From positions 32,001-96,000 of IMG/VR virus record IMGVR_UViG_3300049845_000291: DNA of 64,000 bases; one strand, 5' to 3'. Positions 1 through 64,000 of the stretch are shown here, in pieces. Below the pieces are notes generated by a model, which saw only the letters and a list, made by a program, of their open reading frames with translations, had not been told where the DNA came from and ran no database searches. Made by a program: the position numbers and the translations under genes. The stretch's first letter is position 1. Every line of letters begins with the position of its first letter. Origin of the DNA: a virus.

Positions 1-2
1 CT

Positions 3-2282
3 CAAGGCGTTTCCGCTACAGAGTTTGGTTACGTCAACAACGTCACATCGCCAATCCAAACGCAACTGGACAGCAAGCAGTCCGGTGATGCAACGTTGAC
101 CGCCTTGGCCGCGTTGAACAGCGATGCTGGACTCGTCGTCCAGACTGGCGCTGATACCTTCACCAAGCGTTCACTGGTCCAGCCTTCTGCTGGCATCACG
201 ATCGCCAATGCCGACGGCCAAGCTGGCAACCCAACGTTTGCTCTGGCAAACGATCTGGCGGCCCTTGAAGGTCTTGCAACGACGGGCTATGTTGTTCGTA
301 CAGGCGATGGCACCATGGCCACGCGTACGATCGACGGCAATGCTGGACGCATCGTTGTTTCGGACGCAGGTGGCGTTGCCACCAACACCAACATCGATCT
401 GGCAACCCTGACCGACGCTGGCACTGGCACGTTCCTGAAGTTGACTCGCGACACCTACGGTCGCGTTTCAGGCACGACGGCTGTTGTTCAATCAGACATC
501 ACCGGTCTGGTTGACAGCGTGTACGTCAAAATTTCCGGCGACGCCATGACCGGCTCCCTGGACATGGGTGGAAACTCGGTCACCAACCTGGCAAGCCCAG
601 TTGGCGCCACCGATGCAGCTACCAAGGGGTACGTTGACGCTGTTGCTTCTGGCTTGGCCGCTAAGCCAGCCGTTGAAGTTGCTGCCGTTGGTTCAGCTGG
701 CCTGACGTCTCTTGGTTCGTTCACGTACAACAACGGCACCGCTGGTGTTGGTGCTACGCTGACTGCCACCGCAAACGGCGCGTTCCCAACTGTTGACGGA
801 TACACGCTGAACAGCACGACCCCGGGTCTGAACGGTGTCCTGATTGCCTTCCCGAACGGTACTGCTGACGCGGTGTACAACGGTCGGTACAACCTTACAC
901 AGCTCGGTAACGGCTCAACCCCTTGGGTACTGACTCGTTGCGGCCTGTGCGATGAGAGCACCGAGATCGAAGGTGCATACGTCTTCGTCAAGCAAGGTAC
1001 GAACTACCAAGGTACTGGTTGGGTTCAAGTTCACAACCCAAGCGATCCAGACAGCACGATCACGGTCGGCACCGATCAGATCTGGGTGTACCAGTTCTCG
1101 TCAGCTGGTACGGTCCAAGCTGGTACTGGTCTGTCGCAGTCTGGTACGGTCATCAACGTCAACCTTGGCGCTGGTATCTTTGAAGGTCCAGCTGACGCAG
1201 TTGGTATCGATCTGTTCACGCCAACTGCTGGCGCGCTGATCCTGACGACAAACGGCACGACTCGTGAGAGCCCAATTTCACTGCTTGGCCAGCTGCACCT
1301 GTTGCTTGCCTCTGGTGGTGGTCTGACGCAGGACTCAACTGGTCTGTACATCCCAGCTTCTGGTGTGACGAACGCCATGCTGGCGAACAACACGATCACG
1401 ATCAACGCTGATGCCGGTGGCACTGACAACGTGGCGCTGGGCGAAACGATCCTGTTCGCTGGCAGCTCGGTTCAGGGTATCTCCACCAACCGCTCTGGCG
1501 ACAACACGATCACCATCGCTGGTATCGATGCCTCGGCCACGCAGAAGGGTGTTGCAAGCTTCAACGCGACCGAGTTCTCGGTCACTGCTGGCGCCGTGTC
1601 TCTTGGTACCCTACCAGTTGCGAAGATCGCTACCCCGACAATCGGCTTCGTTGGTACGAACGCCTCGTCGGACACCGTAACACTGGGTGAGTCCTTCACC
1701 TTCGTCGACGGCGGTTCGCTGGCGCAAGCTGCTCTGGTATCGGTCGTCATCGGCACGAACAGTGGAACGATCGCACTGCGTCAAGCAACAACCACCGCAG
1801 CTGGCGTGGCAAGCTTCAGCGATCAGCACTTCAGCGTCACGGCTGGTGCAGTCAGCCTGAACGCAACGATCGGTGATCTGACGAACGTTGCAGCCGGTGC
1901 TGATGCAGCTTCAGCTAATGACGTTCTGTCGTTTGTTGGTGGTGAGTGGACGAACGTTACTCGCGCTGCAGTCGTTGGATCTGCCAACCTTGGTGACCTG
2001 GCTGACGTTGGTACCGCAACGCCAACTGACGGCCACCTGCTGGTCGGCAACGGCACATCATGGAACAACCAGAAGGCTTACCACCTGCACGACCAAACCG
2101 CACCGGACACGACGTGGACCGTGGTGCACAACCTTGGCCAGCAGTTCTGCGTCGTCACCGTGATCGACAGCACAAATGAAGTGGTCATTCCACAGTCGAT
2201 CGTCTTCGGTGGCGTTTCGGAACTGACCGTGACCTTCAACACTGCCATCACCGGCAAGGTTGCTGTCATGGGTATCGCGTAA
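3..2282 (+). CDS. Tail fibre / long virion structural protein, 5'-truncated by the window edge
   Basis: Frame is open from position 3 (QGVSATEFGYVNNVTSPIQTQLDSK). Gly/Thr/Ala-rich, with a NPTFALANDLAALEGL repeat, a DAATKGYVD fibre motif and a C-terminal TWTVVHNLG domain. Confidence 0.8.
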   Translation, partial: QGVSATEFGYVNNVTSPIQTQLDSKQSGDATLTALAALNSDAGLVVQTGADTFTKRSLVQPSAGITIANADGQAGNPTFALANDLAALEGLATTGYVVRTGDGTMATRTIDGNAGRIVVSDAGGVATNTNIDLATLTDAGTGTFLKLTRDTYGRVSGTTAVVQSDITGLVDSVYVKISGDAMTGSLDMGGNSVTNLASPVGATDAATKGYVDAVASGLAAKPAVEVAAVGSAGLTSLGSFTYNNGTAGVGATLTATANGAFPTVDGYTLNSTTPGLNGVLIAFPNGTADAVYNGRYNLTQLGNGSTPWVLTRCGLCDESTEIEGAYVFVKQGTNYQGTGWVQVHNPSDPDSTITVGTDQIWVYQFSSAGTVQAGTGLSQSGTVINVNLGAGIFEGPADAVGIDLFTPTAGALILTTNGTTRESPISLLGQLHLLLASGGGLTQDSTGLYIPASGVTNAMLANNTITINADAGGTDNVALGETILFAGSSVQGISTNRSGDNTITIAGIDASATQKGVASFNATEFSVTAGAVSLGTLPVAKIATPTIGFVGTNASSDTVTLGESFTFVDGGSLAQAALVSVVIGTNSGTIALRQATTTAAGVASFSDQHFSVTAGAVSLNATIGDLTNVAAGADAASANDVLSFVGGEWTNVTRAAVVGSANLGDLADVGTATPTDGHLLVGNGTSWNNQKAYHLHDQTAPDTTWTVVHNLGQQFCVVTVIDSTNEVVIPQSIVFGGVSELTVTFNTAITGKVAVMGIA

Positions 2283-2301
2283 TCCAAGTCATTGGATCTT
2301 C

Positions 2302-2324
2302 AAGGCGGCTTCGGCCGCCTTTTT
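2302..2324 (+). terminator. Rho-independent terminator
   Basis: AAGGCGGC-TTCG-GCCGCCTTTTT immediately after the fibre gene. Confidence 0.85.
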
Positions 2325-2368
2325 AGTTTCCGGAAGCATTGATCTTTTAGTTTCCGGAAGCATTGATC
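2321..2368. repeat. Perfect 24-bp tandem duplication
   Basis: TTTTAGTTTCCGGAAGCATTGATC at 2321-2344 and 2345-2368. Confidence 0.95.
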
Positions 2369-2371
2369 CCA

Positions 2372-2377
2372 TAAATA
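2372..2377 (+). promoter_or_regulatory. T4-like late promoter core TAAATA (representative copy)
   Basis: Sense-oriented TAAATA upstream of genes at + 2372, 21252, 32302, 35347, 36328, 36778, 49578, 50095 and - 8265, 10903, 17122, 17475, 23799, 32332, 33434, 49505, 54734, 59671, 61067, 61285. Resembles the T4 gp55 consensus TATAAATA. Confidence 0.8.
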
Positions 2378-2400
2378 GGATGACGAACTAAGGATCCAGC

Positions 2401-3003
2401 ATGAAGTTCTACGGGCACGCAAATCTCCAACAAAATGAGCTGCAGAACGCAGCTCTTTCGACTGTCACCGCTTTTCCACCCGACGCAAAGGTTGGTCAAG
2501 TTGCTTTCGTCAACAAGCGCGTGTACATCTGCGTGCAGGTTGATCCTGCGCCACCAATCTGGGTGCCGCTCACTCAGGAGATCACCGCGCACAAACATAC
2601 CCAGGAAACCTCGGCATTGACATGGACGGTGACACACAATTTGAACACCACGGCGGTTTCTGTGCAGGCCTTTGGCACCGACAACCGTGTCCTGATTCCC
2701 GACGAGATCGACGCGGTCAGTAACAACGTTGTGTCTATCTCGTTCAACACACCGTTGTCAGGTCGCGCAACGGTGTTGTCTGGCCACGAGACTGGCGAAG
2801 CAAAGCCAACGTACGCGTTGACGTACTACCAGAACACCGCCAGCACCACATGGACCATCGTGCACAACCTTGGGTACAACCCAATCTTGCGCGTGTTCAT
2901 TGGTCTCAATGAGGTGCAGCCCAACACGATTGCCCACCCAGATACGAACACCACGGTCATCACCTTTAGCACCGCCCAGGTTGGTTACGCGCGCTTGATC
3001 TGA
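2401..3003 (+). CDS. Virion/tail-associated protein with two copies of the W-x-x-x-H-N-L beta domain
   Basis: Late promoter and RBS. Two repeats resembling the C-terminus of the upstream fibre. Confidence 0.7.
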   Translation: MKFYGHANLQQNELQNAALSTVTAFPPDAKVGQVAFVNKRVYICVQVDPAPPIWVPLTQEITAHKHTQETSALTWTVTHNLNTTAVSVQAFGTDNRVLIPDEIDAVSNNVVSISFNTPLSGRATVLSGHETGEAKPTYALTYYQNTASTTWTIVHNLGYNPILRVFIGLNEVQPNTIAHPDTNTTVITFSTAQVGYARLI

Positions 3004-3011
3004 GGACAATC

Positions 3012-3236
3012 ATGTTGACCAAGAAGATCGCCACAACTTATCGGCACGTTCAGTCAACCGCCTCGACAATCTGGTCATTGGGGCACAACCTAGACATGCA
3101 TCCAATCATTGAGGCCTATGTGACCGAAGGTGGACAGCTGCTCAAAGTGATTCCGCAGCGGATTACATACGTAGACCCTAATAACGCTGAGCTTGAGTTC
3201 AGTTATCCAATCACTGGCTTTGCCACGGTGGTCTGA
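3012..3236 (+). CDS. Small single-domain paralogue (W-x-x-x-H-N-L domain)
   Basis: STIWSLGHNLDMHP...LEFSYPITGFATVV; GAGG RBS. Confidence 0.7.
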   Translation: MLTKKIATTYRHVQSTASTIWSLGHNLDMHPIIEAYVTEGGQLLKVIPQRITYVDPNNAELEFSYPITGFATVV

Positions 3237-3442
3237 TGAATGCAATAACCTTCACGCAACTCAATCCGGCAACCACATGGACCATCAACCACGGCTTTGG
3301 GCACAAGCCAGCGGTTGACGTGATCATCGACACTGGGCAGGGTCGGGTCAAGATCATGCCACAAGAGGTTCGCCATGTATCTGACACGCAGCTCATGATC
3401 ACGTTTGCAAACCCAGAGTCTGGGGTTGCCAGGCTCGCATAA
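3236..3442 (+). CDS. Small single-domain paralogue
   Basis: TTWTINHGFGHKP...ITFANPESGVARLA; TGATG stop/start overlap. Confidence 0.7.
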   Translation: MNAITFTQLNPATTWTINHGFGHKPAVDVIIDTGQGRVKIMPQEVRHVSDTQLMITFANPESGVARLA

Positions 3443-3460
3443 CCAGATGAAAGATCTCCC

Positions 3461-3862
3461 ATGTTCAGCACGAAACTTGTTGCGATCGCGGCAGCGGCCG
3501 TTTTGATTCCAACCCTGGCCTTTTCTGGCTGGACATACATCAAGCTCAAGAACGCTGAGGCTGACAAAGCTGAAGCGATCTCTCAGCGTGATGCGATGGC
3601 AACACAGCTTGATCTGGCGGTGCAGGCTAACCAAACCAGCCAGGCCACGATCGATCAGCTCAAGGCCGAGAAGCAAGACATTGAGGCCGCGCTGGCCAGC
3701 CTTGAGGCCCTACGTCGGAGGGACCGCGCCACCATCGCCGGTCTGTCTAAGGCCATCACTGAACAAGCCAACAACCCTGAAAACCAGGTCAAGCTTAGTC
3801 CCGTGCTGCAGCAGATCGTTGATCAGATCCAGCAACAGCGTAGCTCTCGAGGTGTCAAATGA
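3461..3862 (+). CDS. i-spanin (Rz-like)
   Basis: N-terminal transmembrane segment followed by a long coiled-coil; directly upstream of a lipoprotein gene. Confidence 0.75.
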   Translation: MFSTKLVAIAAAAVLIPTLAFSGWTYIKLKNAEADKAEAISQRDAMATQLDLAVQANQTSQATIDQLKAEKQDIEAALASLEALRRRDRATIAGLSKAITEQANNPENQVKLSPVLQQIVDQIQQQRSSRGVK

Positions 3863-4182
3863 GAAGCTTACTACTCATCCCCGTTCTGTTGGCCCTTGTC
3901 GGCTGCGAGACGTTCGTGAAGCGTGAAACGGTCGTTGAGACGCGGTACGTGGTGCGCACCGCCGTCGAGGACCAGAAGCGACTGCCACCGTACCCACCAC
4001 CCATTGACGTCAAGACCGCCTCTCAGCTGGAGCTTGCACAGTGGATCCTAGCCAGTGAAGAGCGCCAATGGCGGCTCGAGGCGATCATCGCCGAGCTCAT
4101 CAAGTTCTATGAGAAGCCGGTGACGAAGGAAGAGCAAGACAAGGTCAAGGACGAAAAGAAAGATCCTCCTAAGGAGAACTGA
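3859..4182 (+). CDS. o-spanin (Rz1-like lipoprotein)
   Basis: Lipobox LALVGC and Pro-rich stretch LPPYPPP; ATGA overlap with the i-spanin. Confidence 0.75.
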   Translation: MRSLLLIPVLLALVGCETFVKRETVVETRYVVRTAVEDQKRLPPYPPPIDVKTASQLELAQWILASEERQWRLEAIIAELIKFYEKPVTKEEQDKVKDEKKDPPKEN

Positions 4183-5813
4183 TGGGAACATGCTGCCCAC
4201 CAGCACCAACACCTGAGACCATTGGCGCCGCCGGTGCCGAGGCAGGAGGACCAGAGAGCGACATCAGGCCAGGTGAGAGCGTTGAGTGCTACATGGCTCG
4301 AGGTGGCAACACCTCCGGGTTGCATGACGACGCCACCTCAAACGTGCTGAACAAGATTGAGAACTCGTCGATTCCAATCAGCCAAAATCCGGTGCGCTTT
4401 GACGGCATCCAGTTCACCTTGACAGATGGCAGCACCAGGATTCCAACGTCATGGGGTTGGGTGAACGATGGAGGGGAGCCACTGGCGACTTTGGGTGGAG
4501 TCACTCTATCCAGCACCGGTGTGTTGTCTGGTAACATCCCACCGGCAGCTTTCAACAAGACCTTCAAGGTCGCTGTCACAGCATCTGACGCAACAGGTGT
4601 GATTGACCGACGAGGCTTCACCTTCTCTCCTGGCGAGGCAGGTGATGATGATCTTCGGTTGATCTCACCGCTGCCGGGAGCCACCGTGAACTCGCTGTTT
4701 GGTCCGCGGCTGCACCCAATCCAGAAAGTGATGAAGCCGCACACGGGCATTGACATGCGGTACGATGACCGCTCCGTCAAGGACGTGGTGGCGGCAGCTG
4801 ACGGCACCGTCACGCTGACTGGTGGCAACCGAAGCACTGGGTACGGTTTACGTGTCTGGATCAAGCACACCACAAAGTCTGGCAAGGACCTGGCCACCAC
4901 CACGTACAACCACCTTGAGAAGATCTACGTCAAAAACGGACAGAAGGTCATGGCTGGGCAGTCCATTGGTCTTGAAGGCAGCACAGGTGCCAGCACCGGA
5001 CCGCACCTGCACTTCGAGTGCCGGCTACCTGATGGCAAGTTCATTGACCCGTTGCCGCTGATTCGTGGGCAGATCTTGGTGGCAAGAAGCACCGGATCTC
5101 GCGGTGAAGCGCAGAACGTATCGGCACGTTCTTCCAATGCATCGCTGTCTGCGGCTGAAGTGGCGGCAAGATCTTCAAGCTGTGCCCCGTTTGGTCCGAC
5201 CTATCCTCCAGCCGATCCACCAGAAACCAACGACACCCCTCCAACACCAACTGCCACAGAGCCGTTTGAGCTGGCTTGGTTCTTCACCATGTCCCATGAG
5301 GTCGGGCCTTTCTGGAGCAACACGTTGGCTGGCACACCTGATGTTGTTGCTGGACTGATTGAGACAGCTATTCAGCGCCGGAACGTTGGGTACGTGAACA
5401 CGCCGAACTTTCCTGGCGGTGAAACCAAGTTCGGCGTGGCGCAAAAACCAAATCCAAGCGTCGCCGTCAGGTCGATTGACTACGCGGCGGCGAAGAAGCT
5501 TGGGTTCAACAATTACTGGAAGAGCGCCCCGATCAGTTGCGTTGGCAAGGGATCGTACATCGCGGTCTTGCTGTTCGACCTAAATTATCTGCATGGTGGC
5601 GGCAACGCCAGAACAATCTGGCAGAATGCCATCGACGCTGGCATGAACGCCAGCGTGTCATCGAGAGACGATCAGCTGATTGCATGCGAGATCCTGACGG
5701 ACGCTCGTGTGCAGTTCATTGAAGATATAACCCAACCTGCGTACCAGCGGGGTTGGCTGCGACGAGCTAACGAGACGTTGGCGTACGTGCGCTCATTACC
5801 ACCTGGACTGTGA
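4182..5813 (+). CDS. Multidomain cell-wall hydrolase: Ig-like + M23 peptidase + GH108-like lysozyme
   Basis: M23 motifs HTGID, YNHL and TGPHLHFE. GH108-like GYVNTPNFPGGETKFGV and C-terminal GWLRRA. Putative-Ig LSSTGVLSG segment. Confidence 0.8.
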   Translation: MGTCCPPAPTPETIGAAGAEAGGPESDIRPGESVECYMARGGNTSGLHDDATSNVLNKIENSSIPISQNPVRFDGIQFTLTDGSTRIPTSWGWVNDGGEPLATLGGVTLSSTGVLSGNIPPAAFNKTFKVAVTASDATGVIDRRGFTFSPGEAGDDDLRLISPLPGATVNSLFGPRLHPIQKVMKPHTGIDMRYDDRSVKDVVAAADGTVTLTGGNRSTGYGLRVWIKHTTKSGKDLATTTYNHLEKIYVKNGQKVMAGQSIGLEGSTGASTGPHLHFECRLPDGKFIDPLPLIRGQILVARSTGSRGEAQNVSARSSNASLSAAEVAARSSSCAPFGPTYPPADPPETNDTPPTPTATEPFELAWFFTMSHEVGPFWSNTLAGTPDVVAGLIETAIQRRNVGYVNTPNFPGGETKFGVAQKPNPSVAVRSIDYAAAKKLGFNNYWKSAPISCVGKGSYIAVLLFDLNYLHGGGNARTIWQNAIDAGMNASVSSRDDQLIACEILTDARVQFIEDITQPAYQRGWLRRANETLAYVRSLPPGL

Positions 5814-5820
5814 GGACCAC

Positions 5821-6366
5821 ATGAAAACGTATGACGACATCCGAGGCCAGATCAAGAACGGTGATTTGATCCATCTGTACCGGGCTGACAAGCCACTCCC
5901 AAGAACCGTGCTTCATTGGGTGATCAACTTCTTCACTGGCTCACCGATCTATCACAACGTAATCGCGCTCTGGATGAGCACTGACAGTGGTGAACGTCGG
6001 CTGATGTGCGTTGAGTCGCACATCAAAGGCGGCAAGCGCATCGTTCCACTCAGTGTGTATGCGGACGAGAAGATGGAGATCCATCCTTTGCCTGATGACG
6101 TTGACTTCACAGACATGGAACCAACGCTGATGCACCGAGTCGGCCGTCAGCGGTATGGGATCTTTGACTTCATCGCCATCGGGTTGCGCGAGTTTACTGG
6201 GATCAAGCTTGGCGATGCGGGCGGTCAGGTCTGCAGTGAGATGGCCGCTGAGGCGTGGATCTCGGCTGGTGTCCATCTGCCAGGTACCTTGCTGAGCCCG
6301 GGTCGTTTGCGTGGCGAGCTGATCAAGCTTGGAATCACCCCAACCATCAGGGCGAACATGGTATGA
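5821..6366 (+). CDS. Permuted papain-like (NlpC/P60, YiiX-like) amidase
   Basis: IKNGDLI, early His (IYHNV) and late Cys (VCSEMAAEAW). Confidence 0.65.
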   Translation: MKTYDDIRGQIKNGDLIHLYRADKPLPRTVLHWVINFFTGSPIYHNVIALWMSTDSGERRLMCVESHIKGGKRIVPLSVYADEKMEIHPLPDDVDFTDMEPTLMHRVGRQRYGIFDFIAIGLREFTGIKLGDAGGQVCSEMAAEAWISAGVHLPGTLLSPGRLRGELIKLGITPTIRANMV

Positions 6367-6662
6367 GCGGCAACACCGTTCGAATCGGCGACAAGGTCAC
6401 CTGCGGTGACAACTCCGCTTCAGGGTCTGGCAACGTATTTGCGAACGGCATGCCAATCACTCACGCTGGGCAGAAGAACACCACAGGTCATGGATGCTTC
6501 CCCCCAACGGTGTTTGCCGGGCCGTGGTCTGCGACCGTGTTCGTGAACAATCAGCCCGTCGCGCTCAAGGGCAAGACCAAGATCACGCCGCACCGGTGCG
6601 GGAAGAGCGTGCATGATGGGATTGCAAGCAGCGCGTCCCCAGACGTCTACGTTGAAGCCTGA
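6363..6662 (+). CDS. PAAR-repeat spike-tip protein
   Basis: RIGDKVTCGD...SGSGNVFANGMP...TVFVNNQPVA...H..ASASPDVYVE. Start reassigned to the ATG at 6363 (ATGA overlap). Confidence 0.85.
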   Translation: MSGNTVRIGDKVTCGDNSASGSGNVFANGMPITHAGQKNTTGHGCFPPTVFAGPWSATVFVNNQPVALKGKTKITPHRCGKSVHDGIASSASPDVYVEA

Positions 6663-7558
6663 TGCCTCTCAATCTTGCCAAGGCGTACTCGTACGTTCCT
6701 AAGGTCAGCGGACCGGTGCAGCTCGTCACGCGGTCATCTAGACGTGCCAGGTTGACAGCGGGCGGCACGTACTTCAGGTCAAAGGAGTACGGTGAGAGCG
6801 CTAACCTGATTCGGGTTCAGGTCATTGAGAACACGAGTCCAGAGGGTGCCCTGGTCGTCCAGCACGGAGCTCTCAAACCTGATGAGATGATCGCATGGAC
6901 TGGGTCAAATGCTGGCGTCGAGGTCGAGCTTTTCGAAAACAACCTGGAGTGGAACCAAGAGCTACGTGTCACCATTGAGGGCTCAACCACAGTGGCGAAT
7001 TTATACGGCATTAGGTGGCAAATAGCGGGCGGCGAGGACTTCATTTCAGCCGTTGGGCCTGTCGTCAGTGGGATCTTTTCAGGTGCCGGCGTCGTCATGA
7101 AGCTCAAGTTCACCACATGGCCAGCTGGTGGGGTACTGACGATCCGTGCTCGCGTCAAAAAGATTCCTTTGACCCGAATCACGGTGACAACCGACACTGG
7201 AACTGAAGATGGTTGGGCCATCCCAGCCCTGCGAACGGCCGTGAACAGCGACTCGAACCAGTGGATCTACATGCCCACGCGATCAGGGCCTGTCGAACCT
7301 CCAGCGCTCCCGGCAGCTGGAGAGGACGCGCAAGACACTGGGACCGATGCCAAGTTCCTGACGGCGTTCTCATTAACGAACCTGGCCGGTGGCGATGGTC
7401 TACCAACCTCGCCAGCCGGGCTAAACACCGGACCCGATCGAACCTTGGTGCACCTGAACTATGCCGAGAAGGAGGACGGCTCGCTGGGCGAGCTTAACGT
7501 CGTCCATGAGTGGGTCGGCGACAGCCAGCTCATCGGCAGCTGGCAGCGGTACTCTTGA
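6662..7558 (+). CDS. Hypothetical virion/baseplate-associated protein
   Basis: 298-aa ORF translationally coupled to the PAAR gene. Confidence 0.55.
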   Translation: MPLNLAKAYSYVPKVSGPVQLVTRSSRRARLTAGGTYFRSKEYGESANLIRVQVIENTSPEGALVVQHGALKPDEMIAWTGSNAGVEVELFENNLEWNQELRVTIEGSTTVANLYGIRWQIAGGEDFISAVGPVVSGIFSGAGVVMKLKFTTWPAGGVLTIRARVKKIPLTRITVTTDTGTEDGWAIPALRTAVNSDSNQWIYMPTRSGPVEPPALPAAGEDAQDTGTDAKFLTAFSLTNLAGGDGLPTSPAGLNTGPDRTLVHLNYAEKEDGSLGELNVVHEWVGDSQLIGSWQRYS

Positions 7559-7564
7559 TGCAGA

Positions 7565-7645
7565 ACCGGCGACACGAGGTGTCGCCGGTGGGCCTTAAAT
7601 TTCTAAGATGATAGGTACTGTGTCCGGCAGACCGGGTGTCGCCGG
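7565..7645. repeat. CCGGCGACAC element: hairpin plus an inverted single copy between convergent genes
   Basis: ACCGGCGACAC-GAG-GTGTCGCCGGT at 7565-7589; GTGTCGCCGG at 7636-7645. Confidence 0.85.
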
Positions 7646-7651
7646 CGTCGC

Positions 7652-8260
7652 CTAAAGCTCTTTGCCTGGCGTGTTGTTTCGACCGTCGGCGCTCACGAAG
7701 ATCTTCTCTACCGCGCCCCGAATCAGACCACCAGCCTGCGCAAACAGGCCCTGCTTGAGCTCGTCGATGAGCTCCTTGTTCTTGTACAGGTCGCTGGAGC
7801 GCATGCCGCCGGTTAGCTTCAGGTGCACAGGAATCGGATCATCACCGAGCACGCGCTTGATCATGCGCATCCGGCCGCGGCCTTCATGGCCGGTGACCTT
7901 TGGCAGGCTCTCACCCTTCTGATCGAACCGAATGTCGAGGAACGGAATGCCAACAGCGTACCCTTGCTTGACGACGAGCTCTTCGAGCTCGTACGACGTC
8001 GGTTCCTGGTGGCCCTCATCGTCGAGGGCCAGCTTCAGGAACGTGCTCGGTTTCATGAGCGCCACAGCACCCTCGTGCCAGATGTTACCGTTCAACGGCA
8101 CGGATCCTAGGCCCTTACGGGCCGAGAAGGTGATGGGGCCGATCTGGTACTCGAACTCGGCCACGGCTGGAGACCAGGCTGGAGCGTTCTCGAACTTCTC
8201 CGCGTAGATCTTGCGTGGCTCGTTCTCGGCCAGAAAGGATTTGAAGGTGATGTGCCGCAT
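7652..8260 (-). CDS. Late protein with a ParB/sulfiredoxin-like motif and a putative head-targeting N-terminus
   Basis: VTGHEGRGRM resembles the ParB-N GxxR motif. N-terminus ITFKSFLAE. TAAATA lies 4 nt upstream of the ATG. Confidence 0.5.
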   Translation of the reverse strand: MRHITFKSFLAENEPRKIYAEKFENAPAWSPAVAEFEYQIGPITFSARKGLGSVPLNGNIWHEGAVALMKPSTFLKLALDDEGHQEPTSYELEELVVKQGYAVGIPFLDIRFDQKGESLPKVTGHEGRGRMRMIKRVLGDDPIPVHLKLTGGMRSSDLYKNKELIDELKQGLFAQAGGLIRGAVEKIFVSADGRNNTPGKEL

Positions 8261-8469
8261 CAAGTATTTATGAGACGGGCTCTGAACTGGGCTCGGGGCC
8301 GATGCTCGTACGAGCGGTCCATGGCCTGCCAGCTCCTACAGAACGGCTTGACGACAACCTCGACAAGCGGGTCCTTCAGCAGCTCGAGCGCGTTCTGCTG
8401 GCAGATCGGGACCCAGCCGCCGGCCTTCAGCCGCAGCCTGACTCTGGCGATGGAGTCAGGCTCACGCAT
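8260..8469 (-). CDS. Hypothetical protein
   Basis: 69-aa ORF coupled to the LexA-like gene. Confidence 0.45.
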   Translation of the reverse strand: MREPDSIARVRLRLKAGGWVPICQQNALELLKDPLVEVVVKPFCRSWQAMDRSYEHRPRAQFRARLINT

Positions 8470-8705
8470 CAGAGCACTGGCCCGAGGGCCATGGCCAGGC
8501 CTCGCGTGGTCGGCGTGACGTTTCGCTTGTGGTGCGGCACGCGCTTCACGGCGCCATGATCTTCCAGACGATCCAGCAGCAGGTGCACGCTCGGGCCGGT
8601 GATGCCGAGCTCGGCGCCGAGCTCCTCACGAGTGGGCGAGTGTCCGTGCACGACCATGAAGGCCACGAGATGCTTCAGGCAGTTCAGCTGTTGGGGGGTG
8701 ACCAT
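8469..8705 (-). CDS. LexA-like winged-helix DNA-binding protein without the peptidase domain
   Basis: TPQQLNCLKHL...HGHSPTREELGAELGITGPSVHLLLDRLEDHGAVKR matches the LexA N-terminal domain pattern. Confidence 0.75.
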   Translation of the reverse strand: MVTPQQLNCLKHLVAFMVVHGHSPTREELGAELGITGPSVHLLLDRLEDHGAVKRVPHHKRNVTPTTRGLAMALGPVL

Positions 8706-8706
8706 C

Positions 8707-9015
8707 TTAGGCTCCTTCGGAGTTCAGAACTTCCATGATGTCGGGAATCTGCTCGCTGAGCTCGAACAGACCTTGCGGCAGCTCGGTCACAGGCGTGACC
8801 TGCTCTCCTTGGACGCGGAACCGATGGAGCTCGGTGCTCAGGCGGCGGGAGGGCAGCTCGACGACGTACGTGATGTAGAACTGGTGCTTGGCCGCATCGT
8901 ACCACAGTCCGTCGACGTGGCCGTCCAGCGCCACGAGCGGTGAGGTGCCGATGAACTTGCCGACCTGACGCACCGCGTCTTCGGCATCGATCAGCAGCTC
9001 CTTGAGTTGCCCCAT
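8707..9015 (-). CDS. Hypothetical protein
   Basis: Probable start MGQLKELL at 9015 with GGAG RBS. Confidence 0.55.
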   Translation of the reverse strand: MGQLKELLIDAEDAVRQVGKFIGTSPLVALDGHVDGLWYDAAKHQFYITYVVELPSRRLSTELHRFRVQGEQVTPVTELPQGLFELSEQIPDIMEVLNSEGA

Positions 9016-9043
9016 TGTGCTCTCCGTGACTAGGATGAATGGA

Positions 9044-9084
9044 ATTCTATCCAGTCTAGAGGACAGAGTGTAACGCGTTACACT
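9044..9084 (-). promoter_or_regulatory. GTTACA-N19-TAGAAT promoter with an 18-bp perfect palindrome
   Basis: AGTGTAACGCGTTACACT at 9067-9084; -10 hexamer TAGAAT at 9044-9049. Confidence 0.7.
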
Positions 9085-9713
9085 TCTGCCAGGAACCACT
9101 CCTGATACGTGCCCGGGAAGGACATGGGGTCATACGACCAAGCGGCACCCTCTGGTGTCGTGAGCTTCGTGGTCAACAGGATCTGTTCCATGGAGCCAAA
9201 CATCACGTGGCTCAGTGCATGGACGAAGTGCGGCGTGGCTGGGAAGAACACCGCCATACCACGAACCGGCGTCAGGCTGAAATCGTACGCTGGGAATTCA
9301 AGCTTCGCACCGTACACCTCGAACCGTGGGTCAAGAGGTACGGATGAGTTGAAGTCCTTGAGCCAGAGGAAGCCGACCAGATCGATGTCTCGAACCTTAT
9401 GCCACTTCTTTCTGGAATACATCCAGCCTTGGGCACCGATTGGTTCAGCGGGCTTCTTCGGATCTTCCCAGTACTGTTGGAACATGCCATTCCAGTCGAG
9501 CACTCGAGAACCGTACCGTTCTTCAATAGCTTGGCGATGAGGTGCGAGCGCACCTCGAATCATCGTCAGCTCGGCTGGTGGCAGCAGTCTTTCGTACTTG
9601 AGAGGACGACCGTCTTCGTCAAGACTCGGCTTCAGCAACCCAAGTTCCTTGATCAGCTGCTCGCAGCGGAGCGGGCTGATCAAGTCCTCAATTACGTGGA
9701 ATGGTGAGTGCAT
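9078..9713 (-). CDS. 2OG-Fe(II) oxygenase-fold protein, apparently degenerate
   Basis: FEVYGAKLEFP...PVRGMAVFFPATPHFVHALSHV resembles the prolyl-4-hydroxylase-type C-terminus. No HxD motif is visible. Confidence 0.55.
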   Translation of the reverse strand: MHSPFHVIEDLISPLRCEQLIKELGLLKPSLDEDGRPLKYERLLPPAELTMIRGALAPHRQAIEERYGSRVLDWNGMFQQYWEDPKKPAEPIGAQGWMYSRKKWHKVRDIDLVGFLWLKDFNSSVPLDPRFEVYGAKLEFPAYDFSLTPVRGMAVFFPATPHFVHALSHVMFGSMEQILLTTKLTTPEGAAWSYDPMSFPGTYQEWFLAEV

Positions 9714-10299
9714 TGGCGGTTTGGAGCTCTTCAAACACGCCGCGGTCAAGCTTCAGGAGTGGGGTCTCGCCAGCCTCTGTGACGCGCACCGTCACGAACT
9801 TTGCAAGATCGCCGAGCTGGACCTGAACGTCGTGTTCAAGGTTCTGGGTATCGCCGGGCCAGAACGAGAAGTGCGTCTCGTTTAGCGCGTACGCTGTTTT
9901 CTTACCGACCATCAGGCCGTTTGGCGTCAGTTCGTTGAGTCCCTCAGTGAGCTCGACCTTGACACGTTCGCCATCTACGACAATGAACAGCTCCTCTGAG
10001 AACTTAGACCACTCTGGGTGAGGATCATCAGCAGGGGGCGGTTCTTTCCTGATCTTGTCATCTGCCTTTGGGGCATCATCCTTCGGTGCTTCGGGCTCTT
10101 CCTTCGGAGCCTCGTCCTTTGGGGCCTCAGGCTCCTTCGGCGGTTCATCGTCTTCACCGGCAAGGGCGCCAAGAAATTCAACCAAACGGGCGGTCTTTGT
10201 GTTCAGGACCCGAACGTCAAGGCCTTCATCTTTGAAGATCTCCACTGCCTTGTTGATGGCTGGAGATTTCTCGTAGCACATGATCACGACTGGATGCAT
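9688..10299 (-). CDS. Hypothetical late protein with an acidic/Pro-rich linker
   Basis: 203-aa ORF with EPEAPKD repeats. Confidence 0.6.
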   Translation of the reverse strand: MHPVVIMCYEKSPAINKAVEIFKDEGLDVRVLNTKTARLVEFLGALAGEDDEPPKEPEAPKDEAPKEEPEAPKDDAPKADDKIRKEPPPADDPHPEWSKFSEELFIVVDGERVKVELTEGLNELTPNGLMVGKKTAYALNETHFSFWPGDTQNLEHDVQVQLGDLAKFVTVRVTEAGETPLLKLDRGVFEELQTANALTIPRN

Positions 10300-10300
10300 G

Positions 10301-10882
10301 TCAGTCCTCCATCGTCACGCGAGTGATCTTTGGGTTCGTCATCTTTGGGGCGTGCTTCACCATGAAGACGTGGCGTGCATGCGCTTTGTCCTTGACAGCC
10401 TTGATCTTTACCTGCCCAGTTGCGCGCTGTTTCATGTTGCCTTCAGGATCAGCCTTCTTAGCAGATTCGCTCTCGTCGTCGCAGCTGTACAGCACCGTTG
10501 CCGTTTTGTTTCCAGCAGATTCGGTCAGCCCAGCCATCTCACGGGCGCGGCGGGCCGCATAGAACTCATCCATCTCCTTGGCCACGACAGTTGGATCCTC
10601 TCCCTCAAGGACCTGCACAGGCGCCATGGTTTCAGCCTGCAGCGCGAGCTTGCACTTGTCCATGGCAATGCGCTTCACGATCTTGTATGTGCTCTGGGCG
10701 TATGTCACGGGGTCAGTGATGCAGACACACAACACCAAGTCCGCCATGACCATTGGGTCATTTGGTTGGGAGCTTACTGCTGGTTGGCTGTCAATCCAAA
10801 CTGAGATGTGTGAACAAGATGAGGTGTCAACATCAGCTGGCACCTGCACCGCTGCAGTCAGGTCGTATGAATCGGGGTACAT
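10301..10882 (-). CDS. Hypothetical late protein, putative internal head protein
   Basis: TAAATA at 10903, AAGGAG RBS and a REMAGLTE motif. Confidence 0.6.
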   Translation of the reverse strand: MYPDSYDLTAAVQVPADVDTSSCSHISVWIDSQPAVSSQPNDPMVMADLVLCVCITDPVTYAQSTYKIVKRIAMDKCKLALQAETMAPVQVLEGEDPTVVAKEMDEFYAARRAREMAGLTESAGNKTATVLYSCDDESESAKKADPEGNMKQRATGQVKIKAVKDKAHARHVFMVKHAPKMTNPKITRVTMED

Positions 10883-10905
10883 TGCTGCTCCTTTTTGAGG
10901 ACTAT

Positions 10906-11643
10906 TTAGACCTTTTGAAGCACCTGTGCCCAGAACCGCGCGGCGCGCTCTCGCAGCTCGGAGAACTTGCTTTCGACGTCTACAATGAACTCCAGTGGGA
11001 AGCCCTTTGCCGCAGCCATCAAGATAACACCCTGTTTGATGTCAGTTCCGAACCGCTCATTGTGTGCCATCGCATAGAACGCAAGCTGGATCTCATAATC
11101 CGCAACATCGTCGCGGTTCTTGATCCGAGCGGCGGTCTTGAAGTCAATGATCGATGGGACGCCCTTGTATTCCCCAGCACAATCAAATCGACCCGCCACT
11201 TGAACCTGGTCAGAGTACAGCGCCTTCTCTTGACCCCAGATCTCGTTGATCAGGTTCAGCTTGAGCTTCAAGGAATTGAAGGCGTTTCGATCGTCCTGAG
11301 GAATGCTCTGACCATCAACCGGTGCAAAGACCTCCTGATCTTTCAGGTACCGTTCGACCAGCGTGTGCACCATCGTGCCATGCTGGGTTGCTTCAAGGCT
11401 TTTTTGCGCGGCGCTTTTTTCGCCTAAGGATTTTCTCCACTGCTCGAGCGAACGCTTTTTCTCCGGCGCTTCGGTTATTCCCAAGACGGTGGTGATCGAT
11501 GGCAGCGCGCCAATTGGTGTGCTGTACCACCGCATTCCAAGCTCATTCGTGGTCTCGTACTCGACGTACGGAAATGGGCGGTGAACTCGTTGAGCTGTAC
11601 TTGACGGGGCAACCTTGTCCTTCAGCCAGTTCTTGGGGGTCAT
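10906..11643 (-). CDS. PD-(D/E)XK exonuclease (Cas4/RecB-like phage exonuclease)
   Basis: PSITTVLG, HGTMVH, AGRFDC, IIDFKT and QLAFYA motifs. Confidence 0.85.
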   Translation of the reverse strand: MTPKNWLKDKVAPSSTAQRVHRPFPYVEYETTNELGMRWYSTPIGALPSITTVLGITEAPEKKRSLEQWRKSLGEKSAAQKSLEATQHGTMVHTLVERYLKDQEVFAPVDGQSIPQDDRNAFNSLKLKLNLINEIWGQEKALYSDQVQVAGRFDCAGEYKGVPSIIDFKTAARIKNRDDVADYEIQLAFYAMAHNERFGTDIKQGVILMAAAKGFPLEFIVDVESKFSELRERAARFWAQVLQKV

Positions 11644-12194
11644 GTGTGATTCAAGCGCCGCAACCGCATTGAAGCTGACTTACGTCGAGTCAACTTTGAC
11701 TTCATCGCTCGGATGAACTTCTTTCTAGTTGCTGCAATTCGGAGCTTGTTCCTCGTCTTGGCTGGAATAGGCGGCTTGAATGCGGTCTTTGGGTTAACTA
11801 CGACCCGACCTTTGCGGCGCCCGCTGGTTACGCGGAATCCACGCTTGATCTTGTTGCCGACTCTCCTGAAAGCTGGTCTGATGCCCTCTTGCAGATCGTC
11901 ATCAAGTTCAGAGAACGCTTCTACAGGAAGGACTATACCATGTGGGAACCTGTCGTCATTCTCTTTCTTAAGGATGACATCATTGTCATCGAGGGTTGCT
12001 GTGAACAGATCACCATGAACGTCTTTGAACTGCCCACTGCCCGAATTGAGAGCGGCCAAGAAGTCGTCGACCTTTGATCGGTCGAGCTTCATCACAAAGT
12101 CGTCGGCGCTGAGCAGCAGGCCACCCGCGAGCTCAGCAACGTTCCAGCCGTCGACAGTCTTCGGCTTAGCTGTCGAAGTGCTCGTCGTGTTCAC
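11640..12194 (-). CDS. Putative prohead-core / DNA-binding virion protein
   Basis: Acidic N-half, an LQE site, then a very basic tail (RVTSGRRKGRVV...KLTRRKSAS). Confidence 0.55.
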   Translation of the reverse strand: MNTTSTSTAKPKTVDGWNVAELAGGLLLSADDFVMKLDRSKVDDFLAALNSGSGQFKDVHGDLFTATLDDNDVILKKENDDRFPHGIVLPVEAFSELDDDLQEGIRPAFRRVGNKIKRGFRVTSGRRKGRVVVNPKTAFKPPIPAKTRNKLRIAATRKKFIRAMKSKLTRRKSASMRLRRLNHT

Positions 12195-12555
12195 GATACC
12201 AGACTTTCGTGAGACCGTTCAGGAACGACAAGATGTCCTTGCTCGTATCACCGATGCTGCCACAATAGATGTCATTCTTCTGACCTTGGACAACCGCCAT
12301 CCACTCATTCGTCCAGGTGAAGCGAACAACATCGCCTTTTTTGGTCCGAACGTCAAGATGGTTCTTGCGGCGCTCGCTCGTAACTGACTCGATCGCCTTG
12401 TTTGCGCGAAGCTCATCTGCTGTCTTCGCAATGCGATCTTTCATCTGCCGCTGAGCAATGTACTCTCGATCGGACTGTTCAACGTCAGCAGCGCGAGCTG
12501 CCTTGGACATGCCCTGCCCAAGAACGCGCGCCTCAGATAGCTCGCTGAACTTCAT
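12166..12555 (-). CDS. Putative internal head protein
   Basis: N-terminus MKFSELSEA resembles a T4 capsid-targeting sequence. Confidence 0.55.
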   Translation of the reverse strand: MKFSELSEARVLGQGMSKAARAADVEQSDREYIAQRQMKDRIAKTADELRANKAIESVTSERRKNHLDVRTKKGDVVRFTWTNEWMAVVQGQKNDIYCGSIGDTSKDILSFLNGLTKVWYREHDEHFDS

Positions 12556-14795
12556 CAGTTCCTCCAGCCCTTTGGGCGACCGCCAGTTTTGAGCTTGGTG
12601 GTCCTCAGCATGTTTGCGTACTCCAAGGCAGCCTTGTAGCCTTCCTTCGAGTTCTCAAAGTACCTGGAATGCAGCGCCCCGTCGAATGGACCGTCAATGC
12701 CGACACGCAAGGTCTTCATCCCCGTAGCATCAGGATCAACACCAAGTGCGAGAACTGTCTCCTCGTGCGTATCATCACCGACGTGTGTGGCCATCATGGC
12801 TGGGCCGGCCGCCGGCTCAAACATGTTCAGGTACTTCAGGTCGCTATCTGTGAGCGCTGAAAGCTCGCTGAAGGCCTCATTCAGGTTCTCGTTCTTTTGG
12901 CCTGGTTGAACGCGGGTGAAGGTACGATTTGGCTCGTTTTCCTCATTCAGGGCGGTCAGCAGATTCTTCATCTTCTGCATCACCAGTGCCTTGTTCTTGA
13001 GCGACTGGCGCTTTTCACGAAGGGACTTGATCAGATTGGCTTCTTGGAAATCCAGGTGCTTGGCTGGAATACCAAGGGCAACAAAGATAGCCTCAACCAT
13101 GTTGAGGTACGGATCTGCACCAACGTTCAGGTCACCATCACCTTCAGCCAGCGGCTTACCAGCGCGCTGAAGTCCGGCCATGATTGGCTCGTTCACGTCA
13201 TCAGTCTTGATGCCCATGCGTTGCGCCAGCACGATCATCGCACGGCGTAGCTCGTCATTCGTGCCGATGAGCTTGGCGGCACGCAGCAGAGCCGGAGCAG
13301 CCGGGCCTGGACCTTCAGTGCTGACGACTTCGGCTGGAAGCCCGAGCTTGATCAGGATGGTCTCGAACATCTTCTGGATCGCCGCACCGCGCTTTGGCAC
13401 CGCACGCTCGGCCTCAAGGGCGTACCCCTTGACGGTGGCCATCATGTTGTAGAACTTGTTGAAGGCTGTCAGGACTGACCTCTCCTTGCGAAGCATGTCG
13501 CCGGCCGCTTGAACAGCTTCCTTGACGCCATCAACGTTCACGAAACGGCCAGGGATACCAGTCATCGCGTAGAACGCGACAAGCTTCTTGTCAATGGCAC
13601 GTGGCAGCTGAGCAACCAGCGCCATGTACTGCTTGTCCATCGGGATAGCCATGCCATCCTTCACCGAGTCGCGGTCAACAACCGGAGCTTTTGCTTCCAG
13701 CACGCGCGACAGAAAGTTTGCACCAATTGTCATGTCAACTCCTTGAACACGGAACTTGATCTCGTCCGTTGATTTCTGTTCAGCCATCAGTTCAGCAGCT
13801 TGTCGGCTTGCGAACATTCCCGGCATGTATCCCAGTGCGCGACCTTCGGCAATCGCCTCAAGCACGAACTCACCTTCACCTGATTTAGCAAGCTTGGCGA
13901 GCTGGCTAAGGCCTTCTTCCGTTTGGACAGGCTCCTTCTTCTTTTTCTTCTTGATCACGTTCCCATTCTCGTCTTTCTTGGGATTTCCGTCATCATCGAG
14001 TTCGACCTCTTCGTCTTCCTCACCAGCATCGCCTTCAGCATCGCCTTCAGCATCGCCTTCAGCATCGCCTTCAGCATCGCCTTCAGCATCGCCTTCAGCA
14101 TCGCCTTCAGCATCGCCTTCAGCATCGCCTTCAGCATCGCCTTCAGCATCGCCTTCAGCATCATGACTCGAACCATTTGGGGGCGCTTCATCAGCACCTG
14201 CGGCCAAATCGTTCTCGACCTCACCAGCTGTCGGCTCATCGGCTGAAGTTGTAGGTTGATCCGAAGTATCCTCTGGAGCAGGCTCGTCATCTGCAGCCAG
14301 GGCTGGTTCTGATTCCTCGTCACCAAAGAGCTCGTCAAAGTCGCTGTCGATGGTCAGATCGTCTTCAGATCCCTCTGGGTCGCTTGGCCAAACAACGTCG
14401 ACGATCTCGAACTTCTGCGCAAGAGTCGCGATGGCTTCTTCTGGGTCACCTTCAATACCCAGTAGTTTCGACATTTCAGCTTCGAACTCGTCAGCCTGGT
14501 CAGCACGCACATACACCTTGATGATGTCACCTTCAGGATCGGCAGGATCTTGCAGACCGAAAAGAATGGTGTCAACCTCATCGTTGATCTCAGCTGCACG
14601 CTCAAGATAGTTGTTGATGTCAGATCCTGACAGCTTGCCGTCAGAGTTCAAGACGTTGCGCATCATCGAGAATTGCACATCAACAGGCTTCGCGGAAACG
14701 TCACCACTACCCGCGTTAGAACCATCTGAGCTCTTGAGGTCAGCTTGGAAATTGCCTTTTGACGAGATACCCGCCAGCTCTTGAATCAACTTCAT
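12555..14795 (-). CDS. Large acidic late protein with (DAEG)11 repeat, putative processed internal head protein
   Basis: 746 aa, in an operon downstream of TAAATA, with several (L/I)xE sites. Confidence 0.65.
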   Translation of the reverse strand: MKLIQELAGISSKGNFQADLKSSDGSNAGSGDVSAKPVDVQFSMMRNVLNSDGKLSGSDINNYLERAAEINDEVDTILFGLQDPADPEGDIIKVYVRADQADEFEAEMSKLLGIEGDPEEAIATLAQKFEIVDVVWPSDPEGSEDDLTIDSDFDELFGDEESEPALAADDEPAPEDTSDQPTTSADEPTAGEVENDLAAGADEAPPNGSSHDAEGDAEGDAEGDAEGDAEGDAEGDAEGDAEGDAEGDAEGDAEGDAGEEDEEVELDDDGNPKKDENGNVIKKKKKKEPVQTEEGLSQLAKLAKSGEGEFVLEAIAEGRALGYMPGMFASRQAAELMAEQKSTDEIKFRVQGVDMTIGANFLSRVLEAKAPVVDRDSVKDGMAIPMDKQYMALVAQLPRAIDKKLVAFYAMTGIPGRFVNVDGVKEAVQAAGDMLRKERSVLTAFNKFYNMMATVKGYALEAERAVPKRGAAIQKMFETILIKLGLPAEVVSTEGPGPAAPALLRAAKLIGTNDELRRAMIVLAQRMGIKTDDVNEPIMAGLQRAGKPLAEGDGDLNVGADPYLNMVEAIFVALGIPAKHLDFQEANLIKSLREKRQSLKNKALVMQKMKNLLTALNEENEPNRTFTRVQPGQKNENLNEAFSELSALTDSDLKYLNMFEPAAGPAMMATHVGDDTHEETVLALGVDPDATGMKTLRVGIDGPFDGALHSRYFENSKEGYKAALEYANMLRTTKLKTGGRPKGWRN
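14024..14162. repeat. Perfect 12-bp tandem repeat (CAGCATCGCCTT), about 11.6 copies
   Basis: Read directly; encodes DAEG on the - strand. Confidence 0.97.
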
Positions 14796-17116
14796 GAATC
14801 TTTCCTTGGATCTGGGAACTGGAGCGACAGCCGTTGAGCCGCCTTAGATCGCTTACGCGGCACAATAACTCGGCCTCTTGCAACTGGTTTCCGAAGGATC
14901 TTTGACTCCCGGCTTGCGATGGCACTTGCTGTCGTAGAAACACCAGGAGTCGCTGCTGTTGAGGGTGCTGCAGGCGCGACAGCGGCGCCCTCATCTTCCG
15001 ACAGGCGACTGATTTCTTTGAGAAGCGACCCCTCAAAGACCATTGGATCGGTGGTTGCAGGACTTGTCATGAGCAGTGTAGGTTGCAGTGCACGGAATCG
15101 AGTAAAGAGGAATGATCGTGGAATGAACTGCAAGGCGTACATGTACAGCCTGTTGGAGGCCTTGATCTGTTCGTCTTGTGTAAGTTCTGGCCATCTAACC
15201 ATCCAATCAAGCAGGCTATTTAGCCGTTCACTGCGCAGCCCGGATAGATCAATAAGGCGCTGTAGCGTTTTCCGGTGATCTGCCCAGTCGATCTTGACCT
15301 GCTTGTCAAGTGAAAAGTCCATGTGCAGGAACTTCCACCAAGGCGCCGGGATGTGTCGCGTGACCTTGAACAGCTCGGCTTGCACTTGCTTCGTCATGTG
15401 TTTCTTGACGTCAGGACGGCTGTTCCGCCAGAACATGTACCCCCAGTGATTCAGCGGGCTCATGTCGGCTGACCAGCGCTTCAACATGTAGTTCTTGCGG
15501 TCGCGGAGCTTGCGTAGGGCTAGCTTGTCTTGAACATGGAACATGAACATCGTCATGAAGGCCATAGCGAAGTACCCATTGAACAGCTGGAAACTGTCCT
15601 TGCGATCAAAATCACTCAGGTCGATCTCACCAAAGCTCGCCCGACGGGTCTTGATCTTCTTGATCCTGGCTTCGAGCAGTGCCTCGTTTACCTTTTCATG
15701 TGCGGCCTTTGCGTGCACACCGTACAGCACCGCGAGCAGCTGGTCGAGCCGATCAGTTCCCTTGACCTTGTTAAACAACTCAGTTAGGTTCTTCTTGGTC
15801 TCGGCGAAGCTTGCGAGGGTCTTCTTGACCGTATCGTCAGACAGACCGAACTCACGACCGTCCTTGAGACGGAGCTTGTACTCCTCACGGGACTCTTTGA
15901 ACTCCTTGAGCTTCGCCCCAAGGTCCTTGTTCGCGTTCGAGATCAGAGCCAGGATTCTAAGCCGCAGACCTTGAAAGTCATCAAGATCGGGCATACCTTT
16001 CGCCATGTTCCGAATGGTGTCAGCTGGCGTTTCACCCTTGATGCTGGCCAGCAGCTTGCGTGCGTTTGCGCTCTTTGCCAGCTCACGGTTGCCAAGCGTG
16101 TCGGCGATCTTGATCTTCAGGTCACCAACCAGGCCACCACGCGCCTCAAGCCCAGCTTCAGGATCGGTGGTGTTTATTGGTCCTTGGAGCTCTGCTCGGA
16201 CTGCCTGGTTGAATCGATTCACGGCCGTGAACACGTCACGATCAACGATCTTGAGCTGGCTACCATCTTCAGCCCGAAGCACGATACCTTCAACCTCAAG
16301 GTTGTCACCGTTCTGGGCCCGCAGGGATTTGACGAGCTTGTTGATCAGCAGCTTCTTAATTGGCAGCTTATGCTCTTGGTGGAGTGCGGCTTGGAGCTCA
16401 GCACGAGCCTCTTTGGCCTTTGGGCGATCGTCCTTGGAGACTTGATTCAAATTCAGGGTGAGCAGCTCGTACTTGGTCTTGCCAGCTATCGCGCTTGGCT
16501 CCTTAAGGAACTTCTCAAGCTTCTGGATCGCTGCATCAAGGCCATCAACCTGAAGCTTTGATGGGTCAATTTCCTTGGGCTCAACGAACTCGAAGGTCGT
16601 GATCTCAGGGCGGAGCTTCAGGTTCTCGCCGTCGTCCGAGCTCACGGCGTTGAAGCGAGCATCAACACGATGTCCCTTCAATGACTTTGCTAGCGCGGCA
16701 GCGGTCTCATCTGACGTTCCTTCGACGCCACGCAGGATCGCAATCTGTGATCCGCCCGTGTTGTACGACACCGCGTTTGGTTGTTGACCGAACAACACCT
16801 CAACTTCCACGATGGAACCAGGCTGCAGGTGCTGCTTGATGATCTCCTGCTTTTGCTCCAGCGCCGAGTGCGCGGCTTTGAACTGGTTGTGCGCCGAGAC
16901 GTCTGGCCAGTTTACAACCTTGAACTTTCGTTCAGCGTTTGCGTGTTTACCTTCACGTGACGTGAAGAACCGACCTTCTTCGTCAACACCAACCCACAGA
17001 TTAGCGCCATCGAGCTTTTCTTGCGCTTTCATCCGAGGAAGCTCACGCAGGGCCTGAATGAACTCATCCAGGTCCAAGTCCTCGATATGCGTCACTGATT
17101 CCAAGAGTACTGGCAT
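14792..17116 (-). CDS. Late protein with an N-terminal ATP-dependent ligase-like nucleotidyltransferase domain
   Basis: Motif I EKLDGAN, FTSR, motif III EVEVLFG, motif IV EGIVLR, motif V LKIVD. TAAATA lies 5 nt upstream of the ATG. Confidence 0.6.
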   Translation of the reverse strand: MPVLLESVTHIEDLDLDEFIQALRELPRMKAQEKLDGANLWVGVDEEGRFFTSREGKHANAERKFKVVNWPDVSAHNQFKAAHSALEQKQEIIKQHLQPGSIVEVEVLFGQQPNAVSYNTGGSQIAILRGVEGTSDETAAALAKSLKGHRVDARFNAVSSDDGENLKLRPEITTFEFVEPKEIDPSKLQVDGLDAAIQKLEKFLKEPSAIAGKTKYELLTLNLNQVSKDDRPKAKEARAELQAALHQEHKLPIKKLLINKLVKSLRAQNGDNLEVEGIVLRAEDGSQLKIVDRDVFTAVNRFNQAVRAELQGPINTTDPEAGLEARGGLVGDLKIKIADTLGNRELAKSANARKLLASIKGETPADTIRNMAKGMPDLDDFQGLRLRILALISNANKDLGAKLKEFKESREEYKLRLKDGREFGLSDDTVKKTLASFAETKKNLTELFNKVKGTDRLDQLLAVLYGVHAKAAHEKVNEALLEARIKKIKTRRASFGEIDLSDFDRKDSFQLFNGYFAMAFMTMFMFHVQDKLALRKLRDRKNYMLKRWSADMSPLNHWGYMFWRNSRPDVKKHMTKQVQAELFKVTRHIPAPWWKFLHMDFSLDKQVKIDWADHRKTLQRLIDLSGLRSERLNSLLDWMVRWPELTQDEQIKASNRLYMYALQFIPRSFLFTRFRALQPTLLMTSPATTDPMVFEGSLLKEISRLSEDEGAAVAPAAPSTAATPGVSTTASAIASRESKILRKPVARGRVIVPRKRSKAAQRLSLQFPDPRKDS

Positions 17117-17139
17117 GCCACTATTTAGGCCCGGATACC

Positions 17140-17168
17140 AAAGAAGGGGCCAATGGCCCCTTCTGTTT
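17140..17168 (-). terminator. Rho-independent terminator
   Basis: AGAAGGGGCC-ATT-GGCCCCTTCTTT on the - strand. Confidence 0.8.
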
Positions 17169-17182
17169 CATCCACCTCGATC

Positions 17183-17431
17183 TCAGGCGGCAGCTTCAGC
17201 TTCAGCCGGCTTTTCGGCGGCCTGCTCCTCAAGCTCGCGCTTCACGGCCTCAGTGATCTGATTCGCCACCGATTGAACCGCCGCGTTGGACTTGATGACC
17301 TCGAGCTGAGCGGCCTGCAGGTCAGCTTGGAACTTGTTGTACACCGCGACAGCGGATTGAATGCCCTGGCTGAACTTCGACAGCTCGTGCTGAACACCGT
17401 CGATCGTGATGGTTGGGGTGCCTTGATCCAT
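17183..17431 (-). CDS. Small coiled-coil late protein
   Basis: Start MDQGTPTITIDG with AGGAG RBS; TAAATA at 17475. Confidence 0.6.
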   Translation of the reverse strand: MDQGTPTITIDGVQHELSKFSQGIQSAVAVYNKFQADLQAAQLEVIKSNAAVQSVANQITEAVKRELEEQAAEKPAEAEAAA

Positions 17432-17477
17432 GTTGGATGCTCCTATACGTATGGGTTGTGGTTGGTACCGCAGGTAT

Positions 17478-18836
17478 TTATCGTGGCCGGAGACCAATCA
17501 GCTCTTGAAGGCCGTCGCCACCATCTTTCTTTGGGACAACGGCTGATGGGCCGGACTTCAAGAGCTTCGGCCGAGTGTTCACCAACGGTAGATCGTCGGC
17601 GTCACTGATCCGCAAGCTTTCGGCATCCCAGCGCATCTCAAGCTTCTTGTTCACGGCGTTGCTGTTCCGTGACTTCAGGAACTCGAAACGGTACAGACCA
17701 GCCGCTTCCATGTCCTCGGTCTTGACCAAGGCGATCACTAGATCAGAGGTGTTGATCTTAGAGATGCCGCCCTGAATGTGCGCCTGATCAAGCGACTTCT
17801 GTTCACGGGTGGCCTCAATCGCCCCTCGGCCAAGCTGTGACGCGCTGATCATCAGGCAATCGAAGTCGAAACCGATCGCTCGAACCTCTTCGGTGACGAA
17901 CTTGTCCTTCGTGAACATGTTGTCGCCGCCGTGCTTCTGCACCGACGCCATCAGGTCGATGTAGTCCACGATCACGAAGTCTGGTCTGAAGCCGTGCACC
18001 GCCTCAAGCTCACGGAGGTACGAGATGATGTGGTCAGCGGTCGTCGTTCCCTCGCGCATGCGCTTGATGAACAATCGACCATAGCCCTTCTCACGGGCCA
18101 GCTCAACCTCCTGGCCAACCTTGAGCTTGTTCGCGAAGATGTTCTTGCCGCTGATTCGGCTGATCATCGAGTCTAGGCGCTTGGCCACCACTCGATCTCG
18201 CATCTCGAGAGAGATGTACACCCCGTGCAAGCCACGCTTCAGCAGGTTGTGCCCAAGGTTCAGCATGGCAACGGACTTGCCACCACCGGAGTTCGCCGTG
18301 AACAGCACCAGCTCTTGTCGGCCAACGCCACCACCAATCAGATCGTCTACGGTGCTCCATCCGGTCGGAATCAGGATCTCGGCCGCCTCGGCCTCGGCAA
18401 GTCGTCCAGCGGGGTCGGCAAAGTAATCGATGCCCAGATCAGAGTGCAGCGCGATCTGTGAGGCCAACTTGATCTCATTGACCATCTGGCCGAAGTTGCC
18501 CTTCTCAATGTGAGCTGGAGCGCGCAGCACGGCCTCAGTGACGGCACGAATCTGGCAGAACGAGGCAATCTGCTCGGCCAAGAACTGCAGGTCGCCACGC
18601 TGCAATGACGGCACCGCATCAAGCTTGAGCTTGGTCGCCGTATGGAAGATCTCCGGTGCTGGCACTGCCCGCTGATCGTGGAAGTACTCCTTCAGGAACT
18701 TTACGCCAGGTTGGAAGTTCGTGTCAAAGTACGAGGCCTTGAGCAGGTGCTGCACACGTGCAAATAGCTCTGGGTGGCTTAGCATGCTGGCCAGATATAG
18801 CCGCTGAGCCGCGTCGTCAATCAAGTGATCACTCAT
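17478..18836 (-). CDS. Replicative DNA helicase (DnaB / T4 gp41-like)
   Basis: IPTGW, Walker A ANSGGGKS, YISLEM, VIVDYIDLM, SASQLGR, LKSRN. Confidence 0.93.
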   Translation of the reverse strand: MSDHLIDDAAQRLYLASMLSHPELFARVQHLLKASYFDTNFQPGVKFLKEYFHDQRAVPAPEIFHTATKLKLDAVPSLQRGDLQFLAEQIASFCQIRAVTEAVLRAPAHIEKGNFGQMVNEIKLASQIALHSDLGIDYFADPAGRLAEAEAAEILIPTGWSTVDDLIGGGVGRQELVLFTANSGGGKSVAMLNLGHNLLKRGLHGVYISLEMRDRVVAKRLDSMISRISGKNIFANKLKVGQEVELAREKGYGRLFIKRMREGTTTADHIISYLRELEAVHGFRPDFVIVDYIDLMASVQKHGGDNMFTKDKFVTEEVRAIGFDFDCLMISASQLGRGAIEATREQKSLDQAHIQGGISKINTSDLVIALVKTEDMEAAGLYRFEFLKSRNSNAVNKKLEMRWDAESLRISDADDLPLVNTRPKLLKSGPSAVVPKKDGGDGLQELIGLRPR

Positions 18837-19062
18837 CCTTGAGGCGCTCCGCTACTTCTTCAGCCACCTGAACGGTCTTGGTGCTGTGCTGCCAGATGGA
18901 CTCGATCTGATCAGCTCCCAGATGAATTGGGCGCGGGCCTTCAGCGTACCGCCAAGTGCAACCACTCTTGGAGTACGAGAATGAGTACACCCAAAACCTT
19001 TGTCGCTGCCCTGACTGGTACACGACCTCAATTTCAAAAAGTGGAACGTCAACCATTTTCAC
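18829..19062 (-). CDS. Hypothetical protein
   Basis: 77-aa ORF with AGGAG RBS and an upstream TACAAT inside a TCCTGATC/GATCAGGA inverted repeat. Confidence 0.55.
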   Translation of the reverse strand: MKMVDVPLFEIEVVYQSGQRQRFWVYSFSYSKSGCTWRYAEGPRPIHLGADQIESIWQHSTKTVQVAEEVAERLKDE

Positions 19063-19106
19063 CTCCTGATCAATTGTAACGATCAGGAGATTTGGCGAAT
19101 CCCAAG

Positions 19107-20126
19107 TCAGTGACGACCGATCTTGGCAAGCTCTAGCTGGAGCTTGGATTGCAGCGAGATGCCTTCGGCGGTCTTGATTGGGCTTGGGCGCGTCCGGTTC
19201 TTCATCAACGTCCAGACGGTGTAAGGCAACCCGAAGAGCTGCACGCTCTTGTTGATGTCGCTGGCTCGAGGATCAACGAACGTGATCTCCCAGCCGTGTT
19301 TCAACGCGATCTCTCCAAGCAACCCACCATTTGAATCTCGATCAATGACCACGACTTTAGTGCGACGGCAGCGATCAAGCACCTCAAGCTTTGCATCGTT
19401 GATCTCAGAACCAAGCAGTGCGACGCCCCGCACAGGGGCCGCGTCGGTAATCCCTTCAGTCACGAACAGCGGCTGATCAAGATCCTGCCAAAGGTGATCG
19501 TACCCCCAGAGCACCGCCGCTCGAGGTGCTGTGCACGAGATGTACCGTGGTTTGGAGTCCTTCACCGTTCGTGCTTGCCAGAAGATGACCTTGCCTGCGC
19601 GCATGCAGGGGATGATCACGCGGTTCAGGAACTTAGGATCGGTGCTGAAGTGCGCGTTCAGTTCCAACGGATCAAGCCGACGACTGAACAGGTACTCGAT
19701 CAAGGGGATCTGCAAGTCCTCACGGAACTCACTGCCCAGCGGATATGAACTTGGTGGAAGGTCGACATCAGGTGTGAACAACGAGACCGGCGGCTTCAGG
19801 GTTTCAAGCGTGATCTCTTTAGGCTGGTTCGCCTTGTTGAAGAACGCGGTACCAACAAGCTCGTCGAGCTTTGCACCTGGAACCCCATGTGCCTCTAGGA
19901 TTCGTCGGGCGCTCTTTGAGATTGAGGTGCTGCCTTCCTCATGCAGGAACTTGGCCTTGCAGTTGAAGCAGTGAAAACCGACGGTTGAACCATCGAACTT
20001 GAACCCGGCACGCTCACTGTGGTCATTACAGACCTGACACCGAAGGGCGCGAAAGCCAGTAGCCGATTCGCGCCCTAGGTGAACGTGCTCTTCAACGAGC
20101 TCCCTAAGCGTCAGCGGTTTGACCAT
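19107..20126 (-). CDS. DNA primase (T4 gp61-like)
   Basis: Zn finger CQVCND...HCFNC, FWQAR and TOPRIM VTEGITDA...DRD. Start reassigned to MVKPL. Confidence 0.88.
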   Translation of the reverse strand: MVKPLTLRELVEEHVHLGRESATGFRALRCQVCNDHSERAGFKFDGSTVGFHCFNCKAKFLHEEGSTSISKSARRILEAHGVPGAKLDELVGTAFFNKANQPKEITLETLKPPVSLFTPDVDLPPSSYPLGSEFREDLQIPLIEYLFSRRLDPLELNAHFSTDPKFLNRVIIPCMRAGKVIFWQARTVKDSKPRYISCTAPRAAVLWGYDHLWQDLDQPLFVTEGITDAAPVRGVALLGSEINDAKLEVLDRCRRTKVVVIDRDSNGGLLGEIALKHGWEITFVDPRASDINKSVQLFGLPYTVWTLMKNRTRPSPIKTAEGISLQSKLQLELAKIGRH

Positions 20127-20355
20127 CTGGCCCTTGAATGTCGTACCGTCCGCCGCACTTGCCGCAGTAGAACCAGGTCCAACCAAACCCGTTGTCGTGG
20201 AACTTGCCACCGCTGTGACCTTCTTTGGCGCAGCGTTCACGGATCTCTTTCAAGGCTGGGTAGTACACGGTGCGGTCGTACTCGCCCATGGCGTGCTTCA
20301 TGAACTCGCGGCGTGCGGCCTCAACTCGGCCACGATCTTCCCAGACAGTGCTCAT
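20104..20355 (-). CDS. Small Cys/His-containing protein
   Basis: CAKEGH...CGKCG; coupled to neighbouring genes. Confidence 0.5.
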   Translation of the reverse strand: MSTVWEDRGRVEAARREFMKHAMGEYDRTVYYPALKEIRERCAKEGHSGGKFHDNGFGWTWFYCGKCGGRYDIQGPDGQTADA

Positions 20356-20489
20356 GAGGCGTACGACATGAAGAGCAACACCAGTGCCCCTGCAAGGTAT
20401 GGGCTTGGGTTGACGCTGAAGAACATCGCCCCGATCACGGCAATCAGGATCATCACCAGCCCACCGATCTTAAGGCGATCTTTGTTCAT
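20352..20489 (-). CDS. Small two-TM membrane protein
   Basis: MNKDRLKIGGLVMILIAVIG...; TACAAT 7 nt upstream. Confidence 0.5.
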   Translation of the reverse strand: MNKDRLKIGGLVMILIAVIGAMFFSVNPSPYLAGALVLLFMSYAS

Positions 20490-20547
20490 ACGCCTCATTG
20501 TAACGTCAGGCGACGACAGGGCACCTCGGCTCTTGGGCTGATGAGCC

Positions 20548-20575
20548 AAACACAAAGGGGACCCGAAGGTCCCCT
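20548..20575 (-). terminator. Rho-independent terminator
   Basis: AGGGGACC-TTCG-GGTCCCCT-TTGTGTTT. Confidence 0.85.
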
Positions 20576-20597
20576 GCGTTGTTCTGGTGTCACGAGC

Positions 20598-20849
20598 CTA
20601 GGTCTGTTGGCTACCTGCTCGCTTCTCCTTGTAGAATGCGATCGCCGCACGCATCAGCGGCTCGGTCACCGTGAGGTGCTCGGGCATGTGTGCACGCTGG
20701 TACAGCGCGTGCCACTGCGGCTTGCCCTTGAGCTTGATCTGCGCGACTTGCCAGAAGTCCTTGCCGTCCCTGGTCTCGTGACCCTGGCGTCGGCAGAACT
20801 CGAGGAAAGCCTCGAGGTCGTTCTTATGCAGCAGGCTTCTTGACGCCAC
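20598..20849 (-). CDS. Hypothetical protein
   Basis: GTG start (MASRSLLHK) with AGGAG RBS. Confidence 0.55.
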   Translation of the reverse strand: MASRSLLHKNDLEAFLEFCRRQGHETRDGKDFWQVAQIKLKGKPQWHALYQRAHMPEHLTVTEPLMRAAIAFYKEKRAGSQQT

Positions 20850-21204
20850 GGGCTCTCCTGTTTCCGTCTGCCCAGCACTCACGCGCCCGTTGAAGGGTTC
20901 GGTCCAGCACGCCAGCTTCGGTGCCTGTGCGGTACACACGACTGGCCTTGAACAGGCAACCTGAGCGTCCGGTGCGGGGGTTGTTGAAGACCAGCAGGAC
21001 GCGAATCGCATCCGCACCGGCTGGCCGAACGTCGCCGCCGTTCAGCGGCAACGACGTGTAGATCTTGACGAACATCGTCGGGTCCAGGTCGTGCTGTCGC
21101 TGGTACACCAGCTCACCACGAGCCTCTGGATCCGGTTTGAACCCGGCCTGTTCCAGACGCGAGATGAAGCTCTCTCGGCTGACTTCGACGTAGCGTTCGC
21201 TCAT
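20824..21204 (-). CDS. Hypothetical protein (leaderless candidate)
   Basis: 126-aa ORF; TAGAAT 6 nt upstream of the ATG. Confidence 0.65.
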   Translation of the reverse strand: MSERYVEVSRESFISRLEQAGFKPDPEARGELVYQRQHDLDPTMFVKIYTSLPLNGGDVRPAGADAIRVLLVFNNPRTGRSGCLFKASRVYRTGTEAGVLDRTLQRARECWADGNRRARGVKKPAA

Positions 21205-21210
21205 GTGGGC

Positions 21211-21257
21211 ATTCTACACCCCAAGTCAGATGAACCTGTAACGGTTACAACTAAATA
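21211..21257. promoter_or_regulatory. Back-to-back promoters: leftward GTTACA-N20-TAGAAT and rightward TAAATA
   Basis: TGTAACGGTTACA at 21237-21249 lies between the two. Confidence 0.7.
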
Positions 21258-21284
21258 GTCCAAATTCTCTCTTAGAGGCTCCAC

Positions 21285-21797
21285 ATGTCTAATCTTCTCG
21301 TATCCGTCATTGATGATCTCATCCACGATCGCCGTGAACAGGCTCAGGTTACCATCCATGACTATATCTTGGGCAGGATGCAACAGCTTGCTGGATTGAC
21401 AGAAGCCAAAATCAGCCCGATGAATTTCTCGGCTCTCAAGGGTGGTGAGACGCCTGATGAAAAAACAAAAGCTGCTTTGCAGAAGATGTGCGACGCTGCC
21501 GAGAAGAAGATGCTCAAGGATGTTGTTGCAAACCCAGACAACTTTGGCATCGACACGTACGAAACTTCCAAGGCTGAGATTCGTTCAGGAACAAATGTTT
21601 GGGCGCAGTTCGTGACGGTTTATGAGAACGGGTTCAAGATTGCCTTGAACGTTGACACCGATAACATCGGTGGAGACAGCACGAACCACGAGGAACAGTA
21701 CGCCGACGCCTCAGGCAAGATCGTTGCGGAGATGCCCGCATTTGGAAAATTGATCTGTTCCCTCGACGTGCAGAGCGATTTCATGCGTGATGACTGA
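21285..21797 (+). CDS. Putative internal head / prohead-core-like late protein
   Basis: Own TAAATA promoter and a RMQQLAGLTE motif. Confidence 0.55.
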   Translation: MSNLLVSVIDDLIHDRREQAQVTIHDYILGRMQQLAGLTEAKISPMNFSALKGGETPDEKTKAALQKMCDAAEKKMLKDVVANPDNFGIDTYETSKAEIRSGTNVWAQFVTVYENGFKIALNVDTDNIGGDSTNHEEQYADASGKIVAEMPAFGKLICSLDVQSDFMRDD

Positions 21798-21810
21798 CCT
21801 GGCAAGGTGA

Positions 21811-22062
21811 CTACACCGGCTTGAAGTCGAACGGATCGCCGCCCTGTTGCAGGAACTGCAGGAACTGTTGTCCCTCAGCGTACGTCAGTCGGGGCGGGAT
21901 GCAGGCGTACGCTTCGATGTGATGCACCGGAACCCACTGTCCGTCGTTCAGGTACTCGATGCGGTACCACAGCCGGTTTGTCACGAGACGAAAGCGATCA
22001 CCCAAGGTAGTACTCCAATCCGTAAGCTGACACCGGCCCGGCGTTGATGTACTTCCCATCAA
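21811..22062 (-). CDS. Hypothetical protein (start uncertain)
   Basis: ORF track; same strand as the surrounding operon. Confidence 0.35.
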   Translation of the reverse strand: MMGSTSTPGRCQLTDWSTTLGDRFRLVTNRLWYRIEYLNDGQWVPVHHIEAYACIPPRLTYAEGQQFLQFLQQGGDPFDFKPV

Positions 22063-22267
22063 CGAGCTGCAGCAATCGCCAGACCTGATCGCGACCGCCG
22101 AAGTAGTACGCCGTCGCTTCCATCCAGGAACCGTGCTCGTTGCTGTACTTGCGCACCAGGTACTGGCGCACCTCTGGCGGTTCGTTGATTGCCGAGCGCC
22201 ACTTTCCAGGATCGAGCGATGGCCGCCAGATTGGGTTATTCAGGAAGCTCATCTGCGGCACAGTCAT
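21998..22267 (-). CDS. Hypothetical protein
   Basis: ORF track; operon context. Confidence 0.5.
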   Translation of the reverse strand: MTVPQMSFLNNPIWRPSLDPGKWRSAINEPPEVRQYLVRKYSNEHGSWMEATAYYFGGRDQVWRLLQLVDGKYINAGPVSAYGLEYYLG

Positions 22268-22502
22268 CTGGGTTCATCTCGTACTCGTCGAAGTCCGTCG
22301 GGGAGTCCAACAGGTGATCGTTAGGATCTTCCCATGGCTCATTTAGCGTGACCTGGCCAGTCTCAACCAGCGCCATGATGGCGCGTTGGATCTCTTCTGG
22401 CGGCCAGGCGTAGAAGGCCCGCACACGCTCGGTCAGCTCCTCAAGGCTGCACAGCCCTTGGTTGGCCGCCTTGAGGACCAGATCTTCCAGTTCAGCGTCC
22501 AC
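22236..22502 (-). CDS. Small acidic hypothetical protein
   Basis: ORF track; operon context. Confidence 0.5.
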   Translation of the reverse strand: MDAELEDLVLKAANQGLCSLEELTERVRAFYAWPPEEIQRAIMALVETGQVTLNEPWEDPNDHLLDSPTDFDEYEMNPDDCAADELPE

Positions 22503-23148
22503 TTTGGTTCAGCTTCCAATGTGTGTTGATTCGGCGAACATGCTGCTCAACCCCAATCGCGTAATGATACGAGTCATCGACAGCCTTGACACCGCCGGGC
22601 CCGCGGTTGTACGCGTTCAACAGCTCACGGCCTTGGAAACCGTACTGGCGGGTCAACAACAGCAGGTACTTCGACGTGATCTCGATGTTGAATGCCGGAT
22701 TGAGGATCAGATTCGCCTTGAGCTCGTCGTCGGTCCGAGTCTGGAACTTGTACTTCTGCCAGAGCTCCGGCCAGCGGGCCAGCACATCACGCGCCGCACC
22801 AACCTTGATCTGACCAAGCCCGTAGTACTCGTCACCTCGGTTTCCAGCCACGCGGTATGAGTCCATGCCGCCGGCCTTGGACTCCTGCAGGATGACACCC
22901 TGCACCAGCTCAGGATGACGGTGACCGTCGGCCTTCGCTTGCAGATAGGCCTTGGTGAGCACTTGGTGCTGCTCTTTCGTCAGGCCACGCGGAACCACCA
23001 CGGCCGCCTGGTTTCCCATGCGCGGTCCGACGGGCTTTTCACCGATCACGGTGGTCCCAGTCGGTTGTGGCATCGTTTCGAACAGCTGTGCTGCTCCCAT
23101 CGCCAGCGCGCCTAGCACCGCCAGCATCCCGATCATCACCTTGGTCAT
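22492..23148 (-). CDS. Lytic transglycosylase (SLT domain) with an N-terminal signal anchor
   Basis: ILQES catalytic Glu, YGLGQI and AYNRGPG. Start MTKVMIG with AAGGAG RBS. Confidence 0.85.
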   Translation of the reverse strand: MTKVMIGMLAVLGALAMGAAQLFETMPQPTGTTVIGEKPVGPRMGNQAAVVVPRGLTKEQHQVLTKAYLQAKADGHRHPELVQGVILQESKAGGMDSYRVAGNRGDEYYGLGQIKVGAARDVLARWPELWQKYKFQTRTDDELKANLILNPAFNIEITSKYLLLLTRQYGFQGRELLNAYNRGPGGVKAVDDSYHYAIGVEQHVRRINTHWKLNQSGR

Positions 23149-23229
23149 GAAGCACTCCTTAGTACTGATGGCGGGTTCACCGCCAAGATTGGTCAGAGCT
23201 CGGTCCATTGTATCAACAAAGTTCACCTG

Positions 23230-23262
23230 AAAACACAAAGGGCCGCTCTCGCGGCCCTTTGT
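23230..23262 (-). terminator. Rho-independent terminator
   Basis: ACAAAGGGCCGC-GAGA-GCGGCCCTTTGTGTTTT. Confidence 0.85.
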
Positions 23263-23284
23263 TCAGGACGATGAGCCTCAGATC

Positions 23285-23713
23285 TTACATTCTGGGTGGT
23301 TCGCCAGCGACCACGCCACCGCGTGGGTCTGCAAACTCTGCGCCGATCATCTTGTCGTCATCGCCGCCGAGCTCGACCGAAGCCAGCCCGCCGCCGATAA
23401 CAGCGCCCTTCGGGCGCTTGACCTTGACATAGTTCATGTGGAAAAAGTCAAGGGCGTTCATGCCGTTGTTCAAACGACCCTGAGACAGGAGCTCCCAAAG
23501 TGGGTACTTGTCAGCGTGAACTGACGTGATAACCGACTTCAGCCGCTTCTTGTCGATGGGGTGCAGCTTGTCAACTTCAATCCCAAAGAGCGTGCCGTCA
23601 GCTGTTTCCTTGACAATGGCGATCTCCTTCAGGAGGCCATCGTCGTTCCAATCAACCAGCCATACGTGCTTCAGGTCAGTGGGACGCTTCTCAATTTTCG
23701 TTTTTGCAGCCAT
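23285..23713 (-). CDS. Hypothetical late protein
   Basis: AAGGAG RBS, TAAATA at 23799 and its own terminator. Confidence 0.7.
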   Translation of the reverse strand: MAAKTKIEKRPTDLKHVWLVDWNDDGLLKEIAIVKETADGTLFGIEVDKLHPIDKKRLKSVITSVHADKYPLWELLSQGRLNNGMNALDFFHMNYVKVKRPKGAVIGGGLASVELGGDDDKMIGAEFADPRGGVVAGEPPRM

Positions 23714-23817
23714 GATAGACTCCTTCACGGGACATCGTGAACGATTTACCGCTTGAGCACATGCTCTCGCGAACCCTTTGTACGCCGAAGCGTAAGTCTA
23801 TTTACATGGCTGGTCGT

Positions 23818-24117
23818 TTAGACCTTGTAGATCTTGACGCGGTACTGGTACGGCTCTCCCTTTTTCAAGGCGTGCTCTTCCTCGAGCTCGATGCAGAACC
23901 CAGCCTGCGATCTCTTCTTGAAGAACCTGAGGACCTTCGCGGCGTGAGTCCAGTTCTCAAGGACGACATGATGAACAAGCTTTGGGGCCTGCGCTAAGAC
24001 CTTGTCGATCTCATCGATGAACTTTCCCTCGGCATCTGGGTCAACGACCTCGACGTCTGGAAATCGAGCATGCAGGGCGTACAGCAGCTCTTGCAGCCGG
24101 CGATGGGAATCACTCAA
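23818..24117 (-). CDS. Hypothetical protein
   Basis: 99-aa ORF overlapping the RNase H stop. Confidence 0.55.
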   Translation of the reverse strand: MSDSHRRLQELLYALHARFPDVEVVDPDAEGKFIDEIDKVLAQAPKLVHHVVLENWTHAAKVLRFFKKRSQAGFCIELEEEHALKKGEPYQYRVKIYKV

Positions 24118-25144
24118 AGGACAGCCCTCCGATTGGTTTCGCCGCTGGCTTCTTCTCGAGCTTCACTGGTGGGGCGCTTGGCCGCGTGCCACTAAACATC
24201 GGAACAAAATCGATTGCGCGCTCGGCGATCTGTGCAAGCTTGTACTTCCCAAGGAACTTGTTGAAGTGGAAGAAGTTGAACGTGCCGTGATGCTCACTCT
24301 CGTGCTCGATCACCTCGGTGATGAGCTGGCGGATCCGTTCTGGTTGCGCCGACAGGTTCATTAGCAGGTTGTTCTCTTCGAACATCCTGGCCACGGACAT
24401 CATGCGCTTGTCGCCGGTCTCAGGGTCCATGAACTCCCACTGCGACTCGAGCAGGTTTGACATCGTGAACGCGTCGGCCTTGAGTGGATCGACCTTGTTG
24501 CCGACAACGCCGTACGCCTTGTGCAGCTTGGTGGCGCGAACACGAGGAAAGGCTGGCAGCACGTTGTCGCCTGCATCACCACGCATGCACTTCTCGAACA
24601 TGAAGTACCCAGCGTCGTCAACGCCGCAGACCGCCTCGACGGTGCGTTGCTTTCCGTCGTCCGGATTCAGAAGCTTGATGTTCGGGCTGCCCAGGAGCTG
24701 CACGAAGTCCTTGTCGCCAGACAAGATCACGACCTCATCACCAACCGCACTGAAGTGCTGCGCGTACCCAGCAATCAGGTCATCACCCTCAAGCTCTGGA
24801 TGGACCAGGGTCACGATGTTTGTGTGCTCACGAGCTAGGTCCTCGAAGGCCCGCATGACGTCGAACAGCACGGCCATGCTCGGGTCGGCGGTGCGGTTCC
24901 CTTTGTACAGGCGCTTGCTGTAGCACTCGTCAGACTTGGTGTACTCCTTGCGCCAGTTCTTCTTGCCCTCAAAGACGATGGCCAGACGATCAGGCTGCAC
25001 GTTCATCCAGTGCTTTCGCAGCGACATCAGGGACATGTGCAGCCCGAGCCCCGCGGATTCAGAGGCATCAGCCGGGCCGTACCTCTGCTGGGCGGCCACG
25101 GTTCGCCAGAACAGGTTTGAGACGTCGCAAACAAGTCGTTTCAT
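24110..25144 (-). CDS. 5'-3' exonuclease / T4 RNase H-like
   Basis: DVSN, YKGNR, EGDDLI, SGDKDFVQL, GDAGDNV. Confidence 0.92.
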   Translation of the reverse strand: MKRLVCDVSNLFWRTVAAQQRYGPADASESAGLGLHMSLMSLRKHWMNVQPDRLAIVFEGKKNWRKEYTKSDECYSKRLYKGNRTADPSMAVLFDVMRAFEDLAREHTNIVTLVHPELEGDDLIAGYAQHFSAVGDEVVILSGDKDFVQLLGSPNIKLLNPDDGKQRTVEAVCGVDDAGYFMFEKCMRGDAGDNVLPAFPRVRATKLHKAYGVVGNKVDPLKADAFTMSNLLESQWEFMDPETGDKRMMSVARMFEENNLLMNLSAQPERIRQLITEVIEHESEHHGTFNFFHFNKFLGKYKLAQIAERAIDFVPMFSGTRPSAPPVKLEKKPAAKPIGGLSFE

Positions 25145-25356
25145 AGCTCTTCCAAAATCTCGTCTTGACTGACGCCAAAGGTCAGTCCATCAGTTCGGTC
25201 TTCATGAGAGACCTTGAAGGGCCATTGGCCAGCATCACGGATCTCGCGAACAATCAGACGGTCACCCTTCTTCGCCAAGTACCCGCCTGGGTGACAGTCA
25301 TCGGGACCTTCATACAGGTCCCTCTTCATGATCACCTTAGATCCAACTGCAATCAC
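25141..25356 (-). CDS. Small hypothetical protein
   Basis: Coupled ORF. Confidence 0.55.
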   Translation of the reverse strand: MIAVGSKVIMKRDLYEGPDDCHPGGYLAKKGDRLIVREIRDAGQWPFKVSHEDRTDGLTFGVSQDEILEEL

Positions 25357-25667
25357 AGCAGGTTCCCGAGCAGCCGTTTAGTGGCCTGTACCCCTATCCG
25401 ACGTTCGAACAACTCACGCGCTTCATTGAGCAGCGACTGCCAGTTCTCGAGCCGTGCTCGCTCTGAGCTCGTTGCGCGCAGCGTCGCAATGATCTCTTCA
25501 TTGTACAGATGCTCGAGATCGGTGCGCACCTCATTCAAGAGCTCTTCGACGGCTTTCTTGGAAGCATCGAGCTCGGCCTGATGGTCGGATGAACGCCAAA
25601 GAACCATCATCCAAGGAACAAGCTCCTTGAGACGTGATTCAGCTAGATCGTATCCAGAGTGTGTCAC
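25353..25667 (-). CDS. Hypothetical helical protein
   Basis: Coupled ORF. Confidence 0.55.
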   Translation of the reverse strand: MTHSGYDLAESRLKELVPWMMVLWRSSDHQAELDASKKAVEELLNEVRTDLEHLYNEEIIATLRATSSERARLENWQSLLNEARELFERRIGVQATKRLLGNLL

Positions 25668-26008
25668 TTCATGTTCATCCGGCCAGACAACGTTGGGTGC
25701 GAATCAGATTGCACTGGGTCATCACCACCTGTCAGCTCAGTAGGCTTCATCTGAGAGGCATAGAAGAACAGCTGCACGGTGTCCTCCTCGGTCTCAGCCT
25801 GAAACCCCATGCTGTTCAATCGGTCAATGAAGGCCTGGTTCCAGTTGAAGCCAACCTTGATACGACCATCGTCCTCAAAGCCAACGACCTCGAACATCGC
25901 CCAAGGCTCGTCGAGCTTCTCTTGCTGCTCAACGAACAGGGCCTTGCCGTCAATGGGCTTTGGGGCCTCATTGAACCAGTTCTTGAAGCGCTTGAGGAAG
26001 CTCACCAT
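25664..26008 (-). CDS. Hypothetical protein
   Basis: EPWAMFEV...FNWNQAFIDRL; coupled ORF. Confidence 0.6.
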   Translation of the reverse strand: MVSFLKRFKNWFNEAPKPIDGKALFVEQQEKLDEPWAMFEVVGFEDDGRIKVGFNWNQAFIDRLNSMGFQAETEEDTVQLFFYASQMKPTELTGGDDPVQSDSHPTLSGRMNMK

Positions 26009-26364
26009 TTACCCGCCGTGGCCATGGCCTTGACCGATGGCATGACACGCTTCAGCTCAGGCTCAACTGTCGTACGCAGACGCTCAGCGGCCATACTCTC
26101 GATGAGCGTGTCGACGATCGCTGATACCGCTGTTGTGGGATCCGTTTGCTGCAGCGCCTGCACTGTGATCTGCGCCGTGGTGCGCTTGCCGCCGAAGGCC
26201 AGCGTGAAGCCAACGATCTGCTTGTGCGGATCAATCTCTGCGTTGCAGCGTGGCTCCCACTTCTCAGCGAGCTCTTTGTACTTCGTGAGCTCGCTCATGG
26301 CGTGCTCGAGCTGGGTTTCAAGTCGAGCAACGTACTCGCTGCGGTTCTTTTCGATGTCGTCCAT
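26002..26364 (-). CDS. Hypothetical protein
   Basis: AGGAG RBS; coiled-coil N-terminus. Confidence 0.6.
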   Translation of the reverse strand: MDDIEKNRSEYVARLETQLEHAMSELTKYKELAEKWEPRCNAEIDPHKQIVGFTLAFGGKRTTAQITVQALQQTDPTTAVSAIVDTLIESMAAERLRTTVEPELKRVMPSVKAMATAGKW

Positions 26365-26372
26365 GGGCGCTC

Positions 26373-27095
26373 CTATGAGTATTGGATCTTTGGGATGGCT
26401 AGCAGGGTGTGCTTGTGCGCCTGAAGCTTGAACTGCCCAGAGCGCATCAGCGCTGTACTTACAACGTCGTTCTGTGACGCAAGATGCTCAAGCATCCCAA
26501 GAAGCACACCGGCGTTCGTGCAATCGAAGTTGTTCACTGCTGGGTAAGGGGCCTCGATGAACTCCGCCGGCACTGAGAGCTCGGTCTCAAATCGGTCGTT
26601 GTTCTGATCCATGGCCTCAACACGAACCTGTCCATCCTTCCTGACCTGGAAGGTGACCTGCTCGGCGCCAATGGTCTTGACGGATTTCGCGATCAGGGCG
26701 ATCTCTGGCTTGGTGAGCTGCACCACCGCCATCTCCTGATCGGTGTTGGTCTTTGGATACTTCAGGAGCTTCGGGTCGGTGCAGCGGAACTCGATCTTCG
26801 ATGAAGCTCCGCGCAGCGTAAGCTTCTTGACCAGGTTGGTGTCAGTGAGCTCGCCTTCGATCAGGATGTTGTCGCCAAAGAGCTTCATGCGCTTTTCGAG
26901 CTCGACCAAGCGGCCGATCCCGAACGCAACACTTGGATCGATTGAGAGCTCAATCGTGCTGAAGATCGCGCCATGGTGTTGTGGGTTCAGGCCACGTACC
27001 AAGCCTTCATGGATCACCGCATCTTCCACTCCAGCGAGCTTGCAGGCGGCCAGCGCCGAGCGCAGCTTGAGAACGTCATCAGAGTTCAATTTCAT
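26373..27095 (-). CDS. Sliding clamp (T4 gp45-like)
   Basis: 240 aa, adjacent to the polymerase, with clamp-like FGI and IEFRCTDP segments. Confidence 0.6.
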   Translation of the reverse strand: MKLNSDDVLKLRSALAACKLAGVEDAVIHEGLVRGLNPQHHGAIFSTIELSIDPSVAFGIGRLVELEKRMKLFGDNILIEGELTDTNLVKKLTLRGASSKIEFRCTDPKLLKYPKTNTDQEMAVVQLTKPEIALIAKSVKTIGAEQVTFQVRKDGQVRVEAMDQNNDRFETELSVPAEFIEAPYPAVNNFDCTNAGVLLGMLEHLASQNDVVSTALMRSGQFKLQAHKHTLLAIPKIQYS

Positions 27096-27110
27096 GATCG
27101 AATTGTACCG

Positions 27111-29936
27111 TCAAAAGGTGAAAACGGATTTCAGATACGCGGTTTGAGGAGTTGGAAGCTCTTGACCCAGAGCCTCAAAGATCCCCTTGATCTTCATGTC
27201 GATCAGCTTCTGTTCAGTGACCTGCATGTCGATCTGGAAGTTCTCCTTAAACCACTCTGGCAGGTGCATCATGTCCGCCGGGAACGCGATGCTCTTGAAC
27301 TGCCAGCTGTTGGGTCTCAGGTAGAAGATCACGGCCTTGTCACCAGAGCGAATGGCCTTACCACCTGGGTCAAAGGCCTCAAGGCACTCGTTGTAGTTCA
27401 CCGCGGCTCGCACGTGTCCTGGAAGCCGCACCTTGCCTCTACCGATCTTCTCGGTGCGCTTCCACTCAGCGTACAGCGCATCCAGGTTGTTCACCTGCTT
27501 CGCGGTACCGAGCGCCAACAGGTCCTCGGTGCGATGAATCAGCGACCCGCGGTGAGTGTTCACAAAGCGCTCAAGCTCATCATGGTCCTTGCCACTCAGC
27601 ACCAGGTCCATCAGGCCCTTCAGGAACTCCTGCACGACCTTTGGCGTGTCGGCTTTCTTGATCTCAGAGCCCATGCTCTTGAGTTTCGGCTTTGCGCGAA
27701 GGTCAGCTCCCTCAAGGTTCACCACCTTCAAGGTGTATTTTTTCTTGGCGAACAGGAACAGCCCCGCTTCTGCAACGACCTCACGGGCTGCCTGAATTAG
27801 GTTCTCGCGGCCACCAGTGCAGTTGAACTTGGAGGCCATGAACTCAGGGAAGGTGGCGTTCGTGCGAGCCGCAACCTCATCAGCTGTGGCGACGGCCTCC
27901 TCGTAGTTCGAGGCGCGCGTCATGAAGTAACACGAGTCTGTATCCCCGTAGATCACCTCATCCGTTCGAGTGTAGTACACCGCACCTTGGGTCTCGTCGT
28001 TATCACCGTCTTCCTCCCCAAAGATCATCGGGGCAGGTTCGGTTGGAAGCCTGTCGAGGGCCTCAAAGTTCTTGGTGTACCTGTTCAGCGAGTGCGAGAT
28101 GCCTGGCACGTACGTGGACTTGTTCCCAGCCTCGCGCGTGTACGAGTACCGCTTCTCAATCTTGCACGGCTGTCCCGTGACCAGCTCACCAATGGTCTGC
28201 CCCATGTGGATGCTGATCTGGCGGCCAGTGCCAGTCACTGATGCACCGATCTCTCGACGACCGAAGCGGAATGCCTCGTTCAAGAGCGCGCCGTACGTTG
28301 AGTTCAGCTGGATCTTCTTGGTGAGCTGCAACAGGTCGTAGTGCTCGGCCTGCCGTTCGTACTCAGCTTTCTTTACTGGATCGGTCTCTTCCTTGGCGAG
28401 CTTGGAGTACTTCTTCTTCTCAGCTTGCAGGCGTTTTCGCTCACTGAACCAGAAGGTCAGCGTGTCAGCCACCATGCCTGGTCGCGCTTGATCGAACACC
28501 GTACCAAACGCGCTGATCGCCCAGTTCATCTCACGCAGCACGTCGTACCATTCCGCGCCAGTGCGGGTATCAGCACCCCAAGGCATGTCAAGACACCAGA
28601 GGTTGTCATCGCGGGCATTGATGCCGTTCCAGGCTTTCTCTTCCTCGGTGAACTGTCCAATGAAGGTCTCGACCGACATGTTCAGGGCGCGAATCACTGA
28701 GGGGTACAGTGACGTGATGTCGACAGATCCGATCCAACGGTGCAACCCGGCCAGCGGAGTCATAACGATGGCACCTTCGACCTTGGCGTTCTCGGTGTCT
28801 GGAATCACCTTGTCCGTGCAGATCAGGTTGTGCACCTGATGCGCGCGGTTCATGATGCCGGTTTCGACATATCGAACGGTGCCAAGAATTGCCTCGAACG
28901 GCACCGTGTTCTCGTGCGCCATCTGGTTCACGAGCTGCATGAGCTTGAACTTCTGGTCAAGCTTGACAAGCACCTCAACGTCACGTGCGTTGTACGTGAT
29001 GAAGTGCACAAAGTCGCGGTTGTACAGCTGCTCTAGGGTGCCATCGTAATCGAGCTTTGGAACGTCAAGCTCCTCAGCGGCAATGTTCGCCAACGAGTAC
29101 GAGACACGACCTTCGAACGTGAACTTCTTGAACAGATCAAGATAGTCGAGGTGGGTGCGGCCACGCAACGAGTACACCGTTGTCTCAGTGCCGAAGCGAT
29201 TCACCTTCCTTGCACGTGGCAGCCCACCACCTGGAAAGCACAGCCTACCAGTTCCCTTGGTCCCAAAGAGCCGCTCAAGTCGCTTGATGATGTACGGCAG
29301 ATCGAAGAACTCAGAGTTCCAGCCGCTGACAATGTCGGCTTCTTCGATCTCCTCGAGCATCCCCGCAAGAAGCTCACGCTCGTTCTTGCAGATGAACACA
29401 TTGGGCTCGAAGCCGAGCTTGTTCTCGATCCATGACTGAACGAGCTTCTCGCGGAACTCCTTCTCGTTCAGCTTGAAGCCCTTGGGCGGCACCACGTACG
29501 TGATGTACTCGCGAGTCCAGGACTGGTAGATCGTGACCGCGTTGATCGGGGCGTACGGGTTCTCTGGCGAGCTGAAGCCGATCTTAGAGTCGTAATCGAC
29601 CTCGATGTCGATGAACGCGTAGTTCACGACCGGCGTGGCGCGGCCTTGGTACACGTCCATCAGCAGACGTGCAAGTGGTTGCACGTCTGACTCGAAACGG
29701 CGGCTGAACTTCTTGATCAGCGCCTGGAACTCGTCCTTGTCATTTGCCTCGACCTTGGCGAGCTTCTCACCCGTGATCGAGGTGTACTCACCGTCCGGGC
29801 TCGGCACGTAGAAGTACCGAGGCGGTTCGTACTCACGCAGGCCGCGTGGGCCACCGGCGATTGGACGCTCCCAGACCAGGATCTTGTCGTGATCCTGGTC
29901 GTAGACCGCGCTGATGTACGTGTTACTCATCGTCAC
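27111..29936 (-). CDS. Family B DNA polymerase (T4 gp43-like)
   Basis: Exo motifs DIEV, GWNSEFFD and YNARD; polymerase motifs DITSLYPS, KIQLNSTYG, YGDTDS and KKKY. Confidence 0.97.
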   Translation of the reverse strand: MTMSNTYISAVYDQDHDKILVWERPIAGGPRGLREYEPPRYFYVPSPDGEYTSITGEKLAKVEANDKDEFQALIKKFSRRFESDVQPLARLLMDVYQGRATPVVNYAFIDIEVDYDSKIGFSSPENPYAPINAVTIYQSWTREYITYVVPPKGFKLNEKEFREKLVQSWIENKLGFEPNVFICKNERELLAGMLEEIEEADIVSGWNSEFFDLPYIIKRLERLFGTKGTGRLCFPGGGLPRARKVNRFGTETTVYSLRGRTHLDYLDLFKKFTFEGRVSYSLANIAAEELDVPKLDYDGTLEQLYNRDFVHFITYNARDVEVLVKLDQKFKLMQLVNQMAHENTVPFEAILGTVRYVETGIMNRAHQVHNLICTDKVIPDTENAKVEGAIVMTPLAGLHRWIGSVDITSLYPSVIRALNMSVETFIGQFTEEEKAWNGINARDDNLWCLDMPWGADTRTGAEWYDVLREMNWAISAFGTVFDQARPGMVADTLTFWFSERKRLQAEKKKYSKLAKEETDPVKKAEYERQAEHYDLLQLTKKIQLNSTYGALLNEAFRFGRREIGASVTGTGRQISIHMGQTIGELVTGQPCKIEKRYSYTREAGNKSTYVPGISHSLNRYTKNFEALDRLPTEPAPMIFGEEDGDNDETQGAVYYTRTDEVIYGDTDSCYFMTRASNYEEAVATADEVAARTNATFPEFMASKFNCTGGRENLIQAAREVVAEAGLFLFAKKKYTLKVVNLEGADLRAKPKLKSMGSEIKKADTPKVVQEFLKGLMDLVLSGKDHDELERFVNTHRGSLIHRTEDLLALGTAKQVNNLDALYAEWKRTEKIGRGKVRLPGHVRAAVNYNECLEAFDPGGKAIRSGDKAVIFYLRPNSWQFKSIAFPADMMHLPEWFKENFQIDMQVTEQKLIDMKIKGIFEALGQELPTPQTAYLKSVFTF

Positions 29937-30261
29937 CGTACGATGAGTGATCGGGCGGCAGCAGCCCCATCACCGCGTTGATGAGTGCTTCAAGCTCCAA
30001 GACGTTGTCTTTACGCGCCGAGTAGTCGTTTGAGTACACCATCGCCACGTAGTAGTTGAAGAGCTTTGGGTTCAGATCAAGCTCGTTGCGAGCAACGTCT
30101 CGCAAGCTCTTGATGGTTTCTTGCTCGAGCTGGATCTTGGTCTTCGACCGAACGGCCTCATCAACCAGGTTTGTCAGCTTGGCCTTTGCCGCCGGGTCTT
30201 TGAGGATGTCCTCAATCGGGCGAAAACGGCGAGTGGGCGGTTCTTTGGTGATCAGGTTCAA
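29923..30261 (-). CDS. T4 DsbA-like dsDNA-binding protein
   Basis: LVDEAVRSKTKI..EQETIKSLRD.ARNELDLNPKLFNYYV pattern. Confidence 0.6.
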   Translation of the reverse strand: MNLITKEPPTRRFRPIEDILKDPAAKAKLTNLVDEAVRSKTKIQLEQETIKSLRDVARNELDLNPKLFNYYVAMVYSNDYSARKDNVLELEALINAVMGLLPPDHSSYGDDE

Positions 30262-30326
30262 GGCTTTCTCCTAGTACGAAGAAAGATTGTAACGAACGCG
30301 TGATGACGTAACACCCAGCCGGTGGA

Positions 30327-30719
30327 TCAGTTCAGTGTACGTTCTTGTTGGACCTCGATCAGCTGCGCCAGGCCAAAGGCGTGAATTGCCTTACCCTCAG
30401 CTGGGTCTACATTGGAATCTACCACCCAGACCTTCGCGATCTCGTTGGCGCCCCAATCCTTCGAGATCGTTGGCTGCCCGCTGTGTTTTGGATTCACCTC
30501 ACTGAGGAGCTTGAACTGCCGGGAGGTGGAGGCCTCATTCAGCGCACGCGTCAGGTCGCCAAGCACCCCATTGCATGACTCGACCGCTGCTTGCAACGTG
30601 TCAAATTTCTTCGAGCTCAAGATCAGGTCCTCGGCCCCCGGGACGATGGCCTTGAGCTTCGTTGGAATCACACCTGCTTCTGAGAGCTTGACGCTCATGG
30701 CGAACTGGTACTGCATCAA
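30327..30719 (-). CDS. Hypothetical protein
   Basis: Coupled ORF. Confidence 0.55.
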   Translation of the reverse strand: MMQYQFAMSVKLSEAGVIPTKLKAIVPGAEDLILSSKKFDTLQAAVESCNGVLGDLTRALNEASTSRQFKLLSEVNPKHSGQPTISKDWGANEIAKVWVVDSNVDPAEGKAIHAFGLAQLIEVQQERTLN

Positions 30720-31165
30720 TGCACCTTCAACGGTTCAAACTCGTACAGCTCCTTGAGGGGTGGCAGTGGGAACTGGTGATAGCAGACCTTGGCCTCAATG
30801 AAATCCTGGTCCTCGTGCTTGACGGTGACCTGGCTGAAGATGAAGGGGTTGTTGAAACCTGACACCGATACGATGTCACCTTCTTCGTCGAACTCGATCT
30901 TCGAGTCGTCTGGCTCGGCCGTCGGCAGGTACATCGGGTTGAACTCGGTCGAAGGTTCAAGCTTGACCTTTGACAGCTCCAAGATCGTCTCCACGGCTTT
31001 GTGAAGCTCCTTTGCAGCCTGAATGTCGGAGTCGTATGAGGTGCTTGTCACGAGCACTGTGCTGATCGCATCTTGGTTCGTGAACAGCTCAAGCAGCGAG
31101 CTTGCGGCCCGCTCATGCAAGAGCAGCGTGTAGAACGACTTTGTGGTGCTTGGAGGGGTGATCAT
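30716..31165 (-). CDS. Hypothetical acidic protein
   Basis: Coupled ORF. Confidence 0.55.
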   Translation of the reverse strand: MITPPSTTKSFYTLLLHERAASSLLELFTNQDAISTVLVTSTSYDSDIQAAKELHKAVETILELSKVKLEPSTEFNPMYLPTAEPDDSKIEFDEEGDIVSVSGFNNPFIFSQVTVKHEDQDFIEAKVCYHQFPLPPLKELYEFEPLKVH

Positions 31166-32289
31166 GAGTCAGGACCTATGACAAGCTCGTGATCCAAGGA
31201 GACTGCTTCATCCGATCCTGAAAGGCCAGTTCGGATGAAGGTCGGCTCGTTGTGTCGCTGCACCACCAGCGCCGGGAAAACTTCAGCCAGGGCTGTTGCC
31301 GTGACCATCAGGGTCTTCACGGCGTCATTGAGCTTCACGACCAAGTACCCATTCACCAAGGAGCTCAGAGGTGCCCAGATTGATCGCTCGCGGTCCAGGG
31401 ACGTGTATGGCGAGCGGGCAAACAGGATTGCCACATCGCTGAGTGGCGTGCCGGCGCCGGCAACTGTGACGCTCTTAACACGGAGCTTCACGTCGTTGAT
31501 GGGCTGAACGATCTCGTCAAAGTCGAGATAGAACAGGTGCCACTGGTCGGTGCTGGGTAGTTTCCTGACGTAATCAATGCCTTCCCACGACCCAAGGCCA
31601 ACGCGCGAGTCGTCGTCAATCACGTGCTCTAGTGTGAACAAGACCGTGCTGGTGGCCGAGGCCTTGCGCACGATAATGTCGACCTGCGTGTTTGTGCCGG
31701 TGATCTGGGTGTTGAACAGCACCGAGTTTGGCGGAACTGGCGACCCAACGGACCCGTCATACAACTGGTACTGATTTGCGCCGGTGCCGGCGGTTCGCTT
31801 GACACCGTTCACGTACACCTCAACTTGATCGGGCGTTGGGCCGGTAAGGTCGTACCTCAGCACCTTTCGGTTTACACCATCTTCGACACCGTTGATGATT
31901 GTGAACGCACCAGAGCGACGGTAGGTGTACTGCCGATAGTCCTGGGCCGTTTGATTCTCGGCCTCGAGCTCCAGTACGCACGGCCCGACGGACTTGTTAC
32001 GAACAGCCAAGACGAGCTGCCCTTTAGAACCAGTGCTCGTGCTGAGAAGCTCGCTTGGTTGAATCGAGCTCGATCCCGTGATCTGCTGACCGCGCTGATA
32101 CCAGTTCGTCAGGCCGGTTGGCGGCACGCCGAGGATCGACGAACCGTTCGAGAGGTATCCAACGGGTGACAGCCGACCCTCACAAAGCAGCGTGATCGTG
32201 CACCGATCAGGCTCATACCTTGTGACGTTGATCAGTTGGTCTTTGGTGCGCTGACAGACAGAGCACTTGAGTTGGACGTAGCGTTTCAG
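31162..32289 (-). CDS. Late virion-type protein with an N-terminal Zn-ribbon; probable CTG start
   Basis: Frame is open upstream of 32127 to CTG at 32287-32289 (KRYVQLKCSVC...CTITLLC), preceded by AGGGG and TAAATA. Contains VEVYVNGV. Confidence 0.6.
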   Translation of the reverse strand: MKRYVQLKCSVCQRTKDQLINVTRYEPDRCTITLLCEGRLSPVGYLSNGSSILGVPPTGLTNWYQRGQQITGSSSIQPSELLSTSTGSKGQLVLAVRNKSVGPCVLELEAENQTAQDYRQYTYRRSGAFTIINGVEDGVNRKVLRYDLTGPTPDQVEVYVNGVKRTAGTGANQYQLYDGSVGSPVPPNSVLFNTQITGTNTQVDIIVRKASATSTVLFTLEHVIDDDSRVGLGSWEGIDYVRKLPSTDQWHLFYLDFDEIVQPINDVKLRVKSVTVAGAGTPLSDVAILFARSPYTSLDRERSIWAPLSSLVNGYLVVKLNDAVKTLMVTATALAEVFPALVVQRHNEPTFIRTGLSGSDEAVSLDHELVIGPDS

Positions 32290-32311
32290 GTTGTCCCCTG
32301 CTAAATAGGCA

Positions 32312-32983
32312 ATGACTTCTTCAGTAGCAGTTATTTACGTGGTGTACTTGACCGCCTACTCAGGCAATCTACTGCCGCCGTTCTACATTGGGTCCACGTC
32401 AATGGGCAAGATCCATGCGGGCTACAATGGATCCGTGACCTCAATCGCCTATGGTTCAATCTGGAAGAATGAGAGGAAGGACCACCGTCATCTTTTTAGG
32501 ACAGTGATCATTAGCGAACACGACAGCCGTCAAGCCGCCCTTGACGCTGAACGTCGGCTGCACGAAATGCTAGATGTAGTCAACAGCCCTCTCTTCATTA
32601 ACCAGGCAATCGCTGGTGTTCATCCTCGCAATAGCGGCCGCGGTAGGAAAATGTCAGACAAGACACGCGCCGCGCTAAAGGCTGCTAATACAGGCCGTAA
32701 GCAGAGCGAGGACGCCCGCGAGAAGATGAAGGTAGCTTGGGAAAGCCGACGTCAAACGCCAGTAAGCGAAGAAACACGCGGCAAGCTGTCTGCTGCTCAC
32801 AAGGGGCGAAAACGCAAGCCTATGTCAGAAGAGACTAGAAAGAAAATATCGGCTTCAACGAAGCGCAGGCCGCCACCGTCCCCTGAATCGCTAGCAAAGC
32901 GATCAGCAACCCAGAAAGCTAGGTGTTCTACACCAGAAGCTAGAGCCAAACTATCGGCTGCCGGAAAGGCTAGGTGGACTTGA
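32312..32983 (+). mobile_element. Free-standing GIY-YIG homing endonuclease (Seg-like) with NUMOD3 repeats
   Basis: VYLTAYSG...FYIGST, YNGS and repeated (K)MSEETRxK(L/I)S motifs. Opposite strand to its neighbours, more A-rich, with its own TAAATA. Confidence 0.85.
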
Positions 32984-32984
32984 A

Positions 32985-33227
32985 CTAGGGCTTTTCAACC
33001 TGCGTCCGGTACTGACGAAGCACGACACCGAGATCGTTGCAGGTGAAGGCGTGCCCGTTCTCCACGTTCACCACCGAGATGCATTGCCCAAGCTGGTCCA
33101 CCTGCACGATCGGCAGCATCTCGCGCTTATACCAGATCGTGAAAGAAATCGTAAGCAGGCTGCTGATGATGCCAATCAACATCGCAAGCACGAAGAGCTG
33201 CGAGCTCGTGATGATGGAGTACTTCAC
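32985..33227 (-). CDS. Small membrane-anchored protein
   Basis: N-terminal TM segment and a Cys pair. Confidence 0.55.
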   Translation of the reverse strand: MKYSIITSSQLFVLAMLIGIISSLLTISFTIWYKREMLPIVQVDQLGQCISVVNVENGHAFTCNDLGVVLRQYRTQVEKP

Positions 33228-33406
33228 ATCCCACCTTTCTCTTTGATCTCGAACAACGAAGAACGGTTGACCCAGCGCTTCCAGGTCCCATCGTCTTCAC
33301 GCGCTGGGGTGACCTCGACGAGCTCTTGGGTCTTACCCACCACCTGTCGGTGGGCAACCCTGCCGGTGAGCTTGACCTCGATGTCATTCAGGACGTACGT
33401 GCTCAT
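33224..33406 (-). CDS. Hypothetical protein
   Basis: 60-aa coupled ORF; TAAATA at 33434. Confidence 0.55.
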   Translation of the reverse strand: MSTYVLNDIEVKLTGRVAHRQVVGKTQELVEVTPAREDDGTWKRWVNRSSLFEIKEKGGM

Positions 33407-33707
33407 GTGCGTTGATGAAGCATTTCCAGAGGCTATTTAGGTTCTCAAGACCCACTGGGTTTGCTGAGTGCACGTGCATCCTGATCCGCATGACCTCTTG
33501 ACTAAAATGGCCATCAAGGAACCCGTTGATCAGGAACCAAAGGTACCCTGGAGCGTCAGCCCCATCACCAAGGTCATGATCCAGGCTCATCGCCAGTGGC
33601 AAGCCATAGGTCTTGGTGTGCTCTGTAGCGGCAGCAACCGACCGAGCTACCACCCATGAACCATCAGGCGGGGCGCGCAAGTCATCCAGGAAGAGCTTCC
33701 AGGTCAT
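33384..33707 (-). CDS. Cyclic-phosphate-processing receiver-like domain protein
   Basis: LFLDDLR, SLDHDLG and HSANPVG motifs. Confidence 0.75.
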   Translation of the reverse strand: MTWKLFLDDLRAPPDGSWVVARSVAAATEHTKTYGLPLAMSLDHDLGDGADAPGYLWFLINGFLDGHFSQEVMRIRMHVHSANPVGLENLNSLWKCFINAHEHVRPE

Positions 33708-33741
33708 ATGTCATTGTACCCAGACCAAGGCCCGGTGTACA

Positions 33742-34362
33742 CTACGCCGTGGCGGTCAACCCAGCGGTGAAGATCTTCTTCGCGTTCCGTAGTACCGCGA
33801 GACAGGCCCGTGCGTCGTTAAGCGGGTTGTGCAGGCCGCGCTTGTCGATCCCGCCAAGAAGCTCGAAGACCACGTCTGACTTGTACTCGCCAATCAGGGC
33901 AAATGAGAACCCACTGGTGTCCACCAGCACGTGATGGAACTTCAGTGCGTCTTCCAACCCATGATCACGGAAGAGCTGCATCGTGAAGTCGTTGTCAAAG
34001 CTCACGTTGTGGCCGATCGACATGATCTTTGAACCAGGAGCGAAGTACCGCATGAGCAGCTCGATCAGCGCCGCAAGCGCTTCCTCCCGAGGCATGCCGT
34101 GTTCCGCCAGGTACTCACGCGTCAGCCCGTGAATCTTCTGCGCACCCTCAGTCCACTTGTACTTGGTCTCATCGAACCGTAGCTCGCAGTGCAAGCTGTC
34201 AACCTCTTCCCAGGTCTCGGTGTTGACGATCAGTGCGCCAAAGGACAAACCTTGGTGCGCGATGCTGGAGTCTCCACCGAAGTCTGACCCTGATGTCTCC
34301 CAATCGATCAGCAGCCCGTACTTTCCTGGATGTGCCTTGCTGTACCCGCGTTCCCAAGCCAT
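33742..34362 (-). CDS. DEDDh 3'-5' exonuclease (DnaQ-like)
   Basis: IDWETSG, IHGL, GHNVSFD, VDT, HNPLNDA. Confidence 0.85.
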   Translation of the reverse strand: MAWERGYSKAHPGKYGLLIDWETSGSDFGGDSSIAHQGLSFGALIVNTETWEEVDSLHCELRFDETKYKWTEGAQKIHGLTREYLAEHGMPREEALAALIELLMRYFAPGSKIMSIGHNVSFDNDFTMQLFRDHGLEDALKFHHVLVDTSGFSFALIGEYKSDVVFELLGGIDKRGLHNPLNDARACLAVLRNAKKIFTAGLTATA

Positions 34363-34363
34363 G

Positions 34364-34951
34364 TCAGTTCCTGTTCAAAAAGTTGATCACTTGATCAGCG
34401 CGCTCAGCTGTAGTTTTCGCACTGATCTCGAAGTACGGGGTGCTTGACATCAGAACGAAGTTCACCTCGTTCTGATACACCTGCTCGGCGCTGTTTCTCC
34501 TCGCGCGATGCGGGTCATCGACGAACTGCACGTGCTCCATGAGTGGAAGCAGCAGCACTGAGCTGTAGATCCTGTTCTGGGCTTCGAGACACATGAGGGT
34601 GTACTCTCTGAGCCATGCCATGGCCGGCCCGAGTGAGATCTTCCTGGCGTCAACTAGCTCCCACGTCCAGTACTGGGTGTACGCCACGATGTCTGCAAAC
34701 GTGCGCTCCACTAGGATCGGTCCCTTCAGGGCCTCGTCGTTCTCGGTCTTTCTGGTCCTCACAAGATCCTGGAACTTGCGCATGGTGTCCCAGGACTCCA
34801 TCACCTGATGAAGATTAGACCAACCGAGCTCGTTCTGGACGGCGCGCGAAACCTTGTACGGGTCGACTGCCCACCCACGTGCCTTGAGCTCCTCCAACAG
34901 GGTGCTCTTCCCGGCGCCCTGTGCGCCCGTGAGACCAATGATCATCATCAT
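34364..34951 (-). CDS. P-loop NTPase / nucleotide kinase-like protein
   Basis: GLTGAQGAGKST and VERTFAD. Confidence 0.75.
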   Translation of the reverse strand: MMMIIGLTGAQGAGKSTLLEELKARGWAVDPYKVSRAVQNELGWSNLHQVMESWDTMRKFQDLVRTRKTENDEALKGPILVERTFADIVAYTQYWTWELVDARKISLGPAMAWLREYTLMCLEAQNRIYSSVLLLPLMEHVQFVDDPHRARRNSAEQVYQNEVNFVLMSSTPYFEISAKTTAERADQVINFLNRN

Positions 34952-35289
34952 CGTAATGGCAGTAGCTCCGGTAGATCACGAAAAAGCTCTTCCTTCGTGA
35001 GGTGTGCCACCGCGTCGAAGAGCTCGTCTTCCTGGTACTCAGTGAAGGTCCACTGCAGGAAATGGCCTTCATACGACATCGAGCAAGTGAACCAGCTCGG
35101 GCGCTCACGAAGCGTTTCCAAGCTGAGAGATGGGCGCTCACGCAACTCTTCGGCGCCGATCTGAGTCTTGAAGTCCGTGGCGAACTCGCGCAAGGTGACC
35201 CCACGCTTCAGCTTCTTGATTCCAGAAGCCGTTCGTGTTCCTCGAACCGAGGCATCCACCGCGGTGACCAAGACAAATCGACGGGCCAT
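34948..35289 (-). CDS. Hypothetical protein (leaderless candidate)
   Basis: TACAGT 6 nt upstream of the ATG; internal LRERPS duplication. Confidence 0.5.
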   Translation of the reverse strand: MARRFVLVTAVDASVRGTRTASGIKKLKRGVTLREFATDFKTQIGAEELRERPSLSLETLRERPSWFTCSMSYEGHFLQWTFTEYQEDELFDAVAHLTKEELFRDLPELLPLR

Positions 35290-35374
35290 GCCTGAACTGT
35301 ATCTTGGCGGGCACTCATTTCCTGCTCAATCGAGGTCAGAGGGCGATAAATAGATCCAAATTCCTGGATTCGCT

Positions 35375-35722
35375 ATGGGTTCCTTCAAACAATTCATCCA
35401 GCTTCTTGATTCAGACCTGAATGAAGAGCAGCTCAATGAGATCTTCGGGTTGTTTAGAAACAACAAAGAGCAGAATGCTCAGAAGATCGCCGACCTGCGA
35501 AAACAACGGGCCGCCTTGGCTGGCAAGAAGAAGATGACTGACGCCGAGCTCAAGGCTGCCATGGATGCTTGGGCCGCTGGTCAGAAGAAGGTCCCCGGCA
35601 AGATCAGCCATGATGACCTGGAAGCTGCGCTCTCGGCCAACGACAGGAAAGCACTGACTCGCATGGACCGCGAGCGTGACGTGAAGAACGCCGAGCTGGC
35701 CAAGAGGCTTGGCCGAGCATAA
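35375..35722 (+). CDS. Putative internal head protein
   Basis: Own TAAATA; N-terminus MGSFKQFI...QLNE followed by a basic region. Confidence 0.6.
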   Translation: MGSFKQFIQLLDSDLNEEQLNEIFGLFRNNKEQNAQKIADLRKQRAALAGKKKMTDAELKAAMDAWAAGQKKVPGKISHDDLEAALSANDRKALTRMDRERDVKNAELAKRLGRA

Positions 35723-35723
35723 C

Positions 35724-35780
35724 CCGGCGACACCAGACAGCACCGAGGGGCCCTAGGGCCCCTCGTCTGTTTGGCTCAAC
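35724..35780 (+). terminator. CCGGCGACACCAG motif plus terminator hairpin
   Basis: CGAGGGGCCC-TA-GGGCCCCTCG at 35744-35765, followed by TCTGTTT. Confidence 0.7.
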
Positions 35781-35784
35781 ACCT

Positions 35785-35961
35785 TTACGGTTTTGGTGTC
35801 ACCGGTGGCACCATGTCAATCAGCTCGGCTGGCACCGTGTCGAGCTCTTGAATGTCGGCGCCGGTCGTCAGCTCGATCGAGCTGTCCATGTACGTGTATC
35901 TCTCCTCGGACTGGCGAGGTTGACGCAGCAGCGAGTTTGCCCAGGACTTGATGTCGCTCAC
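35785..35961 (-). CDS. Small hypothetical protein
   Basis: GTG start (MSDIKSWAN) with GGAGAGG RBS and GTGA overlap. Confidence 0.45.
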   Translation of the reverse strand: MSDIKSWANSLLRQPRQSEERYTYMDSSIELTTGADIQELDTVPAELIDMVPPVTPKP

Positions 35962-36065
35962 GTCCTCTCCAGGTACCAGATCTGCACATCGATCCAGGCG
36001 ATCTTGATCGCGTACCAGCGGCTCTCCAACCAGAGCCTGATGATCACCAACAGCAGGTCCATCAT
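35958..36065 (-). CDS. 35-aa hydrophobic peptide
   Basis: MMDLLLVIIRLWLESRWYAIKIAWIDVQIWYLERT; start and stop both overlap neighbouring genes. Confidence 0.4.
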   Translation of the reverse strand: MMDLLLVIIRLWLESRWYAIKIAWIDVQIWYLERT

Positions 36066-36277
36066 GCGTACTCCGAAAACTCCTCGTGCTCATGGATGAG
36101 CATGCGGTCGCGGTATCCTTCGGCTGCCGTCTCGGTCACCAGGTTGTCCGGGCTCGGCGAGTTTGTGGGGTACCGCATGGCGATTAGGGTTTCCGCCAGC
36201 CGCCAGCCGCGAACGTACTCCTCGTCGGCTTCGCCAGGGCTCAGCGCTTCAACCGGGATCAGTGCAAAGGTGCTCAT
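36062..36277 (-). CDS. Hypothetical protein (leaderless candidate)
   Basis: TATGAT 6 nt upstream of the ATG at 36277. Confidence 0.55.
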   Translation of the reverse strand: MSTFALIPVEALSPGEADEEYVRGWRLAETLIAMRYPTNSPSPDNLVTETAAEGYRDRMLIHEHEEFSEYA

Positions 36278-36283
36278 GGTGGC

Positions 36284-36333
36284 ATCATACACCGCTTACG
36301 GCTTGAACTTGTAACGCGTTACAACTCTAAATA
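36284..36333. promoter_or_regulatory. Back-to-back promoters around a 16-bp palindrome
   Basis: TTGTAACGCGTTACAA at 36309-36324; leftward TATGAT at 36284-36289; rightward TAAATA at 36328-36333. Confidence 0.75.
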
Positions 36334-36357
36334 GTTCGTCCGTCTAGGAGCCAGATC

Positions 36358-36780
36358 TTGACCAACGAACAACGAGCGAAGCTGCTCCACCAGGCTGGAG
36401 CAGCCGCTCTCGAGCTGAACAGGCAACTGAACCTGCTGTATGATGGGTACGATTTCTGCATCTCTCGATATCACTTTGACGGTGCGCTAGAACAGCACGA
36501 GCTCAAGGAGCTGCAGGCCTCAATCAAGGAGCTTTCAACCCTACCCAAGATGGTGGCGTTGGAGCTCAATGCTTGGAGTCAAGATCTCGAGCAGACATTC
36601 AGCCGAATCGGGTTTGAGATCCACGTGCTGAATGAGATCATGATTCACATGCACGCCGTTGCGTTTTTCCTGCAGCGGTACAAGATCGATCTTGAGCCGT
36701 TCAGCCTCAAGCTCTCGGCGGAGTCAATCGCTATCCTGAGAATGACCAACCGACTGCTCAGTACGCCTGCCAAGGCCTAA
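36358..36780 (+). CDS. Hypothetical late protein
   Basis: TAAATA, AGGAG RBS and TTG start. Confidence 0.6.
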   Translation: MTNEQRAKLLHQAGAAALELNRQLNLLYDGYDFCISRYHFDGALEQHELKELQASIKELSTLPKMVALELNAWSQDLEQTFSRIGFEIHVLNEIMIHMHAVAFFLQRYKIDLEPFSLKLSAESIAILRMTNRLLSTPAKA

Positions 36781-36804
36781 ATACTCAAAAGCACGCGAGA
36801 CCCC

Positions 36805-37869
36805 ATGAACCTGATCAAGTCCCTGTCACAACCAAAGTCAAGTGTGTTGGACATCAAGCCTGGAGCGCTCGTCCAGCTCAAGGAAGACGTTGAAGGATTG
36901 AGCACGATCAAGGAGATCTTGACCGACGTCGAAGGCGCGGTGCGTGTACACCCTCCATTGAACGGGTACCAGTACTGGCGACTCGAGGAGCTCGAGGCCA
37001 CCGAGGTCTTCGAGGCCAAGCTCTCAACAGATCGGATCTTCATGGTCTCGGTTCCGGCCACCGTCTTCAATGGACGGCACTATGAGTTCGGTTCGACGCC
37101 CATCAAGGTCATGGCCTCAAGCGCCGATGAGGCTGCTAGGTTGATCAATGATAATCGAGACGATGTGCTCCGGTTCTTGGGCACTCGCCGTGTGCAACCT
37201 AGCGGCAAGCCACTGCTCGATCCAAAGTGCGACGCGAAGAAGTGCGTGTTCTTCAAGGACACGTACTACACCAAGAGCTACCCGGCGAAAAGCAGCCGCG
37301 ACGTGCTGACCCGCCATGGCGGGTTCAAGATGGTGAAGATCCAAGAGCAGGTCGAGACCTCGCTCTTGAAGCGCGCGCAGCTTGATGAAGGGACTTGGGT
37401 CGTCAAGAACAAGGACGGCAAGGAGAAGCGTTTCAAGGACACTGATTCACCAGAAGCCTTGGCCTGGAAGAACTCCTCAGCAGCTCCTAAGAAGAAAGCT
37501 GAGAAGTACTCCGACGAATGGTGGGAAGCTCAACGTGCCACCGGCAAACACGATGGCAAGATGCCATACACTGCGATCGACCAGGCCGAGCTCGAGTTTG
37601 GTGTTCTCGCGGATCTCGTCAACCCAAAAGGATACGAGATCAACGACTTCTACATCACGTCAAAGGGCGACATGATGATCGACGGAACCACGGTTGCTGT
37701 GGCCACGGTGCGCATGACGTACGAGTACGACATGAAGGAGCTGGGGTACACTGACGCGGACATCGAGCGCTCTGGAGCTCAAGATGGTCGAGGTCTTGAG
37801 TCCATGTATCTCAAGGTTCGTCGTGACCGGGCGAACCCAAACAAGATCGTGCTTGTCGGCGAATTCTAA
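36805..37869 (+). CDS. Multidomain late protein, putative internal head protein
   Basis: TAAATA at 36778; internal VFE/IQE/LDE candidate cleavage sites. Confidence 0.6.
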   Translation: MNLIKSLSQPKSSVLDIKPGALVQLKEDVEGLSTIKEILTDVEGAVRVHPPLNGYQYWRLEELEATEVFEAKLSTDRIFMVSVPATVFNGRHYEFGSTPIKVMASSADEAARLINDNRDDVLRFLGTRRVQPSGKPLLDPKCDAKKCVFFKDTYYTKSYPAKSSRDVLTRHGGFKMVKIQEQVETSLLKRAQLDEGTWVVKNKDGKEKRFKDTDSPEALAWKNSSAAPKKKAEKYSDEWWEAQRATGKHDGKMPYTAIDQAELEFGVLADLVNPKGYEINDFYITSKGDMMIDGTTVAVATVRMTYEYDMKELGYTDADIERSGAQDGRGLESMYLKVRRDRANPNKIVLVGEF

Positions 37870-38237
37870 TCCTCGTCGAAGTCGTCCGTCTCGATGACGG
37901 TGTTGCCGAGGTAGAACGTCCCGTTCTCCTCGCTAACCGTGAGCCCATTGGGGGCTTCGATCATGCGGCCATCTTCCTCGCCGACGGGAGACTCGATGAG
38001 CTCGATCGGCACGGCGCCAAGCATCCCACTGTCGACACCGTACTCCGCCCCGTTCTGATCACGGTATGTGCCGTCACCGTACTTGGTCGACGCGGCCCAG
38101 AGCTGGTGGCCCTCGAACTCGACGACCTTGCCGTCGCCGAATCCCTGGACCGTGAGCAATCGATCCCACGTATCTCGATCGTTGTCGAACACGTAACACG
38201 GATCGCCGATGAAGTACGTTCCGGGTGGCAGCTTCAT
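37866..38237 (-). CDS. Hypothetical phage protein
   Basis: YFIGDPCYVF...TKYGDGTY...GVDSGMLG. Confidence 0.65.
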   Translation of the reverse strand: MKLPPGTYFIGDPCYVFDNDRDTWDRLLTVQGFGDGKVVEFEGHQLWAASTKYGDGTYRDQNGAEYGVDSGMLGAVPIELIESPVGEEDGRMIEAPNGLTVSEENGTFYLGNTVIETDDFDED

Positions 38238-38602
38238 GATGCGTCTCCTGTCCAAGGACGGTCCTTGATCTTGTGGCCGAGTCCGACCAAAATCGCACGC
38301 ACTGGGGTGGTCATGACCGGTCGAATGGTCACCTCAACGACGAAGAGAGGGCTCGACCAGCGCATGCCGTCGATGGCGTTCCAGAGCTGCACACTGCTCG
38401 CGGCACTGTTCGCTTCCTGCTCAGTGGCGAACAGCGCCGCGTTCTCCTTGTGGCCGGTCCACGATCGATCGGCACGCAGCAGCATCCCATCAGGCTTGCC
38501 AGACCAGCCACGCTTGCCGAACCACTTCGACCCGCGTACGACGTACATGGTTGGCGGGTGGTGACCGGATGGTCCAGTCGGAGGCCATGTCGTGCTCATC
38601 AC
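38234..38602 (-). CDS. Hypothetical protein
   Basis: GGAG RBS; coupled ORF. Confidence 0.5.
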   Translation of the reverse strand: MMSTTWPPTGPSGHHPPTMYVVRGSKWFGKRGWSGKPDGMLLRADRSWTGHKENAALFATEQEANSAASSVQLWNAIDGMRWSSPLFVVEVTIRPVMTTPVRAILVGLGHKIKDRPWTGDAS

Positions 38603-38631
38603 AGCTCCAGAATCGGGTGCCCTGTCGTCGC

Positions 38632-38644
38632 CTGGTGTCGCCGG
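38632..38644 (-). repeat. CCGGCGACACCAG element
   Basis: Starts 3 nt after the stop of 38648..39154. Confidence 0.8.
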
Positions 38645-38647
38645 ATG

Positions 38648-39154
38648 TCAGCGTGCCGACATTGCTCGGCTGACTGGGCCACCGGACTTCGATTCGGAGA
38701 CCTTGGGCGCGACGCCGACGCCGCGAACCTTGAGGCGCTTGGCGGGGAGGAAGCGTTGCGCCGCCTCTTGTGGCTTGTCCTTGTTGGCCTTGGTCTCGAC
38801 GGCGAAGTACACGCAGCCGTTGATGAACGTGGTCTTACTGACCACGTGCCCACGAAAGCCCGAGACCACGTCTTCGACCTCGGCGCCGAGTTGAATGCCT
38901 ATGTCGTCGGCTGGAACCGCCTCGATCGGTTGGAAGTCCTTGTACCCGGGGATCTTCTTGGGATCTGCGATCTCGACGATCTGGATCTCGTCGATGTTGT
39001 ACCCATCGGGGTACTTGCCGTCCTTGAAGTCTGTGCCACGAGGCTGGAGCGCGAACTGCGTCATGCCGCCGATGTAGTCGATGCGCTGCGTGACGACGCC
39101 GATGTAGCCGCTGACGACGTCTCGGCACAGGGTTCCGAGTTTGATGGAGCTCAT
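38648..39154 (-). CDS. Hypothetical protein with an internal two-domain duplication
   Basis: IKLGTLCRDVVSGYIGVV and IQLGAEVEDVVSGFRGHV. Confidence 0.7.
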   Translation of the reverse strand: MSSIKLGTLCRDVVSGYIGVVTQRIDYIGGMTQFALQPRGTDFKDGKYPDGYNIDEIQIVEIADPKKIPGYKDFQPIEAVPADDIGIQLGAEVEDVVSGFRGHVVSKTTFINGCVYFAVETKANKDKPQEAAQRFLPAKRLKVRGVGVAPKVSESKSGGPVSRAMSAR

Positions 39155-39239
39155 TGCTGGTCCTCGTGTGAAGCCCCAAGCGGGGCGGTTAAGGGGTTCT
39201 TGGACTGGGAGCGCTGCGGCTGTCTGGAGCGGTAGGCCA

Positions 39240-39671
39240 TCACGCGGGGCGCAGCGTCAGACCGCGGCGGCGCGCGATTTCGTTGATCTGCTCAATGCTG
39301 AGCGCCTGCGCGACCAACATCGGCTTGCGGGCGCGCAGATCTTCACAGGCCTCGCGCCACTGCTGCTCGCCGTACCTGGCGCGGCACGACGCGTCGAAGT
39401 ATGGGTCGCCAGCCGTGATGTTCCCGGGATCGGCGTACGGGGGCGCGGCGATGAACTTGCGCGCGTCGTCCTCGAGCTGCGACCAGCCCTTCTCGCTGAC
39501 CTTCAGCTGGTTGTACCTCGCCATCGCCGCGACCGCGTCGCGGCGAGCGTCCATGATGTTGATGGTCGGTCCTTTGATCTGCATGCCATCGTGACCACCG
39601 GTTGCAGCCAGCAGGGCCAACAGCGCCGTGTACAGCTCGTCGGCGACGCTCGGTTGAGCTTGCGTGTTCAT
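39240..39671 (-). CDS. Hypothetical protein
   Basis: Start MNTQAQ with AGGAG RBS. Confidence 0.6.
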   Translation of the reverse strand: MNTQAQPSVADELYTALLALLAATGGHDGMQIKGPTINIMDARRDAVAAMARYNQLKVSEKGWSQLEDDARKFIAAPPYADPGNITAGDPYFDASCRARYGEQQWREACEDLRARKPMLVAQALSIEQINEIARRRGLTLRPA

Positions 39672-39701
39672 GTGAGGGCTCCTATGTGGACGTGCTGTTG
39701 A

Positions 39702-39730
39702 TGTCGCCGGCGACACGAGGTGTCGCCGGC
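39702..39730. repeat. CCGGCGACAC hairpin element
   Basis: GCCGGCGACAC-GAG-GTGTCGCCGGC; the core is identical to 7566-7588. Confidence 0.9.
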
Positions 39731-39738
39731 TCGGTGCT

Positions 39739-40740
39739 TCAGCTGTTCACCATGGCGTACAGACCGATGCGGCGCCACGTGTCGGGCTTGTTCACGCGGG
39801 CCTTGACCACGTTCACCAACGAGCGCAGGTTCAGCTCCTGCACCATCGGGTTGTTCGCGTTCTCGGCCACGAACTCGAGCGCCTCGAGCTTGGCGTCCAT
39901 GTCGAACTCGGGCATGAACTCCTCGGACTGCACGATCACACGCATGCGCTCGATGACCTCATCGCGCGTCATGCTCACGTCGGCGCACATGGCACGGGAG
40001 CGGATGGCCTGCGGAACCTTGTGCTTCGGCATGTTCGAGATGAACACGACACCACCTTCGAACTCGAAGGTCTTGGGCAGGTCCTCGTCGCCCCAGCCTT
40101 CGGCGTTCCAGGTCACGATGCGCGTGTCGTAGCTGTCGAGCGCCGCCTTCAGGATGTTCACGGCGTTCGGATCCTTCAGGATCGAGTCGCAGTCGTCGAA
40201 CACGCAGATCTGACGGCGGTTCTCGTACAGCGTGCGGAACAGACCCTTGGCCGTGCTGTACCCCTTGACCACGACGTAACCGCGCTGGCCGTCGAACTTC
40301 GCGCCGATCTCCATCTTGGAGATGTCCTTCAGGCCGCTCTTGCGCAAGGTCTTCATGACCGTGAAGGACTTGCCGAGACCACCTTCGCCCGTCACCAGGG
40401 CCGAGGCCATCTGGTAATGCGCGACCATGTCGACGTAGTCGCTCATGATCTCGAAGCGCTCGTTGATCGGGAACTCGTCCTCGACCGACGGTACCGGCTC
40501 GGTCGGCTCGGTGGCAGCGGCGCTCGGAGCGCCTTCGACCGAGGGGGCCTTGCCGATGACCTCGAGCTTGGTGATGCCGTAGTTCTTGGCCTTCTGGCTG
40601 AAGCCGCCTTCGATCACGCGGCGCAGGTAGTCGGGACCACCGACGGGATCGCGATTCGAGGCGAGGACCTTGCCGTCGGCGGCGCGCGCTTCCCAGCGGC
40701 CCATCGAGTCGTTCCAAACGGCGGTGCAGGTCTTGCTCAT
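39739..40740 (-). CDS. P-loop (AAA-like) ATPase
   Basis: GEGGLGKS, CVFDDCDS, FISN, AIRSRA. Start MSKTC with GGAG RBS. Confidence 0.8.
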   Translation of the reverse strand: MSKTCTAVWNDSMGRWEARAADGKVLASNRDPVGGPDYLRRVIEGGFSQKAKNYGITKLEVIGKAPSVEGAPSAAATEPTEPVPSVEDEFPINERFEIMSDYVDMVAHYQMASALVTGEGGLGKSFTVMKTLRKSGLKDISKMEIGAKFDGQRGYVVVKGYSTAKGLFRTLYENRRQICVFDDCDSILKDPNAVNILKAALDSYDTRIVTWNAEGWGDEDLPKTFEFEGGVVFISNMPKHKVPQAIRSRAMCADVSMTRDEVIERMRVIVQSEEFMPEFDMDAKLEALEFVAENANNPMVQELNLRSLVNVVKARVNKPDTWRRIGLYAMVNS

Positions 40741-40839
40741 GTAAGTTCTCCAGGTCGACGTGATGATAGATGAATCATACGTCGGTTTCTGGCCAGAGAA
40801 CACCAGGTTTCTGTAACGGCGCTCTGAAAACTGTAACGA

Positions 40840-42102
40840 TCATTCGTACACCACGCGATCGATCGCGAACCAGCGCGAGTGGTACGGCACGTACGTCTGC
40901 CTGTACGGCGGCGTGAGCAGCCAGATCCAACGACCCGGCTTCGAAGGAACTACACGATTGCCCGCGCCATCGGTAATCACCACGACGCAGTCTGGGTAGC
41001 GCCGTTCCTTGGCAAGCTCGGTGCATTTCTGCTCGATGATGTGGAAGTACGTGCCACCACCGATGCCGAGCTTCTCACCGGTCTTGACCTCGTTGACGGA
41101 GGTATCGAACGCGAAGGTGCGAGTCTCGAACAGGTCCTCTTCCTCTTCGAATGCCTGGCGGATCCGACTGAAGTGCTCGATGTACTTCATACACGAGCCA
41201 GACACGTCGAAAAACACGGCGGCCAGCAGCTTGTCGGGATCGGGCTTGGACTCAACCCGGCCAGGCAACATCATGGTCGAGCTGCTCAGGCGGCGGTTCG
41301 TTCTAGCGAAGCTCTCTTGCTCCTTCTGGGCGCGTTTGCGAAGCTCGCTGCGCTTGAGACCGGCGACGATGTCCTTGAAGTTCACCTTCGGCGGGATGCG
41401 TCGCTCGAGCTCGATGTTGAAGGGCGACAGCGAGATCCCGCGGCCGCCTTCAGGCCCCATGTTCTTGATCATGGCCTGGAGCTCGTCCCAGGACAGGTCC
41501 TGAGCAAGCTGTCCTGCCAAGGCGTCGGGGTCGTTGTCGTCCGCGTACCCACCTTCGTCGGAGTCGTCGTGCTCATCGAGAGTTTGCACGCCCTCGGGGA
41601 CACCTTGCTCGATGAGCTTGCGCAGGTAGTACAAGAACACCTGATTGGGCTCGATCTGCTCGGGGTTCCTGAAGCAGGTCTCAATCCAGCAGTACTTGCT
41701 CCAGTCTCGCAGCAGACCACGAGGAAAGCTGAACAGGTTCACGATCATCTCGTTGATCGTGATGTCCTGCGCGATGTTCACGATTCGTGGAGTGGCGCCA
41801 GGGATGTGCCGTGCGTTTCGCACCCCGTGATCGAGCAAGACGTGCAAGCACTCGTGGATGATCACGAAGATCCGCTCATCCTCCTCGAGCGCGGCCCAGA
41901 ACGCCTCGCCAAGGATCATGTGTGACCGCCCACCGGGCGGGAAGGCCACGCAAGCGGTCTTGGTCTTCTTGCCGAAGTAGATCTCGGACAACGACCAGAA
42001 CGTGTCGAACACGCGGTGGTACTGCTCCAGTGATTGGCTGAGCTCGCGCTTCAGCTCCGCCGGGATCGGCCGGATCGTGGGTTCTGGCAGGTCCTTGAAC
42101 AT
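40840..42102 (-). CDS. Metallopeptidase-VWA domain protein (DUF2201-like)
   Basis: HECLH zincin motif, NIAQD, MIDAS DVSGS, GGGT, VITDG. Confidence 0.88.
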   Translation of the reverse strand: MFKDLPEPTIRPIPAELKRELSQSLEQYHRVFDTFWSLSEIYFGKKTKTACVAFPPGGRSHMILGEAFWAALEEDERIFVIIHECLHVLLDHGVRNARHIPGATPRIVNIAQDITINEMIVNLFSFPRGLLRDWSKYCWIETCFRNPEQIEPNQVFLYYLRKLIEQGVPEGVQTLDEHDDSDEGGYADDNDPDALAGQLAQDLSWDELQAMIKNMGPEGGRGISLSPFNIELERRIPPKVNFKDIVAGLKRSELRKRAQKEQESFARTNRRLSSSTMMLPGRVESKPDPDKLLAAVFFDVSGSCMKYIEHFSRIRQAFEEEEDLFETRTFAFDTSVNEVKTGEKLGIGGGTYFHIIEQKCTELAKERRYPDCVVVITDGAGNRVVPSKPGRWIWLLTPPYRQTYVPYHSRWFAIDRVVYE

Positions 42103-42290
42103 CAGAGGCTCACCAGGATCGAGGCCAAGAGCGCCAAGACCCAGAACTTCCAGGTAAAGCTCAGCAGCAGCTTCAGCAGACGCTGCCTGATCGTCGGCCC
42201 GTTGACATCAGGGCCGAGCGCGATGCACACCATCAAGAAGAACGTCAGGAAGTACCCAACGCCGTTCAGGGCAAGGATCAAGTTCTCCAT
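42102..42290 (-). CDS. Small two-TM membrane protein
   Basis: MENLILALNG...; two hydrophobic segments. Confidence 0.5.
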   Translation of the reverse strand: MENLILALNGVGYFLTFFLMVCIALGPDVNGPTIRQRLLKLLLSFTWKFWVLALLASILVSL

Positions 42291-42291
42291 G

Positions 42292-43554
42292 TCACATCCA
42301 TTTCTGTGCTGCAACGCCGAGCAGGTACGTGTGCCCGTTGACCTTCTTGCGCTCGTCCTTGGAGAAGAACGAGAAGGTCTTGTCATTCGACGAGATCAAC
42401 AGCGCCAGGACCGTGAAGTTCGTGTTCGACCCGTCCTCGTTCTTCATGGCCGCTTTCAGCGGGCCGGCCGCGAGAGTTGACATGGCGGCCGCCATGTGCG
42501 ATGCCAGGAGCTTGAGTTGCGAGTTCTGCGCCTGCACCAGGCGTTTGATCTCGTCAGCAACCGACCCATGCTGCTGCGACAGCACCACCGAGTTCACTCG
42601 CCGCGTGATCTCAGGGTCGCCGATCTTGAGACCCTTGAGCTGGTTCATGAGCTCTTGCATGGTCACGATCTGCTTGTCCTGGTTCGTGAGCACTGGGGTC
42701 AGAGCCTCGATGAGCTCCTGCGGCATGACGTCGCGGTACGTTTCGAAGAACTCGATGGCCTGCTTGTTCTTGGCGTTCACGAGCTGCAGAAGCTTCGTGG
42801 CGTTGTTGATCTGGTTCACGAAGGCCTTGGCCGCCGCGCGAGTCTTGATCTCGGCAAGCTGTTCTTGGAAGGTCTTCGAGCGAATCGAGGCGACCAGCTT
42901 CGAGATGTTCACACCTTCCGGCAAGAAGTCCTGCAGTGTGCACCCATGCTCGTGTGCCCGCGCCGCGTACTCGAGACGTCGAGGAGAGATCTTGTGCTGT
43001 TGGTCTTTCGGCAGGTCGCGCCACCAGGTCACGAACGCGTGTCCGGTCTCAGGGAACTGGCGCTTGAAGTACGCCTCGTCCACGTCGTAAGGGACCGCGA
43101 TCTGCACCTGGAACCGGTCCTTGATGGCGCGGTCGAGCTCGTTCACAGTGTAGTCTTCGCTGTCAGCCGGGTTGATGGCCGCCCAGATCAGACGAAGCTT
43201 GTTGAGCTTGAAGCCGTTGATGCTGCGGAACTGGATGAGCTCCATCAGCGCGTTCAAGACCTTGTCCGGCGCGCGGTTGAGCTCGTCGATGAAGATCGCC
43301 TCGATCTCATCAGCCTTGACGAACTCGGGGCGCACTAGGTCGAGCATCTGACCACCACGCTTCTCGTCGCTGATCGCGCGCGGCACACCAACGAGGTCAA
43401 CCCACGGGTCCATGGTGGGGGCCGAGAAGTACTTCGACTTCAGGCCGGCGAAGGCCTCGTTGATCAGCGCGGTCTTGCCGACGCCGGCATGACCCTCGAG
43501 CATGACGTTGTACCCCAGATCGCGGTACATCGCGAGTCGTTCTTGAAGCTTCAT
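42292..43554 (-). CDS. MoxR-like AAA+ ATPase
   Basis: GHAGVGKT, DLVGVP, FIDELNRA, AAINP, DRF, SPRRLE. Start MKLQERL. Confidence 0.88.
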   Translation of the reverse strand: MKLQERLAMYRDLGYNVMLEGHAGVGKTALINEAFAGLKSKYFSAPTMDPWVDLVGVPRAISDEKRGGQMLDLVRPEFVKADEIEAIFIDELNRAPDKVLNALMELIQFRSINGFKLNKLRLIWAAINPADSEDYTVNELDRAIKDRFQVQIAVPYDVDEAYFKRQFPETGHAFVTWWRDLPKDQQHKISPRRLEYAARAHEHGCTLQDFLPEGVNISKLVASIRSKTFQEQLAEIKTRAAAKAFVNQINNATKLLQLVNAKNKQAIEFFETYRDVMPQELIEALTPVLTNQDKQIVTMQELMNQLKGLKIGDPEITRRVNSVVLSQQHGSVADEIKRLVQAQNSQLKLLASHMAAAMSTLAAGPLKAAMKNEDGSNTNFTVLALLISSNDKTFSFFSKDERKKVNGHTYLLGVAAQKWM

Positions 43555-43733
43555 TTGGTCGGCAGAATGATGAAACGCTTGACGTCGGGCACGCTGAAGT
43601 GCTCTTGACGGTGTACGCGGAACTCGCCCTTGGTCCACACCGCAGCTTGGGCACCGGTCACCCCGAACACCCAGCACACCGTGCCTTCTTCGAGGCGGGC
43701 CAGCGCCTCTCGGGTTGCCTTGGTCCAGTTCAT
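43551..43733 (-). CDS. Small hypothetical protein
   Basis: ATGA-coupled at both ends. Confidence 0.5.
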   Translation of the reverse strand: MNWTKATREALARLEEGTVCWVFGVTGAQAAVWTKGEFRVHRQEHFSVPDVKRFIILPTK

Positions 43734-43981
43734 CTGAAGCTCTCGATGCGCTCTATCGCCAGGTTTGTTTCGTGCATGCTCTCGCAGTTGACTTGGATGT
43801 ACCGACTGCCGTCTTTATCTGCCCACAGCATGATGCATTCTTTCCATGGTTTACCGTAGATCTTGACAAAGGTGCCGCCTACCAAGACCCGGTACCAGCG
43901 GAACTGCACGAGCCTCTGCTCAATGTTTTCCAACAAGGCGAACGGGTCGAAGCTGACCAAACGACGGATCAAGAGAAGCAT
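43730..43981 (-). CDS. Hypothetical protein
   Basis: Probable start MLLLIRR after GGAGG. Confidence 0.45.
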   Translation of the reverse strand: MLLLIRRLVSFDPFALLENIEQRLVQFRWYRVLVGGTFVKIYGKPWKECIMLWADKDGSRYIQVNCESMHETNLAIERIESFR

Positions 43982-44334
43982 GCGTCTTCCTCCAAGCGGC
44001 GCTCCCACGCGATGGTGTCTTCCTCGCTGTACGCGGCCGAGCCGTACGCCGGGAAGGTTTCCTCCCAGCTCTCGAAACAGACAGGGAGCTTGTTGAAGTT
44101 CTTCAGGCGAGCGGTCAGCCGCTCGGCCATCACACCAGCGTCCTGCAGCAGCTCGCTCTCGATGCGACCAGAAGACACGTGCAAACGGCGACGATTGCCG
44201 AGCTCGTCCTCTGCTACCACGTACGCGGCAAACCCGTAGATATGACCGCGCGGGTTGTCGAAGTCCGCGTTCTCGGGGTTGGTGCCAAGAACGACGATGT
44301 CGGTCATCGGCGCGAAGGTCAGGTTGGTGTGCAT
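43969..44334 (-). CDS. Hypothetical protein (leaderless candidate)
   Basis: ATG at 44334 with TATGAT 6 nt upstream and GTTACA a further 20 nt upstream; PAYGSAAY motif. Confidence 0.6.
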   Translation of the reverse strand: MHTNLTFAPMTDIVVLGTNPENADFDNPRGHIYGFAAYVVAEDELGNRRRLHVSSGRIESELLQDAGVMAERLTARLKNFNKLPVCFESWEETFPAYGSAAYSEEDTIAWERRLEEDACFS

Positions 44335-44424
44335 GCTTGCATCATACACCAAGAACCAATTCAATCTGTAACAGCACAGAGAGTGTAACGTACAATCAAG
44401 ACATGCCGTCACCGGAAGACGGCC

Positions 44425-44874
44425 ATGACCCCTATAAGTTTGAATAGCGTCGCGATTCAGTGGCGCGAATTTTTGAAGGACGTGCCAATCAAGACGGCCC
44501 TCAATGAGGCTGGGCACGTTCAGGGCGCGTGTTCGGTGTACAAGCTTCAGATAGACCTAATCGCCGAGCGCACAACAAGCTGGTGGTACGTTGGGTACAC
44601 CGCGCGCGACCCCAAGATTCGCTTGATCGAGCACTGCTCTGATCTTCGAACCTGCCATGTTACCGTGAACAACTCAAAGTCCAAGCTCTACGACCCAGAG
44701 TTCATGCACGGGCTGCAGCTCATCAGCCTGAACATGTCAGTCGTTCAAGGTGGGCTGGATGCGAATCAGGCGCCCATGATGGAGCGCCTGATTGCGATGG
44801 GGCTACGGAAATCAGTTGGTGAGGCATTACTCACCAAGCAGCCAGACCCTAAGTTTAGGGTAGTCTACGGCTGA
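44425..44874 (+). CDS. Small GIY-YIG-like nuclease
   Basis: SVYKL...WYVGYT..DPKIRLIEH...MER. Confidence 0.55.
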   Translation: MTPISLNSVAIQWREFLKDVPIKTALNEAGHVQGACSVYKLQIDLIAERTTSWWYVGYTARDPKIRLIEHCSDLRTCHVTVNNSKSKLYDPEFMHGLQLISLNMSVVQGGLDANQAPMMERLIAMGLRKSVGEALLTKQPDPKFRVVYG

Positions 44875-45349
44875 TGTACTCGGCCAGCGCGTACTTGAAG
44901 TTCTCTTCGAGCTGATCTTCTCGAATCTCGATCAGCTCGAGCTGTTCAGGAATCGAGGCGTGATCTCCAACATCGACCAACAGCACGCCCTTGTGTGTGG
45001 CCCCGTTCAGGAGCACGTCAAGCGCGACCTGAAAGTCTGGATCGGCCGGGTCAATGGTGCCCAGACGCTTCATTTGTTGCGCCAACGCTCGAACCTCTGC
45101 AGAGATTGCCGCCTGCATTTCAGCAGCCGCAACGAGTTGCTCTACAGCACGCCGGTGCATCTCATTCAGCTCGGTGTTCGCTATGCACATCGTGATGACT
45201 GCCTCCTCAAGGCGGTCAACAAGATCAGTAAGACCTAGCTCCCCGTCTTCAGTTTGCTCTTCGAATGTCTCCAGGATGGCGTTCAAGGCTCCAAGGAGCC
45301 TAGCATGGAGATCGGGGACCTCGTTCTTTGGTCTTGAGCTCAGGATCAT
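44855..45349 (-). CDS. Hypothetical acidic helical protein
   Basis: Coupled ORF. Confidence 0.55.
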   Translation of the reverse strand: MILSSRPKNEVPDLHARLLGALNAILETFEEQTEDGELGLTDLVDRLEEAVITMCIANTELNEMHRRAVEQLVAAAEMQAAISAEVRALAQQMKRLGTIDPADPDFQVALDVLLNGATHKGVLLVDVGDHASIPEQLELIEIREDQLEENFKYALAEYISRRLP

Positions 45350-45966
45350 TTCTCACCTCGTTCGCGCTTCAAGCGCGCCTCATGGTCACCTGGGAAGTAC
45401 CTAGCGTGACACCTCGTCCAATCATCACGAAAGCAGGCCTGAGCTTCTTGAATCGTGATGCTCTTCGCGTTGCAGACCTCCTTGCGAAGGCGGACCTCCA
45501 ACCTGGTCTTTTCGTACACCGTCCACTCAGCACGGTACTCATGGGGCCAGAGGTTCTCGATGTCGTTTGAGCCACCAACCGCGAGCGGGATCAGGTGGTC
45601 GATCTTGCAACCGCCGCGGCACTTGCTTTTCTCAACCCCATAGTTCTGGTACACCTTGTTCAGGCGGGACCGTGGTACAACGCGTGCGCGTTCTGTGTAT
45701 CCCTTCTGGCAGACGAGCGCGGTGTCGGTTGTCGCGACAGCGCCAGGGGTCAGCACTGGATCGGGTAGGTGGTAGTACGATCGAATGGTTCGCGTCTCGG
45801 AGGCGTGCGCTAGATTGACGTTCGCCAGGCCGACGAGAACCAAGACAGCAACGACGATTAGACCGACCCAGAGCAAACCGCGCTGTTGCTGAGTCAATGG
45901 CTTGAAGTTCAACACCATCAACCCCGCTAACAGCGCTACTGCTAGTAGGAAAAACAGACCGCTCAC
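45346..45966 (-). CDS. HNH-like nuclease with N-terminal membrane/signal segments
   Basis: IDHLIPLAVGGSNDIENLWP; two hydrophobic segments, then AHA-S. Confidence 0.7.
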   Translation of the reverse strand: MSGLFFLLAVALLAGLMVLNFKPLTQQQRGLLWVGLIVVAVLVLVGLANVNLAHASETRTIRSYYHLPDPVLTPGAVATTDTALVCQKGYTERARVVPRSRLNKVYQNYGVEKSKCRGGCKIDHLIPLAVGGSNDIENLWPHEYRAEWTVYEKTRLEVRLRKEVCNAKSITIQEAQACFRDDWTRCHARYFPGDHEARLKRERGEK

Positions 45967-46292
45967 GCAAATTCCTCCTCTTCATCTTCTTCTGGGGCAA
46001 CCCAGCCGATCAGCAGCTCGTGCTGATCGGCCAGTCCCCGCAGCTCAATTGCCTCATCATCTTCCAGATCGACCGGATCAACGGGACCGCAACGCTCGAG
46101 AAAGATCTCGACGTCGTTCATTCCGTTGAAACCATGACCAGAGAAGTACACGTTGGTTCGACGAACCCCCGTGATCACGACGTACTCGTTGTTCTCGGTG
46201 TGCAGATAAACCTGACCGACTTGGATGATGGGGGTACGCTGCATTTCCTCGTCTCCTCGTTGAAAGTATCGTGAAACCGATTCTATGCTCAT
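45963..46292 (-). CDS. Hypothetical acidic protein
   Basis: ORF track; a GAGGAG RBS suggests a start at MQRTP. Confidence 0.55.
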   Translation of the reverse strand: MSIESVSRYFQRGDEEMQRTPIIQVGQVYLHTENNEYVVITGVRRTNVYFSGHGFNGMNDVEIFLERCGPVDPVDLEDDEAIELRGLADQHELLIGWVAPEEDEEEEFA

Positions 46293-46333
46293 GAAAACAG
46301 AACGTACAACTACATTATTGGGTCTGAGGTAGG

Positions 46334-49300
46334 TTAGGTCACAGTCAAAGTCAAGGTGTAGTCAGTGAAGTCCGGGGTTGCAACGCTGTTGTTGTCCCAG
46401 TTCACGCGCAGGGTGAAGTTGTACGTGCCGACCGTGTTCACCGTTGAGTTGTTGGTGATCTTGACCCGGTTGGACGTGAACGCAACTGTAGAAGAAGCAC
46501 CGGAGTTCCAGTCGGCCAGCGACACCAACGACATGCCAGGCGGCAGCGAGCCGCTGACGACGCTGATCGCGGTAGCGCGCGGGTTAGACATGTTACCGGT
46601 GATCGATGAGGCCAGGTACACCGTTGCGGCACCCTGTGCGACCGTCGCCGTGGTAGTTCCAGCGCCGCTCGTTAGAGAACCAGAGTTGGCGTACCAGCGG
46701 AACTGGGCCGGGACTGTGCGTGGCTGAACGTTCAAAGTAAACGTGCCTGTGGTGGTTCCAACCGGGCTTGTTGCCTGGACCACCATGGTTCCGCCGTTCT
46801 GCGAAAGCGTGACCGCGGTCGTTGGCAATTGCGACAAGTTGAAGTTCGGCGCGGTGCCGGTCCACGTCATGCCGGCGATTGGTGTGCCGTTGATGGTGAC
46901 CGTCGCGGTTGGAGTCGTGGTGCTCGTGACCGCGATTGGGTCCACATGCGCCGCGATGTCTGGCTGCGGGGCGACCGTGACCGTTGTACCGCCGGCCAGA
47001 CGGAATGGTGCGCCAAGCACTGCTGGCGAGTTCACTGTCAGCGAACGGGTCGTGATGTTCGAACCAGCCGCGTTCGTGGCGCGCATGCGAATCGTGTACG
47101 TGCCAGGTGTGTAGTTCTGGACACGTGTATCGCCCCCAACACCAACTGCGTCGAATGAGCCGTCGTTCGTGTAGTCCCACTCGATCAGCGTTGGGCTGTT
47201 TGTTGAGGTATCGACCAGCGTGATGGCTGCTGGGTTGCCAGTTGCTGGGCTCGGCGTCACGGTGAAGCTGGCAACAGGTGCAGAGACTGGAGGCGGCGTC
47301 ACGGTGCCAATCACGAACTGCGTGGCGCTTGAACCAAGCTCGTCAGTCGAGGTGAAGGCCAATGGGGCTGGGTACAGTCGCAGACCAGCGCCATAGGTTG
47401 TCGAGTCGTCAATCCAACGCCAAGACACCGAGAACACACCAGTTGTGGCGCCGGTTGTTGAGACTCGGACGAACAGGTCAATTGAGTCGGGGCTCGAGCC
47501 GTTTGCGCCAATGTTACCTTGGATCGATACCGTGGCGGCACCGCTGGTCACCGTTTGCATGTCCGTCTTGGTGGTGCTCATGGTGGAGTACCCGCCATCA
47601 ATCACGCTCACCAAGGTTGGTGAGGCCGCCGTGCTCAAGTTGTACAGCGCGTCAAAGGTCAAACGCCAACGGCCCCTTGCTGAGCACAAGGCCACAAGAT
47701 CAGTGTCACTTGCGCCTGAACCGGTTGGGGCATGCGTCAAGAAGATCTCGATCGCCTGGCCAGAGGTGAAGAACCGCTGACGCTCGGCCGCGCTGAACCT
47801 AAAGCGAAGACCATTCTCGCGCAGCGTCGCAAGGCTGTTCGTCGTGGCGTCGATTGAGAACAGCTGGTGGTTTGTGATGCCGACACCTGGTGCGAAGTCA
47901 TCGTTGGTGCCACTGGTTCCGAGGATACCTCGGAGCTTATACCGGCTAGCGATCGCCGCACCAAGCACGTTCACGGTCTCTTGGTAGAACTGCAGCAGCG
48001 AAATTGATCCCCAACGCGTGCGTGAGTGCCGTTGTAGACGAGCTGCAAGTGGACTTGTGGTTGACACACGAGTGATCGGTGCCGGTGGCAGACCATCTTG
48101 AATGAACGGAAGCGGGCTGATGCGATCCAGCATGATCTCTGGGAGCTCATAGCGTGCGATCGCCCAGCGGCAGGCCGACAACAGCTTGTCCCAGTCCTGC
48201 GAGTTTGGATCAACGTCAAGGGTCCCAAGACTGTCGTCGCTGAGCTGGATCAGGACGTTCATGTCTTCTGGAATTGCCGCACGGTATGCACGGCGCAAGC
48301 TTGCGTCAAGTGTGTCGAACGGGGTCAAGAAATCGATGTATCGCCCAAAGGCGCCAGAACCGCCAAATCCAAATTGATCACCAATCAGGCGCATCAGTAG
48401 CCCGTTGATGTAGTCGTACTCACGGCGTCCGGCACCAAGATCGATTGGAGGGTACACCTGTTCCCAGCCACCGATCGCACCCTCTACCAACGTGCTAGGC
48501 ACCAGGAGCAAGTCATTCACAGGAAGCGCCGTGGTCCAGAGCGTGATCGAAGAGATGCCTGCTCCACCAGTGGCTTCCATCGTCGTCGACACGATTCTGC
48601 CGATAGCAAGGGTGCGTTCACCGGGTGTGGTGCCGGGCGTGAAGTCCACCCATGCGATGTTGTTGTCGTACTGCCAGCGGTCATCGGCCAAACGTCGAAC
48701 TGAGAAGAACCTCGAAGCTGCATCGCCGGTGGAGGTCATGAGCGCACCTCCCGATTCGTCCCAGACAAGGAAGCCGTCGTTAGGGAAGTTCGTCCAGAGT
48801 GCGCCGCGCGGAATTGTGATGGCGGTGCCAGTGCGCGAGTCAATGATGGAACCGTTCACGTCGGCTGGCGACGCGCCAGTGTAGCCACTGATGTACGCTT
48901 CGCTCATATTTGAGCCAACCGCGCCAGCAAACGTGCTGGTGTTCAGCTTGACGGCCAGCGTTGTGGTGTTTGCTGGTGGGTAGTACCCGGTGCTATCCCA
49001 CTGGATCTGTGGGTACCGACCGACGCCAGTGTAAACGTACAGCGTGCCTGAAGCCGAACCGGTCTTTGAAAACCAAGTGTCGCCGAGTGTCGCCGGAGAA
49101 GGGGGTGCAGCCCCAACCTCGGTGACCTGCATGCCGCCCACTGCCTTCCACGTCCGCGCCGTCGTCACGGGCGGCGAGCTGGTGCAGACCTTCATGACAC
49201 CGCTGCTCGTGTCGTACCAGATCTGGCCGACGGTGGCATTTGCCGGCTCAACGTTCGATGCGAAGTTCTCCAAGAGCCGCATCAGGTTCTCTTGCTGAAC

Positions 49301-49438
49301 CTTGCCGTAATTCGGTGCACCCTTGCCTGTGAAGATCAACGAGGCCTGGTTTGAAACCACCGCGCCAGGTGGTACGTTGATTGAGACCTGCTTCTGCAGG
49401 TACGGGAGCGAGGGGTTGCTCCAGGTCAATAAGAACAT
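46334..49438 (-). CDS. Large virion structural protein with PKD/Ig-like C-terminal domains
   Basis: NYGKVQQENLMRLLENFAS..P.NATVGQIWYD N-terminus; PKD motif PVASFT...EWDY...YTPGTYTI; TAAATA at 49505. Confidence 0.8.
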   Translation of the reverse strand: MFLLTWSNPSLPYLQKQVSINVPPGAVVSNQASLIFTGKGAPNYGKVQQENLMRLLENFASNVEPANATVGQIWYDTSSGVMKVCTSSPPVTTARTWKAVGGMQVTEVGAAPPSPATLGDTWFSKTGSASGTLYVYTGVGRYPQIQWDSTGYYPPANTTTLAVKLNTSTFAGAVGSNMSEAYISGYTGASPADVNGSIIDSRTGTAITIPRGALWTNFPNDGFLVWDESGGALMTSTGDAASRFFSVRRLADDRWQYDNNIAWVDFTPGTTPGERTLAIGRIVSTTMEATGGAGISSITLWTTALPVNDLLLVPSTLVEGAIGGWEQVYPPIDLGAGRREYDYINGLLMRLIGDQFGFGGSGAFGRYIDFLTPFDTLDASLRRAYRAAIPEDMNVLIQLSDDSLGTLDVDPNSQDWDKLLSACRWAIARYELPEIMLDRISPLPFIQDGLPPAPITRVSTTSPLAARLQRHSRTRWGSISLLQFYQETVNVLGAAIASRYKLRGILGTSGTNDDFAPGVGITNHQLFSIDATTNSLATLRENGLRFRFSAAERQRFFTSGQAIEIFLTHAPTGSGASDTDLVALCSARGRWRLTFDALYNLSTAASPTLVSVIDGGYSTMSTTKTDMQTVTSGAATVSIQGNIGANGSSPDSIDLFVRVSTTGATTGVFSVSWRWIDDSTTYGAGLRLYPAPLAFTSTDELGSSATQFVIGTVTPPPVSAPVASFTVTPSPATGNPAAITLVDTSTNSPTLIEWDYTNDGSFDAVGVGGDTRVQNYTPGTYTIRMRATNAAGSNITTRSLTVNSPAVLGAPFRLAGGTTVTVAPQPDIAAHVDPIAVTSTTTPTATVTINGTPIAGMTWTGTAPNFNLSQLPTTAVTLSQNGGTMVVQATSPVGTTTGTFTLNVQPRTVPAQFRWYANSGSLTSGAGTTTATVAQGAATVYLASSITGNMSNPRATAISVVSGSLPPGMSLVSLADWNSGASSTVAFTSNRVKITNNSTVNTVGTYNFTLRVNWDNNSVATPDFTDYTLTLTVT

Positions 49439-49606
49439 GCTGTCTCCATCCGTTGGCTGAATGTCATGGACTTCGTCGACCAACTCTCTCAAGACGAAGC
49501 AGGCTATTTAGTTTCACGTGCTGAAAGACGACCCAAAGGATCCGGGACTTTGGAAACACGGATGAGACATCGTGACCTAAATACACCGTGACCTTAAGGA
49601 GCTCAC

Positions 49607-49849
49607 ATGAAGACGATTGAAGATCAAGTTGATGACCTTCTTGAGGAGCGTCCACAAGACGTCCACGAAGACCCTGGTGTGCCGCCGTTGCGCGTGCCGG
49701 ATGACGAAGATCTGGAGGAGATCGTTGAGGACGCGTACAACTTGCTCTCAGACCTGCTCGACAGACCCATGCCAAAGGGTCTGAAGGAACGTCTCGTTGA
49801 GCTGCACGGTCGTCTCGAAGAGATCACCGGCTGGTCAACATTCCATTAG
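49607..49849 (+). CDS. Small acidic late protein
   Basis: TAAATA at 49578 and TAAGGAG RBS. Confidence 0.65.
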   Translation: MKTIEDQVDDLLEERPQDVHEDPGVPPLRVPDDEDLEEIVEDAYNLLSDLLDRPMPKGLKERLVELHGRLEEITGWSTFH

Positions 49850-50052
49850 CGGTTAGGGTCATTCAGCCTTAGGGTGATCAGGGCCTCAACGCGCTTGAGC
49901 GCTTCATTGAGTGGTTTCAAGTACGCCTGATTGCCTTTGGCCATGAAGACCTTGTCAAGCAGCTTGTTCTTGACGTCGATCAGCTGGTCAAGATTAAGCC
50001 TGTCCCAGTCAGCTGGCGGCGGCAGTTCAACGCGTTGTTGGTCAACCCACAT
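49846..50052 (-). CDS. Hypothetical protein
   Basis: Start MWVDQQ with GGAGG RBS. Confidence 0.55.
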   Translation of the reverse strand: MWVDQQRVELPPPADWDRLNLDQLIDVKNKLLDKVFMAKGNQAYLKPLNEALKRVEALITLRLNDPNR

Positions 50053-50124
50053 ACTTCCTCCGTTCAGTTCTTGAGTACTTACTACGACCGGTCGTAAATA
50101 CGCAGACAACAACTTGGCAAGACC

Positions 50125-50514
50125 ATGCAGCTACTTCGTCAAATCGTTCATGAAGCCACCTGGTGCCTTGGCCCTCCCGGGCACAGCACCCAGCAAGTTG
50201 ACCTAACTCTTCAAGAGATTGTCGACGCTGGCAGGGTCACGAATCCATACCAGCTCTTTGTGCTTGGTCGCATGGCGATGTTCTTCAAGCGTGGTCTCAA
50301 AAGCGCGGATCTGCAGCTCGAGAACCCTGTGAACTTTGAATCAGGTGAGACCTCCTCAGAGCTCAAAAGCGAGCTTGAAGGCCTCAGCGACGCTGAGCGT
50401 GTTTCGCTGGCGCAGTACCTGCTGGACTGCATCAAAGCTGGCGAGTGCATGCTGTATGACCAGCAGATGAAGATCGGCGAGTGGATTCGCTTCGTTCTTC
50501 GCAAACAAGATTGA
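50125..50514 (+). CDS. Hypothetical late protein
   Basis: TAAATA at 50095; N-terminus MQLLRQIVHEA. Confidence 0.6.
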   Translation: MQLLRQIVHEATWCLGPPGHSTQQVDLTLQEIVDAGRVTNPYQLFVLGRMAMFFKRGLKSADLQLENPVNFESGETSSELKSELEGLSDAERVSLAQYLLDCIKAGECMLYDQQMKIGEWIRFVLRKQD

Positions 50515-50712
50515 GCGTGCAGCTCAGACCAAACTCTCCGGTGTGCCCAAAGCAGCACGCCGTGCTTGAGGCAATCAAGGGCAATTCCTACTACTATGGT
50601 GCGGACATCTTCGTCGCACAACGGCTTTCTCGTGCCCCGCTGATTGGCTTCGTACGTCGCATGGAGGAATCCACGTAGACGCACTCCACCGCCCATTCCT
50701 GTAGGAGGAACC

Positions 50713-51462
50713 ATGGGTCGTAGACTACTCAACCGCGAAAACAAGTACCCTCAACCGGTAAACCCAGAAGGATCCAAGATCATTCGACTGAAATTCACAC
50801 CACAACCAAAGTCCCTAGCTCAAGAGCTCTATCTTGAGTCGCTTCGTGAGCAAGGCCTCACGATTGGCGTTGGACCTGCTGGTTCTGGCAAGTCATTCCT
50901 TGCCATGGCGATCGCCCTCGAAAAGCTCCTGCACAACGAGGTCTCGAAGATCGTTCTCACCCGCCCTGTCTGTGAGGCCGGTGAAAGCCTAGGCTTCCTG
51001 CCAGGTACCTTTGAAGAGAAGGTTGCTCCATACCTTCGCCCACTCCTCGATGCCCTTGAAGATCTTGTTGGCCCCACCATGGCCAAGAAGTTGCTTGACG
51101 GCGGCAAGATTGAGTTCGCCCCATTGGCGTACATGCGGGGACGAACGTTCAACAACTGCTACGTGATTCTGGACGAAGCACAGAACACGACAGTCGAGCA
51201 GATGAAGCTCTTCGTGACTCGGATTGGCGAGTTCAGCCAGTTCGTGGTGAACGGCGACATATCACAAAGCGATCTGCGTGGTGTTCCTGAGAACGGGTTG
51301 GAGTACATTGTGCGTCGACTGCGTGGTCGCTCGAATCACATCAACGTGATCGAGTTTGGACACAGCGACATCCAACGTTCGGCCATGGTCAAGGAGATCC
51401 TCCTGCACCTTGACGGGCCAGATGAACGCGTCAGCAAGGGCGGTGTGCGCCGGCAAGCGTAA
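50713..51462 (+). CDS. phoH: PhoH-family ATPase
   Basis: GPAGSGKS, LGFLPG, YMRGRTF, DEAQN, GDISQSD; AGGAGG RBS. Confidence 0.95.
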   Translation: MGRRLLNRENKYPQPVNPEGSKIIRLKFTPQPKSLAQELYLESLREQGLTIGVGPAGSGKSFLAMAIALEKLLHNEVSKIVLTRPVCEAGESLGFLPGTFEEKVAPYLRPLLDALEDLVGPTMAKKLLDGGKIEFAPLAYMRGRTFNNCYVILDEAQNTTVEQMKLFVTRIGEFSQFVVNGDISQSDLRGVPENGLEYIVRRLRGRSNHINVIEFGHSDIQRSAMVKEILLHLDGPDERVSKGGVRRQA

Positions 51463-51484
51463 GAAAAGCCGCGCCGAAAATAGT

Positions 51485-51506
51485 CGAGGGGCCAAACGGC
51501 CCCTCG
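51485..51506. terminator. Hairpin between convergent genes, possible terminator
   Basis: CGAGGGGCC-AAAC-GGCCCCTCG. Confidence 0.55.
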
Positions 51507-51542
51507 CGCGCTATTTGTCAGCTAATGCCTGTATTCGGTGCG

Positions 51543-51821
51543 CTACTTGGTCAAGATCTTGTATTGCATGTTCTGCACGATGCAAAACAGGTTGTCATCA
51601 GACGCGCGGCGCAGGGCTGGCACAATAGTGCCAGCGTTGAGGGTGACTTCCAGATAGTGGAATTCAGGCGTTTTGGAGGTCATGACGACGGTGCCAAGCG
51701 ACCCCTTGGCTTCTGCCATCGCTTCGAAGAGCTTCCCATCTTGCTCATAGCACATGAGCGGGAGGAGACGCGGAGAGTAGTGTTGACGGGGCAGGCGCTT
51801 GACGAAAGGCTGCTTGTACAT
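51543..51821 (-). CDS. Hypothetical protein
   Basis: GGAG RBS; TAAAAT and TGTAACCCGTTACA (51861-51874) upstream. Confidence 0.55.
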   Translation of the reverse strand: MYKQPFVKRLPRQHYSPRLLPLMCYEQDGKLFEAMAEAKGSLGTVVMTSKTPEFHYLEVTLNAGTIVPALRRASDDNLFCIVQNMQYKILTK

Positions 51822-51876
51822 GTGGTCTCCGAAGTTGAGAGCACATTTTACAACGGGATCTGTAACCCGTTACATG

Positions 51877-52299
51877 TCAGCGTCGGTACCTGACACGCAT
51901 GCCACAAGCTTCCCAGAACTCCATGCTGCCACGTGCCCCTTCGTGCAGCGACGGATTGACCAGTGGTGAGAGCGTGCTCAGGTGCTTGATGAGCTTCGTG
52001 CCGTACCCCTTGCGGCGGTGACGTGCTCGGCAGAAGATCTGCACGGAGTTCGCACGTCGATATGCCACCGCTACCGGTAGATCACCAAGGAACGCGATCG
52101 CGAGAACCGCGTAGTCCACCGGCACCCGCTTCAGCAGACCCTTGAACTCCTTGTACAGCTGCCATCCTGGCACGTAAAGCCGGTGCTCAAGGGCGAGCTT
52201 GGCTCCAGCATAGAGGTCCTTGCCCTCAAAGTGCCGGACCGTGCACGGTGTAGCCAGCGTCCCTGAAGACCCTTGCGCTTTGCTCGTCAAAGACAACAC
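51877..52299 (-). CDS. GNAT-family acetyltransferase-like protein (start uncertain)
   Basis: HRRKGYGTKLI acetyl-CoA motif A and EFWEACG. Confidence 0.65.
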   Translation of the reverse strand: MLSLTSKAQGSSGTLATPCTVRHFEGKDLYAGAKLALEHRLYVPGWQLYKEFKGLLKRVPVDYAVLAIAFLGDLPVAVAYRRANSVQIFCRARHRRKGYGTKLIKHLSTLSPLVNPSLHEGARGSMEFWEACGMRVRYRR

Positions 52300-52332
52300 T
52301 GATGAGCTCCCCTCTGAACAGGACTTCCCAGC

Positions 52333-53478
52333 TCAGATGACCTCGAGACCCCAGTCCTTCTCGAGGTGGTGTTTCACGTACCACTCCATCCAGCTGGGTT
52401 CCTTCCCCCGGAACTTGGTCATGATCAACCCGAAAAGCGGGTTGTCCTTGTACGTCAGCGCCGTGGTCTTCGCGTCGAAGTTCTGCTGCTGCGCGTCCGC
52501 CACGATCGAGTTCACGATCATCTCGGCCTGTTCGATTCGCTGTTTGATCTGGCGCTCCACTGCCAGAATCGGGTCGATTGATCGTCCACACAGTACAAAA
52601 GCACCCTTAAGGTCGTCGGTCTTGTCGTCACATACGGCGCGCGCCACGTCGCGCCAACGGGTAAAGGTCACGGCGTGATGGAGCTCGTTGTACCACTTGG
52701 TCTTGAGCTTCACCATCTCACCGTTCTTGAACTGGATCACCCAGCCCTCGAGGTTCTCGGTGGTCTCAGCCGCTTGCTTGAGCAGGTCCCAACGGACCTC
52801 CACAGTCTTCGGGATGCCAGCGTCCGCCATGCCCCAGCTGAACTGCTCGATCAGGTTCGGTACGATCGGGAATGGTGAACCCAGCGCTTGGAGCTCTTGT
52901 TCCGTCAGGTACCGACCAGAGACATTTTCACGGACGTGCAGCAGCGTCAGCTCGTCCTTGTCGTACTTGATCACGATCGGGAAGCGCGGCGACGTGATCT
53001 CGAAGGTAGGTGTAAAACCATCGAGCAGCAGCTGCTCGATCCACTCGCAGCCGCCAGGCGTTGCCACGGCAACTTGGGCCGCCAGGGCCGCCTCTTTTGT
53101 CTCGAACGACTTCTTCGTCTTGAACCACGGGAACCTGATGACACCGTTTGTCATCATGACCGGCGTGACCATCGAACCGTCACGTTTCTCCATGATCCGC
53201 GTTACTTCGTGCCATGGCAGCACGTGAGGTTGTGTGTCCTCACGCTCGCCGATGTTGAAGAACTTGTGCAGTGTTCTGGCGGCGATCGTCCCGTCAGGGT
53301 TGAACGTGATCCCACGGCACTCGCGCTCCATGTGCTCGTGCTCGCCGCTGAACGTGTCCTCGTCCTGCACCATGTAGCACACGACGGTCATGCCGTTCTC
53401 TTCGGTCTTGACACGGATCTGCTTGTTCCCTTCGATGAAGGGAAGCAGGTCAGAGAGCTGCTTGATGGTTGGGATCAT
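52333..53478 (-). CDS. RNA ligase (T4 Rnl1-like)
   Basis: ECRGITF, HKFFNIGE, EKRDGS, TPTFE, EGWVI, KLKTKWY. Confidence 0.9.
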   Translation of the reverse strand: MIPTIKQLSDLLPFIEGNKQIRVKTEENGMTVVCYMVQDEDTFSGEHEHMERECRGITFNPDGTIAARTLHKFFNIGEREDTQPHVLPWHEVTRIMEKRDGSMVTPVMMTNGVIRFPWFKTKKSFETKEAALAAQVAVATPGGCEWIEQLLLDGFTPTFEITSPRFPIVIKYDKDELTLLHVRENVSGRYLTEQELQALGSPFPIVPNLIEQFSWGMADAGIPKTVEVRWDLLKQAAETTENLEGWVIQFKNGEMVKLKTKWYNELHHAVTFTRWRDVARAVCDDKTDDLKGAFVLCGRSIDPILAVERQIKQRIEQAEMIVNSIVADAQQQNFDAKTTALTYKDNPLFGLIMTKFRGKEPSWMEWYVKHHLEKDWGLEVI

Positions 53479-53711
53479 GATCTTGGCACCGAAGGCAGTG
53501 ACACACGCTGCCAGATGCCGACAGCTTCTTCTCTGGTCAGAACAACGCCAGGTGTGCTGAACACCAGGTCAGGTTCGATGTTGTACTTGGTCGGCGCTGG
53601 GCGCACAGCCTTGACCAGGTACAGGTCAGGCTGTTCTTGTGATGGGTACAGCCGTCCATGGAACCAGTACGCTCCAGGTTCCGTTGGCCAAGTTGCGCTC
53701 CATGTACTCAT
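53475..53711 (-). CDS. Hypothetical protein (leaderless candidate)
   Basis: WPTEPGAYWF; TACAAT 7 nt upstream and GTTACA a further 20 nt upstream. Confidence 0.55.
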   Translation of the reverse strand: MSTWSATWPTEPGAYWFHGRLYPSQEQPDLYLVKAVRPAPTKYNIEPDLVFSTPGVVLTREEAVGIWQRVSLPSVPRS

Positions 53712-53751
53712 GAGGCGCATTGTACGCCGCAAAGAGCACGAACTTGTAACG

Positions 53752-53907
53752 TCAGAAGGTTCGGAACAGCGCCCAGCAGGCTAGGAATAGGTTCAGCGCC
53801 GCTGAAATACCGACCACCAAACGCAGGTTGCTGATCTGCTTGGACTGCTTCAGGTCGATGTCTTTGAGCTGTGTCGATGTGACAACATCATTGCTCAGGA
53901 TCTTCAT
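53752..53907 (-). CDS. 51-aa C-terminally anchored membrane protein (not in ORF track)
   Basis: MKILSNDVVTSTQLKDIDLKQSKQISNLRLVVGISAALNLFLACWALFRTF; AAGGAG RBS. Confidence 0.5.
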   Translation of the reverse strand: MKILSNDVVTSTQLKDIDLKQSKQISNLRLVVGISAALNLFLACWALFRTF

Positions 53908-54712
53908 ATACGATTTCTCCTTCTTCCAACTTCAGCAATCCTACCTTGGGTGTTGCTGGCTGGAAAACGGTCTTTGGTTGGTGTTTCGTGTCAGCCACCG
54001 ATGCTGCCACCTCGGTCATGGTGATCTTCAGTTCCTTTGGTGGAGCTGCCTTGATCTTAGGTGGAAGCACTGCAAGCTGCTCGAGCTTTGTTGACCGTGG
54101 TACCGGTGCGCTTTTCACGATCTCAAGCGGGTCAAGCTCAACCTTGTGCTCGGTCACAGGCACCGGGAGCTTGAAGTCTAGTCTCTTTGACTTTGGCTTA
54201 GGCGTAGCGATCTCTGCTGGTTTCCTTTCTTCTGGAACTTTGAGGACAGACTTGAGCAAAGAGATAGGGGCCGCTGGCACCTGTGAAGGAGCCGGTGTCA
54301 GAACTGGCGCCGGAACAGGTGGAGATACAGCGATCGCAGGAGCTGGGGCTGGAGCTGGAGGTTGAGTGAGCGCAATAGTCGGCTCTGGCATTGGCGCTGG
54401 CATTGGCGCTGGAGCCAGTGTGATGGTCGGTTCTTGCTGAACCGGCGCTTCCGTAAATCCAACGCTGATGCTGTGGTTGATCGGGGTAAAGATCCTTCCG
54501 TTGATCAAGACCTCGATCTTGAACGGATGCGCCCCTTCACGGAAATCAGACGGAAGATCGATGGTGACCTCCCACTCATCGCCAGACAGCTTGACAGCTG
54601 GGAACATGAGAGCCGGAGATTCACCAACGACGCACCGGCATGATGGTGTTGCAGCGGTTCCCATCACGTTCACATTGAACGTGACTCGATTCGTTTGATC
54701 AACGTACAGCAT
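53888..54712 (-). CDS. Late protein with a Pro/Ala-rich linker
   Basis: TAAATA at 54734; beta-rich N-terminal domain. Confidence 0.65.
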   Translation of the reverse strand: MLYVDQTNRVTFNVNVMGTAATPSCRCVVGESPALMFPAVKLSGDEWEVTIDLPSDFREGAHPFKIEVLINGRIFTPINHSISVGFTEAPVQQEPTITLAPAPMPAPMPEPTIALTQPPAPAPAPAIAVSPPVPAPVLTPAPSQVPAAPISLLKSVLKVPEERKPAEIATPKPKSKRLDFKLPVPVTEHKVELDPLEIVKSAPVPRSTKLEQLAVLPPKIKAAPPKELKITMTEVAASVADTKHQPKTVFQPATPKVGLLKLEEGEIVYEDPEQ

Positions 54713-55055
54713 GGTTCACCCTGAGGTTCTCGATATTTACGACGACCTTGGTGGGCTGAACATGGACGTCGGTCACGGTCACCAGCTCGAGCTGTGACCT
54801 GACCTCTTGGGTACTTGATCCACTGAGTTCTTGGAACTGCGCTGTAACCAGGATTCTTTCGAGCTCTGTTGGTAGTGCAGGAGGTTCCCACTTCTGCGGT
54901 GGCCGGGCGGTGATCCATTTCGATTGTGGGTTGCTTACCGCTGGGCCGATGACCGGTCTGAGCTCATCAATGAGCCTCTCCAGGACTATTGCACGCCGGT
55001 TCCCGCAGAACGCGTCAAGCGTGCTGCTGGTCAGGGTGCAGTAATTGATAGCCAT
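54699..55055 (-). CDS. Hypothetical protein
   Basis: TAATG-coupled ORF. Confidence 0.55.
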   Translation of the reverse strand: MAINYCTLTSSTLDAFCGNRRAIVLERLIDELRPVIGPAVSNPQSKWITARPPQKWEPPALPTELERILVTAQFQELSGSSTQEVRSQLELVTVTDVHVQPTKVVVNIENLRVNHAVR

Positions 55056-55690
55056 TAGACCCGCTTCTCGTAGATGACCTCGAAGTCAGGGCAGTGATAG
55101 AACATTGAAGGGGTCAGGTTCTTCTTGCGCTTGATCATCGCTTCGAAGTTTGCAAAGTCCTGCTCATAGTTCGGTTGGCCCTTGAGGACATTGCGAACAA
55201 GCTCGACGCAGCTCACGCGAGTGGCGTCGGCGATGTCGAACAGGTTGTCGTACTCCTTACCAAGCTCCCCAATCGCCGCGTCAAGCACGGTGCGCCACTC
55301 ATCCAGCGTCATGCTCTTAGGCTTGAGGAAGGCGACGCCTTGAATACCGCCAAAGACCTCGTCGAATGATGGCACCCGTGAACCTGAACCAACGGCCTCA
55401 ACCATGTCCCTTGATGCTGGCATCAGACGGAAGTCAGCATCAGTCTTGACCTCATCTTCGAGGTTGATCAGCACGTGTGACCAGCGACCCCAACGCCCAG
55501 TCAGGAACAGGTCACTCAGACCAATGAAGAACGATGACAGGTGGTTGCTGCGATACGTGCAGATCACCAGGTAGTTCTCTTTGAGCTGCGATCGGATGAA
55601 CTCCAGATCCTCATCAGGCAACCGACGTTTGGTGCTCCAGTGAATCTTGCCAATAAATTTGACGACCGCCTCAGTAATCCCTTTGAACAT
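55055..55690 (-). CDS. Permuted papain-like (YiiX-like) amidase
   Basis: WSHVLI...VEAVGSG...GKEYDNLFD...SCVELV. Confidence 0.75.
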   Translation of the reverse strand: MFKGITEAVVKFIGKIHWSTKRRLPDEDLEFIRSQLKENYLVICTYRSNHLSSFFIGLSDLFLTGRWGRWSHVLINLEDEVKTDADFRLMPASRDMVEAVGSGSRVPSFDEVFGGIQGVAFLKPKSMTLDEWRTVLDAAIGELGKEYDNLFDIADATRVSCVELVRNVLKGQPNYEQDFANFEAMIKRKKNLTPSMFYHCPDFEVIYEKRV

Positions 55691-55694
55691 GTGA

Positions 55695-56213
55695 TCACCC
55701 CGTAAAGATGGCTGGCCAGAATCCGCTGAAGTTATAGGTTTCCGGCGCTGTTGAAGCGAGCATATTGACACGGTGTTGCTCCGCAACACCAAAGGCCGTC
55801 ATATCTAAAGTTGCAGCGGCGTTAAAGATGGACAGAGCGATAGCTGGTGTCATCTCGATGAATGATCCATCCATCGTTTTCCATTGAATTCCAGTAGGCA
55901 ACCCAGCGCCCATCATCACGAGACCAAGTTGTTGAATTCGCGATGTTTGATCAGAGTGAAACCACTTATTGATGGATGCGATAAACACACCACCATTTTG
56001 GCGCCGCGTGCGTTCATCCTGAATGGCAAGCCACATTCGATCCTTCTTCATTTGAAGGATCTCAGCGTCTAGTAATTCTTTCGTGGGGAGAGCTCCAGCG
56101 CCCTCGACAAGAAGGCTCTGATAATCTGCTGCCGAGCCCTGAGCTCGTACCACAAGCTCAGGGTGGTTCTGGACAATTGCATCAAGGTAATTTGGAATTT
56201 GGATGACGCTCAT
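55695..56213 (-). CDS. Tail fibre assembly protein (DUF4376-like)
   Basis: WFHSDQTSRIQQLGL...WKTMDGSF; directly downstream of a fibre gene. Confidence 0.75.
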   Translation of the reverse strand: MSVIQIPNYLDAIVQNHPELVVRAQGSAADYQSLLVEGAGALPTKELLDAEILQMKKDRMWLAIQDERTRRQNGGVFIASINKWFHSDQTSRIQQLGLVMMGAGLPTGIQWKTMDGSFIEMTPAIALSIFNAAATLDMTAFGVAEQHRVNMLASTAPETYNFSGFWPAIFTG

Positions 56214-58273
56214 CAGCCCACCTCTGTAATTTCATAGCTAGACACGAGAGCCCCGCCAAGATCGTTTCCGGCGCTTGTTGAATTGACATACCAAGTTCCA
56301 GAGCCCGCACCAATACCAACACGCATTGAGTACGTGATTTGATTAGTGGTGGCTGGACTATCAGACACCGCTAGCGTAATTGTTGTTGGGCGACCGCCAC
56401 CAGTGGCGTACCAGACCGCAGATCCAATGTTAAGGGACCCACGAAAGAGCGAAGCAATAACGATGCGGTTTGAGGTGCTGCTGTCAACCGTAAATGGTAC
56501 CGTGAACTTCATTGTTGAAGTTGACTTTGACGGCGAAATTGCGGTGCTCCAGATCTCCGATCCTTCAGTGATCGTAGGGGTAGTGTTATCGTAAGGGACA
56601 GCTGACGTACCTGAAGTCGACGGAATTATTCCCGTGTAGACCGCAAGAATACCGACGCCGCCTGAAACAACCGTGCCGATTTGATACCACTGTCCGTTTT
56701 GGTAGATTTCTGTCGCATTGAGCGTGCTGTTGTACCTAATTTCGCCATTGAGCGGCACTGCTGGCCGCTCAGCTGTTGTTCCAGTTGGAACAACCACACC
56801 CTCTGTTCCAGGAAGAACCGGATTTGGTGCTATGGCAACGGTTGGGTTGGCTGAGGTTCCTGCTCCATCTGCGACCGTGATCTGATTGGTCGTTCCTTGA
56901 ATGGCGCGGGTTGCCCATGTGTCCGCACCTGTGCGGACAGCAATACCCGTTGTGGTAAGCCCCTCAACTGCCGCTAGATCGTTAGCAAGAGCAAATGTTG
57001 GATTTCCACCAACACCAGCAGGGTGGGTGATGGTGATACCGGATGCTGGAGCCGTTAGTGAACGTGCTGCCCAAGTGTCTACATCAATTCGCGTGTAGAA
57101 ACCGGTGCCATTGAGCGTTTCGATGGCAGCGAGATCATTTGCAAGAGCAAAAACCAGCGTCCCGGCAGAAGTTATAGGGGCGCCAGTAATTGTCAACCCA
57201 GCTGCAGGCTGTGTCACATCTACAGAGGTAACGGTTCCATTTCCTGCTGATGCGTACTCCAAAGCAGTACCAGCGGCATTGACCCTGAGCACCTGCAGTG
57301 CTGTTCCGATCGTTGCGAGTCCTGTTCCACCATTTGCAGTCGGAATAATGCCGCTCAGTGCAATTGTTGGGTTAGCGGTGCTACCATCAGCAACTGAGAT
57401 GGTGATATTCTGTCCACCAACTAAAGTGCGGGTTGCCCATGTGTCCGCGCCCGTACGTACCGCGATGCCCGTTGTGGTAAGCCCCTCAACTGCCGCTAGA
57501 TCGTTAGCGAGCGTGAAGACCAGTGTACCAGCTGTAGTGATTGGCGAACCGCTGATCGTGAAGCCGGCTGTTGGAGCCGTTGCCGCAACCGAGGTAACGG
57601 TGCCAGTGCCACCAGTTTGGGCGCTGTTAACCCATGCCACACCGTTATATGACAGCACCTGCCCATTAGTTGGAGAGCTGATGATGACATCAGACAGGTC
57701 ATCTAAAGACAGAGAGATAGCTGCAGGTGCCACGGAGACCACACGACCAAATGTGTCAGTCGTGAAGACAGGAACCGAGTTAGCTGAACCGTAGGTTCCA
57801 GCTGCGCCGGCGGGAACCAGGTTGATTGTCGGATTGCCTGCAATCCCGTCACCATTATCGACGACAACGTTACCAGCGGTCCCGGTAAGAACGCGGGTGA
57901 CCCACGTATCAGCTCCAATCCTAGATGCGAGACCAGAACTAGACAGACCTTCTAGAGCGGCAAGGTCATTTGCCAGCGTGAATGTTAGCGTGCCAGCATT
58001 TTGAATAGGCCCACCAGAAATGGTGAGACCGGAAGATGGTTGAACAACGTTGATCTCAACGTCGCCATTTTGCAGGTGCCAATTCCAACTGGCGTCAGAT
58101 TCGCCTGACTTGATGTAAAGTTCGCCGTTGTCTCTTAGAAAGAGAGAACCACGCGGAGCTGGCGTGCCAGCTCCGACGCTTGGATCGACGTTCCCTGAAA
58201 AGATCGCGATGTCAGTTTCAGTGAATGCAAGACCATTCTCGAACTGAAACGCTAGTGATAGATCTGTCGCCAT
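56213..58273 (-). CDS. Tail fibre protein with four LANDLAA repeats
   Basis: Repeats shared with the fibre at 3..2282; PTGTTAERP...IRYN motif. Confidence 0.8.
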   Translation of the reverse strand: MATDLSLAFQFENGLAFTETDIAIFSGNVDPSVGAGTPAPRGSLFLRDNGELYIKSGESDASWNWHLQNGDVEINVVQPSSGLTISGGPIQNAGTLTFTLANDLAALEGLSSSGLASRIGADTWVTRVLTGTAGNVVVDNGDGIAGNPTINLVPAGAAGTYGSANSVPVFTTDTFGRVVSVAPAAISLSLDDLSDVIISSPTNGQVLSYNGVAWVNSAQTGGTGTVTSVAATAPTAGFTISGSPITTAGTLVFTLANDLAAVEGLTTTGIAVRTGADTWATRTLVGGQNITISVADGSTANPTIALSGIIPTANGGTGLATIGTALQVLRVNAAGTALEYASAGNGTVTSVDVTQPAAGLTITGAPITSAGTLVFALANDLAAIETLNGTGFYTRIDVDTWAARSLTAPASGITITHPAGVGGNPTFALANDLAAVEGLTTTGIAVRTGADTWATRAIQGTTNQITVADGAGTSANPTVAIAPNPVLPGTEGVVVPTGTTAERPAVPLNGEIRYNSTLNATEIYQNGQWYQIGTVVSGGVGILAVYTGIIPSTSGTSAVPYDNTTPTITEGSEIWSTAISPSKSTSTMKFTVPFTVDSSTSNRIVIASLFRGSLNIGSAVWYATGGGRPTTITLAVSDSPATTNQITYSMRVGIGAGSGTWYVNSTSAGNDLGGALVSSYEITEVG

Positions 58274-58298
58274 TCACAATCTCTTCAGGTGCTGTTCA

Positions 58299-59633
58299 TT
58301 AGAACGCGGCGATAGCTGAGATTCGCTGGGCCTTGACGTCAACGGCTGCGGTTGATTGGACGTTCAGCACAAGCGAACCACCCGACAGCGTAACAGTCGC
58401 TTGGAACCCAGTGATGTTTCCACCGCGGGTGAGAGCGGCAAAGATCGTCGAATCAACGCTGGTACCATTGTGCATCGCGAAGACCTTGAAGGAACGGATG
58501 CGGGTTGGGGTGGCGGTTTCACGAACGTAGACATCCCACTCGGCAGCAACTGCAGCAACGGTATCGACCGCAGAGATCGAGGTGACGTTGGTCAGCGTGG
58601 TGGTCAGGCTGGTAGCCGCGATGGCTGCGTCAAGCTTGCCAACAGCTGCGGTGACACTGTCGCCATCAACGATGTAGTTGTTGGTGCTGTAGTCAGGAGT
58701 GCCAACCCCGGCGGTCTTACCGAGATAATCGTTGATCGAGGCAACTTCACCATCTAGCGCAGTAACGTTCTGGTTGACGGTGTTGGCTGCAAGAATGACT
58801 TCGCCGTTTGCAACGGTACCGCCGATCTCAGCATCGAGCTTACCAATGGCAACTTCAAGGTTGTCACCGTCAGCGACGATGTTGACCGAGCTGTAGTCTG
58901 GCAGCTCGTTGCCAGCACCAGTCTTGCCCATGAAGGCATTGGCAAATGCCGATTCAGCATCAAGCTTACCAATGCCAGTTTCCAGGCTGTCGCTATTGGC
59001 AACTACTGTGGTGCTGGTGTAGGTTGGGAGCTCGTTACCTGGACCATCTTTACCGATGAAGGCGCGAATGAAGGCGTCCTCGTCAGAGGCGGAGCCCTGA
59101 ATCCAGATCCAGTCCGTACCGTCGTACTGGTAAGTCTTGCCAGCGTCAACACCGCCAACAACGTAGGTGGTGTCACCAGAAGATTCTGGGTTCAAGTCTT
59201 CTGTGAGAGTCCAGTTGCCAGACGTGCCGCTGACAACGAAGATGTTCTTGTTGCCGGTGACGCTTGCGCCAAGGATCCGCATACCGAGCGTGACTGGAAC
59301 GCCCTGGATCAGGTCATCGGCGTCAAGATCGGCCTTCAGGCTCGCGACATCGGTTGCCGTCGTGTCGATGACCGAAACCGGTTCACGCCAGGAAAGACCC
59401 GAAGACGCAACTGTGTTGACATAGTCCTCAGTTGCAATCTTCTTCCACTTGTCAGTGCCGACACCAGCGGCAACCTTCATGTAAAGGTCGCCGGAGGTGG
59501 TATCCGTGAAGTACGAACCGCGTGGGGCGGTGGAAGTATCACCGGAAGCGCCTGGAGCGCCTGCGCCGGTGAGGAATTGCGCTGCTTCATCGAGCTCAAG
59601 GCCACGATAAATGCGGAAGAAATCTGCTGCCAT
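58299..59633 (-). CDS. Virion structural / fibre-like protein with internal repeats
   Basis: Three to four P-x-Y-S...GKLDA repeats; TAAATA at 59671 and AGGAG RBS. Confidence 0.7.
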   Translation of the reverse strand: MAADFFRIYRGLELDEAAQFLTGAGAPGASGDTSTAPRGSYFTDTTSGDLYMKVAAGVGTDKWKKIATEDYVNTVASSGLSWREPVSVIDTTATDVASLKADLDADDLIQGVPVTLGMRILGASVTGNKNIFVVSGTSGNWTLTEDLNPESSGDTTYVVGGVDAGKTYQYDGTDWIWIQGSASDEDAFIRAFIGKDGPGNELPTYTSTTVVANSDSLETGIGKLDAESAFANAFMGKTGAGNELPDYSSVNIVADGDNLEVAIGKLDAEIGGTVANGEVILAANTVNQNVTALDGEVASINDYLGKTAGVGTPDYSTNNYIVDGDSVTAAVGKLDAAIAATSLTTTLTNVTSISAVDTVAAVAAEWDVYVRETATPTRIRSFKVFAMHNGTSVDSTIFAALTRGGNITGFQATVTLSGGSLVLNVQSTAAVDVKAQRISAIAAF

Positions 59634-59677
59634 AGTGTGTCTCCTACTGGATCCTAAGGATCAATGCCTCTATTTAG

Positions 59678-60388
59678 TCAATGTTGAATGCGGGTGACAG
59701 TAACTTCGACGTCGAATGCCTCGTCGTTCTGCCAAACCAGTCTGATCTTTTTTAGGGCCGTGTCCAACACAATGCTGGCCGTTCCCAAAAACCGGTCGCC
59801 AACTCGCGAGCTGACATTCCAAGTTCCTGATTCAAGGTCATTCAACAAGTCACCGCGGACATTGCATAGAACCTCGAAGGTTGTTGAGTTGAAGTTCGAC
59901 GGCGCATACAGCGTCACGAAGAACTTGAAGCCGCGTTTTGTCGAGCTGTAATCAGCTTCATCGACGATCGCGGTCTGTGCGCCAAGTACGGTACTTGTTG
60001 ATGTTCCACCGGGCACGTCTCCAGCACCAGTCGAAACAGGCAGCTGCATTGCGCGCTGCATCGTCTCGGCTGTGACGCGATGGTCGACAAGCGTCTCATT
60101 TCCAACGGCGCTGGACCAAGCTTGCGCCGTTGTCCCTTCCATTCCACGATCTGAAAGGCTAAAGTACAGCGTATCGCCAACGCGCTGCGTGACCTTGATG
60201 ATCTCACGGGTGGTGGCCGCCTGGTCTTCAAGCGTGACTAGGAAGTACTCGCCAGGCCCTGGATTTGGGAACAGCGCACCATACCCCGCCATCACCGTCA
60301 ATGACGTTGAAGTCGCGCTAATAGGTGCGGTCAGGAGGCTGACCGCGTTGTTCGAAAACAGCTGAACCTCTGAAAGCGATACTGGCAT
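59678..60388 (-). CDS. Virion structural protein
   Basis: FSNNAVSLL...EIIKVT...RGMEGTTA tail-associated motif. Confidence 0.65.
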   Translation of the reverse strand: MPVSLSEVQLFSNNAVSLLTAPISATSTSLTVMAGYGALFPNPGPGEYFLVTLEDQAATTREIIKVTQRVGDTLYFSLSDRGMEGTTAQAWSSAVGNETLVDHRVTAETMQRAMQLPVSTGAGDVPGGTSTSTVLGAQTAIVDEADYSSTKRGFKFFVTLYAPSNFNSTTFEVLCNVRGDLLNDLESGTWNVSSRVGDRFLGTASIVLDTALKKIRLVWQNDEAFDVEVTVTRIQH

Positions 60389-60588
60389 TATGCTCTCACT
60401 TTTCCTTGGTGTTCAGCAAGAACCTGTAGGAATCGCTGCTTCGACATCGTCGAATCAACTGCTTCCTTAAAGGCATCGACCTGATCAAGAGGCACCAGCA
60501 CCTCTAAACGATCGATCCCATGTTGAATCTTAAAGACTCGAAATGGCCTTTTACTTAGCGTGTTGTTTAGGTCCGCGATGAGCTTCAT
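60388..60588 (-). CDS. Small hypothetical protein
   Basis: Coupled ORF. Confidence 0.5.
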   Translation of the reverse strand: MKLIADLNNTLSKRPFRVFKIQHGIDRLEVLVPLDQVDAFKEAVDSTMSKQRFLQVLAEHQGKVRA

Positions 60589-61046
60589 CGAGCCCCCAAG
60601 TACTCAGCGTAAGTGGAAAGTACCGCGCGAATGGAATGTCCACGCCCAGATGGTGACTCGATCTGCGTGACCTGCTTCAGCGGCAGAGTTTTCAGGTCCC
60701 CAGCCTCATCTTCGCCATGCACCTGAAGCCCTTCGGCTAGCCTGGTCTTGACGAGCTTGTAAGCTTTGAGGCGGATCTTGAGCTGCCCGAAGAACACAAT
60801 GTCGTCAGGCTGCGGAAGGTGAACCTTGCGCGAGAAGGCACCGACTGTTTCAAAGGCCCCACCATCAGGGTGAACAGGGGTCTTATTGATCCCGATGATG
60901 TCCTTGAAGGACACCGCCAAAGGCTCGGGGCCGTCCTGCTCTACGAAGACGGCTGGACTAGCACGGTACGGTGCGTACGATAGAACGCGCAAGACTTTCT
61001 TGTCTCGCGTCGTGATCGTGTCATTTTTGATTGGAACGACGAGCAT
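60585..61046 (-). CDS. Hypothetical late protein
   Basis: TAAATA at 61067. Confidence 0.6.
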   Translation of the reverse strand: MLVVPIKNDTITTRDKKVLRVLSYAPYRASPAVFVEQDGPEPLAVSFKDIIGINKTPVHPDGGAFETVGAFSRKVHLPQPDDIVFFGQLKIRLKAYKLVKTRLAEGLQVHGEDEAGDLKTLPLKQVTQIESPSGRGHSIRAVLSTYAEYLGAR

Positions 61047-61083
61047 GCTAACCTAGGTCCTTCCTGTATTTACAGGTGCTAGG

Positions 61084-61257
61084 CTATTTCACGTTCAGCT
61101 CGTCGTCGTCATCCTTAAGGTCATCGAGCTCCTCTTCGAGTAGCTCTTCCTCTAGATCGCGCAGGTACTGCTTAAATGAAGCACGTCGCTTGCGCGCACC
61201 TTCATCAAAAACCTTGTCCTTTTTCTTGCGACTACGTGTGTCGACGTGGCTTCCCAT
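61084..61257 (-). CDS. 57-aa basic/acidic bipartite protein (not in ORF track)
   Basis: MGSHVDTRSRKKKDKVFDEGARKRRASFKQYLRDLEEELLEEELDDLKDDDDELNVK; TAAATA at 61285. Confidence 0.55.
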   Translation of the reverse strand: MGSHVDTRSRKKKDKVFDEGARKRRASFKQYLRDLEEELLEEELDDLKDDDDELNVK

Positions 61258-61283
61258 TCCCAACCTGCATGTTACGAGGCTCC

Positions 61284-61763
61284 TTATTTATCGCCTTCAG
61301 CAGGTGTACGGGTGTCCAGCACCCAAAGAGTGCTGTCAGGAAGGTAGCGTGAGATCAGGGCGCTGACAACCTGCCAGTCAGCGCCGCCCAGGCCGCAGCC
61401 GATTAGTGGGTGATGGCAATCAGCAGAGGTAAGGCTCAAACCTTGCAGCTGCCAGGCCAGGGTGGCAAGTGCTTCATCGAGGGCGTCGTACGACGTGTAC
61501 CGACGCTTCTCGCGGCCGTAATACCGCTGACCGAACAGGTTCGCCACGTAAAGATCGGGAGTTACCTTCAAGACCTGAACCAGACCAAGCAGCTCATGGT
61601 CTGAAAAGAGCTTGCAGCGCTCCTCGTACCGCTCCCAGACAATGGGGTACTTGGCGCGCAGCTCCTTTGCAATCCCGGAGGCCATGACTCCCTGGCAGTT
61701 CACCTGGTGCATGATGACGCCTTTGGTGACGCCTGTAACGAGATTGCCGTTCACGATCTTCAT
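61284..61763 (-). CDS. Macrodomain protein (Appr-1''-p / ADP-ribose processing)
   Basis: HQVNCQGVMASGIA, VANLFGQ, PLIGCGLGGADW. Confidence 0.92.
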   Translation of the reverse strand: MKIVNGNLVTGVTKGVIMHQVNCQGVMASGIAKELRAKYPIVWERYEERCKLFSDHELLGLVQVLKVTPDLYVANLFGQRYYGREKRRYTSYDALDEALATLAWQLQGLSLTSADCHHPLIGCGLGGADWQVVSALISRYLPDSTLWVLDTRTPAEGDK

Positions 61764-61803
61764 GGCGACGACCGGTGCATCCGGTCTCCTTGGTGGTTGG
61801 TAC

Positions 61804-61850
61804 TGTGTCGGTAGCGATTCGGTGTCACCGGCGTCGTCTGGTGTCGTCGG
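61804..61850 (-). repeat. Cluster of degenerate CCGGCGACAC motifs
   Basis: CCGACGACACCAG...CCGGTGACAC...CCGACAC, starting immediately after the stop of 61851..62300. Confidence 0.65.
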
Positions 61851-62300
61851 TCAGGCGTCTGCATATTCCTTGGAGATTGACAGGAACTCGATTCGATCGA
61901 GCTCCCGCTGCAGCCGCTCCTCGGTCTTGACCGCGCGCTTCATGATCCTGAGCAAGGCGTACGCCAGGTCACGGTACTCGTGCCCAAGGTACTCGTGCGC
62001 CACGCTGCCGTCGCCTTTCCAGGACAAGCAGTAATCGATGACCTGCTCAATCAACAGGTGCTTGTCGGCGATGTTCTCGATCTTCGGTTCGTCAACAGCC
62101 CTGAGCGCCCGCTCATCGGCAACTCGCTTCGCGACTTCCTTGGAGAACAGCTCGTTCTCATGACAGCGTGAAAACGAGAACTTCAGGGTCTCATCGCCGT
62201 TGCGCTCAAACCGAAGACACACGCCGCCCTTTGGGTCAGTTTCGATCTCACAACGCTCAAGGTTCAGTCGAACAGGTCGTACATACCGATAGAAGATCAT
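61851..62300 (-). CDS. Hypothetical protein
   Basis: 149-aa ORF downstream of thyA. Confidence 0.6.
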   Translation of the reverse strand: MIFYRYVRPVRLNLERCEIETDPKGGVCLRFERNGDETLKFSFSRCHENELFSKEVAKRVADERALRAVDEPKIENIADKHLLIEQVIDYCLSWKGDGSVAHEYLGHEYRDLAYALLRIMKRAVKTEERLQRELDRIEFLSISKEYADA

Positions 62301-62301
62301 G

Positions 62302-63234
62302 TCAAGCTGCCATTTCAGCCTTGATGGGCGGGTGGGGGTTGTAGTTCAGGACGTTGAAGTTCGCTGTCGTGAACTGGTCGAAACGCGGCACGTCGCCATT
62401 GATCTCAATGATCGGCGGAACTCGGGTCGTCCTCCTAAGCTGCTCACGCACTTGATCAAAGTGATTGTGGTAAATGTGCGTGTCGCCCAGCACCATAATC
62501 AACCGATCAGCGATGCAGCCCGTCGTGTACGCCAACATGTACGTCAACAGGGCGTACGACGCGATGTTGAATGGCAGCCCGAGGAACGAGTCCACTGAGC
62601 GCTGGTACATCTGGCACGACAGCCGACGATCAGAGGTCACGAAGAACTGCGCGAACATGTGGCACGGTGGCAAGGCCATCTGGTCGAGCTCACCTGGGTT
62701 CCAGGCGCTAAGCACGATTCGGCGGTCCGTTGGGTTGTTCACAAGCTTGTCGGCGACCTGCTGCAGCTGATCGATCTGTGACTTCAGGACCTTCGCCCCG
62801 AAGTACGTCGTGCTGCCATCATCATGCGTCAGGTAGTCCTCGTACCCGTGAAGGCGGAAACTTTGCCAGTTCCGCCACTGCACACCGTACACGCGCCCCA
62901 GATCACCTTTGAAGGCCGGTTTGAAGCTCGAGCCAGAGGTGTGCTCAGCGTTCGGAGACCAGATCGTCTTCTTCTCTGGATCACGCGTCCCATGAAGCAG
63001 CTCAGCAAGGCGACGTTCGTCACCACTGCCCTCGATGAACCAAAGCAGCTCGGTCAGCACGGCCTTGAATGGCACTCGCTTCGTGGTTGCCAGCGGCAAC
63101 ATGCCGCCCAGCAGCTCAATCTCCAGGCGCTCACCGAACAGCGCCCTGGTTCCAACACCAGTCCGATCCATGCGGTCATCACCATGACGTAGGATCTTGT
63201 CGTACAACGCAAGCAGTTGATCTTCCCAGAACAT
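62302..63234 (-). CDS. thyA: Thymidylate synthase
   Basis: DRTGVGT, ELLWF, GRVYGVQWR, MALPPCH, YQRSVD, GLPFNIASY, DTHIY. Confidence 0.97.
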   Translation of the reverse strand: MFWEDQLLALYDKILRHGDDRMDRTGVGTRALFGERLEIELLGGMLPLATTKRVPFKAVLTELLWFIEGSGDERRLAELLHGTRDPEKKTIWSPNAEHTSGSSFKPAFKGDLGRVYGVQWRNWQSFRLHGYEDYLTHDDGSTTYFGAKVLKSQIDQLQQVADKLVNNPTDRRIVLSAWNPGELDQMALPPCHMFAQFFVTSDRRLSCQMYQRSVDSFLGLPFNIASYALLTYMLAYTTGCIADRLIMVLGDTHIYHNHFDQVREQLRRTTRVPPIIEINGDVPRFDQFTTANFNVLNYNPHPPIKAEMAA

Positions 63235-63752
63235 TATTCGATCCTCTTAATATTGGAGATTGGGACCTCGGTGACCAACCAGACCCCGTTGTCGGCTTGA
63301 TAGAACGGACACAACATGGACCTTGTGCTGATCTCAAGCAGCACCAGATCGCGTTTACGTCGGCCCCCGACGGCCCGTGCGTCGTCTTGGTTCTCTGAGA
63401 GATGGACGTGATGCCGCCTCATGCTCCGCAGTCCCTGCTTTTGGATGGTCTCCCAGGCCTGGTCATTGGTGCCATGGAAGAGCACAGGCGGCGGGGTCTT
63501 GATCGCGTACTTGACGCGCACCAGAGGTGTGCTGTGCCCTTGTACTGCCCGGATCTTCGTTCGATCCGCGTTCAGCGCGTACCGCTGCTTGTCGTCCTGC
63601 TCAACGATCTGCAGGATCTCGTCCAACTGCAGCGCGGTGTTTTGCAGAAGCTGCTCGATCGACACCCAACCCTGGGTGTCGATCGAGAGGTTTGCGGCTT
63701 CGGGCTTGTGCCGCAGCAGGTACGACAGGTACTTTGACGACTCGGTAAGCAT
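63234..63752 (-). CDS. kptA: RNA 2'-phosphotransferase (Tpt1/KptA)
   Basis: SKYLSYLLRH, DKQRY, IRAVQGHS, LFHGT, RHHVHLS, NGVWL. Confidence 0.95.
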   Translation of the reverse strand: MLTESSKYLSYLLRHKPEAANLSIDTQGWVSIEQLLQNTALQLDEILQIVEQDDKQRYALNADRTKIRAVQGHSTPLVRVKYAIKTPPPVLFHGTNDQAWETIQKQGLRSMRRHHVHLSENQDDARAVGGRRKRDLVLLEISTRSMLCPFYQADNGVWLVTEVPISNIKRIE

Positions 63753-63798
63753 GCGCCGATTTTAGCATCGCGCTGCTTTCCGAGCCCCAACGATTGGG

Positions 63799-64000
63799 TT
63801 ATGTCATTGGATCGGCTAGCTGATCTGCTAAGCGAAGCAGTTGGATGGCCGTTCCGACGATGCCTTCCGCCACCGTGGTCATGCGCAGGTCGTCGAAGCT
63901 TTCACGGTTACCGGCGACGTTCAGCACACCGATCTTGGAGGCCACAACGAAGGTGGCAAGCTCACGTGCAGACTTGTCGACGAGGCCGGACCACACGGTC
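63799..64000 (-). CDS. Circularly permuted YpsA/SLOG-family protein, C-terminal part only
   Basis: IGVLNVAGNRES motif; the gene continues beyond the window. Confidence 0.65.
   Translation of the reverse strand, partial: TVWSGLVDKSARELATFVVASKIGVLNVAGNRESFDDLRMTTVAEGIVGTAIQLLRLADQLADPMT

Follow-up and report, generated by a model that had tools for sequence, protein, structure and literature searches.

What is a short word doing directly past the stop codons of unrelated genes? The question is raised by a 64-kb stretch of DNA (the window, positions 32001-96000 of a contig of 152,208 bp) from an uncultured T4-superfamily jumbo phage, of whose genome the contig makes up about 43%. A sequence-only reading of the window had pointed out a repeated 10-mer, CCGGCGACAC, and had offered for it roles in RNA processing or stability, in termination or antitermination, and in the shuffling of gene cassettes.

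Frequency and placement of the 10-mer

The repetition is real. Every copy noticed in that reading was recovered at the same position and offset from its stop codon, including a degenerate copy after the gene at 20598 and a copy that falls just within the ORF at 35785, near its 3′ terminus. The window holds eight exact copies of CCGGCGACAC against 0.26 expected, a count reached in none of 100 dinucleotide shuffles, and 19 copies with at most one mismatch against 7.4 expected. The whole contig holds 12 exact copies, dispersed at a motif density of ~1 per 12 kb. With gene calls made for this analysis, which are crude, ten of 40 matches with at most one mismatch begin 0-15 nt past a same-strand stop, where 0.32 would be expected (binomial p ~7e-13); against an intergenic-only null the figure is 10 of 12, with 1.3 expected (p ~9e-9). 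The association with stop codons is confirmed, and the shuffle counts and post-stop enrichment together rule out chance or composition as the origin of the motif.

The motif is also the most enriched 9-mer in the intergenic DNA of this contig, hereafter G000 (8 of 15 copies, in ~8 kb), and likewise tops the intergenic 9-mers of a complete relative, G004, where 21 of 29 copies are intergenic. Its extended forms, described below as arms, are found in 3/5 convergent, 4/56 co-directional and 0/6 divergent gaps of G000, and every intergenic copy there is either in sense orientation or a member of an inverted pair. One exact copy of CCGGCGACAC lies antisense within a baseplate gene, beyond the window.

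Architecture of the cassettes

The 10-mer is not a free-standing word but the conserved core of the inverted arms of intergenic cassettes, which are ~85 bp long in this phage and ~100-115 bp long in its relatives. A left arm, in which GGCGAC(AC) stands one to three times with a 10-bp phasing, is followed after 0-10 nt by a GC-rich hairpin with a TCTGTT-type tail, and an inverted right arm lies ~28 nt beyond the hairpin and tail. Four cassettes can be aligned in this common asymmetric layout (alignment A1), and within G000 the arms are alike and the interiors are not. The CAG that trails the 10-mer belongs to a CCAGACAG-type stretch, for which the terminator tail is the pairing partner. Because the inverted arms point inward, each lies in sense orientation directly past the stop of the gene ending there, which largely accounts for the sense-after-stop rule in this contig. 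The 10-mer also takes two other forms, a self-paired hairpin and tandem units 10 bp apart.

A full example is cassette D (35723-35806), with its left core at 35724-35733 (plus strand), a hairpin at 35744-35765, a tail, and its right core at 35796-35805 (minus strand). It was the top terminator-like site of the scan, and its folds, with the arms as outer stem, reach z scores of -4.8 and -5.0. A GC hairpin with a T-rich tail is likewise present in cassettes A and C and, at 20556-20575, in an operon end on the minus strand (20536-20597; z -2.8), where it accompanies a degenerate left arm, GTGACACCAG; it is absent from cassettes B and E. Cassette B (7565-7652) fills a convergent junction with a left arm, an AT-rich near-palindromic centre and an inverted right arm, and folds with z scores of -2.5 (plus) and -3.1 (minus). 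Its left arm (7566-7588, plus strand), 7 nt past the stop of 6662..7558, is self-folded, two inverted 10-mers forming a 10-bp stem with a 3-nt loop, and its right arm, of CCGGCGACACCCGG type (7632-7645, minus strand), begins 6 nt past the stop of 7652..8263 (minus strand). Between the right arm and the centre lies an inner sub-element of GACACAGTACC type (7610-7627, minus strand), which is the same as the TAGGTACT core and recurs in cassettes A, C and E and at the locus L090. Cassette E (61764-61850, minus strand), in a co-directional gap, combines three units, with cores at 61841-61850 and 61822-61831, with the inner sub-element. Its inverted arm overlaps both a mini-ORF of six codons (61760-61780) and the beginning of 61284..61763.

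The 23-nt hairpin at 7566-7588 is repeated identically at 39707-39729 (minus strand), 32 kb away as had been noticed, in a co-directional gap; the stop of 39739..40803 lies 9 nt before it, and the next start follows at ~35 nt. The latter copy has no U-tract and the former has just UUCUG, on the minus strand. Most motif copies, however, flank ordinary GC hairpins with T-rich tails, which are missing from these two self-paired copies only, and the view that the elements are not ordinary terminators is not borne out in general. Two tandem sites stand without a hairpin, one beyond the window at g98649-98677 and the other at 38621-38644 (minus strand; two units 10 bp apart, 3 nt past the stop of 38648..39154), where folding brings no stability beyond that of shuffled sequence (z +1.55). 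Hairpin-less tandem copies, together with copies that are themselves the hairpin, speak against a single geometry. Two further exact or near-exact copies, 10 bp apart at 49077-49096 (minus strand), lie within a 1052-aa ORF, and their membership in the family is uncertain. Some terminators of the contig have no arms.

What lies downstream of a cassette varies among a late-type CTAAATA box, a ribosome site and a convergent gene. An element of the downstream gene, acting as a promoter or in the 5′ leader, for example as a middle-mode activator box, would be suggested by the similarity of GCGACA/GTGACA to a -35 hexamer, by some G004 copies in divergent gaps, and by a second conserved box that in G004 and G008, another relative, often precedes the arm at a fixed distance. 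However, 6 of 11 G000 sites directly precede a terminator or a convergent gene, the divergent gaps of G000 are empty of arms, the promoter scan found no promoter-like site at any cassette, and no -10 element stands at a fixed distance. In a third relative, G005, the upstream box abuts terminator hairpins and leaves no space for a transcript, which rules that box out as a promoter. The MotA C-terminal domain, also a candidate reader of the arms, was not found in the phage (the control for this search was silent). Such a promoter or leader role is very improbable.

Several other identities were tried and rejected. No Rfam 15 family matched at the gathering score in the window or in three G004 loci, nor at E <=0.1 in three G008 loci, in keeping with the earlier view that this is not a described element. 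A tRNA or tRNA remnant was dismissed (ARAGORN found no tRNA), as was an N4-type hairpin promoter, the giant ORFs being tail fibres and not virion RNA polymerase, and a T7-type promoter or class II signal, there being no match to the single-subunit polymerase family (control silent). A Rho loading site was rejected too: richness in C and lack of structure do go together at some tandem sites, but G and C are equally frequent in the commonest arm. A match by complementarity to helix 34 of 16S rRNA was dropped, since the motif core is mismatched.

Conservation in related phages

Related phages in IMG/VR, with protein identities of ~50-80% and GC contents of 0.45-0.57, share the arm, lengthened to 17-32 nt. 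A 17-mer form of it occurs three times in G000, once in G002, 10 times in G004 and 15 times in G008, and the reversed control not at all. Beyond this group the element was sought widely. The 22-nt arm had zero matches in 185,579 prokaryote genomes (one genome per species), which excludes a host repeat, an insertion-sequence end or a host REP/BIME element, and a metagenome scan with this 22-mer returned one contig only. The exact 23-nt hairpin had no match in IMG/VR, Megablast of 20 kb against phage records gave none, and Ralstonia phage RsoM2USA and Xanthomonas phage XacN1 showed no enrichment of the motif. As judged from these searches, the element is specific to a few giant phages of T4-like type, all uncultured, and the suggestion that it was phage-specific is borne out.

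Five orthologous junctions have retained the element in two or more genomes. The end of the gene-40 operon retains the arm and has an entirely different hairpin sequence in G000 (20536-20597) and in G005; a related cassette follows the ortholog of the gene preceding cassette D in both G004 and G005; and the tandem site at 38621-38644 has a near-identical 25-mer in G004. The gene before the hairpin at 39707-39729 has orthologs in G001, G002 and G004 that are followed by a hairpin with the same GGCGAC/GTCGCC stem base, and after the phrog_1250 gene a GGCGAC...GTCGCC stem base is found in four genomes, with differing apical pairs and loops. These comparisons show that the arm is under tighter constraint than the hairpin. 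The motif is in fact conserved far better than the surrounding genes, from which it follows that something probably reads it.

A rival account is purely structural. The RNA folds of the cassettes are far more stable than shuffles, and the left and right arms pair around the terminator hairpin (z -4 to -5), so the arms could be the outer stem of a nested RNA hairpin and nothing else. A fail-safe of this kind has precedents in lambda (the sib/tI retroregulator) and in the early RNase III sites of T7, whose recognition depends on structure and which occur in single copy or with loose conservation: there too a nested hairpin lies right past a stop, made of an inner terminator or upper stem and of an outer stem that forms solely in longer transcripts. 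Transcripts stopping at the inner terminator would lack the 3′ arm, and read-through would form the long stem, to be cut by host RNase III or stabilized at the 3′ end. In agreement with this account, self-paired hairpins separate co-directional genes at one orthologous position of four genomes, their apical pairs differing, and a C-to-T difference between the arms of cassettes C and D gives a G-U pair in minus-strand RNA; in plus-strand RNA, however, it gives a C-A mismatch. A purely structural element should also diverge through compensatory substitutions, in the manner of the central hairpins, whereas the arm is nearly invariant despite very different GC contents and, unlike the outer stems of the lambda and T7 sites, conserved in sequence across distant genomes. 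Direct tandem units are unable to pair, and the site at 38621-38644 is unstructured. RegA and RNase III, two further candidate readers, were not found in the phage (in the searches for MotA, RegA and RNase III two controls were silent). We regard pairing as the sole function of the arms as unlikely.

Copies might also resemble one another because they move. The arms would then be homologies or ends for spread, inversion or gene shuffling, and regulation would be secondary. The cassettes, at ~85-115 bp per unit, do end in inverted repeats. G008 has the element amplified into arrays that appear to be non-coding, with a period of ~450 bp; arrays of this kind go beyond what a plain operon-end signal explains. 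At least 14 copies in G008 are ~90% alike, and in some of them the interior, or a loop, is turned round between the repeats. Compared with G000, both G002 and G004 have the cassette at the junction before a 2830-aa gene in the opposite orientation, and each genome has different genes downstream of the conserved hairpin that follows the phrog_1250 gene. T4-type phages have comparable cassettes, the promoter-early stem-loops or PeSLs (Arbiol et al., 2010, PMC2839356; Comeau et al., 2014, PMC4122927), composite terminator/promoter motifs located at indel boundaries (PMC4122927). Like the present cassettes, PeSLs are repeated, sequence-conserved and intergenic, surround a terminator stem-loop in the T4 superfamily, and have a sequence specific to a phage subgroup. 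However, a PeSL joins its stem-loop to a strong sigma-70-type early promoter, which the present cassettes are without; the conserved part here consists of inverted GC-rich arms outside the hairpin, and cassettes also lie at late-gene ends and convergent junctions.

Other marks of mobility are absent. No target-site duplication was seen at the ends of the cassettes inspected in this contig, so that of the criteria for MITE- or Correia-like elements the inverted arms are present and the flanking duplication is not. In a cursory look through G004, no two inverted arms turned up as far apart as the ends of an insertion sequence would be. Within G000 the likeness is confined to the arms, and several sites are orthologous across distant genomes, which makes them old and stable. 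The expectation that the motif marks gene-shuffling breakpoints drew no support at the gene level: junctions touching a lineage-specific gene make up 6/8 of those with the motif and 79/141 of the others (Fisher p 0.25), in genomes too distant for mapping the breakpoints themselves. No relative close enough for nucleotide-level mapping was found, and L087 and L074 proved to be the same phage (99.98% identical, no indel). A mobile cassette is unlikely as the primary explanation. What keeps the copies identical could, however, be gene conversion, in a T4-type phage proficient in recombination, instead of a reader.

What may read the arms

Tentatively, and with somewhat less than an even chance of being right, the cassettes may be read by sequence as boundary modules at the ends of transcription units, their arms binding a putative factor particular to this clade. 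The hairpin and tail would end transcription units in both directions. The putative factor would read the arms in the nascent RNA, or in the DNA just upstream of the hairpin, and would assist or regulate termination or 3′-end formation, making the cassette a protein-assisted terminator or insulator. TRAP, HutP and the N/nut system provide a model for a putative RNA-binding protein that acts just upstream of a hairpin. Among the functions offered in the sequence-only reading, a site for a termination-related factor fits best, as far as architecture and conservation can indicate. The narrower proposal, in which a factor particular to the clade would use the GGCGAC(AC) units as its binding platform, read their sequence and so set transcription-unit boundaries, as either an RNA terminator/antiterminator protein or a polar DNA roadblock, is possible but probably not correct in that form.

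Orientation in the relatives is less regular. The strict sense orientation described for the window holds in this contig; in the co-directional gaps of G004 an 8-mer form occurs 11 times in sense and 6 times in antisense, and the orthologous cassette before the 2830-aa gene is turned round in two relatives. The mixed orientation in G004 counts against the terminator-factor reading, as do the copies that share no single geometry, the arrays of G008, possible gene conversion among copies, and the terminators that have no arms.

The same arms could also act in DNA, as a dispersed operator or polar roadblock, or as a self-recognition tag tolerated just in intergenic DNA. Units 10 bp apart are spaced by one helical turn and are arranged both directly and inversely, and the copies are dispersed, all of which would suit such a site. 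If the element were a tag, intergenic tolerance would collect inverted pairs in terminators, as with the uptake sequences of Neisseria and Haemophilus, which are described in PMC1852404 as inverted pairs in terminators. Both DUS/USS and REP/BIME elements are short conserved words that are enriched past genes and often form inverted pairs making or flanking terminator-like hairpins; these, however, are bacterial chromosomal elements, whereas the arm was found solely in a small phage clade. Placement just upstream of hairpins is also more fixed than mere tolerance needs. No binding protein was identified, and the one small DNA-binding gene nearby, of LexA type (8469..8705), has no homologue in G004 or G005.

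The closest operator-like parallel is with the stoperators of cluster A mycobacteriophages, reportedly described by Brown et al. in 1997 as single 13-bp sites of L5 gp71, to which a temperate phage's immunity repressor binds. Stoperators too are short asymmetric sites, at least a dozen per genome, in short gaps near stops, and are oriented with transcription, as is the motif in this contig. The present units, in contrast, are tandem or inverted around terminator hairpins, their orientation is mixed in the relatives, and the phage is of the lytic T4 type, with no sign of an immunity repressor. A function exerted purely on DNA is quite unlikely.

Terminators are normally recognized by shape, not sequence. 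Here, an arm of 17-22 GC-rich bases beside a terminator is kept almost letter for letter among phages with no more than 50-80% protein identity and with GC contents between 0.45 and 0.57, whereas the hairpin varies freely. We know of no protein-assisted terminator factor of this kind in T4-type jumbo phages. If a factor does read the arm, it would offer a new handle on how giant T4-like phages partition a genome of ~340 kb into transcription units and separate convergent early from late transcription, and would make the cassette a compact, portable and possibly switchable insulator part. If the arms are instead kept by recombination between copies, they would be one more example of genome plasticity driven by cassettes, as has been proposed for phages of the T4 type. 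Under either reading, the cassettes are exact landmarks for the annotation of operon ends in an uncultured clade.

The repeated word and the phages that carry it

The window covers bases 32001–96000 of a single 152,208-bp contig (G000; GC 0.57; CheckV completeness 43%), which is, as judged from its genes, a T4-superfamily myovirus. Markers of the superfamily (PHROG, Pfam) include a T4-type DNA polymerase, baseplate wedge, topoisomerase II, RNA ligase and thymidylate synthase, and matches in the same databases identify long tail fibres of 1000–3400 aa. Its DNA polymerase places it closest, among named phages, to jumbo phages: Ralstonia phage RsoM2USA (46% identity) first, then XacN1 and others. 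Searches with topoisomerase II identified IMG/VR relatives of 290–340 kb at 59–80% identity (G001–G005); G004 is a complete genome of 342,591 bp with terminal repeats, and its proteins are about 50–60% identical to those of the contig. A motif scan recovered G008, a 161-kb fragment with a GC content of 0.49.

The exact 10-mer under study occurs eight times in the window, where 0.26 would be expected, and 12 times across the contig. The sequence-only reading had placed it directly after stop codons, with offsets that are all correct, and the enrichment that it proposed to check within 15 nt of stops is strong: among 40 matches with at most one mismatch, 10 start 0–15 nt past a same-strand stop, against 0.32 expected (p about 7e-13), on our own crude gene calls (150 genes, 93% coding in the contig). 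Under an intergenic-only null, 10 of 12 are post-stop (1.3 expected). The core 9-mer is the top enriched word of intergenic DNA both in the contig and in G004. The proposed phage-specific cis element is real and specific to a phage clade; relatives carry it, and its 22-mer form has no match in 185,579 prokaryote species (one genome each). A metagenome search with the 22-mer returned one contig only, motif enrichment is absent in RsoM2USA, XacN1, G003 and G007, and neither Rfam families nor tRNAs match the element, of which no prior description was found.

Architecture of the intergenic cassette

When all intergenic gaps were printed and four were aligned (window 7565–7652 and 35723–35806; contig 12970–13058 and 131006–131088, outside the window), the 10-mer proved to belong to an asymmetric cassette of ~85 bp; an ~88-bp element with a TAGGTACT core was confirmed in the contig. 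The left arm consists of the 10-mer and CAG, at times repeated 10 bp on, and is followed by a 0–10 nt spacer, a GC hairpin whose tail is of TCTGTT type, about 28 nt holding a GACACAGTACC-type stretch on the opposite strand, and an inverted right arm, CCGGYGACACC then CGG. Variants include an arm paired with its own inverted copy (7566–7588 and 39707–39729), a tandem pair of units without a partner (38621–38644; contig 98649–98677), and a fifth cassette, E (61764–61850), with three units and an inverted arm around no central hairpin. Within the inverted arm of E lies a mini-ORF of six codons (61760–61780, minus strand), served by a Shine-Dalgarno sequence of its own, and its stop overlaps the ATG of a phosphatase-like gene (61284..61763) as ATGA, which suggests translational coupling through the arm. 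Two motif copies with the same 10-bp phasing as the intergenic arms also lie inside a 1052-aa virion-protein ORF (49077–49096, minus strand).

As RNA, cassettes C (outside the window) and D (35723–35806) fold far more stably than shuffles (z −4 to −5), with the arms as outer stem and the terminator as inner stem; the CAG trails the 10-mer because CCAGACAG past the core pairs with the terminator tail. The hairpin of D ranks first in its region in a terminator scan. The earlier statement that these are not ordinary terminators is right for the two self-paired copies only, as most copies flank ordinary terminator hairpins. That the arms are only an outer RNA stem, sib-like or RNase III-like, would agree with this fold but seems unlikely, given the constraint on the arm discussed below.

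In the contig, arms occupy 3/5 convergent, 0/6 divergent and 4/56 co-directional junctions; a promoter or leader is hardly credible. Strict sense orientation, also claimed from sequence, holds in the contig, largely because arms point inward at gene ends, but is weak in G004, where an 8-mer is sense in 11 and antisense in 6 cases in co-directional gaps; one orthologous cassette is inverted.

Conservation in related phages

About 25 of 29 core copies in G004 are intergenic, and the core there extends to the 22-mer, two GGCGAC units 10 bp apart, which occurs once in the contig. A 17-mer arm is found three times in G000, once in G002, 10 times in G004 and 15 times in G008 (reversed control, none). 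In G008, a ~115-bp nested palindrome whose arms measure 32 nt is present in at least 14 copies that are about 90% alike; in some of these the interior (core AAGTTATGCATAACTT) or a 6-nt loop is inverted. Some are arrayed every ~450 bp without a convincing ORF between; at L089:1400–3000 and L079:580–1520, two loci of this fragment, ~445-bp units each hold a second box and the palindrome, together with 107-bp and 12–13-bp tandem repeats, and no ORF there exceeds 70 aa. Cassettes of the G000 type recur in L090, a 20.7-kb contig (GC 0.573).

The second box, about 21–45 nt, starts with GGCATTAG and ends with ATAGCG; the contig has three copies, and G004 and G005 have 11 apiece. The box sits past stop codons, directly 5′ of terminator hairpins (window 51509–51529, minus strand; contig 39007, plus, window 7007; contig 111861, plus, outside the window), and in G004 and G008 a fixed few bases ahead of the left arm. 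A promoter role in G005 was rejected, as it adjoins terminator hairpins there. A long bidirectional terminator palindrome, with a GC hairpin, CCCTAGGG centre and flanks AAACAGA/TCTGTTT and GAGCC/GGCTC, is near letter-identical among G000 (window 35744–35783), G004 (123600–123680) and G005 (many sites; its 9-mer intergenic in 10/10). CTAAATA(G/C), about 15–30 nt ahead of many start codons (e.g., 10883–10905, 17117–17182, 36293–36357), looks like the clade's T4-type late promoter, and TCGTTACAAT and GGTACAAT, ahead of other genes, resemble early promoters of the host type.

Past the phrog_1250 gene (39739..40803), a GGCGAC...GTCGCC-based hairpin is present in G000, G001, G002 and G004, with differing apical pairs and loops, and absent in G003 and G005. 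This hairpin starts a three-gene stretch (39155–42102) without counterpart between the orthologous flanks of G005, and an HNH endonuclease gene (40840..42102) lies directly upstream. Ahead of a 2830-aa structural gene, a cassette occurs in G000, G002 and G004, with its strong left-type arm sense in G000 and antisense in the other two. Cassettes C and D have counterparts past orthologous genes in G004, and D also in G005. At the end of the gene 40 operon, G000 and G005 keep the arm with quite different hairpins, and an extra small gene precedes the module in G000. On this comparison, the cassette sites are judged old, the arm under more constraint than the hairpin, and the module a mark of the unit end, not of a particular gene.

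Known systems and possible function

Among described elements, PeSL cassettes of T4-type phages come closest, having a stem-loop in common with ours; however, PeSL's defining early promoter is missing here, and the conserved part lies outside the hairpin, unlike in PeSL (PMC2839356; PMC4122927). Further resemblances, limited to one or two traits each, link it to stoperators, lambda sib/tI, T7 RNase III sites, uptake-sequence pairs and REP elements. Lineage-specific genes touch 6/8 motif junctions and 79/141 others (p 0.25), which does not support the earlier idea of gene shuffling at the motif, in relatives too distant for breakpoints; none near enough to map them was found in phage records, IMG/VR or metagenomes. 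A PeSL-like or mobile recombination cassette is distinctly unlikely, and a DNA tag or roadblock is quite improbable.

Searches for candidate readers of the MotA C-terminal domain, RegA and RNase III families came back empty, two of the controls being silent. The only small DNA-binding gene nearby, whose 78-aa product matches the LexA DNA-binding domain (8469–8705, minus strand; E 1.7e-9), is not conserved, having no BLAST homologue in G004 or G005. A sequence-reading factor is favoured mainly because a purely structural element should drift like the central hairpins, and the arm does not, even at GC 0.45; gene conversion could keep the copies alike instead. The 10-bp unit phasing and the constant position immediately ahead of the hairpin would fit a bound factor. 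We tentatively consider that these may be boundary cassettes that would stop transcription in both directions, their arms read by sequence by a putative clade-specific factor that would act at the hairpin or immediately ahead of it.
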